Of a DNA stretch of 64,000 nt, positions 1-64,000 are shown one piece after another. Below the pieces are notes generated by a model. That model had not been told where the DNA came from. It made no database searches and was given only the letters and a program-made list of their open reading frames with translations. How positions within the stretch are numbered: the first letter of the stretch is position 1; the number at the start of each line of letters is the position of its first letter. The DNA lies in NCBI GenBank assembly GCA_965203175.1, contig OZ241867.1, positions 6,464,001-6,528,000 on the forward strand, given 5' to 3'. Made by a program: the position numbers and the translations under genes. This stretch comes from Candidatus Latescibacterota bacterium (lineage in GTDB: Bacteria; Latescibacterota; UBA2968; UBA8231).

Positions 1-262
1 CACCCACTCGCCGCGGCAGGATACTGCCCGGAAAATCCGCACTTTTAAACTCGATCAAATCGGCCGGTGCATAGCCTATTTCGGTGACATTGGGGTCGAG
101 AAAGGAGCGGTGCTCGGGCTGGATCGTCGAAATGTCCTCAGCCCCTTCGACCCGCCCGGTCCACGAGATTTGCCCGTCCTGTCCAATCAGCAGGACTTGT
201 CGGGCCGCTAGCGGCTGCACCAAGCACGCACTTAGAACCCCAATCAGCAACGCGGCTCTCAT
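1..262 (-). CDS. Secreted protein, N-terminal part only (runs off window edge)
   Basis: Not in the ORF track. ATG at 262 overlaps the TGA of the upstream gene (ATGA). Open frame MRAALLIGVLSACLVQPLAARQVLLIGQDG... with a signal peptide continues to base 1. Confidence 0.75.
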   Translation of the reverse strand, partial: MRAALLIGVLSACLVQPLAARQVLLIGQDGQISWTGRVEGAEDISTIQPEHRSFLDPNVTEIGYAPADLIEFKSADFPGSILPRRVG

Positions 263-1305
263 GGTATTTCTCCCGACAATTGTTTCAACAACACGTCCCG
301 CTCGGTCTGCACGCGCGCGGCGACTTTGGCGCGCTGCTCTTGGCGCTGGTACTGGGCAAACGCCTCCCGTGCGGCCTCTTCCTCGCCCAGCAGCCCGTAG
401 AGCTTGCTCAGAAAGAAATGCACCCGGTAGTCGTCCGGGGTAGCCTCAGCCAACTTAGCGACGCAAGTGAGGGCCTCTTGGTAGCGCCCCTGCCAGAACA
501 GCAGCTTGCCCAGCCCCCACAAATCGGCGCTTGAACCGGGTCTTTCCACTAGCGCGGCCTCGAGCTGCTCCTCCGCCTTTTGCATGGCTTCCTCCCCGAC
601 CAGCCCTTGTTCCCGCCACCAGCCCTCCGCCCTAGCGCTGCCCAGCTCGCCGCTGCGGTGGTCCAGCTCAATGAGGAGATCCGCCAGCCTCAAGGCCGCT
701 TGCCGCGCATAGGTCTTTTGCGCCAACAGTTCGACGTAGGCCGCAATCGCTGGTTCGGCCCGGCCTTCGGCCGCGTAAATGCGCGCTAGCTGGTACCGGG
801 CCCGGCTGCTGTCGGGGCGCAGCACCAGCAAGTCGCCGTAGGACTGGGCCGCACTCTGCAAGTCGCCGCTCAGGCTCTGCGCGTCGCCTAGACGACCGAG
901 CAACGCAGCGGGATCACCCCCTTGATCGAGCAAGGTCCGGTAGAGGCTAGCGGCGGCGACCGGTTGCCCCGAAGCTACATAGCGAGCCGCCAGCAACTCC
1001 TGCGCTCGGCTTTCTTCGGGCCAACGCTCTAACAGTTCGCGGTACGCGGCAATGGCCTTGTCGTGTTCGTCCTTTTCGCCGTAGAGCGCGCCGAGCGCGT
1101 AATAGGCAGCGGGAGAATCGACTCCTGCCGCGACCGCACTCCGGTACTCGCGCAGGGCGTTGGCCGTCATGCCCTGCTCTTGGTATGCGTGGCCCGCCCA
1201 GTAGTGCTGCTCCCCTTTTGATCTACTATCGCACGCATGGAGTCCAATAGTGAGCGCGACCAGGACCACCCACGGTCGCCGGACCAATGTGGCTAGCTGG
1301 CGCAT
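259..1305 (-). CDS. TPR-repeat lipoprotein
   Basis: Hydrophobic leader with lipobox LHAC; several TPR-like helical repeats (AYYALGALY, ARYQLARIY, VHFFLSKLY); abuts the upstream stop. Confidence 0.85.
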   Translation of the reverse strand: MRQLATLVRRPWVVLVALTIGLHACDSRSKGEQHYWAGHAYQEQGMTANALREYRSAVAAGVDSPAAYYALGALYGEKDEHDKAIAAYRELLERWPEESRAQELLAARYVASGQPVAAASLYRTLLDQGGDPAALLGRLGDAQSLSGDLQSAAQSYGDLLVLRPDSSRARYQLARIYAAEGRAEPAIAAYVELLAQKTYARQAALRLADLLIELDHRSGELGSARAEGWWREQGLVGEEAMQKAEEQLEAALVERPGSSADLWGLGKLLFWQGRYQEALTCVAKLAEATPDDYRVHFFLSKLYGLLGEEEAAREAFAQYQRQEQRAKVAARVQTERDVLLKQLSGEIP

Positions 1306-3969
1306 CTAGTTCAGCCCTGCGTAAATCGTCACAAAGGATTCGTTGGTCGTCCGCGCCTTCTGCCCGGTGAACTGCTTGCGCTCCACCTTCATGCCGGTCA
1401 GGGCGCGGAGCTTGTAGCCGAGGTAGTTGGATTCATTGCTGAATTGAACGGCTACGGTCACCGCGTCGAAGTCGTTGGCGTCGGCGTCTAAGTCGTTGAA
1501 GATCGCGTACTCCACCCCGGCCTGGAGCTTGGTCACCTGCAAGACCTGCGTCTCCACCAAGCCCGAAAACAGCTCCATCAGGCTGGTGTGGCTGTTGAGC
1601 GACAGCAAGCTGCGGCTCTGCTTGCGGAACTCGCTCTTCCAGCGCGGCTCCAGCGACCACGCCCCGAGCTGTAAGCGATAGCTCGCTTTGTTGATCAGGC
1701 CGAAAAAGAAATCAGAAGGCGCCAGGCCGTATTTCTCCCGCTGGGCCTTTTCCATTTGCTGGTGAAAGTGGAGCCAGTGCATCTTGGTGGTCAGAAAGAG
1801 TGCCGCCACCTGTAGATTGTGGCCGACAAAGAGCTGGTTGGCCCAAGTGTCGCGCGCCAACAGCGGGTCCTCGACCTTGGTCAACTCGCCGCCGCGCAGT
1901 GTATTGTCCGGTGCCCACTGCAACAACGGGTTGGGAATGTCGTCTTTGACCAACTTACTCATCTCAAAGACTCGGAAGCGGCCCAGCCGCGGCGCATCGC
2001 GTTCATAGGTGAACATCAGGTAGTTGCTCTCGTTTTTGCGCGCCGAGGAAATCAGCCCCTCGCGCAGCGCACCCACCACCAAGCGCGCCCGCGGCGTGAT
2101 GTCGGCCCCGAGGTGGATGTTGAATCCCCGGTGATCCCGGCGATACGGATAATCCGGCTCCTCGTCGTTTTCGTATTGATCGACCCAAAAATTGTTGTTC
2201 ATATCGACGCCAAAGAGAAACTCGGGCCGATCGACGTAAAACCGCAGAAACGCCTCCTCATAGTCCGGCTCGGTATTCGAGCGCACAAACGTGTCATTTT
2301 GGTTGAAGTCGGGCACGAAGTCGTTGTTCTGATCCCAGCCCGGAAAAACCTGTTGATCGCCGCTGAGAAAGTCGAAGCGCACGTTGTCCGGGAATTTGTC
2401 CTGATCGTCGTTGTCATCGACCAAATCGACCAAGCCGCGCTCGTTGTCGTAGTCGAAGTCCCCAGTGCCCGAGGTGATAAAGGTCTGAGTATTGTAGCGC
2501 GGATCCATGCTGTAAAACTCGCCAAAGGCAAAGTAGGGAGCGGCCTTCTTGGACACGTTGACCATCCAAGCGGGAGCCGAGCGCCGGCCGCCGATCCCCG
2601 AGAATGCCTCGTGGGTTTCCGTGAGCACGTTGGGGTACTTCCGATAGCTCCAACTCAGGTCGTACTCACCGTACAAGTCGAAGCCCTGTAGGTCTTGCAA
2701 CTCGACGCTGCCGCCAAAGATGTGGGTCGCCGTCGGCAGGCCGTACTCAAAGCGAATGGTCTGCAAGTTGGTGATGTCCTGGACATTGCCCTCGGCCTGC
2801 GCGACGAGCAGCAAAACCTCCTGGCCGTCGAGGTTGATCTGGCGGTCCGAGGTCATCCAGACCTGATAGTCGTTGCCCAGCGTCAGCAGGAATTCGACCT
2901 TGGCGATTTCGTCCTTGGCAAAACGGGCGCGATCGACAAAATCCGGGCTGTCGAAATCGTACACGAGCCGCATCTCCTCCGGCCCGTTGGCGGCGACAAA
3001 GCCCTGCTGCAAGAAGCCACCCTCGATGATCGGCTCAAAGCCAATGGCCTTGCCTGATTCCTCCGAGCCGTCGCGATAGGTGATCTGCACGTCCGACGCA
3101 TCGGGAAAAAACGCCGCGCCGCCCACGCCGTCTTCGGGCGAGTCGTCGCGCAACACGAGCTTGACGAGCGAGATGGTTTTGTTCTGCCCGATGGTCAGCG
3201 AGCCAGCGAATGGGTTGCCGGCCTGCTTGTCGAGCAAGGTGTGCGACTGGTGGGCGTTGGCCGTGTGCAGCGCGACTTCGGCAAAGTCGCCAATCTGAGC
3301 TCCCAACCGTCCACCTGCCAAGATGGTGTTGTTCGTCCGCAGCACCTCGCGGTCCCCAGTCGAGCCGCCGCCGGGGTTGCTCAGCCGCGAAAACAAAAAG
3401 GTCGCTTCGTAGCGGTCGGTAGCCAGATCGAACTGCACGCCGTCCATGCGGGCCTTGGCAAACACCATCGGCGACAGCACCGAGCGCAGGCGGCTGCTCG
3501 CCGTCAAGGTGTAGAAGTACTGGCCCTTGTTGTCTTGCGCCACCACGACTTCGGAAAACCAGCTTTGGAAGCGGGAGGACTTAAACAGCACGTTGCCAAA
3601 CTGCTGGGGCTTGCTTTGCGAGTTGTTGAAAATCAGCCAGCCGCGCGTGAGGAAATTGCCGTACAGATCGTAGAAGTAATCGCCCTCCAAGGTCGTTTCC
3701 ACGTAGCGCTCATAAGGGTTGCGCGCATAGTTGGTGTATTCCCACTGCCGCCAATGGTACTCGCTGTACAGCTCCTGCGGCACGTACCAGCGGCGCACGG
3801 CCGGGTCGAGCGCGTTCAGGGCCACTCCGGGGCCTTGGGGCGCGAGGCTAGTCTGATCGCCGAGCTGTAAGCCCAAGCGCGTTCCGTACTGGCCTTGAGC
3901 GACAGCCGGCGCATCGACCGCGCTCCACAACATTAGGAGACCGCAATAAATACCGGTCTTTGGTCTCAA
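1306..3969 (-). CDS. Large secreted acidic protein, putative outer-membrane beta-barrel family (paralog A)
   Basis: Start moved to TTG 3969 (GGAGGT Shine-Dalgarno just upstream, then a signal peptide). Motifs DDSPED, GNVQD, VDDNDD, FPGxD, PDYxExFL and PDYPY are shared with the genes at 47322-55563. C-terminal third has alternating beta-strand-like residues. Confidence 0.75.
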   Translation of the reverse strand: MRPKTGIYCGLLMLWSAVDAPAVAQGQYGTRLGLQLGDQTSLAPQGPGVALNALDPAVRRWYVPQELYSEYHWRQWEYTNYARNPYERYVETTLEGDYFYDLYGNFLTRGWLIFNNSQSKPQQFGNVLFKSSRFQSWFSEVVVAQDNKGQYFYTLTASSRLRSVLSPMVFAKARMDGVQFDLATDRYEATFLFSRLSNPGGGSTGDREVLRTNNTILAGGRLGAQIGDFAEVALHTANAHQSHTLLDKQAGNPFAGSLTIGQNKTISLVKLVLRDDSPEDGVGGAAFFPDASDVQITYRDGSEESGKAIGFEPIIEGGFLQQGFVAANGPEEMRLVYDFDSPDFVDRARFAKDEIAKVEFLLTLGNDYQVWMTSDRQINLDGQEVLLLVAQAEGNVQDITNLQTIRFEYGLPTATHIFGGSVELQDLQGFDLYGEYDLSWSYRKYPNVLTETHEAFSGIGGRRSAPAWMVNVSKKAAPYFAFGEFYSMDPRYNTQTFITSGTGDFDYDNERGLVDLVDDNDDQDKFPDNVRFDFLSGDQQVFPGWDQNNDFVPDFNQNDTFVRSNTEPDYEEAFLRFYVDRPEFLFGVDMNNNFWVDQYENDEEPDYPYRRDHRGFNIHLGADITPRARLVVGALREGLISSARKNESNYLMFTYERDAPRLGRFRVFEMSKLVKDDIPNPLLQWAPDNTLRGGELTKVEDPLLARDTWANQLFVGHNLQVAALFLTTKMHWLHFHQQMEKAQREKYGLAPSDFFFGLINKASYRLQLGAWSLEPRWKSEFRKQSRSLLSLNSHTSLMELFSGLVETQVLQVTKLQAGVEYAIFNDLDADANDFDAVTVAVQFSNESNYLGYKLRALTGMKVERKQFTGQKARTTNESFVTIYAGLN

Positions 3970-4036
3970 GATAACCTCCCTTTGCAATGCCTTAGAGTCC
4001 CTACCCAACCGTTCGGCGTCGGCCCAAGCGCGTGCG

Positions 4037-4086
4037 AGCAAGGCCGTGGCCAAGGCACCCGACGAAGGCATATTAAACAATATGCC
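4037..4086 (-). promoter_or_regulatory. Possible sigma54 -24/-12 site and adjacent 8-bp palindrome
   Basis: Minus strand TGGC-N7-TTGCT at 4052-4037; perfect inverted repeat GGCATATT-N4-AATATGCC at 4067-4086, in the intergenic gap. Confidence 0.4.
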
Positions 4087-4155
4087 GACCGAGGGTAACG
4101 CCGGCCACGGTCGGCGCAGCCGCGCGACGCCAGCAGAGCGGTTGGGTAGGGACTC

Positions 4156-7100
4156 TTAATATGCAACGGCTATGAGGTGGGTGCGGGTCGTCCCTCCGAC
4201 TCCTTCTGCATCCGCCTCTACTGTGATCTGACATAAGTACAACCCCGGCGGCACCACCTGCCCGGCCTCGTCCTTCCCATCCCACCTAAACTGCTGCGGC
4301 CCGCCGGTCACTAATCCCGTTAGCTGCCGCACCTGTCGTCCAGCCAGCGTGTACAGGTGGATGATCAACGGCCGCGCAGCCTGCACGCGGAACAGGGAAA
4401 AACCGATCTCCGCAGTCTCGTTGATCCCGTCGCCATTGGGGGTAAACGGATTGGGCGCGATGGCAATATCGTCGATGGTGGCCTGCGCCCCCTGCGCGCC
4501 AATCGACAGGCTCTTAGAAGGGCTCAGGGCGGTCGCGTCGCCCCCGTCGGCCACCTGCCAAGGCGTCGCGGGCTGGCTCTGCCGCACGGCGACCTGCATC
4601 CGCGTCCCTTGCAGGTACACCCGCCCTGCAAAGCGCACGCGCAACAGCCGGCCGCGGCCCACTATCCAACCCCGCTGACTGCCCAGCCGACCATAGGTCC
4701 GCTCGTCGAGGCTGTCGCCAGCCGCGTCAAAGGGCACCTGATCGCCTAACCCGACCACCTTGCGGAAGTAGCGCACCGGCCCCTGTTCGTCCGCGCTGAG
4801 TGCTTCGTAGTTCGCGGCGTCCACTTCGGCCAAACTACCGTCTGCCCCCCGCTGAAAGTAGCGCACTGCGCCCTGCTCGGCATCCGGCAAGAGGCTGTGC
4901 GAGGTAAAGGTCAACAGATTGCGATCCAATCCGGTGGGCACCTCGTCGCCGGGAAGGACCGACCGGTAGTACACGGGCGTGAGCACATCGTCCGGCGCCC
5001 CCTGCACAATCTGCGGGAATTCCAACCACAGCGAGTCGCCCTCGGAGTGTACCCTCAGCTCGTCGTCCCACTGGAGCGGCGCTCCGGCCAACAACTCGGC
5101 CTCGGAACCCATAGCCGCATCGACGAACTTCAGCGCAAACGACGGCTCCGCGTGCAAGAGCAATTGGTCGAAGCCCGGGCTGCGCACATTGGCCGGCTGC
5201 TGCAAAAAGTTGGGCTGTACGTAGAGCGCAAAGGTGTCGAGTACCCCGGCCTCAGCAGTAGTCGGCCACACCTCGGCCCGCAGGTGCTGAGCCACCGGCT
5301 GGTGGAACGCGACCGCAATGCGGTGCAGGGCCGCCGCGTTTTCACCGCTGCTTTTGAGGCGCGCTTGGATCTGCATGAAGCGCCGCAAGCCCGGCGAAGT
5401 AGCTAAGTCCCCGGGCTGCAAATAGCGCTGGCTCCACGGACTCCAACCCGGCCCCACCACCACGGTCGTGTCCGAAGGCCCCTTCAGAAAGCCGGCCAGC
5501 GTCCTGTACTCGTCCGCGGTCTTCTGGTTGCCAGTTTTGTCGAAATAGCGGATTTGCTGCAAAAGCTGGTCGCCGGTGCGGGTGCGGATCTCCACATCCG
5601 TGCCCTGGGGCGTGTTCGCCTCCCAGTGCACCTCACCCAAGCCCACCAACCCCGGCAGCTCGATCAGATCCGACTCCAGCACCACCTCGGCCGGTGCCCC
5701 CTCGGCGAGCAGCATGAACTCGTGATGATACGACCAGAACTGATTCATGTGGCCGGTGCCGCCCGGGCCGGTGGCCCTAAATCCTGGGGGTACGTGACCG
5801 AGGGTGACCAAGTCGAGGAAGCGAGTCAAAACTGGCGGGTTTTGAATGTCGGCGATATCGCGAAAGTTGCCGGTGAACACATTGCGCTCGCGTTCCTCCG
5901 GGTTGATGCGCTGCCACTTGAGATTGCCTTGAGCGTCGCGCTCGCCCGTGGAGGCGCGCATGATGTAGCCCCGGCTGCTGCCCACTAAGCGGGTCTGAGC
6001 CAAGCGCACAATGCCTCCCATATCTATGGTCAGCACGTTGGCGGTGGGGTTTTTCGGGTTGCGGATTTGGTGTGAGAATCCAGTGCCGGCGTCGCCGTCG
6101 AACGCAAGCAGCGTATTGGTCCCATCGGTCGTCAGCACGTACGAGCCGCCGTTTTCAATCAGGTTGATGCCCAAGTTGTCGCCCCAGCCGTGCGCTTTGA
6201 CTTCAGCTAGGCGCGGCAACTCGCGGCGGTAGTAATCCCGTCGCCCCTGGCGCTGCTCTTCTAGAGCCTGATAGGTGGCTTCGTCCACCGGCTCTTCGCG
6301 GCCGGCCACGTCGCGCGCGAAATAGACGATATCCCCGCGCTCTGCTTCCGGCAGTGCTTCCCACGCCTCTTGATCTATCTGTCCGGCCCGCCCGCCGCGC
6401 GTATCCGTGATGACGATGCGGATCGTCTCGATCTTGCGCCCAGTCCACTCGGGCGAGCGGTGCAAGCTCTCCGCGAGCTTCTTGTCGCTGACCACGCCAG
6501 TGGCCGGGGGCAGTTCGGGGCTGGTGTGCTCGCTTTCAAAGATGTATTCGCGCTGCGTGGTATTGGGCGCGTCTTGCGGGATGAAGAGCTGGAAGCCAAT
6601 GCGGCTGTTCGGCTCGTGCAGCAGCGCACTCTGCCGGTCCGACAGCAGCATGATGAAGCGCAGGAAGGGATCTCCGAGTGCCTCATCGACAAACTGGAAC
6701 TTGAGCCGCTCCACCGGCACCACTCTTCCCAAGTCCACCTCGATCCACCACTGCTCGATGGGATCGCGCGGGTCCGGCTCCCAGAACGTGGTCGGATCGC
6801 CGTCGAGAATATTGGCCGCGAGCCGCGGATTGGACCCCACTCGGCTGATACCCGGCCGCACCCAATAGTCAAAGACCAGCTCGTTGAGCGTATTCCGTAT
6901 CGGCTCGCCAAACACGTCGAACTGCATGGTGCTGTCGATGGTGCCGATGCGCGGCTCGGGCTTGCTGATGACGATCGGACGCTTGAATCCGGGATCATCT
7001 AGGACGTTGAAGACCGTCCGCAGCGAATGCGCCCGCACCGAACCGTCCTCGTGGATGCGCGCCAGATGAGTGGGAATGGACCACTGCTGCCAGTGGCTGG

Positions 7101-7212
7101 CCCGCTCAACTACGACTTCGTCACCGGCGATCTGATAGCCCGACTGGGCCTCGGCCAATACCCAACTCAGCGCTAGGCCGACGAGGATCTGCACGGCGAA
7201 GTGGCTCTTCAT
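4156..7212 (-). CDS. Large secreted protein with discoidin-like domain(s) and C-terminal FlgD-Ig/CHU_C-like domain
   Basis: Signal peptide; ILDGDPTTFW...WWIEVDLG discoidin-like motif; C-terminal NPFTPNGDGIN...WDGKDEAGQVVPPGLY...IAVAY. Confidence 0.8.
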   Translation of the reverse strand: MKSHFAVQILVGLALSWVLAEAQSGYQIAGDEVVVERASHWQQWSIPTHLARIHEDGSVRAHSLRTVFNVLDDPGFKRPIVISKPEPRIGTIDSTMQFDVFGEPIRNTLNELVFDYWVRPGISRVGSNPRLAANILDGDPTTFWEPDPRDPIEQWWIEVDLGRVVPVERLKFQFVDEALGDPFLRFIMLLSDRQSALLHEPNSRIGFQLFIPQDAPNTTQREYIFESEHTSPELPPATGVVSDKKLAESLHRSPEWTGRKIETIRIVITDTRGGRAGQIDQEAWEALPEAERGDIVYFARDVAGREEPVDEATYQALEEQRQGRRDYYRRELPRLAEVKAHGWGDNLGINLIENGGSYVLTTDGTNTLLAFDGDAGTGFSHQIRNPKNPTANVLTIDMGGIVRLAQTRLVGSSRGYIMRASTGERDAQGNLKWQRINPEERERNVFTGNFRDIADIQNPPVLTRFLDLVTLGHVPPGFRATGPGGTGHMNQFWSYHHEFMLLAEGAPAEVVLESDLIELPGLVGLGEVHWEANTPQGTDVEIRTRTGDQLLQQIRYFDKTGNQKTADEYRTLAGFLKGPSDTTVVVGPGWSPWSQRYLQPGDLATSPGLRRFMQIQARLKSSGENAAALHRIAVAFHQPVAQHLRAEVWPTTAEAGVLDTFALYVQPNFLQQPANVRSPGFDQLLLHAEPSFALKFVDAAMGSEAELLAGAPLQWDDELRVHSEGDSLWLEFPQIVQGAPDDVLTPVYYRSVLPGDEVPTGLDRNLLTFTSHSLLPDAEQGAVRYFQRGADGSLAEVDAANYEALSADEQGPVRYFRKVVGLGDQVPFDAAGDSLDERTYGRLGSQRGWIVGRGRLLRVRFAGRVYLQGTRMQVAVRQSQPATPWQVADGGDATALSPSKSLSIGAQGAQATIDDIAIAPNPFTPNGDGINETAEIGFSLFRVQAARPLIIHLYTLAGRQVRQLTGLVTGGPQQFRWDGKDEAGQVVPPGLYLCQITVEADAEGVGGTTRTHLIAVAY

Positions 7213-7276
7213 AGTTCCACTTTCTCCCTCACTCGCCAGCGGCCCGCCCTTGCCGCGGCGCTTGCTGAAAAACTAT

Positions 7277-7305
7277 TAGGTATGGTTAAAACTCAGGGCT
7301 GTCAA
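7277..7305 (-). promoter_or_regulatory. Possible sigma70 promoter for the 7212 operon
   Basis: TTGACA (7305-7300), 17-nt spacer, weak -10 TACCTA. Confidence 0.35.
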
Positions 7306-7313
7306 GATAGCCG

Positions 7314-8948
7314 CTACCAATCCACCAAGACGGCGACTTGGTCTTTGTACTTATCCTGCAACTGGCGGATAAACGCGCCAATCCGCTCGTTTTCTCGCTG
7401 GCGGCGCAAGCTCGCAGCCGCCCGGCGGCGCGCCTCGGCAAAGGGCTGGATCTGGCCACCCTCCCGCCGCAGCACCCGGAACACCGCGTACCCGTCCATG
7501 CTCTCTAGCGGGCCGACGAGCGCGCCGATCTCAGCGGCAAAGGCCGCTTTTACCAGCTCGGGATAGCGCGGCTCGTACAGGCGCACTAGGCGCATCTCCC
7601 AGCCGTGCTCGCGCACCCCGTGCCCCTCGACGCCAGCGTGCGAGCGCACGCCGGGCCGGTCGAGCAGGTCGGCAATGGGCGCGCCAGCCTCCCACTCGGC
7701 GCGCAAAGCCGCAGCGTCCTCTTCCTCCGCGGTCCACAGCTCGTGGACGATCACGGCCTCTTGGGTGCGGTAGCGGTCCTTGTGAGCCTCGTAATGCGCT
7801 CTGATCTCGTCCTCGCTGGGCGCGGCCCCGGCCGTGGCCTGTTGGAAGAGCTGATTGAGAATCAGTGCTCGGCGCTGGTGCTCGCGCCACTCCTCAAAGG
7901 CCGCTTCCTTGATCCAGCCGCGCTTGCGCGCCTCGGCCTCGAAGAGCCGCACCGGCAGCAGCAAGCGCCCAATCCGCTCGGCGGCCTGGGCCTTGTCCTG
8001 CAATACGCCCTGTGCTCCAACCGCCTGCAGGCTGCCCAAACCCTCGGCCACGCTGATTGTGCCGCCTTCGTACGCGTAGAAGGGGTGATTCAACTCGTCC
8101 GTCGTCAGGGGCCGGTCCAAACTCTGGAGCAAGATGGCCTCGCCTGCTGGATCTAAGCGCGCGTCGTAGCGAAAGCGGAGGCGTTCGAATTCCTCTTCCT
8201 CCTTCTCCCGCGTCCGTTCCTTGCGCAGCCGCTCGGCCACTTCCTCGCTGTAGTTGGCGAGCGAGGCCGGGCGATCCTCGACAAAGCGGAAGATTTGATA
8301 GCCACCGGCTAACCCGACCGGCTCAGCTATCTCCCCAACGGGTAAACCCACAAAGACGGCGGGCGAGATGGAGAACCGCCGCGCAGCTTGCGTGCGTCCG
8401 ATCCAGCCGACCAGGCCGTCGCCCTGTGCGGCGAAGAGGTCGTTGGCGGCAAAGCGCGCGGCCACTTCCTCAAAGGGCTGGCCTTCGCGCAGGTCGCTCC
8501 CGACTGCCTCTAGCTCCTCCCGGGTGCGCACCAAGATGCGACTGAAGAGCCGCTCGCGGTCAAACCCCATCTCTGCGAAGGCGCGCTCGACATCTGCGGC
8601 TGTGATCTCCACCTGCGGCACAATAACTTGGGCGCGGTAGCGCTCCACGAGGCGCTGCCGCACCATTTCGCGGAGCTGGTGCTCAACCGCCAAGCTGGTG
8701 TCGATCCCAAGCGAGCGCGCCTCGGCGAACATCAGTTCCTCGTCGATCATCGACTGCAAGTGCTCCCGGTCGGCTTCGCGCCCTTCCTTGGGACTGCGCA
8801 ACCCCGGTGGCAGACGCTCGACAAAAGCCGCAAACTCCGCCTGCTCAATCTCCACCTCGCCGACCCGAGCGACGATGGTCTCGTCCTCGCCGCACCCCAT
8901 TAACAACAGGGCCAGCACACCGCAAAACTTACTCGATAAATAGCGCAT
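7314..8948 (-). CDS. Parvulin-type peptidyl-prolyl isomerase / PrsA-SurA-like lipoprotein
   Basis: Lipobox LMGC; IVARVGEVEI and LQSMIDEELMFAEARSLGID SurA-N-like segment; two parvulin-like segments (FEEVAARF...GEIAEPV...GYQIF; GALVGPLESMDGYAVFRV). Confidence 0.85.
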   Translation of the reverse strand: MRYLSSKFCGVLALLLMGCGEDETIVARVGEVEIEQAEFAAFVERLPPGLRSPKEGREADREHLQSMIDEELMFAEARSLGIDTSLAVEHQLREMVRQRLVERYRAQVIVPQVEITAADVERAFAEMGFDRERLFSRILVRTREELEAVGSDLREGQPFEEVAARFAANDLFAAQGDGLVGWIGRTQAARRFSISPAVFVGLPVGEIAEPVGLAGGYQIFRFVEDRPASLANYSEEVAERLRKERTREKEEEEFERLRFRYDARLDPAGEAILLQSLDRPLTTDELNHPFYAYEGGTISVAEGLGSLQAVGAQGVLQDKAQAAERIGRLLLPVRLFEAEARKRGWIKEAAFEEWREHQRRALILNQLFQQATAGAAPSEDEIRAHYEAHKDRYRTQEAVIVHELWTAEEEDAAALRAEWEAGAPIADLLDRPGVRSHAGVEGHGVREHGWEMRLVRLYEPRYPELVKAAFAAEIGALVGPLESMDGYAVFRVLRREGGQIQPFAEARRRAAASLRRQRENERIGAFIRQLQDKYKDQVAVLVDW

Positions 8949-9279
8949 TGACTGCCATCTCTAGGTCTGCATTCGTGCGTTCAATAGCTCCCCCGTTTTC
9001 GGCCTCGGCCTCCGAGACCGAGGCCCAGCGATCTAAGCAGAGAAAATGCCCCATGGACTGCGGCCCTTCCCCCGCTCTTTCGCGGCCCCATGAAAGCGGG
9101 TTGACACCCTGGTCCCGCAAGTGGAAATCCGCAATTGAGCCACCCAGCAAATCGACGACGACTCGGGCCGCCTCGCCGTCGAGCACTAGGGCTGGCTGGC
9201 CTTTGACCTCGGCCTCTGCTCGGGCTACATTCGCGCTGTACAGTGCTGCCATAAGCAAAAATATCCTCACCATCGCCAT
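8929..9279 (-). pseudogene. Short secreted ORF resembling a truncated galactose-mutarotase/aldose-epimerase-like N-terminus
   Basis: ATG 9279 with GAGGG upstream; signal peptide; VDLLGGSIADF...NPLSW...GHFLCLDRW; ends after ~116 aa inside the PPIase start. Confidence 0.45.
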
Positions 9280-9345
9280 ATAAGTCGTCCCTCTATTATT
9301 CGGATGTTGCGCACCTTTTGCAAGCGCCCACATGATCGAGAAAGT

Positions 9346-11082
9346 ATGAGAAAATTCCTCCAAAAGACAAAACTCGCCGCCTGGGGCTTACTCGGCGGCC
9401 TAGCACTCGCCGCCTGTGGCTCCGACGAGGGAGGCATAAAGCACGTCCCCCGCAACCGCACCCTCATCCTCGGCCTGCCGCAGATGCGGGACTACGACTC
9501 GTTCAATCCCTTTATCGTCGGCACCCAATCCCCGGGCTTCGACTACCTGTTTGAGCCGCTCTACTTCTACAACGCGTACGTAGAAAAAGACCACGTCATA
9601 CCCTGGATCGCCACAAGCCACGAGTACAACGCAGACTACACGGAAGTGACGATCCACATTCGCAAGGGGGTGAAGTGGAGCGACGGACGGCCCTGGACCG
9701 CCCACGATCTCAAGTTCACCGTTGACATGCTCAAGGACCACGCCCCAGAGCTGGCCTTTTCCACCGACATGGACACTTGGGTCGCCGAGGTCGAAGTCCC
9801 GGATTCGCTGACGGCGCGGTTCGTGCTCAAAGCGCCCAACCCCCGCTTTGTATTCTCCTATTTTACCTACAACTTCGGCAACGGCATCCACATCGTGCCC
9901 AAGCACATCTGGGAGGGCGAGGATCCGACCTCGTTCAAAAACCTCGACTTGGCGCGCGGCCTGCCGGTCGTCAGCGGCCCCTATCGCTTGGCGCGCTCCG
10001 GTCCCCAGCAGCGGCTCTGGGATCTGCGCGAGGACTGGTGGGCCGCCCAAATCGGCTTTCAGCGTCTGCCGAGGGTCGAGCGCATCATCTACCTGCCCCA
10101 AGGCGACGAGAACAAGTGGGTCCAACTCATCCTCGCCAACCAGATGGATCAGTGCATCGACTTGCGGCCCTCCAACATCAAGACCCTCCTCGACCAAAAC
10201 CCCAACGTCACCACGTGGTCGGGCCGCCAACTGCCCTACGGCTATCGGGACTGGTGGCCGCCGGCCCTCGGCTTCAACAACCTAGAGCCGCCCTTCGACG
10301 ACCCGGACATTCGCTGGGCCGTAAACCACGCCATCGACCGCGAACAACTCGTGGCTATCGGCTGGCAGGGCGCCGGCGAGTACACCCTTTTGCCGTTCCC
10401 CCACTTCCCGCCGCTTATGCACTACATCAACCAAGTGCAGGATCTACTAGCAAAGTATCCCGTGGGAAAACACGACCTAGCCCAGACCGCAGCCATCATG
10501 GAGCGCAAGGGGTGGAGCAGAGATGCGGAAGGTATGTGGCAGCGGGACGGCGAGCGCCTAAGAATCCCGGTCGTCGTCTTTCCCTCCCTCTTCCAAGACT
10601 TCACGCCCGTGCTGGTCGAGCAACTGCGCCGCGCGGGTTTCGACGCCTCCTTCCGCATGTTCTCCGACGCCTATACCCGCATGACCCAAGGTACGGCCCA
10701 CGCCTTTGTCATGGGCAACGGCGGCTCAGTGCGCGACCCGTACTTCACTCTGCGGCTCTACCACAGCCGCTACGTCCAGCCCACTGGCACAGCCACTCCG
10801 TATTTCTGGCGCTGGCGCAACGCGGATTTCGATCACTTGGTCGATCAGATGGGCCAGACCGCGCCCGACGACCCAGCGCTCGTGCCGCTGTTCCGCCAAG
10901 CCCTCGAGATCTGGCTGACCGAATTACCGGCCATTCCTCTGCTCCAGTGGTTCCACCGCATTCCCCACAACCAAACCTATTGGAAAAACTGGCCCTCGGC
11001 CGAAAACCCCTACATGAACAGCGCCTATTGGGTGCGTTCGTTCTTGATCGTGCTGTTGGGATTGGAGCCGACGCAGCCTTGA
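9346..11082 (+). CDS. ABC transporter substrate-binding lipoprotein, family 5 (OppA/DppA-like)
   Basis: Lipobox LAAC; IRKGVKWSDGRPWTAHDLKFT family-5 signature; SGPY; PFDDPDIRWAVNHAIDR. Start set at ATG 9346. Confidence 0.92.
   Translation: MRKFLQKTKLAAWGLLGGLALAACGSDEGGIKHVPRNRTLILGLPQMRDYDSFNPFIVGTQSPGFDYLFEPLYFYNAYVEKDHVIPWIATSHEYNADYTEVTIHIRKGVKWSDGRPWTAHDLKFTVDMLKDHAPELAFSTDMDTWVAEVEVPDSLTARFVLKAPNPRFVFSYFTYNFGNGIHIVPKHIWEGEDPTSFKNLDLARGLPVVSGPYRLARSGPQQRLWDLREDWWAAQIGFQRLPRVERIIYLPQGDENKWVQLILANQMDQCIDLRPSNIKTLLDQNPNVTTWSGRQLPYGYRDWWPPALGFNNLEPPFDDPDIRWAVNHAIDREQLVAIGWQGAGEYTLLPFPHFPPLMHYINQVQDLLAKYPVGKHDLAQTAAIMERKGWSRDAEGMWQRDGERLRIPVVVFPSLFQDFTPVLVEQLRRAGFDASFRMFSDAYTRMTQGTAHAFVMGNGGSVRDPYFTLRLYHSRYVQPTGTATPYFWRWRNADFDHLVDQMGQTAPDDPALVPLFRQALEIWLTELPAIPLLQWFHRIPHNQTYWKNWPSAENPYMNSAYWVRSFLIVLLGLEPTQP
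11042..11082 (+). repeat. 41-bp direct repeat, copy 1 (3' end of the SBP gene)
   Basis: TCTTGATCGTGCTGTTGGGATTGGAGCCGACGCAGCCTTGA; 39/41 identical to 12443-12483. Confidence 0.9.
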
Positions 11083-11195
11083 GATTGAGTTATGAACTGA
11101 CATTACGCAGTCTTTGTTCCCAACTTCCCATTCCTGTATCCTTTCCGCTACACCCCAGCGCCTCATATCCCCTTCTCTCCGCTGAGCCGCCGCTG

Positions 11196-11210
11196 TGGCA
11201 CGATTCTTGC
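11196..11210 (+). promoter_or_regulatory. Sigma54-type promoter upstream of the Rpn gene
   Basis: TGGCACG-ATTC-TTGC, an exact -24/-12 consensus, 45 nt before ATG 11256. Confidence 0.6.
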
Positions 11211-11255
11211 CTTGGGTTGCGGGTACCACTTCACCCGCAACTCAAGGCAGGGCTC

Positions 11256-12167
11256 ATGGCCGAATTCGATACCATCGCCAAACATCTCATCCACACCTAT
11301 CCCCACGACTTCGCCCGCTTCGCCCTCCACCAAGACGACCTTGAAGTGCTCGATGTCATTGACACCGAGCAACCCACCGTCGAAGCCCACCGCACCGATA
11401 GCCTCATCCGCGTACAAGTCGGAGACGAGGAGGCGTTGGTCCATCACGAGTTTCAAACTACGGATAGTAGTCCGCCCATGCCGCAGCGCATGGCCGGTTA
11501 TATCGGGCGTGCCATCGAGCAGCACGGCGTACCCACCTACTCCACCGTCATCTATCTTCGTCCGGACGCCGGCCGGAATGATCCGGGGCACTATCTCCAA
11601 GAGCGGCACGGCTTCCGCGTGTTGGTGCAATACAAGGTGATTCGGCTGAGTGAACTAGACGGCCAACGCATGCTCGACGCGGGGCATTCGGGTTTGATTC
11701 CGTTTGCGCCGTTGATGCAGCAGCCGGCGGGTGTGGATGCCGAGGCATGGTTGCGCCAGTGTGTCCACCGGGCACAGCAGGTGCCGATGGACGAGACTCG
11801 CAAGGTCAATTACTTGGCCGATCTTGCCATTTTGGGTGGATTAGTGTATGAATATGAAACAATAATGACCATCATCTCGGAGGCGACCATGTACGAATCG
11901 TCGGTAGTGCAGTATTTCACGGAAAAGGCCATCAAGCAGGGTCGAGAAGAAGGCATTGAGCAAGGCATTGAGCAAGGAAGCCGAGAACGCGCTATTGAAG
12001 ATTTGCTCGACGTGCTGGAGATTCGCTTTGGGCTGGCCGCGTCGGATCCGTTGGCCGTGCGCCTTGGGGCCATTGACGATGTGCAGCGCCTCAAGCAGTT
12101 GTTTCGCGCGGCCATACAGGTGCCCAGCCTCGAAGCCTTTAGGCACCTGTTAGACAAAGCCGAGTAG
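11256..12167 (+). CDS. Rpn/YhgA-like PD-(D/E)XK nuclease (putative transposase / DUF4351-like)
   Basis: MAEFDTIAKHL...RTDSLIRV...HHEFQT...MPQRMAGY; C-terminal GREEGIEQGIEQG repeat and LEIRFG...LKQLFRAAI helical domain. The N-terminal 493 aa of the 9777 ORF are a shadow of the SBP gene and intergenic DNA. Confidence 0.85.
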   Translation: MAEFDTIAKHLIHTYPHDFARFALHQDDLEVLDVIDTEQPTVEAHRTDSLIRVQVGDEEALVHHEFQTTDSSPPMPQRMAGYIGRAIEQHGVPTYSTVIYLRPDAGRNDPGHYLQERHGFRVLVQYKVIRLSELDGQRMLDAGHSGLIPFAPLMQQPAGVDAEAWLRQCVHRAQQVPMDETRKVNYLADLAILGGLVYEYETIMTIISEATMYESSVVQYFTEKAIKQGREEGIEQGIEQGSRERAIEDLLDVLEIRFGLAASDPLAVRLGAIDDVQRLKQLFRAAIQVPSLEAFRHLLDKAE

Positions 12168-12218
12168 GGCACTGCGTAACGTCAGTTATGAAGTTGCGGA
12201 TGCCGTTGGCGCAGAGGT

Positions 12219-12260
12219 CATCAGGCACCTCGATTAGGTTCGACTTAGCGGCGAATCCGT
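12219..12260. repeat. Second copy of the DUF2442-end/hsdR-start junction
   Basis: CATCAGGCACCTCGATTAGGTTCGACTTAGCGGCGAATCCGT matches 16397-16441 except for a 3-nt gap. Confidence 0.85.
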
Positions 12261-12392
12261 TTGCGTTGTGTCCTCCCAAACGGCCTCATCTTCCGCCACG
12301 GCCTCTTCCTCCGTTTGTGATTCGTAATGCTGGAGGAGACGTTGGACACGTTCCTCGTTCCAACCGTCTGGAAACCTAGTCTCATTTTTCAT
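12234..12392 (-). pseudogene. Small acidic protein (FPxGWxEERVxRLLxHYExQTEEEAVAEDEA type), probably truncated or chimeric
   Basis: ATG 12392 with AGAGGA upstream; the last residues (TDSPLSRT) come from the duplicated 42-bp junction. Confidence 0.5.
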
Positions 12393-12442
12393 CTTCCTCT
12401 CTGATTGCAACACGCGATCCTTCGCGTCCGGGTCTATCTTCA

Positions 12443-12483
12443 TCTTGATCGTGCTGCTGGGATTGGAACCGACGCAGCCTTGA
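12443..12483 (+). repeat. 41-bp direct repeat, copy 2
   Basis: Copy of the SBP 3' end with two substitutions, both synonymous in the SBP frame. Confidence 0.9.
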
Positions 12484-12489
12484 CCCCGA

Positions 12490-13215
12490 TTATTGCAACA
12501 CCACCGAATCAAGCTGTGATTTTCTGGCCTCCCAATCGGGCATACAGCGGTCGAGCAGGCGGAAGAACGCCGGGCTGTGGTCGTAGATGTGCAGGTGACA
12601 AAGTTCGTGCATGATGACGTATTCGATGCAGTGCAAGGGCGTTTTAATGAGTTCGGTACTGAGGGTGATGGTTCCTCTCCTAGTGCAGCTACCCCAACGT
12701 CTAGTCATTCGTCGGATTCTCAAGGTGGGTGTCACCTTCTGTAAGGACGGTGCCGACTCCAAGCAGTGAGCCATTCGCTCCCGGAAGATGGGCTCAGCGT
12801 GCGCGCGATACCAATCGTCAAGCGCTGTGCGAACACACCGAGGCTCTTCCGGCTCTGGGACAGAAACATTCAAGAAACGACCGGCTAGCTTGACCTCAAC
12901 GTCGCAGGCGCGGCGAACTTTCAGCCGATACTGACGCCCGAGATAGAGGTGGGTCTCCCCAGAGACGAACCGTTTGACTTCTGGCAGTGGATGAAAAGTC
13001 TCGAAATGGCGACGCTGCTTGGCAATCCACGCCCGTCGGCTCTCAAGATATGCTAGCACTTCCTCTAGGGGACAACCCACAGGTGCCGACGCTGTCACCG
13101 AGCAGTCGGGATGAACTGAGATTGACAGGTATCGGCTCTTTTTGAATTTGAGCGCGACCGGAATTTGTTCACTCGAATACTCTACGACGACATGCTGGAT
13201 ATGCTCGTCAGGCAT
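12490..13215 (-). CDS. YgjP/DUF45-like (M48/SprT-annotated) metal-dependent hydrolase
   Basis: SGETHLYLGR, MTRRWGSC, YVIMHELCH (HExxH), HSPAFF...MPDW; usual position downstream of hsdR; start ATG 13215. Confidence 0.88.
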   Translation of the reverse strand: MPDEHIQHVVVEYSSEQIPVALKFKKSRYLSISVHPDCSVTASAPVGCPLEEVLAYLESRRAWIAKQRRHFETFHPLPEVKRFVSGETHLYLGRQYRLKVRRACDVEVKLAGRFLNVSVPEPEEPRCVRTALDDWYRAHAEPIFRERMAHCLESAPSLQKVTPTLRIRRMTRRWGSCTRRGTITLSTELIKTPLHCIEYVIMHELCHLHIYDHSPAFFRLLDRCMPDWEARKSQLDSVVLQ

Positions 13216-16200
13216 ATCGCACTCTCGCAATATCCAGCACCGAGTCCAAAATGCGGTCAATCTCCTTGAAGCTTAGTTCGAGATTTTCTCGCTCCATGAG
13301 TTCGAACAAGTAGTCTTCAATCGCCAATTTCATCCGGTTTTGGACATCGGTGTTGCGGGTCCAGTGGACGATGCGATGCTCTTGGACGATGTCGTCGATG
13401 GCCAGACTAATCGTGGCACCAATATCCCGGACATTGGCCGTTTGGTTGGCGTGGTCCGAGAACACTTCTTGAAGCACGCCAAAGAATGCCTTGGCCACGT
13501 CTCGGTGAGCGAGGGCCGCAGGAATGTCGTCCCCCGTGCGGTTGCGCACGCGCTCGGCAATTTGCTTCACTTCTTGCAGGTATTCCGCGTCGGAAAGCCG
13601 CTGTTCCCGAAAGGCCCGGATCGCGTCTTCAAGCAACTCTGAGAATTGGCGATAGAAGGCCGGATCCTTCCGCATGAGATCCTGAATCGTGCGCCTCGTG
13701 CGAAAGGCGATGGTGTCGGCCTTGGACGACGCGCTAGAGAGCCTGTCAACTTCCTTAGCGAAAGCGTCGGCGTTGAAGATGTCCACCAAGTCCGTGATCC
13801 GCTCCACCTCGCCCGTCCCCACGTACTGATTGACCAGCTTTTGAATGCGCGGCTCGTACTCTTTGAAATCGACTACTTCGGCGTAGCGTCGGCTTACCGA
13901 ACTGCGCAGGCGCATGAAGAAGCGAAGATCGGCCTTGTACGCAGCGATTTTCTTTTCCGGTGTCGCATCGAGAAAACCCGCACTGGAGAGCGCGACCCCC
14001 AGCGTTCGTGAGAAGGCGCTCAAGCGTTCGTAGAAGCGGTCACGCAGCCCCTCGTCCGCCAAGAGTTGCTCGTATTCTTCCTCGTCTTGTCTGTTTTGGA
14101 TAGTCTTGAACAGATCCCACAGGTCCGAATAGCGCTGCCGCAGCTTGTGGGATTCAGCACTCACATCCGTTATCGCTCTGGCCAAATCTTCGATCCCCTC
14201 TTCTTCGAATTCGGCGAGTTGGCCGTAGAGGTCGAACGCTTCGTCGAGGTTCTGCAAGACACCCCGGTAGTCGATGATGTAGCCGAAATCTTTGCCGTCA
14301 AAGAGGCGATTGACCCGGGCGATCGCTTGCAGTAGGGAATGGCTCTTTAGCTGCCGCGTGAGGTAGAGCACGGTGTTACGCGGCGCGTCGAAGCCAGTGA
14401 GCAACTTGTCAACGACAATGATGATCTCGGGCTCCTCAGCCTGTTTGAACGCGCTGATGATCTGGCGATTGTATTCTTTCTCACTACCGTATTTCGCCAT
14501 CATCTTCTTCCAGAAAACTTTGACCACGTCCTTGGATTCCTCGTGGACGTCTTCCTCACCCTCGCGGTCGTCGGGTCCCGAGATCAGCACCTCGCTGCTG
14601 ACCATGTCGAATTCGTCGAAGAAGCGCTTGTAGAGCAGGGCCGAGGCTTTGTCTTGGGCCACGAGTTGCGCTTTGTAGGGAGTGTGGTGCCAGTTATCGC
14701 GGAAGTGTTCGCTCACATCCCAAGCGATTCGCATCACTTTTTGCTCGGCTTTGTTCAACTGGTCGCTCGATGAGAATTTCTTCTTCAAGTCGCTTTTCTG
14801 CTCGTCGGACAAGCGGGCCGTAATCCGCTCGAACCAGTCGTCCAGTGCCTCGGAATCAACTTTCTGATCGACATGCCTCCCTTCGTAGAGCAGCGGTACC
14901 ACGGCCTTGTCCTGTACGGCCTGCTCTAGGGTATAGGCGTCGATTAGGCCTCCGAAGCGGTCAATGGTACTCTTGTCCTTCTTCATTACGGGCGTGCCGG
15001 TGAATCCTATGAAGCAGGCGTTGGGGAGCGCCTGTCTCATTTTGGCGTGCAACTCGCCGAACTGGCCTCGGTGGCTCTCGTCAACGAGGACGAAAATATC
15101 TGGATGCTCATTGCGCACGCCGACTCTACTGACCGCGAGTTCAAACTTGTCGATGACCGTAGTGATAATCCGCGCCTTGTCGTCCTTGAGCAGTTGCTCC
15201 AAGTGCCTGCCGGTTTTCGCCTGAATAGGCTGTGTGCCGCAGTGGTGGAAGGTCTTGTAGATCTGATCGTCGAGATCAACGCGATCCGTCACTAGGATGA
15301 TTTTGAAGTCAGTGAGGCTTCGTTCAAGGGCGAGGGCCTCGGCGAGCATCACCATGGTCAGGCTCTTGCCACTGCCTTGGGTATGCCAGACTACGCCGCC
15401 TTGGCGCGTTCCGTCGCTCTGGGTTTCCCGCACTCGGTCGAGGATCTTGTTGACGCAGAAGTACTGCTGATGGCGGGCAATTTTTTTCTCGCCTCCGTCG
15501 AAGAGCATGAAACGGAAGATCAATTCGAGGAGTCGCTCCTTGCGACACAGGGAATAGAGCGCTTCGTCCTGTGGCGTTACCTGCCGTTCTATGCTTCCAT
15601 AGCTCTCCCGCTCTCGGCCCCAAAACTCCTTCGTAGCAAGAATTCTGTCGATTTGGCCCTCGCTCAGCGGAAGGCTCACCCTCTTCTTTAGGTCAGCCTC
15701 ATCGCTCTCGCTGAAATTCTCCTTCCACACCGACCAGAACTTGGCGGGCGTACCCACCGTGGCGTACTTGGCTTCGTTCTTCGAGATGGCGAGGAGGAGT
15801 TGCGCGTAAAAGAAAAGACGGGGGATTTGGTCTTGTTGCTGGTTGCGGATATGCTGGCTAATCGCTTGGCCGATCGGGTCCTTCATGTCGGGCCGCTTGC
15901 ACTCGATGACCACTAGCGGAATCCCGTTGACGAAGAGCACGATGTCGGGTCGGCGGGTCTCCTCGCTACCACTGCGCTCGACTACGAACTCCTCGGTCAC
16001 GTGGTAGGCGTTGTTTTCAGGATGCTCCCAGTCGATGTAATTGAGCTGAAAGCTCTTGGTGTCTCCCTCGACCGATTGTTGCAGGCTCTTCCCCATGCAC
16101 AGCAAGTCATACGCTTTCTCATTGGTTGGCAGCAGGCCGTCATCTACTATGTCCTTCAGTGCCTGAACTGCCGCGAGGATATTGCCCTCGCTGAAGGGAT

Positions 16201-16399
16201 ACGTGCGGCCTCTGAAGAGGATGGCGTTCTGATTGCGCAGTTGATCCGTCAGTATCTTGTCGAGGAGTACGCTGCCCAGTCGATCACCGCGAGCTTCGTT
16301 CGCTTTTTCCGGGCTGAGGTACTCGTAGCCGAGATTCTGCAGAAGCGCCACCGCAGGAAGCTGGGAGATGAGCTTTTCTTGGAAGGAGGGTAGGACCAT
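13208..16399 (-). CDS. hsdR: Type I restriction endonuclease subunit R
   Basis: RPDIVLFVNGIPLVVIECK nuclease motif; WHTQGSGKSLTM Walker A; DESHR; GFTGTP; LLTGFDAP; LLQAIARVNR. Confidence 0.97.
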   Translation of the reverse strand: MVLPSFQEKLISQLPAVALLQNLGYEYLSPEKANEARGDRLGSVLLDKILTDQLRNQNAILFRGRTYPFSEGNILAAVQALKDIVDDGLLPTNEKAYDLLCMGKSLQQSVEGDTKSFQLNYIDWEHPENNAYHVTEEFVVERSGSEETRRPDIVLFVNGIPLVVIECKRPDMKDPIGQAISQHIRNQQQDQIPRLFFYAQLLLAISKNEAKYATVGTPAKFWSVWKENFSESDEADLKKRVSLPLSEGQIDRILATKEFWGRERESYGSIERQVTPQDEALYSLCRKERLLELIFRFMLFDGGEKKIARHQQYFCVNKILDRVRETQSDGTRQGGVVWHTQGSGKSLTMVMLAEALALERSLTDFKIILVTDRVDLDDQIYKTFHHCGTQPIQAKTGRHLEQLLKDDKARIITTVIDKFELAVSRVGVRNEHPDIFVLVDESHRGQFGELHAKMRQALPNACFIGFTGTPVMKKDKSTIDRFGGLIDAYTLEQAVQDKAVVPLLYEGRHVDQKVDSEALDDWFERITARLSDEQKSDLKKKFSSSDQLNKAEQKVMRIAWDVSEHFRDNWHHTPYKAQLVAQDKASALLYKRFFDEFDMVSSEVLISGPDDREGEEDVHEESKDVVKVFWKKMMAKYGSEKEYNRQIISAFKQAEEPEIIIVVDKLLTGFDAPRNTVLYLTRQLKSHSLLQAIARVNRLFDGKDFGYIIDYRGVLQNLDEAFDLYGQLAEFEEEGIEDLARAITDVSAESHKLRQRYSDLWDLFKTIQNRQDEEEYEQLLADEGLRDRFYERLSAFSRTLGVALSSAGFLDATPEKKIAAYKADLRFFMRLRSSVSRRYAEVVDFKEYEPRIQKLVNQYVGTGEVERITDLVDIFNADAFAKEVDRLSSASSKADTIAFRTRRTIQDLMRKDPAFYRQFSELLEDAIRAFREQRLSDAEYLQEVKQIAERVRNRTGDDIPAALAHRDVAKAFFGVLQEVFSDHANQTANVRDIGATISLAIDDIVQEHRIVHWTRNTDVQNRMKLAIEDYLFELMERENLELSFKEIDRILDSVLDIARVRYA

Positions 16400-16441
16400 C
16401 AGGCACCTCGATTAGGTTCGGCTACTTAGCGGCGAATCCGT
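16397..16441. repeat. Junction repeat copy (DUF2442 stop, RBS and hsdR ATG)
   Basis: Matches 12219-12260. Confidence 0.85.
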
Positions 16442-16741
16442 ATGCAAATCCTCGTTCTTCTGAGGCTCTTTCTCTGGATTCATCCATGCGGGAAGAGGGG
16501 TTCCTGTAGCTTCCGCATACAAGGTCGCCGGTGCTATGTCGATCTCGTTGCCCCAGGTCAGAACGCCAAGCTCCTTGTTGATAGCGAAGCTCTGAAAGAA
16601 CTCGAGATTCCTGAATCGCTCAAAGACACCTCGACGCTCCAAATACTTTGTGAAATCAATGGTTCCGCACTGGCCGTTATCGAATCCTAACTCGATCAGA
16701 TAGCCACCCTGATAGATAGCAGAAACAACGTCGTGTAGCAT
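16412..16741 (-). CDS. DUF2442 domain protein (antitoxin-like)
   Basis: YLIELGFDNG...IDF...GVFERF...FF...GVLTWGNEIDIAPATLY; AAGGAG Shine-Dalgarno. Confidence 0.85.
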   Translation of the reverse strand: MLHDVVSAIYQGGYLIELGFDNGQCGTIDFTKYLERRGVFERFRNLEFFQSFAINKELGVLTWGNEIDIAPATLYAEATGTPLPAWMNPEKEPQKNEDLHTDSPLSSRT

Positions 16742-16761
16742 ACGGCGCTCCTTATCTCTAC

Positions 16762-16965
16762 CTATCGGCGCAGGGTTTGAGCGGCGAAATCCAAGGCTGC
16801 CAGAACGCCTTCTCTGGTCAAACGGGGATGCGCCTCAAGGATCTGGTCGATTGTCTCACCTGTGGAGAGTTTCTCCAGAATTAACTCAACGGTAATGCGC
16901 GTTCCTGCGACGACGGGTTTACCCATCATAACTGCGGGGTCGGATTGAATGAGTTCAGAATCCAT
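16762..16965 (-). CDS. DUF433 domain protein (antitoxin-like)
   Basis: IQSDPAVMMGKPVVAGTRITVELIL...ILEAHPRLTREGVLAALDFAA; start ATG 16965. Confidence 0.88.
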   Translation of the reverse strand: MDSELIQSDPAVMMGKPVVAGTRITVELILEKLSTGETIDQILEAHPRLTREGVLAALDFAAQTLRR

Positions 16966-16996
16966 TTTATAGGACGCGAAAGAGATTTCCTTACAA

Positions 16997-17662
16997 CTAA
17001 AGAGGTATGCGAACCATGAAATTTGAGAGACCTTGGAGCATCTGTGAGACATGCTCCTTTGTGTACTCTGGATATTTCCCATGGGCGGCTTTATTCCGAA
17101 GATCCAGCCATGTTGTCACCTGCTTCTGGTCAAGCTGGTTGTAAACCTTTTTTTTAACGAGTTCTGTATTGAGTGCATCTGCTTTCTTGGGTTGCGGGCG
17201 ATCCTTTTTGGTCGCTTCCGCTGGGATGCCGTGTTTCTGGCAAAGCTGCCGCAAATGCTCTTCCAGAACGCTGCCGGCCATAACCGCAGCGGGGTCCTTA
17301 TATCCTTCTTCAAGCAAATGCTGCGCCATTTCTATGAAATCAGAGAATATCTCAGCAGAAATCAGTCCCTTGGTTGTAGTAAGCCAACCACCTGACAATT
17401 CCTCCCGCGCAGCAGATAGGATACCTCGTCCTACTTGGGCGCAGCTTGGATCCGAATGATTGGCCCGTGAATTGAATTCATCATAGTAAGTGTGATCCTT
17501 GCCGAAAGTCATGGAAAGGAACGAAAGAGAGGCCGACCGAAAAGCGTGAAACAACTCTTCATCGACATAGGTGACGTATTCCTCCATCGCTTCGGTCTGA
17601 ATAACCTCGTCGGCACTTTTGATGAGTTGATCTATTCGTTGAATTAGATCCTCAAGATTCAT
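16997..17662 (-). CDS. HEPN-domain (DUF4145-like) protein
   Basis: AAVMAGSVLEEHLR helix and WLDLRNKAAHG (RxxxxH); overlaps the hsdS stop. Confidence 0.75.
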   Translation of the reverse strand: MNLEDLIQRIDQLIKSADEVIQTEAMEEYVTYVDEELFHAFRSASLSFLSMTFGKDHTYYDEFNSRANHSDPSCAQVGRGILSAAREELSGGWLTTTKGLISAEIFSDFIEMAQHLLEEGYKDPAAVMAGSVLEEHLRQLCQKHGIPAEATKKDRPQPKKADALNTELVKKKVYNQLDQKQVTTWLDLRNKAAHGKYPEYTKEHVSQMLQGLSNFMVRIPL

Positions 17663-18908
17663 CACGATCCTCCCCTCTTGCTAATCTGACTTCACTTGTG
17701 CTATCGGTAAAGAGCCTTTGCATCAACCCCCTCTTGATCTCCCGAAGAGCGGTAAGTTTCGTTTGGAGCAACTTGACGCGGCGATCGGCCATCGAAAGGA
17801 CATTTGCGATACGCTCCTGCTCTGGTAAACTAGGCACTCGTAGCCGGTAGTTTTGTATGAAACCGGCCGGAATGCGACGCTGCCCTGCTGAGCCTGTCAT
17901 GTTCGCTACTCCGCGAGCCCTAAATCCCTCGGACATCGACACATAAAATAAAAATCTGGCACTACAGGATGCTTTGGCCCGAAGAACATGCAACTCGGTG
18001 GTACCGAAGCCGTATCCGTTAGCCAGGTCTTGGGCCAAAGCTCCCTTCTGATTCTCAAAGCACGGCGTTATCTTGGATACAAGAACATCGCCATCCTGAA
18101 ACGCAGTGAAACCTGAAGCCACGTCACCATAAGGACGAACTGGAGGAGAAATTAACCCACCTCCTTCGCTGATGTTCGCCATAGGCACGAACGAAACATG
18201 GGTATCCAAAGATGGTGGTTTCGCCGTTCTAGGATTTACTTCCGCCAAGTCACTTATACTTCGCTCGCACCATTGTGACTCGAAATCAGATAACCTGATC
18301 TTGCCCGAGAGCAATAACTCAGCGAGTCCCTCCTTGAGCCTTCGTTTCGCATCTATGAGGTCTTCAGTTCGCGCAATTGCTCGGTCGGCTGCTGCGAGCG
18401 TATCTACGACCATGCGTTGATGCGCTAGAGGCGGAACGGAAATCTTGAGTTGATTGAACTCCGCTTGCCCCAAGGTCTTGTTCCGCCCTGCACCGCCTGG
18501 AGACGCGATTCCAAGATCGTATTTACCCCGAGACGACGAGAAGTACCGCCAAGCGTACTCGGGCAATAGCTTGCCGTTGCGCGATGTATACATGGGAAAA
18601 CGATGAGATGCAATCATGCCAGCTTCGTTCTCGCTGGTCATTGCAACCGCCTGCTCCCATGCGAATATGATGTTGAAGATCAGGCAACCCGGCTCAACCC
18701 AGAAGACCCGCTTGTTGCCGATTTCCTCACCAGTGGTTGGAGTCTTATGAAAAATCCCCTTGCAGTGGCTTCGGATCCCAATCTCTTGATAGGTCTGGCC
18801 AAGCAGGACACCCACGGGCTGGCGAACTCGTCTCAGAAGCTCGCCGATTGGTCGTACAGACCATTCAGTATTTGGTTTCGTATACGTCATTTCCATAATC
18901 ACTGCCAT
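17652..18908 (-). CDS. hsdS: Type I R-M specificity subunit S
   Basis: Two TRDs, each followed by a conserved helix (VPPLAHQ...LLLSG; VPSLPEQERIANVL...GLMQRLFT). Confidence 0.93.
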   Translation of the reverse strand: MAVIMEMTYTKPNTEWSVRPIGELLRRVRQPVGVLLGQTYQEIGIRSHCKGIFHKTPTTGEEIGNKRVFWVEPGCLIFNIIFAWEQAVAMTSENEAGMIASHRFPMYTSRNGKLLPEYAWRYFSSSRGKYDLGIASPGGAGRNKTLGQAEFNQLKISVPPLAHQRMVVDTLAAADRAIARTEDLIDAKRRLKEGLAELLLSGKIRLSDFESQWCERSISDLAEVNPRTAKPPSLDTHVSFVPMANISEGGGLISPPVRPYGDVASGFTAFQDGDVLVSKITPCFENQKGALAQDLANGYGFGTTELHVLRAKASCSARFLFYVSMSEGFRARGVANMTGSAGQRRIPAGFIQNYRLRVPSLPEQERIANVLSMADRRVKLLQTKLTALREIKRGLMQRLFTDSTSEVRLARGEDRDES

Positions 18909-18927
18909 AGTAGAATAGCGGCACTCC

Positions 18928-19776
18928 CTATTCGCTCTCCGGCTTCGGCAAGTACTGCTTCCATTTGTCCATCACATAGTCCCGAAATCCCTCTACCGGC
19001 CTACTTCCGCATATCGGTGCGAGTTCCTGCCCGACCTTTGTAAGAAGAACCATTCCTATCTCAAGCGCGTTATCAGTCTCACCAGGCATCTCTAACGTAA
19101 GCCGCTTACCGTAGTAAAGTACGACGAATTTCTTGGGAAAGTTGCGCCGTTCGAGTCCAGTAATACTATTGAATTGAACAAGACCGATACTTTCAAGGTG
19201 ACTCAGGCTATTAAAGTTGATCCCGTTTTTGTTGTATATTTCCGCCTTAACGTCGAACACCAACGGCACAACATTTCCAATCATCCAGCCGAATCCGCAA
19301 AGCTTGGCAAACAACTCCGCGTCAGCCTTATCGAGGTCTGATAGAAAATTGACGGTCCTCTTCGAGTAGGTGCCAGGGGTATTGGCCTCTCCAGCTAGAA
19401 CACGCGACCATAGCTCCTGCATCTCATTGTCCGATACGATTCGGGATTTATCGAAGAAGTTGACGAGCCAGTCGTTTTCCACGGAATCGGGGGTAGCCTT
19501 TTCATCTAACTGAGGCAGTGCTTTGGCAGTGATGTCTTCCATGTTCTTCTGACGTTGCGCTTCCTCCTCAATCCACCGATGTACGGCTCGTCGATGCAGG
19601 TCGGTGATCTCAGTTTCAGATTGCGCCTTTATCATTGCAGCCTCGGCTTCCGCTTTGGCCATTCTCTTGACTTGGTACGGCGCAAAGAATCCGCCGACTG
19701 CGTCCGATACCTTCTTGATCAGAGTATCAGCCGGTTTCGACAGATTGCCCAAGTTTATGAGAGAATTCGTACCCAT
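18928..19776 (-). CDS. DUF2806 domain protein
   Basis: RQKNMEDI...DWLVNFF...VSDNEMQELWSRVLAGEANTPGTYSKRTV; start ATG 19776. Confidence 0.8.
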   Translation of the reverse strand: MGTNSLINLGNLSKPADTLIKKVSDAVGGFFAPYQVKRMAKAEAEAAMIKAQSETEITDLHRRAVHRWIEEEAQRQKNMEDITAKALPQLDEKATPDSVENDWLVNFFDKSRIVSDNEMQELWSRVLAGEANTPGTYSKRTVNFLSDLDKADAELFAKLCGFGWMIGNVVPLVFDVKAEIYNKNGINFNSLSHLESIGLVQFNSITGLERRNFPKKFVVLYYGKRLTLEMPGETDNALEIGMVLLTKVGQELAPICGSRPVEGFRDYVMDKWKQYLPKPESE

Positions 19777-19789
19777 ATTGTCATCGCTC

Positions 19790-21307
19790 CTATTCCGGCC
19801 CCTGTGACCGACTGTCGATTTCATTCATCATGCAACGACATATTGACTCGACCGTGTGGTCCACTTCAGCATCTCGACCGTCGAGTTCCGAATAAGAGAC
19901 GTGATAGCCTATGGCCGTCATAGGGATTCCGTCGATCGCTGCCTCAAACGAGAATCTTTCGCCACCGAGTTTCCAGACAACTGACAGCTTTAAGTCAAAA
20001 CCCCGGTTCCCTGTCCCTATGTATCTGTGGAAGTTGTACTTCGCTCCTAGCTCGACTTGTTGCTCGTCGCTGAGTTCAAAACCCGACTTCACTAAGTATT
20101 TTTCCTTTGTCCTTCCCCATTGATCGGTTCCGAATACGTCACCGGATACGCCTCCACTACTACCAAGTCGTGCGTACTTGTTCGGCGAGTAACGATCAAA
20201 CAGCTCGGAGCCTTGCCGTTCGCATAGCCCATCCAGCTTCTCAAGCATTGGACTAACATGCCGAAAGAATACCTGATCCAGCACTTCAACGTCAGTTTTA
20301 TTCGGTTCCGGTCCCCTCCTGCTTCGCACGAAGAGTTCCATTTCTTTATCCATATCATCGGATTCGCGAATCGATTCCCCCTTCGCAGCCCGAATCGCCA
20401 ATTCAATCGACCATGAGACGTTCTCCAACATGAACTCGGCAAGTGGCAACATGCGCCCTACATCGGCGTTCTGGAGCCCTCCGATATAACGGTCTCGGTC
20501 TTCGCTCTTGATCACGATAGGCAGCAGGTTGTTCCTCAGCAAAGCGTAGTTGGTGAGTAGCCGTGCGGTGCGCCCATTCCCGTCGTCGAATGGATGGATA
20601 TGGATAAAACTCCAGTGCGATTCAGCTAGGAACAACGGCAGAGGATAGGCGCTCCGCTCTAGGTCACGCCGAAAATCACGGGTCCATCCCTCCATTAATG
20701 GGGGCGTTTCCTCGGGTTCGGCAAACCGATGAAGTTCTCCTGTCGCCGTCCGCACGTGATTTGGCAGTGTCTTGTATTGGCCCGGAACAATGCGCTTCTG
20801 CGTCGGCTGGCCATCCGGCGTCTCTGCGTAGCTCCAGAATGGCTCCTTGAGGAGAATTTTGTTTAGCTGTCTTATATCGCTCTCCCCAATAATCTGTTCC
20901 TCGCCTGCGAGAGATCGCGTATAGTCGATCGCAACATCGTGCGCCTTCATCTCCTCGTAGTCCCGCATCGGATGCCCGCCAGCCGTGCGGCCGTGGATGA
21001 GCAGCAGTTCGGTCTCGTGGTAGGTCAGCGTATTACCCTCGATATGGTTGCTGTTGTAATTCCATTCGAGTCTGAGTTTCCTCCAGAGTCGTTCGTCGTC
21101 AGCGCTCTTCATGCCTTCGCGCCGCTCGTGCCATTCCGCAATCGCCGCCTCCAAATCCGCCAAGCGTTCAAAGAGGCGAACGTGATCATCGGTGAGGTTT
21201 GGGATGTCGATACCTAGCGAGTGGGATTCAGCGATCCAGCGGGCCATTCGCTCTTTGACTCCGGCGTCGGCTTCGAGCGCAGAAAGCGCATTCAGTATGT
21301 CCTTCAT
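19790..21307 (-). CDS. Fic family protein with extra C-terminal domain
   Basis: Canonical HPFDDGNGRTAR motif; N-terminal inhibitory motif SNHIEGN; ATGA overlap with hsdM. Confidence 0.92.
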   Translation of the reverse strand: MKDILNALSALEADAGVKERMARWIAESHSLGIDIPNLTDDHVRLFERLADLEAAIAEWHERREGMKSADDERLWRKLRLEWNYNSNHIEGNTLTYHETELLLIHGRTAGGHPMRDYEEMKAHDVAIDYTRSLAGEEQIIGESDIRQLNKILLKEPFWSYAETPDGQPTQKRIVPGQYKTLPNHVRTATGELHRFAEPEETPPLMEGWTRDFRRDLERSAYPLPLFLAESHWSFIHIHPFDDGNGRTARLLTNYALLRNNLLPIVIKSEDRDRYIGGLQNADVGRMLPLAEFMLENVSWSIELAIRAAKGESIRESDDMDKEMELFVRSRRGPEPNKTDVEVLDQVFFRHVSPMLEKLDGLCERQGSELFDRYSPNKYARLGSSGGVSGDVFGTDQWGRTKEKYLVKSGFELSDEQQVELGAKYNFHRYIGTGNRGFDLKLSVVWKLGGERFSFEAAIDGIPMTAIGYHVSYSELDGRDAEVDHTVESICRCMMNEIDSRSQGPE

Positions 21308-22866
21308 AGCTCCAACTCCTTCAGATACCCTTCCAACTCGGCCTCGGCTTCAGCAAGCTCGGTCTCAAGGTCCGCGATTTCCTGTCGCACAGCCGCGATA
21401 TCTACCTCCGGCTCAGGCTCGTAAGTATCCACATAGCGGGGGATGTTGAGGTTGAAATCGTTCTCCACGATCTCGTCGAACGTAGCCGTATAGGAGTACT
21501 TATCCACCGCCCGGAAGGCACCGAACACCTCGACGATCTTGTCGATGTCTTGGGCACGGAGCCGATTCTGATTCTTGTCGTCCTGGAATTCCCGACTGGC
21601 GTCGATGAAGAGCACGTGCCTCTCGCGGTCGGTGCCAGCTTCGCTCCACGGCTTCCTCGCCTTATTGAAGATCACAATGGCCGCCGGGATACCAGTGCCG
21701 AAGAAGAGATTGACAGGCAACCCAACGACCGATTCAAGCATGTTATCCTCTATGAGCTTCTGCCGAATCTTGCCCTCGGCACCCCCACGGAACAGCACCC
21801 CGTGAGGAACAATGACGCCAACGCGCCCCTCATCTTCGAGAGCCGTCTCAATCATGTGGCTGATAAAGGCATAATCCCCCTTGCTCTTGGGGGGAATGCC
21901 GCGCCAAAAGCGATTGTAGGGATCATTCTCGGCGTGATCCTGCCCCCACTTATCGAGACTGAAAGGCGGATTGGCGACGACGACATTGAACTTCATCAGC
22001 CGGTCGCCCTCGACTAGGCGGGTGCTGGTGATCGTATTGCACCACTCGATACGAGCGTTGTCCATCTCGTGCAGAAACATATTCATCCGGCACAGCGCCC
22101 AAGTGCTGCCATTCGATTCTTGGCCGTAAAGCGCGAAGTCGTCCGAACCTACGTTTTTGGCAACACGAATCAGCAGCGAGCCCGATCCACAGGCAGGGTC
22201 GCAGATCGTATCGCCATGCTGGGCGTTCAACAGCTTCGCCAAGAGCATTGCAACCTCTCTGGGCGTATAGAACTCCCCTCCCTTCTTGCCCGCATCCGCA
22301 GCAAACCGACCAATCAGATACTCATAGGCGTTGCCAATGATGTCCTCGTCCCCGATGCGGCTCGGGCGGAGGTCAAGCTGCGACTTGGCGAAGTCCTCAA
22401 GAAGGTGGCTGAGTCGGCGATTGCGATCCCTAGTCTGGCCAAGGTTCGGCTCGGAGTTGAAGTCTATATTGCGGAAGACGTTTTCTAGTTTAGCCTTATT
22501 GGCATCCTCAATCTTTTCCAAGGTGATGTTGATCAACTCGCCGATATTAGAGCGCGTGCGCCGCTCGTAGAGGCTGTCGAAGCTGGCCGGAAAGGATTCC
22601 TCAACATTGCCGTCCTGGTCCTTTAACTCGACCTCGGGCATGACGAAGCGCTCCCGGCTGAGCGCTCGCTCGACGCGCCGTTCGTCTCCCTGGTAGCGCT
22701 TGCGGTACTGTTCTTGCCTGTCTTTCCAGAGATCAGACAAGTACTTGATGAAGAGCATCACCAAGATATAGTCCTTGTACTGGGTGGGATCGAGCGTCCC
22801 ACGAAACGTGTCACACGCCTGCCAGACGATTTCGTTGATCTCCTGCTGGGCGATGCCTGTCGTCAT
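21304..22866 (-). CDS. hsdM: Type I R-M methyltransferase subunit M
   Basis: GEFYTP, DPACGSGSLL, ANPPFS, PHGVLFRG, NLNIPRYV. Confidence 0.97.
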   Translation of the reverse strand: MTTGIAQQEINEIVWQACDTFRGTLDPTQYKDYILVMLFIKYLSDLWKDRQEQYRKRYQGDERRVERALSRERFVMPEVELKDQDGNVEESFPASFDSLYERRTRSNIGELINITLEKIEDANKAKLENVFRNIDFNSEPNLGQTRDRNRRLSHLLEDFAKSQLDLRPSRIGDEDIIGNAYEYLIGRFAADAGKKGGEFYTPREVAMLLAKLLNAQHGDTICDPACGSGSLLIRVAKNVGSDDFALYGQESNGSTWALCRMNMFLHEMDNARIEWCNTITSTRLVEGDRLMKFNVVVANPPFSLDKWGQDHAENDPYNRFWRGIPPKSKGDYAFISHMIETALEDEGRVGVIVPHGVLFRGGAEGKIRQKLIEDNMLESVVGLPVNLFFGTGIPAAIVIFNKARKPWSEAGTDRERHVLFIDASREFQDDKNQNRLRAQDIDKIVEVFGAFRAVDKYSYTATFDEIVENDFNLNIPRYVDTYEPEPEVDIAAVRQEIADLETELAEAEAELEGYLKELEL

Positions 22867-22871
22867 ACTCC

Positions 22872-23486
22872 CTACTCCTTATTCTTCGCCTGCTGGACTG
22901 CATGTTGGCATATCAGTTGGATATACTGCTCGCGCTGTTCATCAAGCTGCCGCCGAATGGACTTTATCTTATGCCAGAGCTCCAAAGTTTGATCAATATC
23001 ATGCTGCACAGCGAGCGTTGGAACCTGGACGCTCAGTTTTTCGAGGGCCTGACGGCTGATGTAGCTAATGCCCGTACCACGCGACTCCGTATCGATCTGA
23101 GCCTGAACTGAGGGCAGGTTTAGCCACCACGCGAGGTAGCCGGGCAGAATGTAGCTGGGGTCTGGGCGCAGTATATAAAAAGTGGCAGAGACGAGAGTGT
23201 TCGGAAGATCTGTGTCGATACAGTACGCTCGATGCTCTTGGCCTCTGGCTACGACGAGCACATCTCCATGTAAGACCTGATAAAGCTCAGGATTTCGCTC
23301 AGGGTGGAACCAGACGGAGTTCTCTAGGCTCACACCGCCATCTGCGGAGAAATCCCTAGCTTGGAGCAAGCGGTGAGTCCCATCGGGAACGGAGTGAACG
23401 CGACCGCGGCTCAGATAGCCAGGCTGAATGTGGACGAGTTCCGACAACTGAATCCACGGAGAATTTGATTGAGCAGTAGATTTCAT
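22872..23486 (-). CDS. Single-TRD HsdS-like protein
   Basis: GDVLVVARG...PGYLAWWLN...ISRQALEKLSVQVPTLAVQ plus a coiled coil, i.e. half of an HsdS; start ATG 23486. Confidence 0.8.
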   Translation of the reverse strand: MKSTAQSNSPWIQLSELVHIQPGYLSRGRVHSVPDGTHRLLQARDFSADGGVSLENSVWFHPERNPELYQVLHGDVLVVARGQEHRAYCIDTDLPNTLVSATFYILRPDPSYILPGYLAWWLNLPSVQAQIDTESRGTGISYISRQALEKLSVQVPTLAVQHDIDQTLELWHKIKSIRRQLDEQREQYIQLICQHAVQQAKNKE

Positions 23487-23493
23487 ACTGCTT

Positions 23494-23522
23494 AAATTAT
23501 ACTCTTGCCGGTAATCTGTCAA
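23494..23522 (-). promoter_or_regulatory. Sigma70 promoter of the R-M operon, possibly leaderless
   Basis: TTGACA (23522-23517) then TAATTT at 17-nt spacing (TATAAT at 15 nt); ATG 23486 lies ~7 nt downstream with no Shine-Dalgarno. Confidence 0.6.
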
Positions 23523-23612
23523 CAGTAGGACTAATACTGACCTCTATCGCACCATGATGCGCTCCAATGACGTACCTAATGCTTCAGAGTGCCGATCCGT
23601 CGAGGGAAGGGG

Positions 23613-25577
23613 TTATTTGATGTACACCAGCGGCTGCCGGTACAGTTGGGAGCCCACGCGCAGACGCGCCCAATAGACCCCAGAGGCCACCGGACGCCCC
23701 TCATCGTTGCGGGCATCCCACCCAGCTAGGTAGCGCCCCACCCCTCGGCCGCCGGTCAGTTGGCGCACCAATTGGCCATCGACCCCATAAATGGCCAAGG
23801 CATAATCCGCCTCAAGCGGCAGCACGAAGGGAATTCTCGTGAAGCTGTTGAACGGATTGGGATAATTGGCCAGCAGAGCGGCCTTGTCGGGGGTGGTTTG
23901 TTCCACCTCCTCCACAGCCGTGGGGACCGCGCCGGGCAAATATCGGGCCAGTGCGGCACCGCTGATAATGTGGGCTTCCCCCGCGTTTTCGCGTCGATTG
24001 TCGGGTCCGTCGCCGGCCATGCCGTTGGGGATGGCGTCCACCCGCCCATCGCCATCCATATCGCCGCTAGCTCCCCAATAGGCTGAAAAATCGATCGGGT
24101 CGGGTGCTTGAATCCACACGACAGGTACTGCGGGGTCGGCCAAGTCAATCTCGTGCGGCAAATCAGGGCCGCCAGCCAACACCGCGAAACCGCCGGCGAA
24201 GCGCCGCTTGAGAGGCCCCTCGTCGCCGGGCACGCCGATAAAAAGGTCGTCGTACCCGTCTCCGTGGATATCGCCGGCAGCTACGGCGTCGCCAGTAATG
24301 GCATCGGGACGGGCACCATAGATAACAGTAATGTCGCTCGGCGGCGCGGCCATATCCAGCCGCTGTCCGCGCCGCTGCGGACCGCCATACACCACGTACA
24401 CCTCGCCAGCGTCGGTGCGGCTATTGCCCGGACCGTCGGCCCGGTACGCACCAATGAATAGGTCTTGGATACCATTGCCGTCGATATCGGCCAAGACGAT
24501 TTCCTCGCCCAGCCGGTCGGGCGAATTCCCGCCGCCATCGGCACCGAAAATGACGGTCAGATCGGCGGGCGGATCCCCGGCTAAATCAATGGCCGCGGGA
24601 CGCTGGGGACCGCCGTACACCACGTACATTTCCCCGGCGTTTTCGCGCTGGTTTTCAGGGCCATCCCCAGCGCCGCCGGTGCGATGGTACGCATTGCGCA
24701 AGGTGCCAAAAGCCGCCGCGCCAATGGCGATGTCGTCGTACCCGTCGCCGTCAAAGTCGCCAGCGACCACGGTCGAACCAGCGTGGTCTAGGGCATCGAT
24801 GCCGTAGATGATACTCAAGGGTTGTTCCGCAGCCGCCAGATCGATAGTAGCGCCCGAATCTAGCGGGCCGTAGAGGACGTACACCCGTCCCGCCTCAACA
24901 GCCCCTGCCGCCCCCGAGGCTCGGTCAGCCCCCACCACCGCATCCCGGTAGCCATCGCCGTCGAAATCCCCGGCAGTCATCCACACCCCCAAGCGGTTGT
25001 CGCGTTCAGCGCCGATAACGGTAATCAACCCCTCTGGCCAAGGTCGTTGCGCCAAATCCAAGCGCCTCCCTGCGGCCCGCAACCGAGCGATAAGTTCGGC
25101 CGAGAAAATATAGAGCTTGCCGGCGTTGGAACGATCGGGAGCATCGGCGTAAAAAGCGCCCACCAAAAGATCGGCGCGCCCGTCGCCCATGAGGTCGGCC
25201 ACATGGGTCTTAATACCGAAAAGATCGCGCCGGGCCTCGCCATATAGAGTGACCACATCGCCGGAGTCAGCGGCCAAGTCCAGGCCGCCCCCCGAGGGTA
25301 TGGTGTCGAAGCAAATGGCCACTTCTCCGGCATTGGAGCGATCATTGGCGGGACCATCGCCAGCCATGGCCGAAATCACCAGATCGTCGCGCCCATCGCC
25401 ATCGATATCGCCGGCGGTAATAGGAGTGCCGAATTCGGCATCATTGACGTCGGGGTTGTACACTGTGAGCTGGCCTGTCTGGGCAGTATCGGCTAGATCC
25501 CACACGTGGACTATTTGGGCTGAGACCGGAATGGCGAGACAGCACAGGACCGACGACAGGGTAGCAGCGTATTTCAT
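23613..25577 (-). CDS. FG-GAP/integrin-alpha repeat protein with C-terminal FlgD/T9SS type-A-like domain
   Basis: Repeated GDxDGDGxDDLxxGA and NAGExYVxYG motifs; PTAVEE linker, NYPNPFNS, WDARNDEGRPVASGVY...LVYIK; start ATG 25577. Confidence 0.88.
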   Translation of the reverse strand: MKYAATLSSVLCCLAIPVSAQIVHVWDLADTAQTGQLTVYNPDVNDAEFGTPITAGDIDGDGRDDLVISAMAGDGPANDRSNAGEVAICFDTIPSGGGLDLAADSGDVVTLYGEARRDLFGIKTHVADLMGDGRADLLVGAFYADAPDRSNAGKLYIFSAELIARLRAAGRRLDLAQRPWPEGLITVIGAERDNRLGVWMTAGDFDGDGYRDAVVGADRASGAAGAVEAGRVYVLYGPLDSGATIDLAAAEQPLSIIYGIDALDHAGSTVVAGDFDGDGYDDIAIGAAAFGTLRNAYHRTGGAGDGPENQRENAGEMYVVYGGPQRPAAIDLAGDPPADLTVIFGADGGGNSPDRLGEEIVLADIDGNGIQDLFIGAYRADGPGNSRTDAGEVYVVYGGPQRRGQRLDMAAPPSDITVIYGARPDAITGDAVAAGDIHGDGYDDLFIGVPGDEGPLKRRFAGGFAVLAGGPDLPHEIDLADPAVPVVWIQAPDPIDFSAYWGASGDMDGDGRVDAIPNGMAGDGPDNRRENAGEAHIISGAALARYLPGAVPTAVEEVEQTTPDKAALLANYPNPFNSFTRIPFVLPLEADYALAIYGVDGQLVRQLTGGRGVGRYLAGWDARNDEGRPVASGVYWARLRVGSQLYRQPLVYIK

Positions 25578-25635
25578 GGAAATTCTCGGTAAAAAACTTG
25601 GCGAATTACTGCATATGCCAAAGTCAAAAGTTGAA

Positions 25636-26016
25636 TTACCAAATAGCTTGTGAATAAAATGCGCGGATAGCGGAATCCGAAGTGACGAGCGGGCAGGCAT
25701 GCAAACTAGCCGTAGCAACAATGGTGCGGTCAGCAGGGTCGCGATGATCCCAGTCGAGTTCGAGATTTTTGATCCAAGTCCGGACGTCTACCGGGAGAAT
25801 ATCGAGACGGTCGATTTGTTCTAGTTTATCGGTGAATTCTTGGATGGAAATCGGTATGGAGAGCTGTTCTTTTTTTACTTTAATGCCAATTTCCCAGATA
25901 GAGATCGAACTAAGAGCAATGCGGTCGGCGTCCGAGATCGCTTGTGCTGCGGTTCGAGATAGCCGGTCTCGATTTAGCGTCCAGAATACGAGGGCCGAAG
26001 TATCCAAGACGATCAC
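25636..26016 (-). CDS. vapC: PIN-domain toxin (VapC family)
   Basis: VLDTSAL...SSISIWEI...HRDPADRTIVATA...LVTSD; GTG start overlaps the antitoxin TGA. Confidence 0.92.
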   Translation of the reverse strand: MIVLDTSALVFWTLNRDRLSRTAAQAISDADRIALSSISIWEIGIKVKKEQLSIPISIQEFTDKLEQIDRLDILPVDVRTWIKNLELDWDHRDPADRTIVATASLHACPLVTSDSAIRAFYSQAIW

Positions 26017-26246
26017 GCCAGCGCTCCCCATTCGTCAGTGGTCGGCGTATTGATGTCTTCGCGATAGACGACTTTGCCCTGAATCGCTCCGAACACCTCT
26101 TCCACGGTCTTTTTTTGCGCAATCGGCTGAATGCGCAAAACAGGGCGATTGTGATCTGTCACCACCCATTCTTCGCCGGTTTCTTCAATCTCGCGAAAGA
26201 TGCGAAGCATATTGGCTTTCAATTTACTCTTTGAAATAGAAGGCAT
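26013..26246 (-). CDS. Phd/YefM family antitoxin
   Basis: ISKSKLKAN...FREIEETGE..VVTDHNRPV; directly upstream of the PIN toxin. Confidence 0.9.
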   Translation of the reverse strand: MPSISKSKLKANMLRIFREIEETGEEWVVTDHNRPVLRIQPIAQKKTVEEVFGAIQGKVVYREDINTPTTDEWGALA

Positions 26247-26267
26247 TTTCTTTCCTTTTTGATGTAT

Positions 26268-26295
26268 TATGACCACAGTTATGACTATGGTCATA
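26268..26295. promoter_or_regulatory. Putative TA autoregulatory operator
   Basis: TATGACCA-N12-TGGTCATA inverted repeat with a nested ATGAC-N4-GTCAT, upstream of the antitoxin. Confidence 0.55.
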
Positions 26296-26324
26296 AAATG
26301 CACAAAATCTCTTTGTTGTCAAAG

Positions 26325-27155
26325 TCACAGACTGCGACTAGCCCGATACCTGCTCACTAACCGGCTGACGACAAAGGCGCAGAGCAGGGAACATATCGTC
26401 AGCCAGACCAGCCGTTCGATTCCAGCGCGGGGATACTCGACGTAAATACGACCCCAATCAGAATCGTCTTTTAGAGGCAACGCACGCGGGGCGAGAAGAT
26501 GAGCCAAGACGCCCGCCTGACGCGCCGGGGCGATACTCCCCGCAAAGCCACCGACGTACAGAGGAAATTCCACAGTCTGCCCACAGCCCGTGACGCGGAG
26601 TACGTGTTCGCCGGATCCCTCCGGTCGGAGACGCCAGACCAGACGGTGTAGGACCGGCTCCCGCACTGAAGGACTCAGCGCGCCCGTTCCTTGGACCCAT
26701 TCGAGTTTGCAGTCCATGTGGGCCATATCGGCAGTAGGCCGGGCCAGTACTGCGGTCAGCAGCGTTTCAGCACCGCTCGGAATGGGCGCAAGGGCAAAGC
26801 GGTAGTGGGCCTGTATCAACAAGGGAGCGCTCGCCAGCAAAGAAAGGACGAGCGGAACCAAAAGAATGCCGCTATAGCGCAAATTGGCCTTGAGCAATGC
26901 TAGTTGCGCCTGCCATACCAACAAAGGCTCGCGCCGGTAGAGCCAGATTTCGAAAAGGGCAGCCCACAACTCGTCGCGGGCCTGGCGCAGGCGTTCTCTG
27001 CGGACCAGCGCGGCGAATATCAGCGAAACCACTATCCCCAAGACAGCCGCCACACCAAGGATCTCCGCCCACCTCCCCAGCGCTGCCAAGGGTGCCATAC
27101 AGGCGTCGAACGCATAGTTGGCCAAGCGGTTGTAGTAGAGAACAAGGGCCTGCAT
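26325..27155 (-). CDS. Membrane protein of unknown function
   Basis: Three hydrophobic segments around a soluble beta-rich loop; last gene of the phosphodiesterase operon. Confidence 0.75.
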   Translation of the reverse strand: MQALVLYYNRLANYAFDACMAPLAALGRWAEILGVAAVLGIVVSLIFAALVRRERLRQARDELWAALFEIWLYRREPLLVWQAQLALLKANLRYSGILLVPLVLSLLASAPLLIQAHYRFALAPIPSGAETLLTAVLARPTADMAHMDCKLEWVQGTGALSPSVREPVLHRLVWRLRPEGSGEHVLRVTGCGQTVEFPLYVGGFAGSIAPARQAGVLAHLLAPRALPLKDDSDWGRIYVEYPRAGIERLVWLTICSLLCAFVVSRLVSRYRASRSL

Positions 27156-27158
27156 GTC

Positions 27159-27353
27159 CTACTCCAGATAGCCCAAACCCCTGAGACGTTCTTCGATTTG
27201 TGCTTGGTCCGCAGCCGACGGAGCGTCGAGTTCTTTCTCAATGCAGTGGATGACAAACTCTTCCACACTGCTGTACCCTACCTTTTCGACGTGGGCTTGA
27301 GCGCGCTGCCAAAGCTGGTCGTCCAAGGCGATTTTTCGTTTAAAAAGCGCCAT
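27159..27353 (-). CDS. Small ribbon-helix-helix-like protein with C-terminal RLRGLGY motif
   Basis: KIALDDQLW...GYSSVEEFVIHCIEKEL; tail IEERLRGLGYLE; abuts both neighbours. Confidence 0.75.
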   Translation of the reverse strand: MALFKRKIALDDQLWQRAQAHVEKVGYSSVEEFVIHCIEKELDAPSAADQAQIEERLRGLGYLE

Positions 27354-29330
27354 TTAATCCTCCCAGATCGAATGTCCCGACATAGCGGCCGGCGGGGCCA
27401 CACCGTAGTGTGCAAGGATACTAACCGGAATGTCCCGCAGATGGTGTGGGATGGGCTTCAGCGGTTTATTGCTCAGGAGAACGCCAGGCACCTCTTCGGC
27501 CGCCATGCAGTGATCCCCACTCCAAGGAGAGAGATTATCCTGCAAAACCGCACTCTCCAGTTGGCCAATGGCCGTGGCACCCGAAGCGCGATACCCCCTC
27601 GCATAGCCGATGATCAAGTCGGGCGCTAGACCCGAATCGGCCCCAGAGTCCAGACGATAGACTTTTTTTATCACCTGCCGACCATCGACCGAGTCCCGCA
27701 AGGCGAGCAGCTTCTGGCTCAGTTCGCTGAGCAGGCTTTCCCGAGCCTCGGGCCGCACCGTCCCATGATGTTCGCGGCCCTTGAGATTGAGGTACAGGGC
27801 ATTGAGCCCCAAGCCATAGGCCCGAGTCTGTTCCCAACGCATGTGGCTCTCGTTGAGAATATGGGCCTGATCGAGCGACACTTGGGGAGCCAAGGCGAGA
27901 TAGCCCTCCCGCGCCAGCCAAGAATTGAGATTGAAAGAGCGCTCGTACGCGGCAAAGCCGTGGTCCGAAAGGACGATGATATCCACGTCTGCCCCCAGCA
28001 TGGCGACGGCCTCGCCCAGCAAATCGTCCATGGCGACGTACTGATCGGCAATGGCCTGTTGGTACGGGGCGAATTCCGCTCGGTGGCCCGGGTGATCGGG
28101 TGCCCAAGCGCGCCAGAGCATGTGGCAGACTTGATCGAGACTGTGGACGTAAAAAAAGAGCACGCCGGCCGCAAAGCGTCCCAACTCATAGCGCAATTGG
28201 CGTCGGCGTTCTTCGAGGGCCAAGGCGTCCTGGCGCAAGAATTCTCCGTAGTCAAAAACGTCTGCTTCGAGGGCTTTGGTATCGTCGGGCATGCCCTGGG
28301 TATAGTGTGGGCCAATAGCCTGGTGCAATTCTTCGCTGGCCTCTGGAGGAGTAGAAATGGGCATGGCCGGATTGCCGGGGTGGATATTGACCGGTGTCAG
28401 GTAGAGTTGCAGAGAGGGAGCCGCGGCCCGCAAGTAAAAGCGAGCAATGCCCTGCAGGCGTTCCAAGCTGTAGGGTCTGCGCCCGTAATCTATGGTAATC
28501 CACGGACTCCACTCGCCGGACTGGAGGACCAAGCGCTGTTGGTCGAGGACAATTTCGGCGGTCCGGTGCTGCCGATCTAGGTAAATCGCAAAATGGGTTT
28601 GCACCGGCCCTTCGTCGAGCGTCGGACCGTGGATGGGCAGTTGCGCCCAACCCTTTTCCAACTGGACGCTGATTATTTTGCCACCGGGAACTACCAATTC
28701 CCCCCCGGCCACTAGACTGGTGCCCCCGCCTTCGAGGTACGCCGGTACAGTGTACGGCCCCTCGGTGTAATAGGTAAAAGTTCCATAGGTCCCCAACATA
28801 TCCGGCGTGCCCATGCCCGAGAAAGCGCGCACATCGCAGGGACGAAAAAACGGCAGGTCTGCAAAACTCCCCGCTGGCTGAGAGGGAGGAAAATTGGCCG
28901 GCACTTTGAAAATAGTCGTGGGAACACCTCGTTCAGCGAGGATTTCCCAAAAGGGCCGACCCCGGCGCTGCAACGCCAGCTCGCCGGATTCCCCTCGGCG
29001 CGCGATAGACAGAAAGGGAGTCAGGGAGGCCGGGTCGCGGTGGACAAAGTCGAAAATGCCGTGATCCTGTGGATCCAAGCCAGTAATAAAGCTCGCCCAT
29101 GCCACCGGACTCTGCGGCGGCGCACTAGTTTGCAAAGGCGCAAAACCCCCGCGCCGGGCCAGAGCCTCAAAGTGAGGCATCCGGCCCTCGGTCATCAACG
29201 TCCGCAGAATTTGCGGGTCCATGCCGTCGATGCCCAGCACCAGCAGGCGGTCCGGCAGAGGACCAGAGCGGCAGCTCCAAGTCCAGGACAGGAGGCCGAT
29301 CAGAACGATGGCAAGAGCGGCGTTAGGCAT
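27354..29330 (-). CDS. Alkaline phosphatase superfamily (type I phosphodiesterase/nucleotide pyrophosphatase-like) protein
   Basis: VLGIDGMDP, PPQSPVAWASFITG, HGIFDF, DQVCH, LSDHGF, WSGDH; start ATG 29330. Confidence 0.9.
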   Translation of the reverse strand: MPNAALAIVLIGLLSWTWSCRSGPLPDRLLVLGIDGMDPQILRTLMTEGRMPHFEALARRGGFAPLQTSAPPQSPVAWASFITGLDPQDHGIFDFVHRDPASLTPFLSIARRGESGELALQRRGRPFWEILAERGVPTTIFKVPANFPPSQPAGSFADLPFFRPCDVRAFSGMGTPDMLGTYGTFTYYTEGPYTVPAYLEGGGTSLVAGGELVVPGGKIISVQLEKGWAQLPIHGPTLDEGPVQTHFAIYLDRQHRTAEIVLDQQRLVLQSGEWSPWITIDYGRRPYSLERLQGIARFYLRAAAPSLQLYLTPVNIHPGNPAMPISTPPEASEELHQAIGPHYTQGMPDDTKALEADVFDYGEFLRQDALALEERRRQLRYELGRFAAGVLFFYVHSLDQVCHMLWRAWAPDHPGHRAEFAPYQQAIADQYVAMDDLLGEAVAMLGADVDIIVLSDHGFAAYERSFNLNSWLAREGYLALAPQVSLDQAHILNESHMRWEQTRAYGLGLNALYLNLKGREHHGTVRPEARESLLSELSQKLLALRDSVDGRQVIKKVYRLDSGADSGLAPDLIIGYARGYRASGATAIGQLESAVLQDNLSPWSGDHCMAAEEVPGVLLSNKPLKPIPHHLRDIPVSILAHYGVAPPAAMSGHSIWED

Positions 29331-31470
29331 CGGACCCAGCGTCCGAGGCGAATACATTTCGGCCCTGCATATAAGACGGCGGCTCAATCCCAAAGAGGCC
29401 CAGAATAGAAGGAGGAATATCGAGCAAGTGGGGATTGCGAATGTCTATTTTGCGGTTGCAGAAAAACACGCCGGGCACCAGCCGCGGGTCCACGCAGTGG
29501 TCGCCGCTCCAAGGCCGGGTATTGGTCTCAAAGACAGCCTCGGTCACTTGGCCGCTAGCCCCGCTCCAAGAAGCGCGGTATCCGGCGTTGTACCCAATGA
29601 GTAGATCCGGGCCATCGTCCGTATAAGGACCGCTGAAAGAAGCCGCCGTATCCCAAGCCTTGTTGATGGCCGTCTCGCCCGTCTCCTGGTCCACCAGACC
29701 GGTGAGGCGGGAGCACAGTTCGGCCTTGAGTTGGCGCAATTCCGTCCCAGGGGCGACAATCCCGCCAGCTTCGCGGCCCCTGAGATTGATGAATAGGCCA
29801 GTGAGGCCCAGAGCAAAAGCCCAGGTGCGGCTCCAATCGACTTGAGCCAGCCACTCGTCGCTGTGCGTGCAGCCCTCGTGCAAACACAAGTACCCATTTT
29901 GCCACAGCCACGTATTGAGGTTGACGCCGCGTTTAAAGGCGCAAAAGCCGTGGTCGGAAATGACCATGAGTACGGTTTTGGCGCAGTCGATTTTTTTTAG
30001 CGTGCGTCCCACTAGGTCGTCCATGCGCGCGTACATATCGGGGATGGTATCGGCCAAGCCGTTGACTTCCCGGCCCCGGTTAGCCGGATGGTCGGGATCT
30101 AGGGTGCGGAAAAACATGTGCTGGATGCGGTCGGGGCTGTCAAAGACGCAGGCCGCGAGGCCCTTTGGGGTTTTGTCGAGCGCGTGGAAAAACATGGCTT
30201 GGCGCTCGTCATCGAGTAAGTAGGTCTGGTCGAGAAAGGCCTGCTCGTCAATTAAATCGGCATTGAGTGCATCAGTGTCTTCCGCCAAGCCCACGGTGGC
30301 GAACTTGCCCAGGCGTCGGGCGAGGTAGGGGGCATAGGACGGAGGGTGAGAAAGGGGCAAGTGGGGATGAGCAGGGTCAATTTGAATGGGGGTGACATAG
30401 AGTTTGAGTGGTTCGGCTTCAATCAGGTAGAAGCGGCAAATGCCGTGCACCTGGATCCCTGGTCCAGCGGCAAAGGCGAGCGTTATCCAAGGGGAGTAAA
30501 TTCGCTTTTGCAGAGCTATTCTTTGGCCTCCGATCACCAGCGTAGCCGACTCGGCGACCGGATCTACGGTCAGATCCATGGCGGCTGTTAGTCTTTTGCC
30601 GTCCGGGCGCAGCGAGTTGGCGGGACCGGGGATACTGGTGCGGACCCTGCCGCGCTCAAGTTCGAGGCGGATGCAGCGGCCCACAGAGGTGTCTTGAGGT
30701 CCGGGTCCGCTAAAAAAATAAGTGCACTCGCCCTGAGTGCCGCGCAGATCTGGCGCGCTCATGCCCGCGAGCAGGAGCCCCGCGAATTTTTCTGGGGGAA
30801 AACTGATGGGCACCCGGACAATGGAACTGGAGACGTGGTTGTCGCCCAGGACCTTCCAAAAAGGCTGGCTCCGCCGCAAATTGCGCACCTGCGCTTTGCC
30901 CAAGGGCAGGCGGTACGGACCGAGCCTCAGGCTTCGGCGCGAGGCGCTGATCCGCGCCGAAGACAGTACAGGCTGGTACGTGTGTGGATCGCGGGTGATA
31001 AAGTCGTAGATGCGGTGCCTAGAAGCATCCACTCCCGTGGCAAAAGCCGACCACGCCGCTGGCGTAATGGCGGGCAAGGTAGTCTGCAAAGGACGAAAGG
31101 TTCCCTGCTCGGCCAGCTTTTTAAACGCCGGCAGCCGGCCTTCCTCCATCCAGCGGGCCACTAGCTGAGGATCGAGGCCATCGAGGCCGATGACCACCAC
31201 GCGCTCAGCGCTTGCTTGAGCTGCAATTTTTTTGCCGCGACGCCAGCTAAGCAGCAAGCGGACGGGCAGTACTAGGATGGCAAGCGCGGCGAGAACGAGG
31301 GCAGCGAGGGTCCAAAAACCGCTAGCTAGAACAAAGCCAGCGCCGGGGCCGACATAGGCGTCGGCCCGTTGGACAACGAGGCAAGTGCCGTTCCAGACGA
31401 GGAAGAGGAGCCATGCGGAGACGAGTCGGGGGAATTTATTTTGTGCTGGACTCGAATTAAATTTACTCAC
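29323..31470 (-). CDS. Alkaline phosphatase superfamily protein (paralog) with N-terminal membrane segments
   Basis: AYVGPGAG then a TM segment; IGLDGLDP, PAITPAAWSAFATG, DRIQH, ISDHGF, WSGDH. Confidence 0.9.
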   Translation of the reverse strand: MSKFNSSPAQNKFPRLVSAWLLFLVWNGTCLVVQRADAYVGPGAGFVLASGFWTLAALVLAALAILVLPVRLLLSWRRGKKIAAQASAERVVVIGLDGLDPQLVARWMEEGRLPAFKKLAEQGTFRPLQTTLPAITPAAWSAFATGVDASRHRIYDFITRDPHTYQPVLSSARISASRRSLRLGPYRLPLGKAQVRNLRRSQPFWKVLGDNHVSSSIVRVPISFPPEKFAGLLLAGMSAPDLRGTQGECTYFFSGPGPQDTSVGRCIRLELERGRVRTSIPGPANSLRPDGKRLTAAMDLTVDPVAESATLVIGGQRIALQKRIYSPWITLAFAAGPGIQVHGICRFYLIEAEPLKLYVTPIQIDPAHPHLPLSHPPSYAPYLARRLGKFATVGLAEDTDALNADLIDEQAFLDQTYLLDDERQAMFFHALDKTPKGLAACVFDSPDRIQHMFFRTLDPDHPANRGREVNGLADTIPDMYARMDDLVGRTLKKIDCAKTVLMVISDHGFCAFKRGVNLNTWLWQNGYLCLHEGCTHSDEWLAQVDWSRTWAFALGLTGLFINLRGREAGGIVAPGTELRQLKAELCSRLTGLVDQETGETAINKAWDTAASFSGPYTDDGPDLLIGYNAGYRASWSGASGQVTEAVFETNTRPWSGDHCVDPRLVPGVFFCNRKIDIRNPHLLDIPPSILGLFGIEPPSYMQGRNVFASDAGSDA

Positions 31471-31568
31471 AACGGAAGACCAATATCAGGGTATCTCTTT
31501 GTGGCTTTTGCTAATATACAACAATATGCTTTGGCTCTCGCTATACTTTCCCCAGGGGAGAAAACGCC

Positions 31569-33071
31569 ATGAAAAAAATCAACCGAGGAATCCTGTCGGC
31601 CCTGATGGCCGTTTGTGTGCTCGCCCTAGGTGCCGATGCCCTAGAGTTCGTAGAGCCCACCACCCCAGACAGAGTCGCGTATCTGACTTCGACGCCCTGG
31701 CTGGAAGTAGTCGAAAAAGAGGTGCCGCCTCTCCAACATTCACGGGCGGACCGCTGGCCCATGATCATGTGGCACGGCGTGGGTTTTGCGCCGCTGGCCG
31801 CGGACCAGATCCAGATGCTGTTGGCTCGCGGATTGACGCAGCACCTGCGGTTGGACCAAGGCATGATCGACGCGGCCAAAGCTCTGCAGGAGGCCGGATC
31901 GCCGGTGATTTTCATGCAGGGCAATGCCGGGGCCTGGCCCTATTCTCTAGCCGCTGATTCCAGTGCCTGGGCACACCAATTCGACGCCGGCTACCACTAT
32001 AAAATGGCGGGACGAGGAGCCTTGGGATCGTGGCACGGGGCCTGCCCCAAAATGATCGAGGGCTGGGAGCTCATGGCCGACCAAGTGCGCGATACGCTAG
32101 GTGCCTTTCGGGCGGCCGGGGTTACTGTCGATGCGGTGTGGATGGATTGGGAAGGGGATCCCTATCCCTGGAGCCACCTATTCAAACAACTCGCGCACTG
32201 CAAGCGCTGCCGGGTACAGTTGCCACCGGAAGTGCTGGCGGACGAAGACCATTACTGGGCCTATTACTGGCGGCACTACCAACAGCTCTACGGAGCGTAC
32301 CTGGCCGGGCCAGTGCGCGAAATTTTCCCCTTGTGCTCCATCACCAACTGGCACACCGTGTATTCCACTCAGACCAGGCCCTTGCTCTACTTTGTCAATA
32401 ACCGGGCCTTGCCGCCGGGCATCCCCCCGCTGTTTACAGCCACCAATCCCGTGGCGTACGGCAACGACAAATTCTGGCGAACAGAGTGGCAAGACGACTA
32501 TCCCCTAGACCAGCGCCACGTCAACCAATTCCACATGCACAATCTGCTGCGGCAAGTTTCCGGCGATGCGGCCAATCGCCTGGTCTATGGGCCGGAAGTG
32601 GCCAGTTTCCCTTGGGTAGCACGCTGGTGCCCTATTGTAAACCACCGGGAGGACGATACAGCCCCATACATGAGCCGAGAGGCGTACCGCGAGGCCCTGC
32701 GGCACATGTGGCTGCGCGGCATCGACGGCATGCAGCTTTTCAATGCTTGGCGCGAGGGGTACGAGGAAATCGCGCTGTTTGAAGTGCTCGATGCAGTCGC
32801 CGTGTACGACGAAATGCTCAGCTACCGCGACTTTCTCGACGCCGGCCAAGTGATGAATCTAGCAGAGCCGGCCGTACAGGACGAGGGGGTGCTGTGGTCG
32901 GGTTTGCGCTTGAAGGAGCGGGCCGTAGTGCGGCTGTTCAGCCAAGGGGAAGGCGCGGCCCGTTTAGAGATAGAAGCCTGGCCTAGGCTCGTGATAGAAC
33001 TGGAGGCACCCACCGAAGGACGGACCTATGTACTGAGGAGGATGAACACCGGGGTGGAAATCTTAGAGTAA
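31569..33071 (+). CDS. Secreted hypothetical protein, possibly TIM-barrel/glycoside-hydrolase-like
   Basis: Signal peptide; GGGGAG Shine-Dalgarno; aromatic-rich; VWMDWEGDP followed by HCKRCR. Confidence 0.7.
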   Translation: MKKINRGILSALMAVCVLALGADALEFVEPTTPDRVAYLTSTPWLEVVEKEVPPLQHSRADRWPMIMWHGVGFAPLAADQIQMLLARGLTQHLRLDQGMIDAAKALQEAGSPVIFMQGNAGAWPYSLAADSSAWAHQFDAGYHYKMAGRGALGSWHGACPKMIEGWELMADQVRDTLGAFRAAGVTVDAVWMDWEGDPYPWSHLFKQLAHCKRCRVQLPPEVLADEDHYWAYYWRHYQQLYGAYLAGPVREIFPLCSITNWHTVYSTQTRPLLYFVNNRALPPGIPPLFTATNPVAYGNDKFWRTEWQDDYPLDQRHVNQFHMHNLLRQVSGDAANRLVYGPEVASFPWVARWCPIVNHREDDTAPYMSREAYREALRHMWLRGIDGMQLFNAWREGYEEIALFEVLDAVAVYDEMLSYRDFLDAGQVMNLAEPAVQDEGVLWSGLRLKERAVVRLFSQGEGAARLEIEAWPRLVIELEAPTEGRTYVLRRMNTGVEILE

Positions 33072-33073
33072 TC

Positions 33074-34261
33074 TCAGTCGGGCTCCGCCTCCGCGAATTC
33101 GACAAAACAGGTCGCCACAACCTTGTCGCGCCCAGGGGTAGGAGTCTGAACTCCAGCAACCGAATCCGCAACCGCACGCAGGTCAAGGCTAGCCGAGGGC
33201 CGCAAGCGCCAGCGTTTGACCTGCTCGACCAGACAATCGCCCACGGAGTCACTGTCCACGGTCGAAGCGAGAAGCTGGACACTTTCGACTAGACCACTAG
33301 CCAAGATGACAAAGCGGATGGTTGCACTGCCCGGCAACGCCCGACCGGCTTGGAATTCACCGGCAAAGCAGCGGTTGAACGCGTCGAGTCGGGAGCGGAC
33401 AAACGCATCAATGGTCTCCGGCGCGCGCGCCAAATCGTCTGGAGCATAGCCACTCACCTCGCTAGGTGCCTGCAAGCGCGCCTGCGTGGTAGCGAGTACA
33501 GCTTCTGCTCGGGTCCGATCAACCAATGCCGCTTGCTCGATCTGGCGGACAAAGCGAAAGTCCATGTCAAAGGTCTGCAAGGGCTGGTCAAAGGCATTGA
33601 ATTTGAGAATGAAATCCCGGATGTGTAAGCGCACCTCTTCCACCCCGTCGGCCAGCGGCTCAAAGACGATAAAGCCGCTGTAGTTTTCGCCTTTGTAGAT
33701 TTTCTCCCCAACGCCGTAATTGCTGGTGCGCACCTGCCCCATGCGCATGTCAAAGCGATAGTCCTCATTGCCAGTGACGCCCTTCCGAGCGCGGTAGTAA
33801 GATTCAAAACTATGAGCCGCCGAGCCGGTCGCTATGCCGTAGGGAGTCAGTTCCTCTCCCCGGCGGTTGGTCGTGAGCCGGCTCTGCAGCGGTTGTAGCT
33901 CCACCTTGGGAAAACCCAGATTGTACACGGAGACCGCAAAAACCGTAAAGCGATTGCGCACGTACCCCGTCTGGGGATCGACGTAGTCGCCATACGTATA
34001 GGCATTGTACGAATGCGGCCCCTGAGAGGACTCCTGCGGCCACAAAGCATTTAGGGCGCGGTCGGTCATGTAGCGAACCTCGACCCGCAGTCCCTCCACG
34101 GCATAGACGACAGTCCCATCCTCTCCCAGAGTATAGTCCGGCCCTAGATCGGAGCGAGGCATCAGCAGCGATACGCGCTCGTAGCGCGGCGGATAGAGGA
34201 TGGTGCAGCCGGCAAACAACAAGACACTCCATACCGCGTGGACAGCAAACGAAATGCGCAT
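33074..34261 (-). CDS. Lipoprotein with C-terminal AgmX/PglI (TonB-C-like) domain
   Basis: Lipobox FAGC; C-terminal FNRCF...GSATIRFVILASGLV...VGDCLVEQVKRWRL; paralog of 46190. Confidence 0.8.
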   Translation of the reverse strand: MRISFAVHAVWSVLLFAGCTILYPPRYERVSLLMPRSDLGPDYTLGEDGTVVYAVEGLRVEVRYMTDRALNALWPQESSQGPHSYNAYTYGDYVDPQTGYVRNRFTVFAVSVYNLGFPKVELQPLQSRLTTNRRGEELTPYGIATGSAAHSFESYYRARKGVTGNEDYRFDMRMGQVRTSNYGVGEKIYKGENYSGFIVFEPLADGVEEVRLHIRDFILKFNAFDQPLQTFDMDFRFVRQIEQAALVDRTRAEAVLATTQARLQAPSEVSGYAPDDLARAPETIDAFVRSRLDAFNRCFAGEFQAGRALPGSATIRFVILASGLVESVQLLASTVDSDSVGDCLVEQVKRWRLRPSASLDLRAVADSVAGVQTPTPGRDKVVATCFVEFAEAEPD

Positions 34262-34265
34262 GTAC

Positions 34266-35489
34266 TCAGCGCGCCTGGTTGTAAAAATCGATTTGCTGCT
34301 GGGCGATGGAGCCCTTCTGCGTCAGGGCAAAGACCACCATATTGACTCCCAGTTTCAGGTGCGGTTCGTTTTCGCTTTCGCGTTCCCAGAAGGCACCGTA
34401 CCCCTTGTCGGAATACACCGCCACCAGTCGGTCGCCGAGGAAAATGCCCTCCAAGTAGTACACCGAACTGCGGAAATTGCCCCCGGACAATTCCTCGCCT
34501 CCAGGGGGCGGGCCATCGTCAAAGTCGAAAAATACGTGGTAGAGCGGATGCTCGTTGGGAATGGGAACAAAGCGGGCGTCGCGGCCTAGGGCCTGCTTAA
34601 ACATGTCCCGCAGCGAGGCTTCGGCCGGGCCGTACTCCAGCTCGGGCCGGTCATTGTCGGCTACCAGGAACCCGCCGTTGCGCAGGTACTTGCCCAGATT
34701 GTCAATTTCGTGCTCGGTCAGTTCAAACGCGCTGCGGGTAGTGATGTACACAAAGGGGGCCTTGAACAGATCCTGGGAGTCGATAAACATCTGGTCGATG
34801 ACCCGGGCCTCAATGCGAGTGTACTGGTTGATGGCCCGCACCAACTGGGAAATCGAGCGCTGGCGCGAAGGCTGGAGGATGCTGCCCCAAGCCAGCCCCA
34901 AGTACACAAAGCCCTGGATGTTGCGCTTGTCGGCCGGATCCTGAATGACCATGCCCCGGTACTTGCCGGTGTCAATGGCGTCCAAGTCGAGGAATTCCGC
35001 CTGCATGTCAATGCGCTTTTCCGGCTCCTTCAGACTGGTCATTTCAACGGCTTCGAACTGGGGGACGCCCACCACCCCAAGACCCATGCCTTGGACACCC
35101 ATGTCGGCGATAAAGTCGTGGCCGCTGCGGGTGCGACTCCAACGCCGACCCGCGACAGCCTGATCTAGCTGAGCACCCAAACCACTGAAGCCACCCACCA
35201 CAGTGGCCGTCTGATCCCGCTGCACGGAGATAATAGGGGTACCCTCGGGAATGACCTGCTTTTTAAAGGCGAATTCCCGGCTCAACTGAGGGGGAGGAAT
35301 CAGCAGCGGCGTGTCCAATTCCTGCCATTCGAGGCGGATGGCGACCTCTTCCTCGGCCTGTTCAACGGGCCGAAAGTACAAGGCGACAAAAACCAAGTGC
35401 AACACTAGGGAGATCAGCAGGCCCCAGTAGAGCAAGCGCCGATTGGCCGCAAGAACGGCGAGCGGATCCGAGGAGCGCAAGGCTTTCAC
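34266..35489 (-). CDS. DUF4159 domain protein with N-terminal TM anchor
   Basis: SLVLHL TonB-like TM; YLRNGGFLVADND...HPLY...LEGIFLGDRLVAVYS...LGVNMVVFALT. Confidence 0.85.
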   Translation of the reverse strand: MKALRSSDPLAVLAANRRLLYWGLLISLVLHLVFVALYFRPVEQAEEEVAIRLEWQELDTPLLIPPPQLSREFAFKKQVIPEGTPIISVQRDQTATVVGGFSGLGAQLDQAVAGRRWSRTRSGHDFIADMGVQGMGLGVVGVPQFEAVEMTSLKEPEKRIDMQAEFLDLDAIDTGKYRGMVIQDPADKRNIQGFVYLGLAWGSILQPSRQRSISQLVRAINQYTRIEARVIDQMFIDSQDLFKAPFVYITTRSAFELTEHEIDNLGKYLRNGGFLVADNDRPELEYGPAEASLRDMFKQALGRDARFVPIPNEHPLYHVFFDFDDGPPPGGEELSGGNFRSSVYYLEGIFLGDRLVAVYSDKGYGAFWERESENEPHLKLGVNMVVFALTQKGSIAQQQIDFYNQAR

Positions 35490-38400
35490 AAGTGTTTCCT
35501 CGCAATGGTGGCGCGTCGACGTTCGACAAAGGCGCGGATGTTGGGGGCGAGCAGGCTGCTGTCTTCCCGGGCCGCGCTCAGAATGGCGTCAAACACGTCC
35601 ACAGCCCGTTGCCATTCCCCTAACTTTTGATGGCAGACCCCGATATTGGCCCGGGCGGCTATACCGCTGGAGGTATGCGGGAATTGACGCCACACTTGTT
35701 CAAAGCGGGGAATTAGGGCGCGAATCGCCTCGGCGTCGCTGAGTTCGGACGCGGCTTTGAGGCTGTCGGTCAACGCCGCGTAATCTCCGTAGGCCACAGC
35801 CTCGCGCAACTCGGGCAACGCGGTGGCGGCCTGAGCGGCAGCCGGAGTGCCGGGGTATTGTTCTTCGATTTGGCGAAAGAGGTCGTACGCCGCTTGGTGG
35901 TCGCCTTGATTGTACAACAGCTCGCCGAGAGTATAGCGGGCAATGGCCGCATAGCGGCCCTCGGGAAAGCTTTCGAGGTACGCCGCAAAGGCCCGTTGCA
36001 CCTCTTTATTTTTCTGGTCCGCATCCCCAGAAAGGGAATTCATCAGACACCAGCCAATGTTGTAGAGAGCTTCCTCGGCCAAGGGGCTATGGGGATAGCG
36101 GTCAATGAGCTGCTGGTACTGGCCCTGAGCCTGATCGTACTGCTGCAGATTATAGCGGCATTCGGCTAGTCGAAAGAGAGCATCTGGGGCAATGTTGTGG
36201 TCCGGGGCCTGGGCCACGACGAACTCAAAGGCAGCCACGGCCTGGGCAAAAAGAGTCTGATTGAAGTACGCGTATCCCAAGTAGTAGTGGGCTTCCGCGG
36301 CGTTGGGGTGTTCCGGGTAGCGAGTGATCGAATCCTGCAAGCGGCCGACCGCCTCTTCGTAGCGGTCCAGTTGCAGGGCGGCCAGTCCGCCCAAGAAGAG
36401 AAAATCGGGCGCGTAAAATCCACTCGGGTACGCCGCCAGACCCGCAGCCGCGGCGTCGGCCACGGCTTGGTAATCTTCCAAGCGCAAGGCGGCGTCGGCC
36501 ATGAGCCAGTAGCACTTTTCGCGCAGATAGTAGGTGCGCTCTAAGGGCCGCTCTTCTTCGGCAAAGTCGAGGGCGAGCAGTTCCCGGCAGGTGGCAATGG
36601 ATCGGCCGTAGCGCTCTTGGCGGTAGGCGATTTCGGCCAAGGCCAGCAAGTACTCGCCGCGTTGGAACGGAGAGGAAGCCGTCTGCAGTAAACGTCGATA
36701 TAGCTGCAATCCTTGTTCAATGCGCCCACCGGCGATATAGGCCGCAGCCAACAGACGGGAAGCCGCTGTCAGGGACGAATCTGCAGCGGCGCGCTCTAGA
36801 TCGGCGATGGCTTGGGCGTGCTGACCGAGCCTGAAATAGGCCATGCCCCGGCCGTAAAAGGCTTGGTGGACAAAGGCCGAATCCGCAGCGGCTAGGGTTT
36901 GGTCAAAGTAGGGTAGGGCCGCATCGAGGTCGCCGACGCGAGACAGAGCCGTGGCGATGAGATAATTAAACAGCGTTTGAGAATCCCTAGCAGTCTCGGT
37001 TTGAGTACCTTCCCGCAGGACGGCCAACGCCCGTTGGAAGCGCCCCTGCTGCTGCAGGAGGCGACCCGCTTCGAGTCGGGAGCGCGAGAAAATTTCTGCC
37101 TCGCCACGGACCTGGAGAAAGGAGGCGACCGCCTCCTCCCAAGCGCCGGCATCGCGCTGGGCTATGGCCGCTTCAAAGCGGGCGATATCCGCTTCGGGTT
37201 TGTCGCCCAACTCTTCCTCTAAGCTCTGGTAGATCTGGACGGCATCCGCGTACTCGCCGCGGCCGTGGAGGATGCGGGCGCACTGGAAAAGGGCGCTGTT
37301 TCGGTACCCACCAGCCTGCGACGAGGTCGCCAACGCCTGGAAAATGTCGAGGGCCTGATCGGTAGTAGCCGCCTCGTTCTGGCGCTGCAAAGCCAGCCCC
37401 AAATTGAAGCGCAGGTCCATTTCGTAGGTCGAGTTGGGAAAGGCTTCTAAGGTGCGGCGCAATTCCGCTTCGGCGCGGCGGAAAAGATCGGCCCGCTCCT
37501 CGGGCGCGACTTCTCCCGCTTCGGCGCGGCCGAACCAAGCCTGGGCAATTTGCAGTCCCACCCCTTCGAGGGGTAGGCCGGCTTGAGCCGCAAAAGCGGC
37601 ATAGTCGTCGCGGTACGCGCTGTATTCGCGCACGGCCTCTAGGTAGTTCCCAGTTTCAAAGTAGCGGTTGGCCAGCAGCAATTGCAGCCGCGCCCGGCCA
37701 AAGTCGTCCTGTTGCGCTTCTAGGGCGCGCTGGTACACCGCGATACTCGCGGCGACATCGCCGCGCTGGTAGTGCAACTGAGCCTGGCGCAAATAGGCTT
37801 CCTCGGACAGGCGACGCTCGTCGGCAAAGCGCGCGGCCACCACGGCATAGGCCTCCACGGCCAGCGCGTGATCCCCAGTGCGCTCGCGGCACTCGCCAAT
37901 GCGCAGTAGGGCTTTGGCCGCAATCTCCAGCTCGGTCTCGTCGACTAGGCCGGCGAGTTTGTTGCGCTGCATGCGCAAAATCTCGCGCACGGACATGCGG
38001 TCGAGGCGCTGCGAGTCGACTAGCCGCTGGTAGTTGGGGATGGCTTCGGCAAAGCGCTCCAACGCAAAGTAGCATTCGCCAATTTGAAACAGCGCCCTGC
38101 TGGTGCGATACCCCAAGGGGAAACGCCCGACCAAATCCTCAAAAACCGCAATGCTTTGGACGTACTCGCCCAGTTGATAGTGCGACCAGCCAATATCGTA
38201 CAGCGCATGAGCTACATAGGGACTAGTGGGATATCTGGCGACTAGCTGCCGCGCTTCGTCGATGGTGCGGCGATACTCTCCCATGCGGTACGCGCAGGCC
38301 ACAGCGCGGCTGCGGGCGAGGGCCTGGAGCACCGGAGTAGCGGAGAGGGTCTCGGTGGCGACAAACGCCTCCACGGCCTGTCCCAATAAGTCGTCGGCCC

Positions 38401-38740
38401 GACTCTGGTGCTGGACGCGCGTTTCGTCGCTGCGGGCCTGCGCCGCCCTTTTGAGTTCTTCTTCGCCCATTTTGAAATAGGCATTGCCAATTTGGTACGC
38501 GGCCACTTCTTGCAGGGGCGCGTCTATTTGGCCGACGGAAACTCGAATGGCCTCCATCGCGAGCAATTTGTGCCGACTGCGCATGATGTGGCGATAGTTT
38601 TCAATGGCCTGATCGTAGGCCCCAGAGGCGTAGAAATTCTGGCCGTGCTCAAAGCGGGCCTGCATCTCCTCGGCCGTGGGCACAAAGCGAGTCGCAGCCG
38701 CGGCGAGAGTCAGTAGAGATAGGATGGCTAACGGCAGCAT
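35486..38740 (-). CDS. Giant secreted TPR protein (YbgF/BamD-type repeats)
   Basis: Signal peptide; many repeats of the YPxSxxAxxALYxIG type over 1084 aa. Confidence 0.88.
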   Translation of the reverse strand: MLPLAILSLLTLAAAATRFVPTAEEMQARFEHGQNFYASGAYDQAIENYRHIMRSRHKLLAMEAIRVSVGQIDAPLQEVAAYQIGNAYFKMGEEELKRAAQARSDETRVQHQSRADDLLGQAVEAFVATETLSATPVLQALARSRAVACAYRMGEYRRTIDEARQLVARYPTSPYVAHALYDIGWSHYQLGEYVQSIAVFEDLVGRFPLGYRTSRALFQIGECYFALERFAEAIPNYQRLVDSQRLDRMSVREILRMQRNKLAGLVDETELEIAAKALLRIGECRERTGDHALAVEAYAVVAARFADERRLSEEAYLRQAQLHYQRGDVAASIAVYQRALEAQQDDFGRARLQLLLANRYFETGNYLEAVREYSAYRDDYAAFAAQAGLPLEGVGLQIAQAWFGRAEAGEVAPEERADLFRRAEAELRRTLEAFPNSTYEMDLRFNLGLALQRQNEAATTDQALDIFQALATSSQAGGYRNSALFQCARILHGRGEYADAVQIYQSLEEELGDKPEADIARFEAAIAQRDAGAWEEAVASFLQVRGEAEIFSRSRLEAGRLLQQQGRFQRALAVLREGTQTETARDSQTLFNYLIATALSRVGDLDAALPYFDQTLAAADSAFVHQAFYGRGMAYFRLGQHAQAIADLERAAADSSLTAASRLLAAAYIAGGRIEQGLQLYRRLLQTASSPFQRGEYLLALAEIAYRQERYGRSIATCRELLALDFAEEERPLERTYYLREKCYWLMADAALRLEDYQAVADAAAAGLAAYPSGFYAPDFLFLGGLAALQLDRYEEAVGRLQDSITRYPEHPNAAEAHYYLGYAYFNQTLFAQAVAAFEFVVAQAPDHNIAPDALFRLAECRYNLQQYDQAQGQYQQLIDRYPHSPLAEEALYNIGWCLMNSLSGDADQKNKEVQRAFAAYLESFPEGRYAAIARYTLGELLYNQGDHQAAYDLFRQIEEQYPGTPAAAQAATALPELREAVAYGDYAALTDSLKAASELSDAEAIRALIPRFEQVWRQFPHTSSGIAARANIGVCHQKLGEWQRAVDVFDAILSAAREDSSLLAPNIRAFVERRRATIARKHL

Positions 38741-38757
38741 AGATCGTTCCTCGACAC

Positions 38758-40839
38758 CTAGTAGACTACTCCGACGACCCCGGCGACGCGTTCTGCGCCC
38801 GTGTCCACCTCAACTTCCACCCGATAGAGGTACAGGCCTGGAGCCACTAACAAACCCGTGGCATTGCGCCCATCCCACAAACCTGGGGGCCGACTGTCGG
38901 TTGGCAGCCGCACATAGGCCCCGGCCAACAGCGGCGGCGGACTGAGGTCGCGCACCAAGCGTCCGCTCAAATCGAAGATACGAATGCCTACCTGTCGCGG
39001 AGCCTCAACCTTGGAGAGGGCGAATTCAATAGCGGCAAAATCGTTGATCCCATCAGCGTTGGGGCTGAAGACCGGCGGGTGGACGCGCACTTGGGAGAGC
39101 GCCCGCTTCTCCGAGGTCGCGGCCGACAACACCCACGAATAAGGTGCATTGCTCTGCGGGTCAATGGCCGCGTTCTCGGCCACGTTGAGCGGATTGTCAG
39201 AATTGGGAGCAAAGAGGCGGGCGCGAAACGCATGGATCGCCGCGTGCGTTCGCGTCCTAAAGCGAATTTGCAACTGGGCGTCCTGCCGCAGCGGCTCGGC
39301 CAAGGAGATGGTTAGCTTGTCGCGCGTCGAGTCCCAAGCCTCAAGCGCACTACCTTCCAAGCCGGTGATTTCTTCGAGCATAGCCGGCGCGGGCACGTCG
39401 ATGCGGATCTGGGCTAGGCCCGCGTCGGCGTCGGCGAATTCCACATCGAGCGTGTAGGTAAAGGAGGTATCCCGGCCCATGGGGACGCGGTTGGGGACAA
39501 TGCGGCCCCACGCTTTGGAGACGGGCACTTGGTCGAGATCAAAATCGATCTCTAGGTGCTTGAAAACAGGGGTTTTCTCGGGAGAACGAGTCGCCATGTT
39601 GACCCGATATTGCAAAAGCGCCCGCGGTTCCTCGGCTGGAAACCAGATGTCCCCGGTGGTGAGGGGCGAGCTCCACCCCCCTGCCGAATCGGCTAGCGCG
39701 GCAGCTTGGTCGGCGCTGCGGAACTGCACGGTGAGTTCCGTGCCATCGGGAACTGTGGCCCGCCAGCGCACTCGACCTACGTTCTTGACCACGTCTGGAG
39801 CGCCTAAGTCGAGCGGTGCCGAAATGAACGTTCCCCGCTCTGCGTGCAGGCTGCCGTACACCTCTATTTCGGCTACGTTGGGCTGAGTGATGGCGTTGAT
39901 ATCGACGATGACCAAGCGCAAGTGGCGCGTCCACAGCGGCGGGAAGCGGACCTCGCTGCGGATGAAATCGACGATGTCGCGCAGGATGGCCACTTCGGTC
40001 CAGCGAATTTGGTCGTCGCTGACCTGAATCGAGTACCCGCGCAGGGAGCGGTCGAAGTACTGCTCTTGGTTGCGGCCCCGGGTTAGAACCCGCACAGCGT
40101 GGATTTTGCGCCGCGTTCCCAAGTCGATATCGGCATTGAAATTCAAGGCGTTGATCGGCGGATTCCACGAGGTATTCAAATCGCCGTCGAGCACTTCCGG
40201 GCGATTGGAGATCCGGTCCTTGGCCAAATTTTGGCCGCGCACTTGTTTGAGGATAATGCCGCCGGCTAGAGAGCCAATATCCGTCCCACCTAAAAAGCCG
40301 GCGATAGGCTGGCCGAAGGACAAAGACGGCTCCAAGGTGCCTTCTTGTACCAGATGCCAAGCCTCGTCCCGCGCCACCTCGGCAGTCGTCCACCCATCGT
40401 CATCCTGCAACTGGTCACTCCAGTACCAAGGCTGGCGGGTGCGATCGGTCGTCGTTTGCACTGTCGAGGTGTCCCCCGCAGCAAATTCCACGGCCACGGT
40501 CGCGGCCAAACCATTGCCCCGCCCGCGACCGTGGTTGACCACCAGCGCGGCGATGTGGTTATCGCCGCGCACCACTGGCACCGCAAAAACTCGCGGCTGC
40601 ACAGCGCTGGAATCGCTGCCGACTAGCTCTCCGTTGAAGTACGCGGCAAAGCTGTCGGCTGCGGCCATGTGCAGCAAGCCCTCGCCGGCTTCGGGGGCCT
40701 CAAAGGTGGCGCGGTAGTAGAGCGCGCTGCGCCATGCGGTCTGCTCCCAGGTGCTCCCCTCGGTCTGGACGGCGGAGCACACTGCGGCTAGGCCGACAAC
40801 GGCGAGCAGGATCCGTTCTTTCAAAACTGTGGGGATCAT
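38758..40839 (-). CDS. Secreted discoidin-domain protein with C-terminal FlgD-Ig/CHU_C-like domain
   Basis: VLDGDLNTSW...IDLGTRRKI...YSIQVSDDQIRW; PVFSPNADGIND...WDGRN...PGLY...VGVVY; paralog of 55646. Confidence 0.82.
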   Translation of the reverse strand: MIPTVLKERILLAVVGLAAVCSAVQTEGSTWEQTAWRSALYYRATFEAPEAGEGLLHMAAADSFAAYFNGELVGSDSSAVQPRVFAVPVVRGDNHIAALVVNHGRGRGNGLAATVAVEFAAGDTSTVQTTTDRTRQPWYWSDQLQDDDGWTTAEVARDEAWHLVQEGTLEPSLSFGQPIAGFLGGTDIGSLAGGIILKQVRGQNLAKDRISNRPEVLDGDLNTSWNPPINALNFNADIDLGTRRKIHAVRVLTRGRNQEQYFDRSLRGYSIQVSDDQIRWTEVAILRDIVDFIRSEVRFPPLWTRHLRLVIVDINAITQPNVAEIEVYGSLHAERGTFISAPLDLGAPDVVKNVGRVRWRATVPDGTELTVQFRSADQAAALADSAGGWSSPLTTGDIWFPAEEPRALLQYRVNMATRSPEKTPVFKHLEIDFDLDQVPVSKAWGRIVPNRVPMGRDTSFTYTLDVEFADADAGLAQIRIDVPAPAMLEEITGLEGSALEAWDSTRDKLTISLAEPLRQDAQLQIRFRTRTHAAIHAFRARLFAPNSDNPLNVAENAAIDPQSNAPYSWVLSAATSEKRALSQVRVHPPVFSPNADGINDFAAIEFALSKVEAPRQVGIRIFDLSGRLVRDLSPPPLLAGAYVRLPTDSRPPGLWDGRNATGLLVAPGLYLYRVEVEVDTGAERVAGVVGVVY

Positions 40840-41591
40840 TCGTCCACCGCGCAGCGAAAGCCGACATTGCCATCGGCACTGAACGGGCTGCAGGCCCGTC
40901 GGTACGAGGTGCGCAACAGATTGGGATCATTGGACCACGAGCCCCCGCGCACCACTTTCAGCGTTCCATCCGCCGGTCCAAGGGGATTGCGCTCGTGTTC
41001 GCCGGTATAATATTCGCTGTGATACCAGTCTGCCACCCACTCCCAGACATTGCCGGCCATATCGCGGACCCCATAGGGCGATTCTCCTTGTGGGTAATGA
41101 CCCACCGGCGAAGTAAAGGAGAACCCATCGCTGGCGTCGACGTCACAGCAAAAGTCCGTTCCGTAGTTGGCCCTAGTGCGATCGATGCCTTCACCCCAGG
41201 GGTAGGTGCGCCCATCGGTCCCCCGAGCGGCTTTTTCCCACTCTGCCTCCGTGGGCAGGCGCTTGCCGACCCACTGGCAATAAGCCAATGCATCGGGCCA
41301 GCCCACCGAGATGATCGGATGGTCGTCCGGGGCTGACCGAACGGGCAGGTTCATGGCTTGGGCATAGGCATTCCACTCGGCCGTACTCACTTCGTGGCGG
41401 TCAATCCAGAAGCCATTGAGATGCACGGAATGTGCAGGGCGCTCATCACTGGCACCGGAGTCGGAGCCCATGATGAAGGGACCGGCCGGAATTTTCACCA
41501 TGCCCGGCGGGTCCTCGGAGTCCGTCGGCCCCGAGACCTTATCGCAGGCGCTCAGACCGACACTGAGCAATAGAGCTACTACGCGTTTCAC
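40836..41591 (-). CDS. FGE-sulfatase (SUMF1/EgtB/PvdO) fold lipoprotein
   Basis: Lipobox LSAC; RLPTEAEWEKAARG, DMAGNVWEW, RGGSW, GFRC. Confidence 0.92.
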   Translation of the reverse strand: MKRVVALLLSVGLSACDKVSGPTDSEDPPGMVKIPAGPFIMGSDSGASDERPAHSVHLNGFWIDRHEVSTAEWNAYAQAMNLPVRSAPDDHPIISVGWPDALAYCQWVGKRLPTEAEWEKAARGTDGRTYPWGEGIDRTRANYGTDFCCDVDASDGFSFTSPVGHYPQGESPYGVRDMAGNVWEWVADWYHSEYYTGEHERNPLGPADGTLKVVRGGSWSNDPNLLRTSYRRACSPFSADGNVGFRCAVDE

Positions 41592-43654
41592 AAGGCCCCT
41601 CTTTTGGCGCTATCCCCTAACTCTGGTTGCGCCAGCGTCTCCACTAGGGGAATAAAATACTGAGTATGCGGCCCTTCGTCGGCAAACTGGCGCGCGAGGC
41701 GGCGAGCGTCCTCCAAGCGGTCGTTGTGGATCAAGGTCTCCGCCAGAGCCGGGAAGAGCACAAAGATGTATTCGCGCTGGATCTGGGGCGCTTCAAGGGC
41801 CTGCAAAAGAGGCGGCAGAGCCTGCTGGTACTGCCCCAGCAGAAAGTGAAGCTGGCCTTTGATCAGCGCTGCGAATCCCGGATCGGCCGAGTCAGAGCCG
41901 ACGACGAATGGAAAGCGCTGTAGGGCGCGTTGCAGGACCGCGGCCCGGTCGCCGGAGATGGCCTCGCCGCTCAGGGCAAAGGTCCGCCCCCACTGAACCG
42001 CGGCCCACAGATCGCCCCGCAGAGTAAAGGGCGCTTCCCAGCGGGCCGCTCTATAGTACGAGCGGGCCGTTGAAAAATCGCGCACAGCAAAAAGTTGCTC
42101 GGCCACTTGCAGGGCCAACAGCCCCTGGTCCCGGTGGCGCATCCACTGTTCAGCGCCGCGCTGCTCAGCCGCGGAGAGTTCTTCCCATAGCTGCTTGGCC
42201 AATCGCCGGTAGCGCGTGGCATTGTGGGCGTTGTACCGGTCCATGGGCGGCCGACTGAACAATTCGGCCATGGCTTGGTAAACCCGCAGACGACCGACGG
42301 GCAAATCGCCCAGCAGGTCTCGATATTGAGCATCGCTGCGCAGGCGCGCCAACTCGACGGGTTCATCCACGACTTGCGGCACAGCTTCGACGACCGTGCG
42401 CGCCAACAGAGCCTGTCCCGCCACCGAAGGATGCAGGTGATCGGCCATCAACTCCCAGCCCACGCCCTCGGAAGGAGCAGCCCGATCAAAGGCCGCTTGC
42501 ACGTCGGCTAACCCAACCCCACTCTGGCGCGCCACGCTGTCGATCACCGCGCTGAAAGAGCGCGGGGCCCGCCAGGGCATGGTGTCGAGTTGGCGGGCCT
42601 TGGCAAAGGCTTGGCGGGCCGCCGCAGGGCGCTGCAAGTGGACTAAGGCCCGGCCCCTGAGATACCACAGATAGGCGTGTTTTTCCCATACCTGAGCCGC
42701 CGTGGTCAAATTCTCCAACGCCCCGTGGACAGCCTCCGGAGGCGGGGGCTCCAGCACCAGAATCTCGGCGGCCTTAGCCACCTGCTGCTGCCACTGCCGG
42801 GCCAGATGCTCCTCCAGAGGAGGCGCGGCCCCAGCGCCGGGCGCGAAACCAGACTCATTAGCCGCCAAAGTACACAAGATCAACGGAACCTCGGCTTTGC
42901 TACAGGCAGCGGCCACACTTAGCAGATTGGCGCGCAGGTGCTCGGGAGCGGCCCGACGCCGCGGGCTGTCCAGCGCGACTTGGCCGCGCTCGGCCATAAT
43001 CCGCGCCAAGGCCGTGGAGGAGACCTCGCTGCCGCGAAAATAATCCAGTCCCGTCCGCACCAAGGCGGTGAGCCGTCTCTGCATAAGGAAGTAGTGCAGC
43101 CGGTTGCGCCAGGGCGAATGGCGTTCGTCAACCCCGTAGATCCCATTGAATTCGTTGTGGCCGGTGTACACCACCACTAGATCCGGCTCCAGTTGCAGGG
43201 CGTCTTCGACCACTTTGGCAACGGCAAAACTGGCGATTGACGTAATCCCCAAGTTGAACACCTGGACCTCTTTATCGGGCCAGATGTCCTGCAGCATGGC
43301 CGCCAAAAAGGACGAAGCCGCAAGGGATTGGACATAGGGGTAGCCCTGGACCGTGGAGGCACCGGCAAAGACCACGCGAAAGCGCTTGCGGGGAGCCGGC
43401 TCGAAAAAGGGCTGGGATCCCATGCGACCGCTGCCGATGAGTTTGCCTTGGTAACGCTGGAAGAAAAAGCGCCTAGCGTAGAGAGGATTGACACTGCGCA
43501 GACGCCGCTCATCGCGCTCGGCCAAGGTGACGAGAAAAGGCTCGGGGGCTAAGGCTGAGACTAGGTGCAACAGCAGTTCCGCGACCACGACGAGGACCAA
43601 TCCCAGTCCCAGCCCAGCGAAGCGGAGGAACCAGACTCGTTGGCGGCTGGTCAT
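41588..43654 (-). CDS. Membrane-anchored SGNH/GDSL hydrolase-like protein with TPRs
   Basis: Start ATG 43654 (ATGA overlap); TM segment; AGAST, NLGITS, YTGHNE and DHLHPS blocks; TPR helices. Confidence 0.82.
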   Translation of the reverse strand: MTSRQRVWFLRFAGLGLGLVLVVVAELLLHLVSALAPEPFLVTLAERDERRLRSVNPLYARRFFFQRYQGKLIGSGRMGSQPFFEPAPRKRFRVVFAGASTVQGYPYVQSLAASSFLAAMLQDIWPDKEVQVFNLGITSIASFAVAKVVEDALQLEPDLVVVYTGHNEFNGIYGVDERHSPWRNRLHYFLMQRRLTALVRTGLDYFRGSEVSSTALARIMAERGQVALDSPRRRAAPEHLRANLLSVAAACSKAEVPLILCTLAANESGFAPGAGAAPPLEEHLARQWQQQVAKAAEILVLEPPPPEAVHGALENLTTAAQVWEKHAYLWYLRGRALVHLQRPAAARQAFAKARQLDTMPWRAPRSFSAVIDSVARQSGVGLADVQAAFDRAAPSEGVGWELMADHLHPSVAGQALLARTVVEAVPQVVDEPVELARLRSDAQYRDLLGDLPVGRLRVYQAMAELFSRPPMDRYNAHNATRYRRLAKQLWEELSAAEQRGAEQWMRHRDQGLLALQVAEQLFAVRDFSTARSYYRAARWEAPFTLRGDLWAAVQWGRTFALSGEAISGDRAAVLQRALQRFPFVVGSDSADPGFAALIKGQLHFLLGQYQQALPPLLQALEAPQIQREYIFVLFPALAETLIHNDRLEDARRLARQFADEGPHTQYFIPLVETLAQPELGDSAKRGAL

Positions 43655-44478
43655 GGCGGCCCCTCCCTCAGCAATCGCGCTCCCACCGAGGCATAGCGCC
43701 CGTGCGGCACTTGGCTGAGGCGGTTGGCCGAGCGCAGGCGGCGGGCTCCGTTGTTGTGGAAATAACCGCCCCGGAGAACGCGCTGTATCCCGGTTGTAGG
43801 GCCGGGAGGATCCACTTTGAGAGCGCTGCCGTAGTACTCGGGACTGTACCAATCGTGGACCCACTCCCACAGATTGCCGTGCATATCGTACAGGCCCCAA
43901 GGATTGGGTTTTTTCGTCGCCACTGACTGGCTGTGTCGCAGACCGACGTCCCAAGTATTGCCGGTGTGCCAGGCAAAGTCGTCCAGCAGCACCTCGTCGT
44001 CGCCAAAGGACCAGCGGGTAGAGGTACCAGCCCGGCAGGCGTACTCCCACTCGGCTTCCGTGGGCAGGCGGTAGAGTCGGGCGCCAGCACTGGCGTTGAG
44101 GGCCGCGGCGAATTGCTCGACGTCGAGCCACGACAGCCCTGCGGCCGGGTAGTCCGGTCCTTGGAGGACGAAATCTAGGCCGGCCCACGGCTGCGTATCC
44201 ATGACCGCAGTCCACTGTTGCTGGGTGATTTCTGTCTGCGCCAGATAGAAACCCCGGGTAATTTGCACCTCGCGTTGCGGTGCCTCGTCGTCGTCCCGTC
44301 CTGGTTCAGTGGGAGGCGAACCCATGACAAAGGTGCCTGGATCAATCCAGACAAAGGCCATCTCGGCCCCATCCGGTAGTTCGGCGACCAGTACGGGTCG
44401 ATCCGCCGCTGTTTCCGGCTCGCATCCCCAGGCGATGAGGGCGAGCAATAGGATTTTATAAAGTCTGGACGCGTACAT
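43651..44478 (-). CDS. FGE-sulfatase fold lipoprotein
   Basis: Lipobox AWGC; RLPTEAEWEYACRAG, PNPWGLYDMHGNLWEW, RVLRGG; start ATG 44478. Confidence 0.9.
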   Translation of the reverse strand: MYASRLYKILLLALIAWGCEPETAADRPVLVAELPDGAEMAFVWIDPGTFVMGSPPTEPGRDDDEAPQREVQITRGFYLAQTEITQQQWTAVMDTQPWAGLDFVLQGPDYPAAGLSWLDVEQFAAALNASAGARLYRLPTEAEWEYACRAGTSTRWSFGDDEVLLDDFAWHTGNTWDVGLRHSQSVATKKPNPWGLYDMHGNLWEWVHDWYSPEYYGSALKVDPPGPTTGIQRVLRGGYFHNNGARRLRSANRLSQVPHGRYASVGARLLREGPP

Positions 44479-44480
44479 AG

Positions 44481-46190
44481 TTACAACCCGGCAACATTGC
44501 CCTGCGTCCGGCGCACCGCAAGCCCCTGTCCCTCGGTGATCACCAGCCACTGGTCGGCGTCGAGATCGCGAAATTCCTCGACCCGGCCGCCGGGCCAGCG
44601 CACCACTAGCCGCTCGACTTTGGTGGCCCGTTGCAACCCGAAGTGAGCGCGGATGTCGCTGTGCGACAGGAAGCTGGTCCCCGCGACAATTTGGCGAATC
44701 TGGACGCCGGCGGCGACCACGGCCTCAATGCGAGCCCCAATGCCGTCCCGATTGCTCGCGGTGCCAATGAGGGAGACCTGGAGCCAGTGATTGCGGTTGC
44801 CGCCGTCGTTGCGCAACAGGGTGGGCGTATCGTCGATATTGAGGATGAGGATGTCGATGTCGCCGTCGTTGTCGTAGTCGCCAAAGGCCGCCCCCCGGCT
44901 CACCTTTTCCACGGCCAAGCCGCTGCCGGCCTGGGTACCAATTTCAACGAAGGAGCCGCTGCCGTCGTTGTCAAAGAGAAAATTGCGTTGGGCGTACCGC
45001 GTGCCCACATCGTAGTCGTCCAAGACCGGATAGACATGGCCATTGGCGGCGAATAGATCCAAATCGCCGTCGTTGTCGCGATCGAAGAAGCCCGTGCCCC
45101 AACCCACGAAGGGCATGCTCACCTCGCCCACGCCCACCGCGTGGCTCACATCGGTAAAAAGGCGTCCTCCTTCACTGCGGTACAAGGTGTAGTAATCCTC
45201 GGAGAAATGGGTGACGAAAAAGTCGCAATCGCCATCGTTGTCGTAGTCGCCCGTGGCCACGCCCATGCCGGCTTGTTCCTCGCCATCGGCGCTGTGGCTG
45301 GCACCCGTGGCCAAGGAGACATCTTTGAAGCGCCCATTGCCCAAGTTGCGCAAGAGCAGATTGGGATCGGTGTCGTTGGCCACGTACAGATCCAGGTCCC
45401 CATCGCTGTCGCTATCGACAAATACGGGTTGGAACCCGTTGTACGCCACCGGACCAACGCCGATCTGAGCGGTAACATCCTCAAAGGTACCATCGCCTCG
45501 ATTGCGGTAGAGCACGTCCTGTTCTCCCTCATAGGCGTTGGGTCCTTGGAATATCTTGATCCCCTTCCACAACTGATAGAGATCGGCTTCGTCGAGTTCG
45601 TCTGGATTAAAGCGGACAAAATTGGCCACGTACAGATCCACATCCCCGTCCACATCGTAGTCGCCCCAAGCAACGCCCGTGCTCCAGCGCGGATCCGCCA
45701 CCCCCGCAGCGTGGGCCACCTCGTCAAAGGTCCCATCGCCCTGATTGCGGTAGAGCCGGTTGGGTCCATAGTTGGTTGCCAAAAGGTCGGTGTCGCCGTC
45801 GTTGTCGTAATCCGCGGCCCCACAACCCATGCTCCAAGCCGTGTCGCCCACGCCAGCCGTGCGAGTGACATCGGCGAACGTGCCATCGCCCCGGTTGCGG
45901 TAGAGCCGGTTGCCGGGCGGGGGATCGGGCAGCGGCTCGAAGGAGGAGCCATTGATTAGGTATGCATCTAGGTAGCCGTCGTTGTCGTAGTCGAACAGAC
46001 CCGCGCCGCCGCCCTTGGACTCAATGATATAGGTCTTCTGCGGCTTGCCCGAGACATTGCGCCCATGCAGGCCGGCTTGTTGGGCCACATCGACAAAGAC
46101 CACCCGCGGCGGTGTAGCCTCTTCACCGCACCCGAGCAACAGCAGGCCCGCGCCGCCCAGCGCGCAGTACAAATTTCGCTTTCCAATCAT
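44481..46190 (-). CDS. CRTAC1-family (FG-GAP repeats + ASPIC/UnbV) lipoprotein
   Basis: Lipobox LLGC; repeated DYDNDGDxD motifs; SNRDGIGARI...HFGL...VRWPGG UnbV domain; TGATG overlap. Confidence 0.92.
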   Translation of the reverse strand: MIGKRNLYCALGGAGLLLLGCGEEATPPRVVFVDVAQQAGLHGRNVSGKPQKTYIIESKGGGAGLFDYDNDGYLDAYLINGSSFEPLPDPPPGNRLYRNRGDGTFADVTRTAGVGDTAWSMGCGAADYDNDGDTDLLATNYGPNRLYRNQGDGTFDEVAHAAGVADPRWSTGVAWGDYDVDGDVDLYVANFVRFNPDELDEADLYQLWKGIKIFQGPNAYEGEQDVLYRNRGDGTFEDVTAQIGVGPVAYNGFQPVFVDSDSDGDLDLYVANDTDPNLLLRNLGNGRFKDVSLATGASHSADGEEQAGMGVATGDYDNDGDCDFFVTHFSEDYYTLYRSEGGRLFTDVSHAVGVGEVSMPFVGWGTGFFDRDNDGDLDLFAANGHVYPVLDDYDVGTRYAQRNFLFDNDGSGSFVEIGTQAGSGLAVEKVSRGAAFGDYDNDGDIDILILNIDDTPTLLRNDGGNRNHWLQVSLIGTASNRDGIGARIEAVVAAGVQIRQIVAGTSFLSHSDIRAHFGLQRATKVERLVVRWPGGRVEEFRDLDADQWLVITEGQGLAVRRTQGNVAGL

Positions 46191-47317
46191 CAGTCGCGTC
46201 CGTCGATAAATTCCAAGTCGCACTCGGCGACTGTGCGGCCCTCTGCAGGTGCAAACGTCCACCGCTCTATCTCAGAGCGGACACAGGCATCCACCGCCGC
46301 GCTCACTACCCCCGAATCGACGATTTCCACCGCTGCCACAGCACCGGTCGGGTCGATGGTAAAGCGGACTTTCATCCGTCCTGCAGCCGCGCGACCAGCG
46401 GCAAATTCGCGGGCGAAACAGGCGTTGATATCCGTCAGGCGATCTTGCAGTTCGCCCTCGAGCGCGCTAGCCGCCCGCGTCGGATTCCCGGCTGCGCCGC
46501 GATCTAGCTGTAGCGGGCCACCTAGCCGGGTATAAGTAACAAGCCCACTCAGGGACTCATCCCGCTCTCGCTCGACGAGTTCCCGCTGCACCTCGCGCTG
46601 GAACTCAAAGCGCAGAGTAGTAGTTTCCAACGGCGCGTCGTGGGGATTGAATTTGAGGACGAAGTCGCGCAGCACCAAGGCGACTTGCGCCACCTCGTCG
46701 GCGAGCGGATCAAAGACGATCAAACCTCGGTACGACTCGCCTTTGAAAATTTTGCGGTCGATGTTGTAGTTGTTGCTGCGCACAATGCCCATGCGCATGT
46801 TGAAGCGGTAAAAATCATTGCCGCTGGGGCTCCTGCGGGCGCGGTAGTACGACTCAAAGTTCCTAGGCGACGAACCCGCCAAAATGCCGTAGGGCTGGAG
46901 GAATTCGCCGCCCCGATCCGTCAGCAGCACGGCCTTGAGGGGGTTGAGTTCCACTTTGGCAAAGGCGCGGTTGTGCACCTCGATTTCAAAGACGGTAAAG
47001 CGATTGCGAACATAGCCAACCGTCGGATCGACATAGTCGCCAAAAGTGTAGGGATTGATCGAGTACTCTCCCTGGCTCGACTCTGTGGGGAACATGGCGT
47101 TGAGTTCCGAGTCGCTCAGGTGGCGAACCAAAAGCCGCAGGCCTTCTATGGTATAGGAGACGGCCCCGTCGCTCTCTAAAGCGTACTGGGCCGAGGCCGC
47201 AGACATAGGCAGCAGCCGGGAGACCTGGACGATTTGCTGAGGGTAGAGCAAATGGCAGCCACAGGCCAAGAGCCAGAGTCCGGCCGCACAAAAACCTATT
47301 TTTTTATTCGTCAACAT
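46190..47317 (-). CDS. Lipoprotein with C-terminal AgmX/PglI (TonB-C-like) domain
   Basis: Lipobox-like LACGC; GDYVDPxxGYVRNRFTVF shared with 33074; INACF...GRMKVRFTIDPTGAV...VDACVRSEIERWTF. Confidence 0.8.
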   Translation of the reverse strand: MLTNKKIGFCAAGLWLLACGCHLLYPQQIVQVSRLLPMSAASAQYALESDGAVSYTIEGLRLLVRHLSDSELNAMFPTESSQGEYSINPYTFGDYVDPTVGYVRNRFTVFEIEVHNRAFAKVELNPLKAVLLTDRGGEFLQPYGILAGSSPRNFESYYRARRSPSGNDFYRFNMRMGIVRSNNYNIDRKIFKGESYRGLIVFDPLADEVAQVALVLRDFVLKFNPHDAPLETTTLRFEFQREVQRELVERERDESLSGLVTYTRLGGPLQLDRGAAGNPTRAASALEGELQDRLTDINACFAREFAAGRAAAGRMKVRFTIDPTGAVAAVEIVDSGVVSAAVDACVRSEIERWTFAPAEGRTVAECDLEFIDGRD

Positions 47318-47321
47318 CGGC

Positions 47322-50138
47322 TCACTCGAACCCTAAAAATACCCGCATGAACAAGGAGGTGACGTCGAGGTCGTCTCCAGCGCGGGTGGGATCGTCAAAA
47401 ATCCGGCGAGTGAGGCGCAGGCCCACATTGGTCGAGAGCGCATAGCCGAAATAGTTCGAGTGATTGGTCAGTTGCACGACCCGCACGGCCTCGGTAAAAC
47501 TATTGCGGTTATCAGTGCGATCCTTTTTACTCAGCGGCAAAAAGGGCAGCCCCTGCATCCCACAGGAAAATTCAGTGCGCGGCGTCAGCCTATACTGAGC
47601 CTTGAGGATGGGGACCAACGTCCACTCGTCCTCCAGCGCAACCGGCAGACTGTCGCGGTTGCGGCGCAGGTACAGTCCCTTGCCCTGAAATACTACCAGC
47701 CAGTTGTCCGTAGCTTCCCAGTCGTACGCGGCGCGTGCTACCAAGGTCAGCAGGCGGATTTCGTCGGCACCCTGATCCGAACCATCGGACAGCACTGCGG
47801 CCTGCTGGAGATTGATGGCATAGCGCATATTGCCGTCCAAACGCAGTCCGGTCAGCGGCCACCACGCTCCTTCGAGGTAGTGCTGGCGGTCGATGCTGTC
47901 GCGCCATTCGAGCAGATCCCCCACCGTGGTGCGGTCGTACACTAGGGAACCAGGGCTGTGGTACGGGGCATCGGGAGCGGGTTCCGACAGGGTTTCTTCA
48001 AAGGTCTGGTACGGGTTGGCGAAGTCGTCGTGGACGCGCTGCAAGAAAATCTCGCCGGCGAAATAACCCTGCTGCCAATCGCGGCGCGACAGGGCAAGGC
48101 TGGCGTAGTCGATCTCGTTGCGCCGCTCGCTAAGAATGCCTTTGGCCTTGAGCCGCCCCACCCCGACAGACAAGCCGCCGGGCAGGCGCAGCCGGCCAAA
48201 GACGTGGCCGCCTCGCTGGTCCTGCTGGTAGGGTAGATCGGGTTCTAGGTCGTCCTCGCGCACATCGGCGATGCCGTTGTGGTTCCAGTCGCGGCCGTAG
48301 AAGTACGCGTCCGGTTCCACCGCAAAGAGCAAAAACGGCTCGACGTAATCGGGGAGGGCATTGCCATTGCGATTGGTATCGGGAATGCCGTCGTTGTCCT
48401 CGTCGTTGCCGGGAAAGACCCCGTCTGGGTCGTAGTCGGTCGCGCCGTGGTGGCCGCCCCGCGCTCCGGGACCTCGGTCGGGCCAACGATCGTCGTCGTC
48501 GTTGTCCTCGACAAAGCCGTCTGAGATCTCAGCCCCCGGCACCGCGGCTACGTGGTCGCCGATCAACTGGCGAGTAAAATTCGGCCCCACGGAGAACAAT
48601 TCGCCCCCCAATTCGAGATGGGAACTGGCCCACTCCGCAGTCAGATAGTACGAGGCATCCCGGGTGGTGCTGTGCGCTCCGTTCCACCGGCGCACGCCCT
48701 CAAATTCTCTCGGGAGGCGATGTCCGGGCCGGCCGTCTGGATAGCGCAAGTACTCAATGCTGCGGGCGAATTCTCCGCGGATGCGGGTGCGACCTCTTTC
48801 AAAATAGCCGTCAACGCCGACTACGGTGCGGCCGGTCCAAGCTCCGGCGTCGAGGCGAATCTGCGTTGCATTGGACAGGTCTTGGACATTGCCCGAGGCG
48901 CGGCGCAGCGATTCGAGGTTGGCCAACTGCCAGCGCGCCTGTTCCTGGGTGGCCCTAGGTTCGGCTTCGTACAAGCCGACCAGCTCCACCAGATAGTCGT
49001 TGCCTACCACGGCTTCCACTTCGACCTGCTCGACAACATACTCCTCGGTCAGATCGAAAAAGGCGAGAATGACATCGTAGCCATCGGCGCGCAATTCAGC
49101 GTCCGCCTCAATGGGCACAATAAAGTTCACCAGTTCGCCTAAGTTGACGTTGCGGGAGACGTCCTCGCCCTGCAAGTGGCGGCGCAGGTAGAAAAAATCG
49201 GCATAGCGCGTGCCTTGATCGGTGTACGGACGTCGCTGAAACTGGCCGGTGAGTCGATTGTTGAGGCCCACGGCCGTGGGATTGCGGGCGTCAATGCGCA
49301 CCAACTCGGGCGCAATATCCGGCCGGTACTCGCCGTTGATCAGCAGGCGCACCGCGGAAACAGCAGCGCCAGCGCGCTCGTCGCCGGGGGAATCGTCGGC
49401 AAAGCGCGCAATGATAAAACTGGGCAAAACTTGGTCTCCGCGCAGATCGCCTCGGAGGGAAAAATCGCCCTGCGCACTGTCGAAGAGATTGAAGTGGACG
49501 CCACTCGCTCCCAAGGTGAGCGCACCTAAGTGCAACTCGCCGCGTCCGCCCGTGAGCAGGGATGCGTTGCGCGCTTCTGATCGCGGGGTGCCGGCCACCC
49601 AGATGGGGTCGCGGAAGCGCGAGGCCAACAGCGAGAATTGGGTCGGCCCTTTGTCCACGTCGAGGCGGATCCCGTTGACGCCAGTCATATCGAGGGTCAG
49701 GGGCGTGAAAAAGGTGCGGATCTCGTCGCCGATGATCAGCCGGGCGGACCAGTCGTTGTAACTGTCGAAGCCGACGATATTGCGGTCGAGCAGCCCATAG
49801 CGCGCGTTCTGCTTGAAGAGCTCGCTGTTGGGCGCTTGGCCAATGGGGAAGTCGGCGCGCGTCTCCCGCCACGAAAACACATCGTACCCGTAGATCAGGT
49901 GATGGCCGAGCGGGCCGTAGTAATTGCGCCGGTCAAAGGGCGGTAGCAAGGTCTGATCCGGGATCTCGTAGTCCGTTTTCGCGCGATTGACATAGGGGCG
50001 GCCGGGCCGGTGGACGAAGAGGTGGGCCGGGAGAAAGGTCGGCACCCCAGGCCGGGGCTTGGACTCCTCGGCTTCGAGCCCCGGAACTGGGAGGGCCGAC
50101 AAGAAGAGCAAGCATCCTGTGCTAATTGCCGCTCTCAT
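47322..50138 (-). CDS. Large secreted acidic protein, putative OM beta-barrel family (paralog B)
   Basis: Signal peptide; family motifs in the same order (FTPLTLD, DDSP, GNDY, GNVQD, DNDDDD, FPGND, PDYVEPFL); ends LFMRVFLGFE. Confidence 0.78.
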   Translation of the reverse strand: MRAAISTGCLLFLSALPVPGLEAEESKPRPGVPTFLPAHLFVHRPGRPYVNRAKTDYEIPDQTLLPPFDRRNYYGPLGHHLIYGYDVFSWRETRADFPIGQAPNSELFKQNARYGLLDRNIVGFDSYNDWSARLIIGDEIRTFFTPLTLDMTGVNGIRLDVDKGPTQFSLLASRFRDPIWVAGTPRSEARNASLLTGGRGELHLGALTLGASGVHFNLFDSAQGDFSLRGDLRGDQVLPSFIIARFADDSPGDERAGAAVSAVRLLINGEYRPDIAPELVRIDARNPTAVGLNNRLTGQFQRRPYTDQGTRYADFFYLRRHLQGEDVSRNVNLGELVNFIVPIEADAELRADGYDVILAFFDLTEEYVVEQVEVEAVVGNDYLVELVGLYEAEPRATQEQARWQLANLESLRRASGNVQDLSNATQIRLDAGAWTGRTVVGVDGYFERGRTRIRGEFARSIEYLRYPDGRPGHRLPREFEGVRRWNGAHSTTRDASYYLTAEWASSHLELGGELFSVGPNFTRQLIGDHVAAVPGAEISDGFVEDNDDDDRWPDRGPGARGGHHGATDYDPDGVFPGNDEDNDGIPDTNRNGNALPDYVEPFLLFAVEPDAYFYGRDWNHNGIADVREDDLEPDLPYQQDQRGGHVFGRLRLPGGLSVGVGRLKAKGILSERRNEIDYASLALSRRDWQQGYFAGEIFLQRVHDDFANPYQTFEETLSEPAPDAPYHSPGSLVYDRTTVGDLLEWRDSIDRQHYLEGAWWPLTGLRLDGNMRYAINLQQAAVLSDGSDQGADEIRLLTLVARAAYDWEATDNWLVVFQGKGLYLRRNRDSLPVALEDEWTLVPILKAQYRLTPRTEFSCGMQGLPFLPLSKKDRTDNRNSFTEAVRVVQLTNHSNYFGYALSTNVGLRLTRRIFDDPTRAGDDLDVTSLFMRVFLGFE

Positions 50139-52816
50139 CCTTTGAACGGCTCCAATCCCATGACTAGGCGCATGAAAAACAAAACTTGGTCAATGTCTTC
50201 GATCTGGCGCGAGCGGTCGTCGAATTGCAGTTGTTTGCGTTGGTAACCCGTGCTCAGACTGAGGTGGTAGCCCTTGTAGGTCGTCCTATTGGTCACCATG
50301 ACCACATAGTCCTCGGCCCCATAGTTGACAGCACCGTTGACGCGATCGCGGTACCTGCTTTTGAGCCAGGGCAAGCCCTGGGCACCAGCGCTGAAGCGGG
50401 TCATGGGCGTCAGATTGTACGTCGCGGTCAGGATCGGATAGAAAAAGCGCTCTGAAATGGGCCGCACCCGATCGCTGCGATCGCGCCGCACAAAGCCCAT
50501 GTACTTAATGCGGGGTGTCACCGTCAAGCTACCCACATTCCAGTTATACGCCGCTCTCAACACCCAGGACCAAGCGCCGATTCGATTGGCGGGTTGTAGG
50601 GATGTGGGGCGCTGGAAATTGACGTCGTACTTGAGGCGCTGGTCGATGTTGAGGTTGTCGATGCGGAAGAAGGTGGCCTTGAGATAGGCGGTGTTGACCA
50701 AGCTATTGCGCATGGCCAACTCGTCCTCGACTAGCTCAAAATTAGCCACATTGGCGTCAAAAGTACCCCGCACCTCAAAGGGTAGGGCATTGGAGATGCG
50801 CGGCAAAAATTGCGGAGTGTCGTCCTCAATGTCGTCTTGCACCTGCTTGAACACATTGAAAAATTCCACGCGGCCGTACGGGAAAAGGGAGCGCTGATAG
50901 GCCGTCTTGAAATAGGAGACGCGGTTTTTCCCCGCTCCCCAGATCTGGCGCGTGCGGTAGCGTCCCACGGTAAATTCAAGTCCGGTGCGGGGACGTAGGC
51001 CGGCGAACAGGTGATGTCCCTGGGTATCCACATCGTAGGGATAATCGGGCTCAAAGTCGTCTTCCCGATGGTCGATGATGCCGTTGTTGTCGAAGTCGTC
51101 GCCGTAGTCGTATTCGGGAGGATCGACGTTATAGAGTACAAAGGGCTCGAGGTAGTCGGGAGCGGTGTTGCCGTTTTCGTTGGGATCGGGCTGGCCGTCC
51201 TGATCGAGGTCGAGGCCGGGGAAGATGCCGTCGTTATCGGCAAAATTCGGTATGAAGTGCATGTCGGGAAAGCGGTCGCGATCGTCGTTGTCATCTACCG
51301 TGGACAATTCGAGGGTGTTGTTGTAGCGCTCGTCAAAGCTGGGAAAGACGCTGAAGGGGCTGCGCAGATCCTCGGTGTACGTGCGGTAATTCCGGTCCTC
51401 GACGGAAATGCTAGTGCTGTACTGGGGCGCGATGCGGAAGACCTCAAAGCCTAAGCTGGCGCGGTGCCAATCCCGAGTAGTATTGACAAAAAAGGCGTCG
51501 GCCGTGCGACGCTGCCACTTGCCGTCTCCGGCGTGGGAGGGATACTGGCGAAATTCAAAGGTGCGGGCGAACTCCGTGCGCAGAGAAAAATCCCGGCGCT
51601 GCACTTCGAGGCGCAGGCTGGCATTGGTGCGGCCCGTGTGGCGGCCGTACTCAAAGTTCACCCAGCGCCGGTTGGAGCCATCGCGCACTTGGCCCTCGGC
51701 CGCGATCACCGGATAGAAAAAAGTGGCGCGTTCGCCAGTTATATCGACGTTGGTCGATGACTCGACCGCAGCCGGCAGAAAAACTTCGGCCATTTCAATG
51801 CGGTAGTCATTGGCCACCATCCCGCGAAAGCGCAAGCGCTCGACCTGCCCTCGCATCTCCTGGGGTATTTTGAACCAGTAGAGCAAAAACTCCGAGCCAT
51901 TGGCTTCGAGAAATTCCCCTTGCTCGGCCGGCTCCACAGCCAAGTCTCCCCGGAGAAACTCGATGTACGGCGGTATGGTCTTGCCCAGCGGAAAGAAGCG
52001 GTCGCGGTTGGGATAGGTTCTATCGATTTGCTCGCTATCGTGGCGGGTGACGAGTGGCTGGACGGTTCCGAGCGTCCCTTCGATGTGCAGGTCGTAGATC
52101 CGGGCTCCGCCGCCATCCTTAGGCGAACCATCGTCGAACTTGACCACTATGTAGGCCGGCGGCGTGTTCTTGCGCGGCACCACGCCCTTGATGCTGTTGT
52201 CGCCCCAAGAGGTCAAGCTGTTGGTGCGGTGCAAGTTGACATAGGAGAAGCTCACGTCCAGCACCCCGAACTTGCGCTGGACGTGGCCGCCGAGCAGGTA
52301 GGTAGCCCAATCCCGGGCTCCGTGCAATTCGAGATTATCCCCCGGAAAGATGGGCCAGTCGAGGCGCGACGTGACAAAGGAAAATTGGCTGCCATCGACA
52401 TCGGCGTCCCAGCGGGCGCCGTTGAGCGCAACTAGGTCGAGAGTGAGGGCGGTGAACTTGGTGCGGATGCGGTCGCCGACGATCAGCCGGCTGCTCCAAT
52501 TGCCATAGCTGTCTTGGGCCACCAGCAGGCGATTGAGGTACTGCTGGTAAAAGCGGCTTTTGTCGATAAAACTACCCGACTCGGGCGGATTGGTCCGCCC
52601 TTCCTCCAATTCAAAAACGCCGACCCCGTCGAGGACGAAGTTGCCCAAATCGTCGTACACATTGCGCGTGACTTGGCCAAATATCCCCGAGTTGTACGCG
52701 CGGTACCCCTGGCGGGCATAGCTTTCGTAGCGCTCCTCAGCATCGTAGAGCAGTTGCCCAAAGGCGGGCGCGGACCAAGCCAAGACGATGAGTACTAGGA
52801 CCATCACAGCACGCAC
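50135..52816 (-). CDS. Large secreted acidic protein, putative OM beta-barrel family (paralog C)
   Basis: Start uncertain (GTG 52816 or ATG 52804 give a clean signal peptide; frame is open to 52879); same motifs; ends FFMRLVMGLEPFKG. Confidence 0.75.
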   Translation of the reverse strand: MRAVMVLVLIVLAWSAPAFGQLLYDAEERYESYARQGYRAYNSGIFGQVTRNVYDDLGNFVLDGVGVFELEEGRTNPPESGSFIDKSRFYQQYLNRLLVAQDSYGNWSSRLIVGDRIRTKFTALTLDLVALNGARWDADVDGSQFSFVTSRLDWPIFPGDNLELHGARDWATYLLGGHVQRKFGVLDVSFSYVNLHRTNSLTSWGDNSIKGVVPRKNTPPAYIVVKFDDGSPKDGGGARIYDLHIEGTLGTVQPLVTRHDSEQIDRTYPNRDRFFPLGKTIPPYIEFLRGDLAVEPAEQGEFLEANGSEFLLYWFKIPQEMRGQVERLRFRGMVANDYRIEMAEVFLPAAVESSTNVDITGERATFFYPVIAAEGQVRDGSNRRWVNFEYGRHTGRTNASLRLEVQRRDFSLRTEFARTFEFRQYPSHAGDGKWQRRTADAFFVNTTRDWHRASLGFEVFRIAPQYSTSISVEDRNYRTYTEDLRSPFSVFPSFDERYNNTLELSTVDDNDDRDRFPDMHFIPNFADNDGIFPGLDLDQDGQPDPNENGNTAPDYLEPFVLYNVDPPEYDYGDDFDNNGIIDHREDDFEPDYPYDVDTQGHHLFAGLRPRTGLEFTVGRYRTRQIWGAGKNRVSYFKTAYQRSLFPYGRVEFFNVFKQVQDDIEDDTPQFLPRISNALPFEVRGTFDANVANFELVEDELAMRNSLVNTAYLKATFFRIDNLNIDQRLKYDVNFQRPTSLQPANRIGAWSWVLRAAYNWNVGSLTVTPRIKYMGFVRRDRSDRVRPISERFFYPILTATYNLTPMTRFSAGAQGLPWLKSRYRDRVNGAVNYGAEDYVVMVTNRTTYKGYHLSLSTGYQRKQLQFDDRSRQIEDIDQVLFFMRLVMGLEPFKG

Positions 52817-52838
52817 CTCTCGATAAAAATCAATCGCC

Positions 52839-52868
52839 CCATCTGCGTTCCATCTGCGTCCATCTGCG
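52839..52868. repeat. Three tandem copies of CCATCTGCG
   Basis: Copies at 52839, 52850 and 52860, between paralogs D and C. Confidence 0.7.
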
Positions 52869-52875
52869 GATAACA

Positions 52876-55563
52876 TCACAGCACGCGCGCCTGGACGAAA
52901 AATTCTTTGAAGTTGCGCACCCTGCGGCCGGGCGTGTGCACAAAGCGGGTGTGGCTGGCGCGGAAACCCAAATTGAGACTGAGATCGAAGCCCCGGTTGT
53001 GGCTGCGGTTCTCAATGGCAAAAAGGTAGTGGCGGGCCGTGAAATCTCCGGCCGGGTACTCCGGGTTGCGGAAGGTATGAGGCCAGCCCGGCAAGCCCTG
53101 AACGCCAAAGCGCAGCACCGTGGCTTGGCCCAGTGTGTAGTCCGCCTGCAGAATGGGAAAAAGTTCATACGTGCGGAGAGGCAACAGCAGATCCTCGGGA
53201 GCGGTGCGGCGCTGAAGCCTCAGTTTGGCGCTGGGGCGGATTTTTAGGCCCTGGCGCACAAAGGTGTAATCCGCCTTGCTGGTCCAAGTCCAGTCGATAA
53301 TATGGCGTCGCTGGTCTAGCGTCTCCAGCATGCGGTTGATTTCGAGCTTGGTGGTAGCTTTGACTTGCATCCCGGGTATAGGCGCGTATCCCGCGGTGCC
53401 GTACAGGGTGTGGAGCCAGCTATTTCGCGCCAGCAGTGGATCGGGTTTGATCTTGATCGCGGTATTGGTCGCGGTCAGCGGATCGACGACGTGCTGGTAC
53501 ACTGGATCGGCGATAGTATCGCGCACCCGCTTGCTCCGCATATTGAACTGTACATGCCCTCTCTGGTATTGCGCCTCCCCGTACGCGACTTGGTTGCGGC
53601 CGGCACCAGCGCGCTGTTCAATGCGGTACTGCCCGAGGCGGAATTGCCAGGATGAGCGGGGGTGGAGAAGGGCGAATGAATGATACCCACGGCTATCGAG
53701 CGGATAGGGATAGTCCGGCAGATTGTCGTTCTCGCGCCGGTCCACTACGCCGTTGTTGTTGAAATCGTCGCCGTACACAAAATCATCTGGTTCAACGGCG
53801 TACATGAGGAACGGCTCGGCGTAGTCGGGTATCTGGTTCTGGTTCACATTGATCGCCAAAACCCCATCTCCATCTTGGTCCAGCCCGGGAAAAACCCCGT
53901 ACCCAACGCCGTTGCCGAGGTTGCCGGGCAGGTAATCAATGGCGGCCTGAGTCGGCTGGCTCTCCGGGTCCACGCCAGCGGCATCCTTCAGACTGATGTA
54001 GAGTGGATCAAGCGGATCCCAGTGCTCCCAGCGGTCCTCCCAGTAGTCGCCGTCGTCGTTGTCGTCCACCAGCGCGTAGTCCAGAACCTTGTCGGCGCGT
54101 TCCGACCACATGGGCAAAGTAGTGGCGTACGCCGCCGGCAGGCCAAACATCTCAAGGCCGACTGCGAGGCTATCCATCTGGTGCAGCCCCTTGAGGAAAA
54201 AGGCCCGGCTGGCGCGGCGCTGATGCTGGCTGGCACCAGGGAAGCGGCGGTACCCAACGTTTTCGACCAACTCGCCCGCAAGGGTCGTCCCCTCCCATTC
54301 CCAAAGAAAGTCGCTGCCGTACTGGATTTGCGCAGTGGGAAAGCCGTATTCAAAACTCACCCAGCGCAAGTTGGACCCATCCCGGACATTGCGCGGCGCA
54401 CGCGCGACATTGTGCCAGTCAGTCCAGATGCGATTGGGCACGCCGGCCCAGCCGTAGGCCGCCGCCACGTCAATACTATAGTCGCCGGCCACTTGGGCGC
54501 GAAAGCTCAGGCGCTCGGCCGTAGCTGGAATTTCCCAGCGGTAGACCAGCAGGTCGGTGCCGCCCACTTCGAGGGGAAACTCCGCTGCTGCAACGGGCAG
54601 ACCCTGCTGAAAAAAGAGGCCGCGTTCCCTCCGTCGGTTGTTGAGCCGGGGATCGAAGACTCGGTCGCGCGGTACGCTCTGCGGGGCCCAGGGACCGTGG
54701 CGGCGCAGATGGGGGACGTGGTCCGGGTCGGCAAGGCGCGGGATGCGCCGAATATCCGGCTCGATTGGGAGCGGAGCACCATCGACAAAAATTTCCACGG
54801 CCAGCACTTGCACGCCGCTGTCATCCTCGGGAGAATCGTCGCTGAAAACCACGTAGTAGGCCGTAGTCTTAGCCAAATCCGTCGGAAAGGTGCCGCGCGT
54901 CGACCCCCGGCGCTGCATGCTATCGCGCAGATGCAGATTGACGTACGAACCACCGACGGTGAGCACATTGCCCAGACGGCTTTCCCAGCGGCCGCCGAAC
55001 AGATAGGTGGCAAACGGGAGATTGTTGGCACCGCCGACTAGCGGCGAAGAAACCCGAGCACCCAGTACGGTAAAGCGATTCTTGTACGAAGCCCCATCCC
55101 AGCGCAGCCCCTGCAGGCGCGCCTTGTCGAGAGTTAGCGGCGTGAAGCGGGCCTCGAGGGCGTCGCCGACCATGACCCGGGCCGACCAGTCGCGGTAGTG
55201 ATCGCGCATGATGACCAAGTTGCGAAAGGTGGCCGCAATATTGCCGCTGCGGAAAATTCGGCTGCTGCGCTGGGGTGCTAGCGTGCGGTATTCCTCCACG
55301 CGCAACAACTCCACCCCGTCGAGCAAATAGGCCCCAAAGGGGTCGTAGGTCGGGTTCTCGGGACGGGCCGTGTAGTCGCGGTAACTGAGCAGGCTGTAGT
55401 TTTCGTAGCGCTCGTGCCACCAAGGGTAGTACTCGCGGTTGAGGAAGCGGGACTGGGCCTGGCTCCAAGGCAGGTACTCGGTGGTGGTAAGTTGGCCTTC
55501 CGCCCGCTCCCAAGCGATGACGCAGAGCAACGCAGCCAGCCCAATGATCGGGAGGCCCTTCAT
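52876..55563 (-). CDS. Large secreted acidic protein, putative OM beta-barrel family (paralog D)
   Basis: Signal peptide ending AEG; YENY, FTPLTLD, DDSPED, NVRDGSN, VDDNDD, FPGLD, PDYAEPFL, PDYPY; ends FFVQARVL. Confidence 0.78.
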   Translation of the reverse strand: MKGLPIIGLAALLCVIAWERAEGQLTTTEYLPWSQAQSRFLNREYYPWWHERYENYSLLSYRDYTARPENPTYDPFGAYLLDGVELLRVEEYRTLAPQRSSRIFRSGNIAATFRNLVIMRDHYRDWSARVMVGDALEARFTPLTLDKARLQGLRWDGASYKNRFTVLGARVSSPLVGGANNLPFATYLFGGRWESRLGNVLTVGGSYVNLHLRDSMQRRGSTRGTFPTDLAKTTAYYVVFSDDSPEDDSGVQVLAVEIFVDGAPLPIEPDIRRIPRLADPDHVPHLRRHGPWAPQSVPRDRVFDPRLNNRRRERGLFFQQGLPVAAAEFPLEVGGTDLLVYRWEIPATAERLSFRAQVAGDYSIDVAAAYGWAGVPNRIWTDWHNVARAPRNVRDGSNLRWVSFEYGFPTAQIQYGSDFLWEWEGTTLAGELVENVGYRRFPGASQHQRRASRAFFLKGLHQMDSLAVGLEMFGLPAAYATTLPMWSERADKVLDYALVDDNDDGDYWEDRWEHWDPLDPLYISLKDAAGVDPESQPTQAAIDYLPGNLGNGVGYGVFPGLDQDGDGVLAINVNQNQIPDYAEPFLMYAVEPDDFVYGDDFNNNGVVDRRENDNLPDYPYPLDSRGYHSFALLHPRSSWQFRLGQYRIEQRAGAGRNQVAYGEAQYQRGHVQFNMRSKRVRDTIADPVYQHVVDPLTATNTAIKIKPDPLLARNSWLHTLYGTAGYAPIPGMQVKATTKLEINRMLETLDQRRHIIDWTWTSKADYTFVRQGLKIRPSAKLRLQRRTAPEDLLLPLRTYELFPILQADYTLGQATVLRFGVQGLPGWPHTFRNPEYPAGDFTARHYLFAIENRSHNRGFDLSLNLGFRASHTRFVHTPGRRVRNFKEFFVQARVL

Positions 55564-55594
55564 AATTCAGTATACCTATTTTAAATATTGCGCC

Positions 55595-55623
55595 GTAGGG
55601 GGCGGTTTGAAACCGCCCCCTAC
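55595..55623. repeat. GTAG-type REP-like palindrome
   Basis: GTAGGGGGCGGTTT-G-AAACCGCCCCCTAC perfect inverted repeat, intergenic. Confidence 0.8.
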
Positions 55624-55645
55624 CCGGGTGCGTAACATCAGTTAG

Positions 55646-57706
55646 TCAGTAAACCACAGCCACGTGGCCGCTGTGGACCGCCTCCCCTGCATCGACCTCG
55701 ACCTCGACCTGAAAGAGGTAGAGACCCGGGGGCACTAGGTTGCCGCGGTCATCGCGTCCATCCCAATAGCCGGGGCTTTCCCTCTCCCGGCCGGGCAAGC
55801 GCAAATAGGTTCCCGCGCTCAGGGCCGGGGGCCGGAGCCGGGCCACAGTGCGGCCGCTTAAGTCGAAGATGCGCATGGATACTGGGCGCGCCACATCCAC
55901 TCTGGAGAGAACCAATTCGATCACCGTGGCGTCGTTGACACCATCGCCGTTGGGCGAAAATACCGGCGGATTGGCCCGCACCTGTTCGAGGACTTGGCCG
56001 GTAACCGTGGTCGTAACCAACGTCCACGAATGGGGCCTTTGAGTGCGCGGGTCTTCGTCTTGATTGGGCGCGGCATTGAGCGGATTTTCCGAATCTGGGC
56101 TAAACAGGAACGCGCGAAAACGGTGCAGATGGGCATAGGAGCGAGTGCGGAAGGGAATCTGCAACTGAGTGCTTTGCCGCAGGGGCTCGGCGAAAATCAA
56201 GGTGAGCAAGTGCTGGGTGGAAAACCACTCGGCCAGCACAGTACTCCCCAAGTCAATACCCGGGCCGAGCTGAGCCTGTCCAGGCACAGCTATTTGCAAG
56301 CTTTTGACCCCCTGATCGCCAGCGCCGATCTCCACGTCGAGGGTATAGACAAAGTTGGTATCCACGCCCATCGGCACCCGGTTGGGCTCGACGCGACCAC
56401 GGGCCGTGGACGCAGCTATATCCTCGGTGGAGTACTCGATGCTCAGATCGCGAAAAAGAGGACTTTTCTCCGGGTCCCGGCTCTCCATATTGACGCGATA
56501 CTGCAAAAACCGCCCGGGTTCGGGGCCGGGAAAAAGGATTCCTCCAGCGACCAGCGGAGTGCTCCAGCCCCCCTGGGGATCGGCAAAAGCGTCCAAGGTG
56601 GCACCGCTGCGAAACTGGACCGCTAGATCCGTGCGCAGGGGAATGTCTGCATTCCAAGCGATGCGGCCGAAATTCTTGCGCTTGTCCGGTGCTCCCAGAT
56701 CCAGCGGTTCGGAAAGAAAAACGCCCTCCTCGGCAAAACCCTCGCCAAAGACCTGAATCTCGGCGACCTTGGGCTGGCTCACGCCATTGACGTCGATGAT
56801 GACAATGCGCACGAACCGGGTCCAAGTCGGATTGAAGACCACTTCGGTGCGCTCGAACTGGAGGATATCGTGCAAAACCCCCACCTCGGACCAGCGGATT
56901 TCATTGTCGCTGACTTGCACGGAATAGCCCTGTAGGGAATTCTGGGCGAAGTCGGGCCCCTCGGTGAGCACCCGCACGGCCCGGATCAGTCGGCGCTGTT
57001 GCAAGTCGATGGAGGCGGCAAAATTGACCGAGGATACGGGCGGTTCCCAAGCAGTGCGCAAATCGCCATCCACGGCTTCTATGCGATTGGAGGGCCGCCC
57101 TAAAGCCAAGTTCTCACCGCGTATTTGCTTGAGAACCACGCCACCAGCCACGCCGCCGATATCCGTGCCGCCGGGAAAACCAGCGACTAGGTCCGGGGCC
57201 GGATCGGGCAAGCCCTCGATCAGGCCGCGATTGACGCTACCGGCCTGGACCACCTGCCAACCCGGCTGCTCCGCGATCTCGGCCACTTGCCAGTCCGTGT
57301 CGGCCGGGCGAGCGGTCCAGTACCAGGTCTGGGCTTTGGGATCGGTCTCGCCGTAGCGCAGGGAATCGACCGCGACCACAGCCAGCAGGCCATGCCCTAC
57401 GCCCAAACCGCGATTGACCACCTCGACGGCCAAGGCGTTATCGCCGCCGAGCACGTCAACTGGGTAGGTGTGCACCTGGTTCCAAAACGCACTGGCCCCG
57501 ATGGCAACGCCATTGAAATAGACCGCAAAACTGTCCACCGCGGCAATGTGGAGCAGCCCTGAGGCACCGCTATCGGCCGCAAAGCTAGTGCGGTAGTACA
57601 GGGTATTGCGATAGGTGTCCTGGGTCCAGACCTCGGCGCGGCTCCCACCCGAAAGCATTAGCAGGAGGCAGGCTACCAACCCGGATCTGATGTGGGCTCG
57701 GACCAT
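55646..57706 (-). CDS. Secreted discoidin-domain protein with C-terminal FlgD-Ig/CHU_C-like domain
   Basis: Full-length paralog of 38758 (LYYRxxF, LKQxRGxNLA, PNRVPMG, NPLN); PVFSPNGDGVND...WDGRD...PGLY...VAVVY; start ATG 57706. Confidence 0.82.
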   Translation of the reverse strand: MVRAHIRSGLVACLLLMLSGGSRAEVWTQDTYRNTLYYRTSFAADSGASGLLHIAAVDSFAVYFNGVAIGASAFWNQVHTYPVDVLGGDNALAVEVVNRGLGVGHGLLAVVAVDSLRYGETDPKAQTWYWTARPADTDWQVAEIAEQPGWQVVQAGSVNRGLIEGLPDPAPDLVAGFPGGTDIGGVAGGVVLKQIRGENLALGRPSNRIEAVDGDLRTAWEPPVSSVNFAASIDLQQRRLIRAVRVLTEGPDFAQNSLQGYSVQVSDNEIRWSEVGVLHDILQFERTEVVFNPTWTRFVRIVIIDVNGVSQPKVAEIQVFGEGFAEEGVFLSEPLDLGAPDKRKNFGRIAWNADIPLRTDLAVQFRSGATLDAFADPQGGWSTPLVAGGILFPGPEPGRFLQYRVNMESRDPEKSPLFRDLSIEYSTEDIAASTARGRVEPNRVPMGVDTNFVYTLDVEIGAGDQGVKSLQIAVPGQAQLGPGIDLGSTVLAEWFSTQHLLTLIFAEPLRQSTQLQIPFRTRSYAHLHRFRAFLFSPDSENPLNAAPNQDEDPRTQRPHSWTLVTTTVTGQVLEQVRANPPVFSPNGDGVNDATVIELVLSRVDVARPVSMRIFDLSGRTVARLRPPALSAGTYLRLPGRERESPGYWDGRDDRGNLVPPGLYLFQVEVEVDAGEAVHSGHVAVVY

Positions 57707-57758
57707 CGCGTTGCGGATTGTTGCCAGATGGACGGAAAAGGCGGCGAAACGCAGAAAA

Positions 57759-57792
57759 TTGACTACTCCCAATCCTAAAGGAGTTGGGATTC
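57759..57792 (-). mobile_element. Solo IS200/IS605-type right-end remnant
   Basis: Minus strand GAAT-CCCAACTCC-TTTA-GGATTGGG-AGTAG-TCAA: guide tetramer, bulged hairpin and terminal TCAA. Confidence 0.6.
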
Positions 57793-57815
57793 TTGGCAGC
57801 CATCCCCTCTGAGGT

Positions 57816-58817
57816 TCAATTAGGATCGGAATCGTCCTGCTTGACTCGCTTATGTCTCTTGATCCGTCCCCACGAAGTCTCGGCCACGGCCGTCGGCTCC
57901 CCGCCGGTATAAGACGCGATGTCCATCACGTAAATCTCATCGTTGCCGTCGCGATTGGACACGAAGGCGATGTGCCGGCCATCCGGAGACCACGAAGGAG
58001 AGTGGTCTTCGGCCGGGTGGTCTGTCAGGCGACGAGGGTTGCTCCCATCCGAACCCATCACGTATATCTCATAGTTACCGTCGCGGTCGGAGGTGAAGGC
58101 GATGTGCCGGCCATCCGGAGACCACGAAGGAGACCCGTCATAGCCACTGGCATCGGTCAGGTTGCGCCGATTTTCTCCATTCGCATCCATCACCATAATA
58201 TCACGGGCATGGTGAGAGTGAAGGTGAAAGGCGATATGCCGACCATCCGGAGACCACGAAGGATCTAGGTCTTGGCCCCAGTCGCCGCTCAGATTCCGCA
58301 GGTTTTCCCCAGACAAATCTATCACGTAAATCTTTCTGGCGGGCGTAACGCGGTGGGAAGTGAACGCGATAGATTGCCCATCTGGGGACCACGAAGGCAT
58401 CCAGTCAGTCTGAACGTGGTCGGTCAGGCGGCGTACATTGTCTCCATTTGCATCCATCACGTAAATCTCACTGTTGCCGCCTCCCACGCGCTCGGAGAAA
58501 AAGGTGATAGAGTGACCGTCTGGAGACCACGAAGGATCCCCGTCCGTGCTACTGTCATTGGTTAGGTTTCGCAGGTTGTCCCCATTTGCATCCATCACGT
58601 AAATCTCATAGTTGCCGTCGCGGTTGGACTCGAAGGCGATGTGCCGACCATCCGGAGACCAAGAAGGAGACCAGTCATCGCCGCTGGCATCGGTTAGGCG
58701 GCGTATGTCTCCGGCGACCCAAGCCTCCCCATCACTGCTCGTCACCGTTTGCCCCCAGCCAGCGCCGGCCAGCCCCAGCGTTGCCAAGCAGACGATTAGT
58801 ATCGACCGATAGTTCAT
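57816..58817 (-). CDS. TolB-like PD40-repeat beta-propeller secreted protein
   Basis: Six PSWSPDG repeats at ~44-aa period; signal peptide; GGAGG Shine-Dalgarno; C-terminal PTAVAETSWGRIK. Confidence 0.9.
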   Translation of the reverse strand: MNYRSILIVCLATLGLAGAGWGQTVTSSDGEAWVAGDIRRLTDASGDDWSPSWSPDGRHIAFESNRDGNYEIYVMDANGDNLRNLTNDSSTDGDPSWSPDGHSITFFSERVGGGNSEIYVMDANGDNVRRLTDHVQTDWMPSWSPDGQSIAFTSHRVTPARKIYVIDLSGENLRNLSGDWGQDLDPSWSPDGRHIAFHLHSHHARDIMVMDANGENRRNLTDASGYDGSPSWSPDGRHIAFTSDRDGNYEIYVMGSDGSNPRRLTDHPAEDHSPSWSPDGRHIAFVSNRDGNDEIYVMDIASYTGGEPTAVAETSWGRIKRHKRVKQDDSDPN

Positions 58818-58870
58818 AACGTGCCTCCTTTCGGAAGGTTGTGAAAGGAACTTATATCCTTGAGTGCCCA

Positions 58871-58923
58871 AAAAAAAGGGATCGAGTGCAATGGCGGGTT
58901 GCCCCGGCCAAAACCCGATCCCC
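58871..58923 (-). terminator. Intrinsic terminator-like extended hairpin
   Basis: Minus strand GGGATCGGGT...ACTCGATCCC followed by T8, with an inner CGGG-GCAA-CCCG hairpin. Confidence 0.7.
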
Positions 58924-58944
58924 TAAAAAAGACAGATCTGCGAG

Positions 58945-60768
58945 CTACTTCAGCAACAGCATTTGCTTGCTATCCACAAACGAGCCAGCCCGCAGTTCGT
59001 ACAGGTACACCCCACTGCCCACGGACTCGCCTTGGGCATCCCGGCCATCCCACTTGATTTCATACGACCCAGCCTGTAACTCGCCGTCCATCAGGCGGGC
59101 TACCAACTGACCGGAGATATTGTAGATGTCGAGGACGACAACTCCGGCCGCTGGAATGGCAAAGCGGATCGCAGTTTCGGCATTGAAGGGATTGGGATAG
59201 TTGTCGCCTAAGGCATAATCAGACGGCAGGGACGCGCCAGTCAACTCCGCTATCGCAGTAGCTGCATCGCCGCCGATGACGCCAGTACTCACGTCAAAGG
59301 GGAAGTGGACCAGTTCCTGCTGGCCAGTCGGCGCGTACAGACCGTCGTAAGACCCCCCATCAGAGACCCAGTACAGGTCGGAAGCCAGCCCGGTGGGCAT
59401 CTTGGGCAAATTGACGTTGAACAGACCGTGCCCATCCGGCCCGAGGACCGTGCCCCAGAAGGGCTGGTTGAAACCAGAGAAAAAGGCGATGTGGTGCCGG
59501 CCGACATTGGCGTGGGTAACGGCCATCTGGTGGTCAAGGCCATCTTCGGCAAAGCCGCGAGCCGTGGCCTCCTCGCCGAAATAGCGGTCGAGAAAGCCGT
59601 CGCCATTGCGGTTGAGCCAGATGAGGTCGCCGTCTAACGTGACATGAGCTGGAAGCGAAATCGGATTGTACCACAAACCAGAGACGTAGATCCCGCGGTC
59701 GTCCACATCGACTCCCCAAGGACCTTGGCTGCCCGTCTCGTGGAGATAAATCTCGCTCAGATCGAGAATATTGGCGATCTCGCCGGTGGCGCGGTCAACC
59801 GAAACAACCGCCGGCACCAGTGGCTCTTCGACATCGCGATTGGCCAGATAGATCATGCCGTCGTCGGCGACCCAAGAGTGATGCGAGGCCTGCGACACGG
59901 CCGAACTGGCGACGCGGGCGTTGATATGGACATAACCCCGGTCGGCTGCGGCCCAATCCTCGTCCGGCAGGATCGTGCCGTTGTCTGGGTCGAATTTGAC
60001 CCGCCACACACCGCTGCCCCGCGCCACGTCAAACTGGGCGTTGTTGGTGATATAGGCGACGTTGGGGTCGGCCGGGTCGGGCTGGTAGGAACTGACGTCC
60101 CAGTACTGAATTTCCTGGCCGTGGCGCTCGTTCATCCAGGGGATCAGAAAGCTTTCATACGCCTCGGGGTTTTGGAAGTAGTCGAGACCGAGCTCGCCGC
60201 GGCGGATCTCCCACTCCGTCCCTTGGTTGGAGGTCCAGACCACGGGCGGATCGACATTGAAATCGACCCGGTTGGTCATCCAGTACGAATGCGAACTGCC
60301 CGGGCCGATCCAAGTGGGATTGGAAATATTGTCCAAGGCGAAGAGGTAGTACGTATAAGTACCGGCCCCGACCTCGTTGCCGTTGAAGTCCCGGCCGTCC
60401 CAAGTGATGGAGTTGGCCCCTTCGCTGAAAGTCTGGCCACCAGAGATGCTGATCAAGGTGTCGAGCCCGGCGGCGCGCAACATGGCATTGCCCACGCCAC
60501 CTTCGCCAAAAGCCGCGCCATCGTACTGGGGATTGGCGTCCCGGGAGTACACTGCCAAGTGCACTTCGGCCGGACCCCCATTGAGCGTGAAGGGCACCTC
60601 GACCGAACCGCCGTCAAAGGCGACATCCTCGGAGTCGATAGTGAGGACATTGGGCATGCCGCTACGCCAATCGTTGGCGCGATCGAAATTCGGATTGCCG
60701 GCCGTGCCCGACTGGGCTAGGGCAGAGCCGACAAAGACCAGAGAAAAGAGCACAGATAACATCTTCAT
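58945..60768 (-). CDS. Secreted protein with N- and C-terminal FlgD-Ig-like domains (T9SS type-A-like tail)
   Basis: Signal peptide; ITWDGRDFNGNEVGAGTYTY; ATAIAE linker, NYPNPFNAET, WDGRDAQGESVGSGVYLY...MLLLK; GGAGG Shine-Dalgarno. Confidence 0.85.
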   Translation of the reverse strand: MKMLSVLFSLVFVGSALAQSGTAGNPNFDRANDWRSGMPNVLTIDSEDVAFDGGSVEVPFTLNGGPAEVHLAVYSRDANPQYDGAAFGEGGVGNAMLRAAGLDTLISISGGQTFSEGANSITWDGRDFNGNEVGAGTYTYYLFALDNISNPTWIGPGSSHSYWMTNRVDFNVDPPVVWTSNQGTEWEIRRGELGLDYFQNPEAYESFLIPWMNERHGQEIQYWDVSSYQPDPADPNVAYITNNAQFDVARGSGVWRVKFDPDNGTILPDEDWAAADRGYVHINARVASSAVSQASHHSWVADDGMIYLANRDVEEPLVPAVVSVDRATGEIANILDLSEIYLHETGSQGPWGVDVDDRGIYVSGLWYNPISLPAHVTLDGDLIWLNRNGDGFLDRYFGEEATARGFAEDGLDHQMAVTHANVGRHHIAFFSGFNQPFWGTVLGPDGHGLFNVNLPKMPTGLASDLYWVSDGGSYDGLYAPTGQQELVHFPFDVSTGVIGGDAATAIAELTGASLPSDYALGDNYPNPFNAETAIRFAIPAAGVVVLDIYNISGQLVARLMDGELQAGSYEIKWDGRDAQGESVGSGVYLYELRAGSFVDSKQMLLLK

Positions 60769-60862
60769 GAAACTGCCTCCCCTAGGTGATTAGTGTCTGC
60801 GAAATGGACGAAATGTTGAAATTCATCAAAATAGATAACATCAGCGCACAGCTATCCCGTCC

Positions 60863-60891
60863 ACTATATAGAAATTAAAGAGATATGTCAA
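60863..60891 (-). promoter_or_regulatory. Near-consensus sigma70 promoter
   Basis: TTGACA (60891-60886), 17-nt spacer, TATAGT (60868-60863). Confidence 0.75.
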
Positions 60892-60935
60892 AGTAAAAAC
60901 TCAGCCCCTGAAAGATCCCTGTTGGCGCAGTTAGT

Positions 60936-62525
60936 CTATTGGATCTGCTTGGAACGGACCAATTCGAGAAAAGACCGGATGCGCGGATAATCGGGTTGCG
61001 ATGCGAGTACCTGTTCAAAAGCGGCCTCGGCTTCTGGGTAGCGCTGTAGATCAATCCAGGCCAAACCGAGGCCAAAACGGGCGTGGACGTGCCCGGGGTC
61101 GGTTGCTAGGACTTGCTCAAAGAGCGGCACGGCTTGGGCAGGACGCAGCCCGCGCACGTGGAGCATGCCCAGTTCGAACTGCGCCTTAGTCCACCCGGGC
61201 TCGAGGACCAGAGCCCTCGCAAAGGCCGCGGTGGCCCGCTCGTCGCCTCCAGCTTTGGCATGGGCCTGACCCAAGCGCAGGTGGAAGCGCGCCGAATCCG
61301 GGGCTAGGGCCACGGCCTGTTCTAGGGCGGCAATGGCTTTGTCCGTCCGCCCCTGCCGGTCATAGACCAAACCTAGATCGGCGTGAATCCCAACCATGCC
61401 CGGCTCGAGGGCCAAGGCTTTTTTGAACTCTTCAATAGCCCGATCGTACTGGCTAGCTTCGGCATAGGCCACGGCCAAGGCGCGGCGCTCTAGGGCTTTT
61501 TCGGGTTGGCGCTGGACCCGCAATTGGGCCATATAGAGCGAGTCTTGTTCGCCTTCTTCGAGGGCGACAAAGCGCTCCTGCGCGCGCTGGCTGGCGGCGG
61601 TGCGGCCCAAGAGTTGGTAGGATCTGGCCAAATTGTAGTACGCCTGTCGGTAGCGCGGTTCGAGAGCGATGGCCCGCTCGTACGCCTCCACAGCTTTGGC
61701 GGGCGATCCCCGTCGATCCAGCACTCTCCCCAAGTTGTAGAACGCTTCGGCATCCGTGGAGTCGAGCCCGACGGCCGCCCGCAATGAGACGGCCGCGCTG
61801 TCCAAGTCGCCTTTTTCCAGATAGATGGCACCCAAGCGGCGATGCGCTGTCGCTAGACCTATGTCGAGTTCTAGGGAATGTCTGTACGCGGCTGCGGCCT
61901 GGACGGATAGATTCCGCAATTCATAGGTGCGGCCCAGGTTGTAGTGGAAATGGGCATTGGTCGGCTCGAGATTCACAGCCCTGCTCAGGGAGGCAATAGC
62001 CGTGTCGAGATCGGTGTAGCTGAGATTGATCGGTTTATCCGTGGCCGTGGGTGCGCGCCGCGCATAGGCCACCCCGAGGTGGAAGTGGGCCTCGGCGAAT
62101 TCCGGAGCCAAGGCCGCGCTTTGCCGCCAGTGCTGGATGGCGTCGTTGTACTTGCCAATCCGCGCGTACACTTGTCCCAAGCCAAAGTGGGCGCGCACAC
62201 TGGCGGGGTGCTTTCCCAAGGCGGCTTGGTAGAGCGCCACAGCGCGAGCGTATTCGTCCTGCTGGACTAGGGCTGCGGCCAGATCGCAGTACATCTCGAG
62301 ATCGGCTCGACCTTCCCGTATGGCCGCCTCTATAGCACCGAGCGGCAGGGCCGACCGGGGACCAGAGCCATAGCGAGCGCGCAACTGATCCTGGCGCGCG
62401 GATGTCGGCTCGTATTGCTCGTCGGCGCAACCGCTGAGCGAGATGATCGGTAGCGCGAGAAAGAGCCGATAAATCCAAGGAGCAGATTGCGGCCTATCAC
62501 TGCGCTGGCAGAGATCCAGCCGCAT
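60936..62525 (-). CDS. TPR-repeat lipoprotein
   Basis: Lipobox LSGC; more than ten canonical TPRs (AHFGLG, AHFHLG, AFYNLG, AYYNLA); start ATG 62525 uncertain. Confidence 0.87.
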   Translation of the reverse strand: MRLDLCQRSDRPQSAPWIYRLFLALPIISLSGCADEQYEPTSARQDQLRARYGSGPRSALPLGAIEAAIREGRADLEMYCDLAAALVQQDEYARAVALYQAALGKHPASVRAHFGLGQVYARIGKYNDAIQHWRQSAALAPEFAEAHFHLGVAYARRAPTATDKPINLSYTDLDTAIASLSRAVNLEPTNAHFHYNLGRTYELRNLSVQAAAAYRHSLELDIGLATAHRRLGAIYLEKGDLDSAAVSLRAAVGLDSTDAEAFYNLGRVLDRRGSPAKAVEAYERAIALEPRYRQAYYNLARSYQLLGRTAASQRAQERFVALEEGEQDSLYMAQLRVQRQPEKALERRALAVAYAEASQYDRAIEEFKKALALEPGMVGIHADLGLVYDRQGRTDKAIAALEQAVALAPDSARFHLRLGQAHAKAGGDERATAAFARALVLEPGWTKAQFELGMLHVRGLRPAQAVPLFEQVLATDPGHVHARFGLGLAWIDLQRYPEAEAAFEQVLASQPDYPRIRSFLELVRSKQIQ

Positions 62526-62985
62526 ACTCCCGATCCTCGGGGAAATCGACAAAGGGATGGGCACCAACTGAAATCAGCTTGGTCGCCGGGTTCACAGTCA
62601 ACCGAGCGTATTGCCCAAAGGGACGCCAGCGTTTGGCCGGAGTGTTGTCTATTTTTTCCGGCTCGTTCTGCGGAGGGTCAAGGCCAATGATGCGAAAAGC
62701 CTCGACTTCGTCAAAGGGCTCCATGGCGGCGAAATTATACGTGACATAGACAATTTTGCCCTGCTTGATGGCCGCGAAAAGTTTCACTCCCCCAACGTCC
62801 TCCCAGCGCATAAAACCCACGTGCTTTTCGGTTTCCTCTCTGTACTGCTTAGGTTCCCCCAAACGCGCCTGCACCGCCGAGGGAGTGCTGGCCAACAGGG
62901 CGTGGGCGTCTAGGGGTCCTTCCGGGGAGCAGGCTAGGCCGAGGAGCAGAACCGTGGCCAACGGACAAAAACCAGACCATTTCAT
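62497..62985 (-). CDS. Hypothetical lipoprotein
   Basis: Lipobox-like GLAC; VQARLGEP motif; 162 aa. Confidence 0.7.
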   Translation of the reverse strand: MKWSGFCPLATVLLLGLACSPEGPLDAHALLASTPSAVQARLGEPKQYREETEKHVGFMRWEDVGGVKLFAAIKQGKIVYVTYNFAAMEPFDEVEAFRIIGLDPPQNEPEKIDNTPAKRWRPFGQYARLTVNPATKLISVGAHPFVDFPEDREYAAGSLPAQ

Positions 62986-63034
62986 AGGGGATTGTTCTCT
63001 GTGTTGCTCAATGCCTTATCGCCGAATCGGTGCA

Positions 63035-63094
63035 ACAATAGGCGCGTTGGCAGGCTGCGTCAAGGTTGACAAATGCAGGGGCGCACTTCAGTTT
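63035..63094. promoter_or_regulatory. Back-to-back divergent promoters
   Basis: Minus TTGACG (63063-63058)-N17-TATTGT; plus TTGACA (63066-63071)-N17-CAGTTT (weak); the two -35 boxes form the palindrome GTCAA-GG-TTGAC. Confidence 0.5.
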
Positions 63095-63103
63095 CGGCCA
63101 ACT

Positions 63104-64000
63104 ATGAGCAACCAGTCAAAGGGGTTTTTCATCGCCTGCATTGGCCTACTGGCCAGCGCCAGTCTCCACACGGGGTGCGGCGAACTGGGGCAAAAGCCCA
63201 ATGTCGTAGTATTGCTGGTTGACACCTTGCGCGCCGACCACCTCAAGTGCTACGGGTACCACCGGGACACAGCCCCATTCCTCGAAGGACTGGCCCGCCG
63301 CGGCGCGGTCTTCACCCAGTGTTACGCTCCCTCGGACTATACTCCGGCTTCCACGGCCTCTTTGTTCACGGGGCAGTACCCTCTAGCGCATGGGTATCTC
63401 AACTCGCACTACGTCCTCGCCGAGACCCACACCACCATAGCCGAGATATTCCAGCGGCAAGGATATACCACCGCGGGATTTATCGCCAATGGCTTGGCCG
63501 GCGAGAAGTACCAGATGGACCAGGGCTTTGACCACTACTTTGAAAAGAACAGGGCCTCGGCCGCAGAATTGGTTGCCGCGGCATCCGCCTTCATTGAACA
63601 ACAGGCCGACAAACCCTTTTTCGCGTACCTGCATTTCCTCGATGTCCACGATCCCCACCGGATTCCCCAAGAATACCACGGCCGCTTCGCCGATCCGACG
63701 GATTTTGCCTACGATATGCAAGACACCCTCCAGCTCGACAATTTTGTCATGCAGGCCTGGTGGGAGGCGGCGCAGGGATGGCGGGATCAGACTGTAGGAT
63801 CCGACCAAGTCGCAACATATTTTGCCGACTACGTCCAGCTCTACGATGCATCCATTTCCTACTGGGACGAGCAGTTGGGGGCCTTGCTCGACCTGCTCGC
63901 CGTCCAAGGGATCGATGAGCGGACGATCATCGTGGTGACCTCGGATCACGGGGAGCAGTTTCTCGAACACGGCTATTTCGGGCACGGCAATTCAGGCTAT
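63104..64000 (+). CDS. Sulfatase-like alkaline phosphatase superfamily lipoprotein (partial)
   Basis: Not in the ORF track (no stop in window). MSNQSKG...HTGC...PNVVVLLVDTLRADHL...YTPASTASLFTG...LHFLDVHDP...TSDHGE. Confidence 0.88.
   Translation, partial: MSNQSKGFFIACIGLLASASLHTGCGELGQKPNVVVLLVDTLRADHLKCYGYHRDTAPFLEGLARRGAVFTQCYAPSDYTPASTASLFTGQYPLAHGYLNSHYVLAETHTTIAEIFQRQGYTTAGFIANGLAGEKYQMDQGFDHYFEKNRASAAELVAAASAFIEQQADKPFFAYLHFLDVHDPHRIPQEYHGRFADPTDFAYDMQDTLQLDNFVMQAWWEAAQGWRDQTVGSDQVATYFADYVQLYDASISYWDEQLGALLDLLAVQGIDERTIIVVTSDHGEQFLEHGYFGHGNSGY

Follow-up and report, generated by a model that had tools for sequence, protein, structure and literature searches.

The window analyzed here, a 64,000-nucleotide stretch of a Candidatus Latescibacterota genome, holds two loci with four genes for large outer-membrane barrel proteins, which we name F, and genes for their secreted partner family, which we name c0 (Table 1). 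All four F open reading frames translate without a stop. Signal-peptide-like N-termini are readable in the copies at 47322, 50135 and 52876, and the true start of the copy at 1306 probably lies downstream of the listed TTG. The four copies align over their full length at 24–33% identity and are true paralogs; relative to the first sequence the other three are 25–29% identical, with about 90 invariant columns in the whole-length alignment. A first-pass annotation had described a series of motif blocks in a common order, and the four-copy alignment bears this out for YDxxGxxxxxG, DDSPxD, NDY, GNVxDxSN..FEYG, VDDNDDxD, FPGxDxDxDG, PDYxEPF, DxNxNG..D..E.D..PDYPY and N.S.Y.GY.L, whereas the copy at 1306 does not conform to the 'WSxRxxxGD..FTxLTLD' block. 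The acidic character claimed for the family extends to all 62 copies found in the genome (see below), with a median pI of 4.94 and a range of 4.51–6.75, the highest value being that of the window copy at 52876. Equally, the proteins do lack recognisable annotation. Pfam at E<=1 returned no family for three of the four window copies and a single chance-level match (E 0.28) for the fourth, NCBIfam matched none of the four, and a profile search with the F family found no PDB sequence at E<=10. Nor did we find a description of the family in the literature on the Latescibacterota outer membrane and its barrels, type IX secretion (T9SS), ExbB/TPR, DUF6785 or DUF4159.

Table 1. Genes of the two F loci in the window, in order of position.
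Feature	Coordinates	Strand	Length (aa)	Remarks
TPR protein	259-1305	(-)	348	directly downstream of the F copy at 1306; same position in 4 cassette copies
F barrel copy	1306-4080	(-)	924 (ORF)	in a recurrent 8-gene cassette running off the window start
c0 partner	4156-7212	(-)	1018	F5/8-type-C (discoidin) domain and T9SS-type C-terminal domain; directly upstream of the F copy at 1306
SurA-like PPIase, cluster c3	7314-8948	(-)
395-aa protein	33074-34261	(-)	395	AgmX/PglI/TonB_C-like C-terminal domain; NF033768 48.6 bits, cut-off 40
DUF4159 protein	34266-35489	(-)	407	end-to-end match to the Ignavibacteriaceae operon DUF4159 protein, E 2e-34
Giant TPR protein	35486-38740	(-)	1084	four YbgF/CpoB-like modules
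c0 partner	38758-40839	(-)	693	heads the TPR-DUF4159 part of the locus
c6 lipoprotein	46190-47317	(-)		directly downstream of the triplet; invariant lipobox Cys; AgmX/PglI/TonB_C-like C-terminal domain; NF033768 57 bits, cut-off 40
F barrel copy, third of triplet	47322-50138	(-)	938
F barrel copy, second of triplet	50135-52879	(-)	914	copy used for the AlphaFold2 model
F barrel copy, first of triplet	52876-55563	(-)	895
c0 partner	55646-57772	(-)	708	directly upstream of the triplet; model: discoidin domain and divergent T9SS C-terminal domain
TolB-like PD40 beta-propeller protein	57816-58871	(-)	351	TIGR02800 335 bits, below the cut-off of 343
Second c0-cluster protein	58945-60768	(-)	607	clear type A T9SS sorting domain

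The AlphaFold2 model (pLDDT 75.2, pTM 0.77) consists of 23 long antiparallel strands and some short N-terminal ones, with turns of 2–5 residues alternating with loops. It depicts a roughly 24-strand barrel, whose closure is taken from fold matches and not from the model coordinates. The top Foldseek matches were all outer-membrane barrels (E down to 2e-8), and with VIA-align 2, which is independent of Foldseek, 49 of the 50 entries listed were membrane barrels as judged from their titles. The best of the latter was 7zgx_A, the SlpA protein of Deinococcus radiodurans (Z 13.4, 422 residues aligned), followed among the structure matches by MtrB, LptD, TonB-dependent transporters, PapC and SprA. 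Query-normalised TM-scores did not exceed 0.25, sequence identity to the structural neighbors was 7–12%, and no single family was picked out. The outer-membrane barrel suspected by the first-pass annotation is thus supported by model and structure matches alike, as is its inserted beta-sandwich, which appears as an eight-strand, high-confidence insert (residues 221–404) between two barrel strands. The Asp-rich region occupies residues 484–618 between two other barrel strands and, by strand parity, both it and the sandwich would face outward. The N-terminal stretch of about 75 residues (41–116 of the modeled copy) is conserved, yet it was modeled with low confidence (pLDDT 33–46). At the other end, the family shows a C-terminal beta-signal with the consensus sF[IV]T[IV]YAGL[EDQ]. 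Outer-membrane barrels usually end in a terminal aromatic residue, but the final residue is Phe in only 3 of the 62 F copies.

Searches for known barrel types agreed with the earlier statement that TonB plug, Omp85 and autotransporter signatures are missing: Pfam and NCBIfam gave no such matches, and comparison of the F profile with the genome's own transporters was negative. At E<=1, the four window copies had no Pfam match to POTRA/Bac_surface_Ag, autotransporter beta-domain, LptD or Usher domains, and the PorP/SprF and PorV/PorQ models PF11751, TIGR03519 and NF033709 did not match them either. On the strength of the model, F is an undescribed family of large predicted outer-membrane beta-barrels of about 24 strands that lack a TonB-type plug. 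The wide lumen without a TonB plug is shared with SlpA (30 strands), MtrB and LptD (26 strands each) and the PapC ushers (24 strands), some of which hold a partner protein or domain inside the barrel; their accessory domains and operon partners, however, are not common to F.

The Asp-rich region had been called thrombospondin-type-3-like, which is apt at the level of motifs but finds no counterpart in a Pfam TSP_3 match; neither the TSP_3 nor the EF-hand models matched any of the four copies at E<=1. The 12-residue EF-hand loop has the consensus D-x-[DN]-x-[DN]-G-x-[ILV]-[DSTN]-x-x-E. In the modeled copy, DFDNNGIIDHRE fits it at all seven defined positions, which are invariant or nearly so in 42 sequences, and DLDQDGQPDPNE fits it except at position 8. 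This conserved acidic region with its EF-hand-like loops probably binds calcium.

F had been presented as a four-member family, a count that did not survive a search of the same genome with a family HMM. The 6.58-Mb genome contains 62 intact full-length F open reading frames, including 9 tight pairs and 3 triplets, which at roughly 2.7 kb per gene amounts to about 2.5% of its length. The accompanying idea of an expansion in this lineage was right in direction but far too modest, given these 62 copies and the presence of the family in several phyla. Among 1.84 billion representative clusters, 976 match F at E<=1e-3, and in all five genomes checked from other phyla (Kryptoniota, KSB1, Ignavibacteria and Zhuqueibacterota lineages) F is single-copy. 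Conservation among the 62 paralogs peaks in the N-terminal segment and the Asp-rich region (0.66–0.79 per 20-residue block) and is lowest in parts of the sandwich insert and in the long loops that face outward. Of 121 genomes sampled from the phylum, 113 contained SprA_N, among them 28/29 and 13/13 in two sister families (f2 and f3) that contain no F (0/29 and 0/13, respectively). Since F was not found in these T9SS-bearing families, it is not a core part of the T9SS. Four RNA libraries, each from a different study, yielded contigs, 90–99% alike, that cover 24–25 of 30 bins of the c0-F-F stretch; as carry-over of DNA is not excluded, this hints only weakly at expression.

The surrounding genomic context proved more informative. 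c0 is a secreted multi-domain protein with a C-terminal T9SS sorting domain. Going upstream along the same strand from each F copy, and skipping other F genes and any gene shorter than 200 aa, one meets a c0 gene first in 56 of 62 cases; a c0 lies within 6 genes of every copy (62/62). In other genomes, c0 was counted manually upstream of F in 55 of 72 loci; the remaining 17 have none upstream on the same strand, 5 of them being cut at a contig end. In its model (pLDDT 89), the 708-aa c0 consists of beta-sandwich domains in a row, and no enzyme fold was found. The N-terminal heads of c0 are variable (discoidin or CBM-like), and the stalk and C-terminal domain are conserved. With c0-to-F ratios of anywhere from 3:1 to 1:2, and with some 60 full-length c0 genes whose nearest F is over 10 kb away, c0 has no need of a matching F. 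A complex prediction that paired the first triplet barrel (24–895) with the C-terminal domain (584–708) of the c0 encoded upstream of it scored 0.00 and, having been run without controls, is neutral on binding. The genome also carries SprA, PorU and a PorV-like gene. Other neighbors seen at F loci were genes for FG-GAP/ASPIC proteins, a sulfatase, FGE-like and GDSL proteins and a phosphodiesterase; glycoside hydrolases were not abundant. The c4 and c6 proteins gave nothing meaningful in PDB-sequence and Pfam profile searches, and two c4-like proteins from other loci had a CBM9_1 match.

Outside the Latescibacterota, F belongs to a conserved operon. One Kryptoniota, one KSB1 and one Ignavibacteriaceae locus share the order c0, small barrel, F, TPR, ExbB, ExbD, DUF4159, in which the TPR protein is giant and YbgF-like and the motor proteins are of the ExbB/TolQ and ExbD/TolR types. 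A Zhuqueibacterota locus has F-TPR-ExbB-ExbD-DUF4159, without c0 and the small barrel. The small barrel (302–324 aa) scores above the Pfam PorP_SprF cut-off in 4 of 8 loci from other phyla. The same Pfam search gave no match in the window's own genome and none in control genomes either; phmmer with the PorP-like proteins of other phyla found three relatives there, with E-values that vary with the query from 1.4e-12 to 8e-26; one of the three is directly upstream of an F gene. The giant TPR protein of the window matches the Ignavibacteriaceae operon TPR protein end to end (E 7e-78). By sequence, its gene corresponds to the TPR gene that comes after F in the operons of other phyla, and the window DUF4159 gene to the last gene of the operon. 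The genome has five such TPR-1085 loci. Four of them, including the window triplet locus, contain or adjoin F genes; two of these four carry ExbB-ExbD-ExbD, and all three F triplets fall within the four. One locus of the genome (L078) has the small barrel, TPR, ExbB, ExbD and DUF4159 genes but no F. The presence of DUF4159 is uninformative as a co-occurrence marker because it occurs in 120 of 121 genomes. Its copy number is 1–2 in most F-less genomes of the two sister families (one has 4) against 4–23 in most F-bearing genomes, a contrast given little weight because relatives are not independent.

By analogy with known systems, we tentatively favor a reading that in our judgment falls a little short of probable: F would be a family of energised capture and uptake receptors, resembling SusC and other TonB-dependent transporters in their working but standing outside that family. 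Its putative parts are c0, F, the PorP/SprF/PorV-like small barrel, the giant YbgF-like TPR protein and the DUF4159 protein, together with the proton-driven ExbB/TolQ-ExbD/TolR motor and the proteins with TonB/TolA-like C-terminal domains. c0 at the cell surface would capture polymeric substrates, for instance glycans or glycoproteins; the adjacent F barrel, presumably in contact with it, would then pass the substrate or its fragments inward across the outer membrane, and F would be gated by energy from a shared Tol/Ton-like motor. The c0-F module is copied dozens of times in Latescibacterota and motor genes are few, the pattern of many receptors and few motors known from TonB-dependent and SusC/D receptors. 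Like F, the SusC/SusD-type transporters of Bacteroidota are large barrels with dozens of paralogs per genome, each adjoining a gene for a surface-exposed binding protein, with few ExbB/ExbD loci for many receptors and with variable outward parts. F differs from them in having no plug domain, no recognisable TonB box and no detectable sequence or profile similarity, in its extracellular sandwich insert and EF-hand-like acidic region, and in its partner, a beta-sandwich T9SS cargo where SusD is a TPR lipoprotein. An FCB-group cluster whose gene content resembles the F-linked motor loci, with TPR and ExbB-ExbD-ExbD genes, is FSU_2396-2403 of Fibrobacter succinogenes. It comprises OmpA, two TPR, ExbB, two ExbD and TonB genes, is induced on cellulose and has been proposed to drive the uptake of cellodextrins or oligosaccharides, in an account of the cluster that names no partner barrel (PMC6851124). 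Several observations speak against uptake: the lack of a recognisable TonB box or plug, the roughly 30 canonical TonB-dependent transporters that the genome already has, the scarcity of glycoside hydrolases at F loci, the roughly 60 c0 genes without a nearby F, the 17 of 72 loci without c0, and the motor locus L078 without F. The parts list of Tol-like motor, TonB-like and TPR proteins, barrels and a surface adhesin recalls gliding or adhesion machines equally well.

The last point leads to an explanation that we regard as unlikely but deserving of serious weight, in which F would be a surface platform that anchors or moves c0 adhesins under the power of the Tol-like motor, nothing passing through the barrel, as with SprB/SprF in Flavobacterium gliding or Agl-Glt in Myxococcus. 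The c0-F pair shares with PorP/SprF and its type B cargo the position of the cargo gene immediately upstream of an outer-membrane barrel gene, as well as a divergent C-terminal domain with an FxPNGDGxND-type start, and PorP-like barrels encoded next to type B C-terminal-domain cargo anchor it (PMC9143113). Such a platform also fits the PorP_SprF score of the small barrel between c0 and F, the lack of an enzyme fold in c0, and the AgmX/PglI C-terminal domains of the c6 and 395-aa proteins, whose second-best match is GltG. Known T9SS anchors (PorP, PorQ and PorV) are small barrels, however, and anchoring needs no 24-strand barrel with some 60 diversified paralogs. F is three times larger than PorP/SprF and does not match PorP_SprF, and c0 and F do not occur one to one, many c0 genes having no F nearby. 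Where a PorP-like barrel is present, as in other phyla, a gene of its own encodes it, and F must then have another role. Tol-Pal and Agl-Glt resemble the F system in combining a TolQ/TolR-like motor with AgmX/PglI-type C-terminal domains, a YbgF-like TPR protein, a TolB-like propeller and outer-membrane barrels within a single gene neighborhood; in contrast, no Pal or OmpA partner was seen at F loci, the F-linked TPR protein is about 1085 aa long with several YbgF-like modules, and the barrel family, the T9SS cargo and the massive paralogy have no part in those two systems.

It seems improbable that F is instead an export channel, releasing or inserting c0, a polymer or a lipid-linked molecule outward in the manner of ushers, LptD or Oar. 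The structural neighbors do include LptD, PapC, PgaA-type and PelB channels and SprA, 42 of the 62 F copies have a SurA-like chaperone gene (c3) no more than 6 genes away, and Oar, which resembles TonB-dependent transporters, is a Ton-energised barrel able to export a protein (PMC6434023). Against this, c0 bears T9SS sorting domains in a genome with SprA, PorU and a PorV-like gene and so is already provided with a route out of the cell, the F loci scanned showed no genes for polysaccharide synthesis, and it would be unusual to find sixty exporters working in parallel. A passive structural porin or envelope tether like Deinococcus SlpA, with a neighborhood reflecting only co-regulation of surface proteins, would suit the best structural match and the absence of a plug and a recognisable TonB box; we consider it quite improbable, as Pfam and NCBIfam revealed no wall-binding domain, SLH or other, in the four copies, and neither 62 diversified copies nor a motor-gene operon across four phylum-level lineages would be expected. 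Finally, FrpB, FptA, BtuB and SusC are among the weaker structural matches and ExbB/ExbD genes sit inside the operon, which might suggest a very divergent TonB-dependent transporter. PG0534 (PorF) of P. gingivalis, a barrel also considered as a possible counterpart of F, is described as modeling on one such transporter, FptA (PMC5445135). That F is itself a divergent TonB-dependent transporter is hardly credible: Plug (PF07715) and TonB_dep_Rec (PF00593) have no match at E<=1 in the four copies, although PF07715 matches 32 places elsewhere in the same genome; hhalign gave a probability of 0.5% when the profile of all 62 copies was compared with one built from 22 transporters of this genome; the barrel has about 24 strands, not 22; and the TM-scores remain low.

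Returning to energised uptake, a bolder version, which we regard as doubtful, would place F beside TonB-dependent transport as the receptor family of a third outer-membrane import system driven by the proton-motive force, one confined to the FCB group of phyla. Binders delivered by the T9SS would serve a plug-less, calcium-stabilised 24-strand gate, which a Tol-like motor would open via the giant TPR protein and AgmX/TonB-like adaptors, and the receptor module, repeated about 60-fold in Latescibacterota, would be their counterpart of polysaccharide-utilisation loci.

Sediments, sponges and the sea are widely inhabited by Latescibacterota and their relatives, uncultured bacteria that degrade organic matter. 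In a 2015 study of Latescibacterota genomes, uptake was assumed to proceed through unspecific porins (PMC4454575). Since its copies are paired with secreted binders and the family is linked to a conserved motor operon in at least four phylum-level lineages, F is a strong candidate for the uptake or attachment machinery that is missing from the picture of these bacteria. The information on function sits in these partner genes, which the first-pass annotation had missed. If the uptake reading is true, F is probably a new kind of powered nutrient-capture gate, of which we found no description in print, and would connect energisation of the Tol/Ton kind with type IX secretion. The family would also give annotators a new marker, and it makes up about 2.5% of this genome, a share that has so far carried no annotation.

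The four genes that the first-pass annotation had grouped into one family of acidic, probably calcium-binding, secreted barrels are indeed related. In a full-length alignment with ~90 invariant columns, identity to the sequence at 1306 was 25, 29 and 28% for the other three, and the shared motif blocks follow the order originally described, the sole departure being the 'WSxR...FTxLTLD' block of the 1306 copy. Signal-peptide-like N-terminal segments were plain in three proteins, the exception being the 1306 ORF as listed, and acidity is a property of the whole family (hereafter F; median pI 4.94 across the copies in the genome). The lack of recognizable annotation likewise held: Pfam (E<=1) gave no family for three proteins and one chance-level match (E 0.28) for the fourth, NCBIfam gave no match for any, and a profile of the four found nothing among PDB chain sequences at E<=10.

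Features of the window and giant-TPR loci of the same genome (window positions unless prefixed)
Feature	Position	Strand	Description
F gene	1306-4080	minus	924 residues; start probably downstream of listed TTG
F gene	47322-50138	minus	938 residues
F gene	50135-52879	minus	914 residues
F gene	52876-55563	minus	895 residues
Lower-GC island	12490-23522		GC 0.51-0.56 vs about 0.60
HsdR	13208-16399		type I restriction-modification
HsdS	17652-18908		type I restriction-modification
HsdM	21304-22866		type I restriction-modification
FG-GAP/ASPIC (CRTAC1-like) repeat protein	23613-25721		type A T9SS sorting domain (genome 6487634-6487864)
FG-GAP/ASPIC (CRTAC1-like) repeat protein	44481-46262		
Two paralogous type I phosphodiesterase/nucleotide pyrophosphatase genes	27354-31470		adjoining; 679 and 715 aa
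ORF	31569-33071	plus	500 aa
AgmX/PglI-type, TonB_C-like C-terminus	33074-34261		gene ending in this domain; 48.6 bits (cut-off 40)
DUF4159 gene	34266-35489		window locus
Giant TPR gene	35486-38740		window locus
FGE-sulfatase-domain protein, GDSL-lipase/TPR protein, sulfatase	40836-44215, 62756-64000		251 aa and 875 aa for the first two
c6 with AgmX/PglI-type, TonB_C-like C-terminus	46190-47317		57 bits (cut-off 40)
TolB-type propeller	57816-58871		NCBIfam 335 bits (cut-off 343)
Locus L076			c0, PorP-like gene, F, giant TPR, then ExbB-ExbD-ExbD
Locus L077			F triplet, giant TPR, then DUF4159, c6, ExbB-ExbD-ExbD
Locus L079			giant TPR with DUF4159 and c6, ahead of c0-F-F-c0-F
Locus L078	G000:C1:3049001-3062000		CBM9-like protein, PorP-like gene, giant TPR, ExbB, ExbD, DUF4159; no F within 19 kb

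The family is far larger than four members, and it was the suggested expansion within the lineage that stood. An alignment of 42 relatives searched against the organism's own genome (a single 6.58-Mb contig) returned 73 match rows, which an HMM run over the ORF list reduced to 62 intact full-length genes of 861-1049 aa, including nine tight tandem pairs and three triplets. The window carries four of the 62; a fifth lies 5 kb ahead of its start. Searched with the four-sequence profile, a 50%-identity library of 1.84 billion representatives yielded 976 matching proteins at E<=1e-3, of which 313 reached E<=1e-30. The 39 closest relatives carried no Pfam domain and no name beyond 'hypothetical protein', and one was labelled Candidatus Latescibacteria. 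Within the phylum, 71 of 121 sampled genomes had a match, among them all 40 of the window's family (f1), while F was not found in f2 (0/29), f3 (0/13), f4 (0/2) or f8 (0/5). Scanning GTDB at one genome per species gave 643 confirmed stretches. The best 72 loci, taken further, were mostly titled Latescibacterota, with Gemmatimonadota, Kryptoniota/Thermokryptus, Ignavibacteria, KSB1, Zhuqueibacterota, Zipacnadia and Bacteroidota also represented, along with one Myxococcales-labelled MAG. All five whole-searched genomes from other lineages with operon-type loci had F in single copy. A subgroup of ~1000-aa F proteins (loci L031, L046, L055, L058, L059, L062 and L063, the last with three such genes in a row), labelled Latescibacterota or Gemmatimonadota, had no match to the usual partner c0 (described below) within 6 kb and may use another.

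AlphaFold2, given the 42-row alignment, modelled the second gene of the window's triplet with a mean pLDDT of 75.2 and pTM of 0.77. Leaving aside two inserts, 23 strands of 8-18 residues can be counted in the model, besides short low-confidence strands at residues 89-107; since the strand number of a barrel must be even, we take it to be about 24. Counted from the C-terminus, turns of 2-5 residues regularly alternate with longer loops, and by strand parity an eight-strand insert (221-404, pLDDT mostly 85-93), the Asp-rich region (484-618) and a long loop (683-725) are predicted to face outward. The best Foldseek matches in the PDB were all outer-membrane barrels (SlpA of Deinococcus, MtrB, LptD, FrpB, CymA, SprA), at query-normalised TM-scores <=0.25. 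VIA-align 2, which is independent of Foldseek, placed 7zgx_A first (Z 13.4, 422 residues aligned), and 49 of the 50 matches listed were membrane barrels judging by entry titles. The fold class is therefore clear, with no single family picked out, and the outer-membrane barrel with an insert that had been proposed from sequence is supported. Calcium binding appears plausible: DFDNNGIIDHRE in the Asp-rich region agrees with the EF-hand loop consensus at each of its seven defined positions, and these show little or no variation across the 42 aligned sequences; DLDQDGQPDPNE departs from the consensus at one position. Across the 62 paralogs, conservation peaks over the 20 residues that open the mature protein and over the Asp-rich region (0.66-0.79 per block) and is lowest in parts of the sandwich insert (261-320, 361-380), residues 481-520 and the long loop (681-720). 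A conserved outward acidic region beside variable outward loops would be expected of a constant partner or gate combined with varied ligands.

Genes were called greedily, longest ORF first, and the six genes flanking each F copy on either side were sorted into clusters. The largest cluster, c0 (111 members, median 720 aa), occurs within six genes of all 62 copies and is the first same-strand upstream non-F gene of at least 200 aa in 56. Its proteins carry discoidin (F5/8 type C) domains and a C-terminal domain matching CHU_C and FlgD_ig. Other clusters were c3, a SurA-like PPIase (31 members, near 42 F copies); c4, a secreted protein of ~310 aa (30 members, near 41; two relatives match CBM9_1); c5, a DUF6785+DUF6784 protein (20 members, near 24); and c6, a ~260-aa lipoprotein with an invariant lipobox Cys (10 members, near 14). 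TPR and FG-GAP/ASPIC proteins were also recurrent, the latter adjoining many F loci. An eight-gene cassette, c3-c0-F-TPR-c0-c0-F-c4, occurs four times in the genome, once straddling the window start. The 660-aa DUF6785+DUF6784 protein (at 1218-3203 of locus L001 and 19 other places in the genome), whose domains we take to be integral-membrane families, may provide an inner-membrane step of the pathway; we found no paper mentioning DUF6785. The clusters of the FGE-sulfatase, GDSL-lipase/TPR and sulfatase genes near the triplet recur at other F loci (6, 5 and 5 members), which hints that substrates may be sulfated. GldK/PorK, a ring protein of the T9SS, has the FGE fold as well.

In its model (pLDDT 89), c0 consists of five or six beta-sandwich domains in a row, whose fold matches were solely carbohydrate-binding or macroglobulin-like modules of larger proteins, and the structure search revealed no enzyme core. 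Paralogs differ in their N-terminal heads, with conservation in the two stalk domains and the C-terminal domain. In c0 proteins encoded next to F, this last domain scores under the cut-offs of both type A and type B T9SS models. The genome encodes one SprA, a PorU sortase (632 bits) with an adjacent PorV-like gene, and about 100 type A sorting domains. F as a core T9SS part was rejected: SprA is present in 113 of the 121 sampled genomes, including 28/29 and 13/13 in the two families f2 and f3, which gave no F match. With 232 genes matched by its HMM, 111 of them near F, the c0 family outnumbers F. About 60 further full-length copies are more than 10 kb away from the nearest F, and some of these form tandem arrays of 4-7; the rest share the C-terminal domain only.

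Across phyla, F is tightly linked with genes for a T9SS-type surface protein, a PorP-like barrel, a giant TPR protein, a TolQR/ExbBD-type motor, TonB/TolA-like domains and DUF4159. Among the best 72 loci, c0 lies upstream of F in 55, and five of the 17 others end at a contig end. Loci from Kryptoniota (L022), KSB1 (L034) and Ignavibacteriaceae (L041) share the order c0 (about 570 aa), a 302-324-aa gene, F (887-996 aa), TPR (about 1040-1055 aa), ExbB, ExbD and DUF4159; a Zhuqueibacterota locus (L049) runs F-TPR-ExbB-ExbD-DUF4159, with c0 and the small-barrel gene not seen, and other Ignavibacteria-type loci have c0, a PorP-like gene, F, c6 fused to DUF4159, and DUF5683. The 302-324-aa gene exceeds the Pfam PorP_SprF cut-off in four of the eight loci having it (23.9-35.8 bits) and matches PorV/PorQ and PorP/SprF NCBIfam models below their cut-offs. 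The giant TPR protein comprises four YbgF/CpoB-like modules (NCBIfam, 210 bits), and ExbB and ExbD are nearest TolQ and TolR, below NCBIfam cut-offs. In the window, the TPR and DUF4159 proteins align end to end with their Ignavibacteriaceae counterparts (E 7e-78 and 2e-34). The genome holds five giant TPR homologues, with gene assignments supported by Pfam; from its gene content, the window's 33-61 kb is one of four such loci containing F. The fifth, L078, shows that the motor set can stand without F. The other ~50 F genes lie in c0-F satellites that lack motor genes; F has been amplified together with c0 while motor loci stay few. DUF4159 copy number tracks F presence in the 121 genomes, with 1-2 matches in most F-less f2 and f3 genomes (four in one) and 4-23 in most, not all, F-bearing ones; a highly conserved stand-alone copy of ~230 aa is present in all but one.

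Elsewhere in the window, the lower-GC island interleaves its restriction-modification genes with genes for Fic, DUF2806 and RiboL-PSP-HEPN-like proteins and a YgjP-like metallopeptidase, and is probably a mobile defence island. The 500-aa ORF, without a family match, adjoins the phosphodiesterase pair.

In four RNA libraries, drawn from four studies, contigs 90-99% alike span 24-25 of the 30 bins of the c0-F-F stretch, hinting that close relatives express these genes, with DNA carry-over possible. A comparable TPR-TPR-ExbB-ExbD-ExbD-TonB cluster of Fibrobacter succinogenes is reported to be induced on cellulose (PMC6851124). We found no description of the F family or operon in the literature searched (full text, mostly outside subscription journals); unspecific porins are assumed in the 2015 Latescibacteria genome paper (PMC4454575). 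The barrel fold class and the idea of motor-coupled receptors were already known. New, barring a description elsewhere, are the F family with its architecture and the link between it and type IX cargo.

What might F do? A small number of motors shared by many receptors, together with variability in the heads of binding proteins and in outer loops, is the genomic pattern that marks TonB-dependent and SusC/D uptake systems, and by that analogy our tentative preference is for F as an energised gate. Against it, F has no plug or TonB box and a poorly modelled N-terminus, F loci hold few glycoside hydrolases, and c0 genes, like one motor locus, occur without F. A motor-driven adhesin platform of the kind found in gliding machines would also account for this parts list; we regard it as unlikely but worth keeping in view. 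An export channel is improbable, and a passive structural porin slightly more so. That F is a divergent TonB-dependent transporter is very improbable: the 62-paralog profile compared with 22 of the genome's own transporters gave a probability of 0.5%, and Pfam gave no plug or TonB-dependent receptor match at E<=1, in keeping with the originally noted lack of a plug signature; the genome has about 30 ordinary transporters of this kind. As an energised gate, F would serve substrates captured by c0.

Follow-up and report, generated by a model that had tools for sequence, protein, structure and literature searches.

Thirteen ORFs on the minus strand occupy positions 33074-57772 of the window, i.e. 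the whole 64,000-nt stretch of DNA that was analyzed. Their predicted order was confirmed by the ORF listing and by domain searches (Pfam and NCBIfam profiles, with a threshold of E ≤ 0.01 for G2-G4 and G11), and the genes are designated G1 to G13 (Table 1). The ORF of G1 is open to position 57772 (TTG), and the ATG at 57706 precedes its signal peptide. We found no published description of this gene set.

When the start codon closest to each upstream stop was used, seven of the 12 junctions overlapped by 1 or 4 bases (there is a four-base overlap between the G7 stop and the start of G8 at 43654), and four had gaps of 2, 4, 4 and 17 bp. The tight spacing originally predicted has a single exception, the 82-bp gap between G1 and G2. 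Contigs from RNA libraries of relatives align along the operon and span four junctions, a weak hint that it is expressed. All 13 products carry an export signal, as predicted; these signals were judged by eye from the translations. Signal peptides were recognized in G1-G4, G10 and G11, a lipobox cysteine in G5, G6, G7, G9 and G13, and a single hydrophobic anchor in G8 and G12.

Table 1. Features distinguished within the window.
Feature	Position	Strand	Basis of assignment
G1 (F), surface protein with discoidin domain and putative T9SS-type CTD	55646..57706	-	Pfam
G2, barrel D, 895 aa	52876..55563	-	paralogy to G3
G3, barrel C, 914 aa	50135..52879	-	AlphaFold2 model
G4, barrel B, 938 aa	47322..50138	-	paralogy to G3
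G5 (L), Ig-like + AgmX/PglI-type lipoprotein, first gene of the insert	46190..47317	-	NF033768, lipobox
G6, CRTAC1-like lipoprotein, accessory (insert)	44481..46190	-	Pfam FG-GAP_3 + UnbV_ASPIC
G7, FGE-sulfatase-fold lipoprotein, accessory	43651..44478	-	Pfam FGE-sulfatase, 160 bits
G8, membrane-anchored SGNH/GDSL hydrolase-like + TPR protein, accessory	41588..43654	-	Pfam Lipase_GDSL_2, 40.5 bits, + TPR
G9, second FGE-sulfatase-fold lipoprotein, accessory	40836..41591	-	Pfam FGE-sulfatase, 217 bits
G10 (F2), second surface protein with discoidin domain and putative CTD, ends the insert	38758..40839	-	Pfam
G11 (T), secreted TPR protein, 1084 aa	35486..38740	-	TPR families
G12 (U), one N-terminal membrane helix + DUF4159	34266..35489	-	Pfam DUF4159
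G13 (L), core lipoprotein, Ig-like domain + TonB-CTD fold	33074..34261	-	AF2, NF033768
PD40 (TolB-like) gene	57816-58871
607-aa T9SS-type CTD protein, upstream	58945..60768	-	FlgD_ig, 64.3 bits
Small same-family cassette	259..8948	-	Pfam; barrel paralogue
Cassette: SurA-like PPIase	7314-8948
Cassette: discoidin/CTD protein	4156-7212
Cassette: barrel	1306-4080
Cassette: TPR protein	259-1305

Conserved core, giant barrels and their partners

The original prediction treated the 13 genes as one unit. Seven of them (F, D, C, B, T, U and L) form a conserved core, which is present in 29 of the 75 loci retrieved, while G5-G10 constitute an insert that also occurs in G131, a genome of the same genus. 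The order F-D-C-B-T-U-L is kept across genera (genomes G088, G055, G060 and G147) and families (G006 and, in part, G019) of Candidatus Latescibacterota, so the suggested synteny check came out in favor of the core. Since the core order recurs in many genomes, the arrangement is not due to chance, and the operon is one copy of a conserved Latescibacterota cell-envelope gene set. G131 has the sole intact same-genus locus (in G123 the locus is broken), and G9 was not detected there. G6 gave 60 matches in the ORF set of the genome. The full canonical locus additionally contains a DUF5683-like gene, a small gene, a gene of approximately 311 aa and motor genes, all of which are absent from the operon.

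The core gene set of the candidate lineage-specific machine is indeed conserved in Latescibacterota, but it is not unique in the genome, which has three triple-barrel loci and 62 paralogues of the barrel family. None of the outcomes named as counter-evidence (unconserved gene content, lack of co-transcription, mapping of all components to a known system) was observed, and the barrels, which have no sequence match in Pfam, NCBIfam or the PDB, extend the set of components beyond known systems.

The barrel assignment holds for G3 through its AlphaFold2 model, a large beta-barrel (pLDDT 72.3, pTM 0.71); G2 and G4 are paralogues of G3 (34% and 32% identity, respectively). No Pfam or NCBIfam family matched these three proteins, the PorP/SprF model (TIGR03519) included. 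A Plug domain (PF07715) was found neither in G2-G4 (E ≤ 0.01) nor in 29 members of the family (E ≤ 1); the 31 Plug matches above the cut-off elsewhere in the genome are ordinary TonB-dependent receptors. Fold comparisons of G3 with Foldseek and VIA-align returned generic large barrels only, i.e. MtrB, SlpA, FimD, LptD and TonB-dependent transporters. The matches, such as 6r2q_B (Foldseek E 9.5e-9, VIA Z 12.7 over 392 residues), 8ae1_A (Foldseek E 1.6e-8) and FimD (Z 12.4), are poor, with TM-scores ≤ 0.35 and rmsd values of 5.8-15 Å, and the SlpA_C profile matched only 2 of the 29 family members, weakly. Barrel C contains an inserted beta-rich segment (residues ~240-395) and, at residues ~528-618, a stretch rich in Asp/Asn that is highly conserved.

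The family comprises 1,107 representative clusters among 1.84 billion proteins, with up to ~60 copies per genome. In the barrel tree, each of the positions 1, 2 and 3 has a clean clade of its own (13 of 13 barrels every time, with support of 100, 100 and 99), separate from the 53 single or paired barrels of this genome, which indicates that D, C and B are old and not interchangeable. The small cassette in the window has a PPIase/CTD protein/barrel/TPR composition that recurs around other barrels.

TPR families, including YbgF- and BamD-type units, cover G11 over its whole length. This protein is likely a periplasmic scaffold, and its orthologues lie behind barrels in 29 of 75 related loci. G12 contains DUF4159 (115.5 bits in Pfam) and matches PDB entry 4i66, whose function is unassigned (E 8.9e-5). 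Among 43 orthologues and paralogues of U that were aligned, only some have a TonB-like S-x3-H motif in the helix.

The two proteins originally called AgmX lipoproteins, G5 and G13 (45% identity), do exceed the NF033768 cut-off of 40 (57.2 and 48.6 bits, respectively); in Pfam, G5 reached 23.7 bits with TonB_C, below the cut-off of 24.6, and G13 had no match. The AF2 model of G13 (pLDDT 84.4) consists of an Ig-like domain (residues ~31-243) and a TonB-CTD fold (~274-393). Its tail aligns with TonB C-terminal domains (VIA Z 6.2-7.2, rmsd 2.7-3.1 over 78-87 residues), and the protein also matches the lipoproteins YcdA and YjhA (Z 8.5 and 7.7). The AgmX label has to be refined, however: the family is defined by the N-terminal Ig-like lipoprotein domain, and the TonB-like tail occurs in only 3 of its 18 copies in the genome, namely G5, G13 and the copy in the paralogous locus B.

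Surface proteins and T9SS genes

G1 and G10 are paralogues (phmmer E 1e-213), predicted to be FlgD-discoidin proteins. F5/8 type C domains were confirmed in both (42.4 bits in G1), but FlgD_ig remained below the cut-off of 27 in G1 (23.7 bits) and was not reported for G10. In G1 the discoidin domain is preceded by a beta-rich region, and CHU_C, the type B CTD family, was matched with 27.9 bits (cut-off 27). The corresponding score of G10, 23.9 bits, is below the cut-off, and the TIGR04131 type B model gave only 17-18 bits on G1 and G10 (cut-off 35). Near-full-length matches to G1 (E ≤ 1e-94) are confined, within the genome, to the three triple-barrel loci.

Pairing of a CTD protein with a barrel is common in this genome. 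A CTD-bearing protein is encoded directly upstream, on the same strand, of 42 of the 62 barrels, compared with 168 of 5,274 genes overall. CHU_C (the commonest) and/or FlgD_ig were detected in 34 of 40 barrel-upstream proteins (E ≤ 1e-4), and no enzyme domains were found among these 40. The 607-aa CTD protein encoded upstream of the operon may be a further member of the unit within this genus only; a protein of 606-607 aa, matched by size alone, also lies upstream of F in G131 and G123.

T9SS core genes are present in the genome, as indicated by SprA_N (82 bits) and PorU (632.5 bits, cut-off 420); a PorV-like gene scored 147.5 bits, below the cut-off of 250. The best GldK match in the genome is G9 (122.8 bits against a cut-off of 350), and G7 scored far below the cut-offs of the PvdO and GldK models. 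No GldL or GldM match was found in the genome, a result that is uninformative, as control genomes likewise gave none. In family f8, four of the five sampled genomes encode PorU above the cut-off and none has a barrel match, so the T9SS does not need the barrels.

Motor genes, proposed mechanism and alternatives

As originally claimed, the window is devoid of MotA/ExbB-type genes: neither ExbB (MotA_ExbB, PF01618) nor ExbD (PF02472) was identified in it or among the 13 genes, and the nearest such gene starts 1,048 bases beyond the window end. Locus B also lacks a motor gene. The expectation that an energy source is encoded elsewhere was borne out by ExbB-ExbD(-ExbD) genes located in cis in the paralogous loci C, D and E and in orthologous loci of other genomes. 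In genome G006, as in loci C, D and E, ExbB/ExbD genes adjoin T, U and L, and they occur in 11 of 29 core loci within the retrieved flanks; in loci D and E and in G006 they lie within the T-U-L block and not merely nearby. Their equivalog scores in the sister loci are far below the cut-offs. In locus E, a T-ExbB-ExbD-U-L set is accompanied by a PorV/PorP-like barrel of 311 aa replacing D, C and B (PorV/PorQ 73 bits, PorP/SprF 48.8 bits, both below the cut-offs).

The conserved core and the motor genes in cis elsewhere support the original view of an energised, lineage-specific envelope complex. The operon is best read as a copy, lacking the motor and carrying an insert, of a trans-envelope complex specific to Latescibacterota. 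When complete, an ExbB-ExbD-ExbD proton-driven stator in the inner membrane would couple to U, the DUF4159 protein with its single membrane pass, and to L, the lipoprotein with the TonB-like tail. In the periplasm, U and L would contact T, the giant TPR scaffold, and T would in turn engage the three distinct outer-membrane barrels, so that inner-membrane force might be transmitted to the surface protein and an adhesin or lectin exposed, held or moved. The operon copy is assumed to borrow ExbBD in trans from a paralogous locus. Direct support exists for the genes and their conservation, for the folds of barrel C and of L, for the cis motor genes elsewhere and for the T9SS genes, while the protein contacts, the direction of force and the output of the complex are what we infer.

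An ExbBD-energised complex that holds and works surface lectins, of Agl-Glt- or SprB-SprF-like build, is the explanation we favor, at a confidence just short of even. Several features argue against force transfer: the operon and locus B have no motor gene, L is a lipoprotein and not a TonB with a membrane helix, and the S-x3-H motif is found in only some U helices. Further points on this side are the weak RNA support, the lack of homology between these barrels and GltA/B/H, SprF/PorP or any named family, and the family f8 genomes that have PorU but no barrel match. The carbohydrate-binding type domain of F would fit nutrient capture equally well. We know of no record of motility or adhesion for the uncultured Latescibacterota.

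Nutrient capture is the essence of the main rival, energised import, which we consider unlikely but deserving of serious attention. F would capture a glycan and at least one of D, C and B would be a channel opened by L, U and ExbBD, an analogue of SusCD/TonB uptake made of unrelated parts. The TonB-CTD fold of L and the cis ExbBD genes correspond to the Ton parts list, besides F, 13 of the 40 barrel-upstream proteins have F5/8 type C domains, and genes for CBM9-like proteins are located in locus E as well as upstream of two other barrels. An expansion to 62 barrels is typical of substrate-specific uptake families, and a sulfatase and phosphodiesterase-type enzymes are encoded near the operon in the window. 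However, the barrels have no Plug in a genome with 31 Plug matches above the cut-off, L has no membrane helix, and three fixed, distinct barrels per locus are unlike known importers. The surroundings of the barrels also look more like envelope assembly than like catabolism: the 60 neighbours of 20 barrel clusters include 10 SurA-like PPIases, eight TPR proteins, 11 further CTD proteins and one glycoside hydrolase, on the opposite strand.

The same neighbourhoods, with SurA-like chaperones in 10 of the 20 clusters, would suit a static display, in which the barrels are T9SS cargo anchors or assembly partners (PorP/SprF-like), T, U and L assemble or tether, and ExbBD is unrelated. We regard this as improbable. 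It is consistent with the pairing of CTD proteins and barrels (42 of 62), with the near-equal numbers of genomes with barrels (94) and with PorU above the cut-off (93) among 151 genomes, in families largely shared among the matches listed, and with the clustering of barrel-adjacent CTDs on the CTD tree (18 changes, whereas 200 shuffles gave 39 on average, with a range of 35-42). The latter may reflect only duplication of whole gene pairs, though, and the ExbB-ExbD genes inside the T-U-L block and the restriction of the TonB-like domain to core-locus copies of L both point away from a passive role. A Tol-Pal-like system of envelope integrity or division, in which the motor would be TolQR-like, the tail of L TolA-like and the TPR protein CpoB/YbgF-like, is very improbable. 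G11 does pass the YbgF cut-off (210.5 against 90.1 bits, in five stretches), the ExbB/ExbD proteins of locus C score best with TolQ (81.2 bits) and TolR (57.8 bits), though far below the cut-offs, TolA C-terminal domains are among the fold matches of L (Z 5.6-6.3), and the PD40 gene lies directly upstream of the operon. That gene is nevertheless absent from the equivalent place in G131 and G123, the locus has no Pal/OmpA-like gene, G11 is four times as long as CpoB, and Tol-Pal has no equivalent of the three copies in each genome, the three giant barrels or the surface lectin.

Only a few machines bring proton-motive energy from the inner to the outer membrane, namely Ton, Tol, Agl-Glt/Nfs and the T9SS/Gld track, and general principles have been learned from each. 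If the proposed force-transmitting complex is real, a further machine of this kind is conserved across an uncultured phylum, whose source samples are labelled as sponge, coral and marine. A bolder version, which we consider a long shot, is that of a third independent ExbBD-powered surface machine, in which T9SS-delivered lectins ride new giant barrels, D/C/B with T/U/L and ExbBD form a driven hub, and the roughly 40 CTD protein-barrel pairs per genome are cargo-carrier pairs plugging into it. The triple-barrel hub may stand in for a PorKLMN-type energiser, which was not found in the genome (the GldL/GldM controls being uninformative). The analysis brings to light an outer-membrane barrel family without a named relative, gives a genomic context to the orphan DUF4159 and Ig-like lipoprotein families, and reveals, outside Bacteroidota, candidate T9SS-type cargo that is paired with barrels dedicated to it. 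With parts as well defined as these, the structure of the complete assembly could be predicted and the parts could be expressed in a laboratory host.

Comparison with known systems

Among the Tol-Pal set (TolQ, TolR, TolA, TolB, Pal and CpoB), only the TPR units of G11 exceed a cut-off (YbgF). Neither a SusC-type transporter nor a SusD-like lipoprotein was found in the 13 genes with Pfam and NCBIfam. The Ton system shares with the Latescibacterota loci the ExbB/ExbD Pfam domains (in cis in the sister loci), the TonB-CTD fold of L and outer-membrane barrels as the likely target. It differs in that the Latescibacterota loci lack Plug and have a DUF4159 protein, a TPR protein of giant size and a fixed set of three barrels; moreover, the TonB-CTD fold is carried by the lipoproteins G5/G13 and the membrane helix by G12, never by one protein.

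At the level of fold, the best matches to barrel C are MtrB (of MtrCAB), LptD, the FimD usher and Deinococcus SlpA, with no sequence relation. Such large sheath-type barrels enclose or connect a partner protein.

In both Agl-Glt/Nfs of myxobacteria and SprB-SprF-GldK of Bacteroidota, inner-membrane force is passed to a surface protein. The FGE fold, that of GldK and GldJ, occurs in the lipoproteins G7 and G9 inside the operon, and locus E has a PorV/PorP-like barrel in the place of the three barrels. With the Bacteroidota T9SS/gliding systems the operon also shares the succession of a gene for a surface protein with a putative CTD and an outer-membrane barrel gene; according to PMC9143113, proteins with a type B CTD have their anchor in PorP-like barrels. 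Outer-membrane proteins driven by an internal track are described in PMC12635249. Here, by contrast, the barrels have no PorP/SprF match and are about three times longer, the GldK score of G9 (above) is far from the cut-off, and the motor is of the ExbB/ExbD type.

Agl-Glt also differs in several respects. With the GltG equivalog (NF033760, cut-off 650) the scores were 31.8 and 20.2 bits, over the tail domain only, and no Glt family was found for G2-G4 or G11 among the NCBIfam matches (E ≤ 0.01). Here, an Ig-like lipoprotein instead of a protein with a membrane helix carries the TonB-like domain, the barrels measure ~900 aa and belong to a family without named relatives, and the candidate adhesin, unlike a lipoprotein, is a protein of the T9SS-type CTD kind. 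For DUF4159 no counterpart is listed in Glt, and no cytoplasmic platform genes were seen here. Since the barrels showed no homology to GltA/B/H, to SprF/PorP or to any other named family in the profile searches, the likeness to these systems is architectural only. It is nonetheless extensive. In the model of PMC11761067, the TonB-like domains of GltG and GltJ dock on the giant GltD, and the three outer-membrane barrels GltABH hold the adhesin CglB, with AglRQS as the motor. With the Glt parts taken from this source, Agl-Glt/Nfs of Myxococcus xanthus and the Latescibacterota loci have in common three outer-membrane barrels, an adhesin (a candidate one here) at the surface, a periplasmic protein that is very large and rich in TPRs, AgmX/PglI-type TonB-like tails and a TolQ/ExbB-type stator encoded by one ExbB-like and two ExbD-like genes.

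The thirteen-gene operon and its surroundings

The window spans bases 6,464,001-6,528,000 of a 6.58-Mb, single-contig genome (G000) whose near relatives carry the label Candidatus Latescibacterota. Its positions 33074-57772 are filled by thirteen minus-strand open reading frames (G1-G13), in agreement with the operon originally predicted. The core of the operon comprises a discoidin/CTD surface protein (F, G1), three giant barrels (D, C and B; G2-G4), a TPR scaffold (T, G11), a DUF4159 protein (U, G12) and a lipoprotein (L, G13), where CTD denotes a T9SS-type C-terminal domain (CHU_C, FlgD_ig). G5-G10 encode, in order, a second L, a CRTAC1-like protein, an FGE-fold protein, an SGNH-TPR protein, another FGE-fold protein and a second F. 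With the start codon taken nearest to the upstream stop, adjacent genes overlap by 1 or 4 bases at seven of the 12 junctions and are 2-17 bp apart at four, the tight packing that had been described; the sole larger gap (82 bp) separates G1 from G2. The operon stops at G13, since a convergent gene terminates 2 bp below it. When the translations were read by eye, each product carried the expected export signal (signal peptide, lipobox or single membrane helix). The predicted domain list was matched by Pfam/NCBIfam, with small corrections needed.

A promoter and terminator scan of positions 32500-52400 was uninformative (3 promoter-like and 15 terminator-like sites versus 4.0 and 18.6 in shuffled sequences). 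Short RNA-library contigs from four runs, at 90-99% identity, are spread along positions 37850-57840; some span the G11/G10, G9/G8, G6/G5 and G3/G2 junctions, although such contigs cannot prove a single transcript and the libraries may contain DNA. They come from runs labelled sponge, coral or marine, as does near-identical DNA in metagenomes (X1-X20), and these labels point to a host-associated, marine habitat of the genus.

A gene encoding a PD40 (TolB-like beta-propeller) protein lies between G1 and the gene for a 607-aa CTD protein. It is absent at that site in two genomes of the same genus (G131 and G123), and is thus a recent insertion outside the system. Elsewhere in the window, a region of lower G+C content (0.51-0.56 versus about 0.60) probably represents an acquired defence island. 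Its type I restriction-modification genes (HsdR, HsdS, HsdM) are intermingled with genes of the Fic, DUF2806, YgjP-like metallopeptidase and HEPN-like types. Features of the window and of related loci are summarized in the table.

Features of the window and of related loci in the same genome (G000, contig C1) or in fetched loci (L010, L015)
Feature	Location	Details
Small barrel cassette of recurring type	window 259-8948	
Probable defence island	window 12490-23522	
Separate FG-GAP protein	window 23613-25721	
Two adjacent large proteins	window 27354-31470	minus strand; type I phosphodiesterase / nucleotide pyrophosphatase domains
Convergent 500-aa gene	window 31569-33071	without family match; phosphodiesterase-type pair lies downstream
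CRTAC1-like gene (G6)	window 44481-46190	
PD40 gene	window 57816-58871	
Locus B	C1:5632179-5650904	T-U-L-(155 aa)-F-D-C-F-B
Locus C	C1:6154009-6173755	F-D-C-B-T-(DUF5683-like)-(small fn3-like)-U-L-(311 aa)-ExbB-ExbD-ExbD
ExbB-family gene	C1:6529048-6529740 (L015:1048-1740)	
Protein of ~300-324 aa	L010:18187-19122	orthologues in L047, L049, L052, L055, L058, L107

Conservation of the core and its barrel family

The synteny check proposed with the original prediction, made on nine other genomes (each fetched around its best G3 match) and 75 loci, revealed that the core order recurs in other genera and families. In the same genus, G131 retains every gene but the undetected G9 (12 of 13), with the order unchanged, and the locus of G123 is broken, lacking G2 and carrying different genes after G6. 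In four genomes of other genera (G088, G055, G060 and G147), D, C, B, T, U and L are present in slightly variable order and G5-G10 are absent; F precedes the core in G055, G060 and G147, but not in G088. F, D, B, T and L are kept in G061, where simple gene calling places other open reading frames at the positions of C and U. Two genomes represent other families: G006, checked with Pfam, has the order F-(one opposite-strand gene)-D-C-T-(DUF5683-like)-(148 aa)-ExbB-ExbD-ExbD-U-L, and G019 has D-C-(218 aa)-B-T, followed at a distance of about 5 kb by an ExbB gene. G5-G10 are an insert, found among the nine fetched genomes only in those of the same genus and complete in G131.

A barrel, T and either U or L occur together in 29 of the 75 loci of the species collection, which were picked by likeness to G3 and are biased toward core loci; ExbB lies inside the 10-kb flanks of 11 of these 29. 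G000 itself has two more triple-barrel loci, B and C. When the barrels of 13 loci were assigned purely by position after F (1st, 2nd or 3rd), they formed three clean clades (13/13 each; support 100, 100 and 99). A fourth clade (support 91) contains the 53 barrels of G000 that occur singly or in pairs. In canonical loci a conserved protein of ~300-324 aa lies between L and ExbB; it has no Pfam or NCBIfam match, and two weaker paralogues are encoded elsewhere in G000, none of them in the window operon.

G2, G3 and G4 (895-938 aa) matched neither a Pfam or NCBIfam family nor any sequence in PDB, and the sole source annotation found for the barrels is "hypothetical protein". The AlphaFold2 model of G3 (29-row alignment; pLDDT 72.3, pTM 0.71) is a large beta-barrel with a poorly modelled N-terminal segment of ~90 residues and a beta-rich segment inserted at about 240-395. 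Its low-confidence residues 534-575 fall inside the family's most conserved stretch, an Asp/Asn-rich region with invariant columns at 530-615, which may resemble a calcium-binding repeat. Fold searches with G3 (Foldseek, VIA-align) returned generic large barrels only (MtrB, SlpA, FimD, LptD, TonB-dependent transporters and SprA), with TM-scores ≤0.35 or high rmsd. A relaxed Pfam scan of 29 family members matched SlpA_C alone (two members, best E 6.6e-4), with no Plug, PorP, TSP3 or dockerin. For barrel C, all 30 nearest ESM Atlas clusters were without a common Pfam family, and the closest named cluster, DUF6029 (0.89), is a lead only. The barrel profile recovered 1,107 relatives at E ≤ 0.001 (370 at E ≤ 1e-30) among 1.84 billion representative proteins.

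Barrel distribution and T9SS-type partners

Of 151 genomes sampled from the phylum, 94 match the barrel profile and 93 have a PorU over the cut-off; the genomes are kin, and these counts reflect few independent events. Barrels occur in the window's own genome, in all 63 other sampled genomes of its family and in most of those of the remaining families, with none in families f2 (0/30), f3 (0/19), f4 (0/2) and f8 (0/5). Among the matches listed, PorU is under the cut-off in f2 and f3; in f8 it is over the cut-off in 4/5. Barrels are thus found only in families with a T9SS-type PorU, and, judging from sequence matches, T9SS can occur without barrels. One KSB1-labelled genome carries a single barrel in a core-like locus, with none in 60 other sampled genomes of its phylum; a wider range beyond Latescibacterota was rejected, as this lone copy fits gene transfer or binning error.

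The 62 barrel paralogues of G000 fall into 42 clusters, of which 25 are single genes, 14 are pairs and 3 are triplets. A greedy gene call (5,274 genes) places a same-strand G1/G10-like protein directly upstream of 42 of the 62 (background 168/5,274); the others have another barrel (14), an unlabelled gene (4) or an opposite-strand gene (2) at that position. CHU_C and/or FlgD_ig was present at the C-terminus of 34 of 40 scanned upstream proteins, of which 13 have a discoidin domain, two a CBM9-like domain and none an enzyme domain. Since G000 encodes SprA, a PorU over the cut-off and a PorV-like gene, we read these tails as T9SS sorting domains; a home-built profile found 248 such domains in the genome. 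Assignment of CTD subclass by tree clustering was set aside as weak, since duplicated gene pairs may explain it. Among the 60 neighbours of 20 barrel clusters are 10 SurA-like PPIases, 11 further CTD proteins, 8 TPR proteins, 3 of the CRTAC1-like type and, on the opposite strand, one GH5 enzyme. About 60 CRTAC1-like paralogues (FG-GAP_3 + ASPIC/UnbV) are encoded in G000, often close to barrel clusters.

GldL and GldM models had no match in G000, as was also the case for the control search, and the top GldK-like match, G9, is far under the cut-off. No porKLMN-like neighbourhood was found around SprA, PorU or the two longest FGE-fold genes.

Motor, transducers and parallels with known systems

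As anticipated, a candidate energy source is encoded outside the window: of seven MotA/ExbB matches in G000, three lie within T-U-L blocks (loci C, D and E). The window operon has lost, or never had, this motor block. At locus E, a T-ExbB-ExbD-U set adjoins L and a 311-aa PorV/PorP-like barrel, which replaces D, C and B. Another of the seven, an ExbB-family gene, starts 1,048 bases beyond the window end, directly following a sulfatase gene that overruns it; the next open reading frame has no ExbD match.

All 18 members in G000 of the family labelled "AgmX lipoprotein" have a lipobox and an N-terminal domain of ~240 residues, and a C-terminal extension is confined to three of them (G5, G13 and the copy in locus B); the 252-aa locus C copy of L is without it. 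The G13 model (pLDDT 84.4) has two domains: an N-terminal Ig-like sandwich, modestly similar to the lipoproteins YcdA and YjhA (Z 8.5 and 7.7), and a C-terminal domain that can be superposed on those of TonB proteins (Z 6.2-7.2, rmsd 2.7-3.1 Å, 78-87 residues). G12 consists of a single N-terminal helix followed by DUF4159. The one solved structure related to G12 is that of a protein of unknown function, and ESM Atlas returned DUF4159 clusters only for G12. A TonB-like S-x3-H motif in the helix of U was dropped as an argument, being present in some clades and missing from others. When the TonB-like tail of G13 was folded together with N-terminal segments of the three barrels, the outcome ("no answer"; score 0.00, mark 0.32) spoke neither for nor against binding.

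The core contains the components of an energised trans-envelope complex: ExbB with two ExbD as stator, U (by its helix) and L (by its TonB-like tail) as candidate transducers, T as a giant TPR scaffold, three fixed, distinct barrels, and F as a surface lectin. By analogy, we tentatively favour a platform that transmits force and serves a surface adhesin or lectin, a reading in which we infer every protein contact. Energised import, in which the same parts would serve uptake, ranks second and is possible though rather unlikely; static display of the surface protein comes after it as a doubtful option, and a Tol-like role, ranked last, appears very improbable.

No published description of the Latescibacterota core system was found in the full-text literature searched, nor any paper on type IX secretion in Latescibacterota/Latescibacter*, and DUF4159 appeared there in the Pfam paper only. 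The available part of one study of Latescibacteria discusses only ordinary porins and TonB import at the outer membrane (PMC4454575).

One of the closest parallels to the proposed platform is the Agl-Glt machinery. In the accessible portion of its model, GltG and GltJ use their TonB-like domains to dock on the giant GltD, the adhesin CglB is held by GltABH with GltK, and AglRQS is the motor (PMC11761067). The gene set of the core matches the architecture modelled there. The occurrence of a CTD protein together with a barrel of its own is reminiscent of the pairing of type B CTD proteins with PorP/SprF, as outlined in the available text of PMC9143113. It also recalls the result, given in the excerpt of PMC12635249, that barrels of this kind are propelled by an internal track made of FGE-fold lipoproteins. 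The energy logic of the core is already of a known kind; the novel elements are the family of barrels, a DUF4159 partner, a split TonB-like arrangement and a connection to T9SS cargo.
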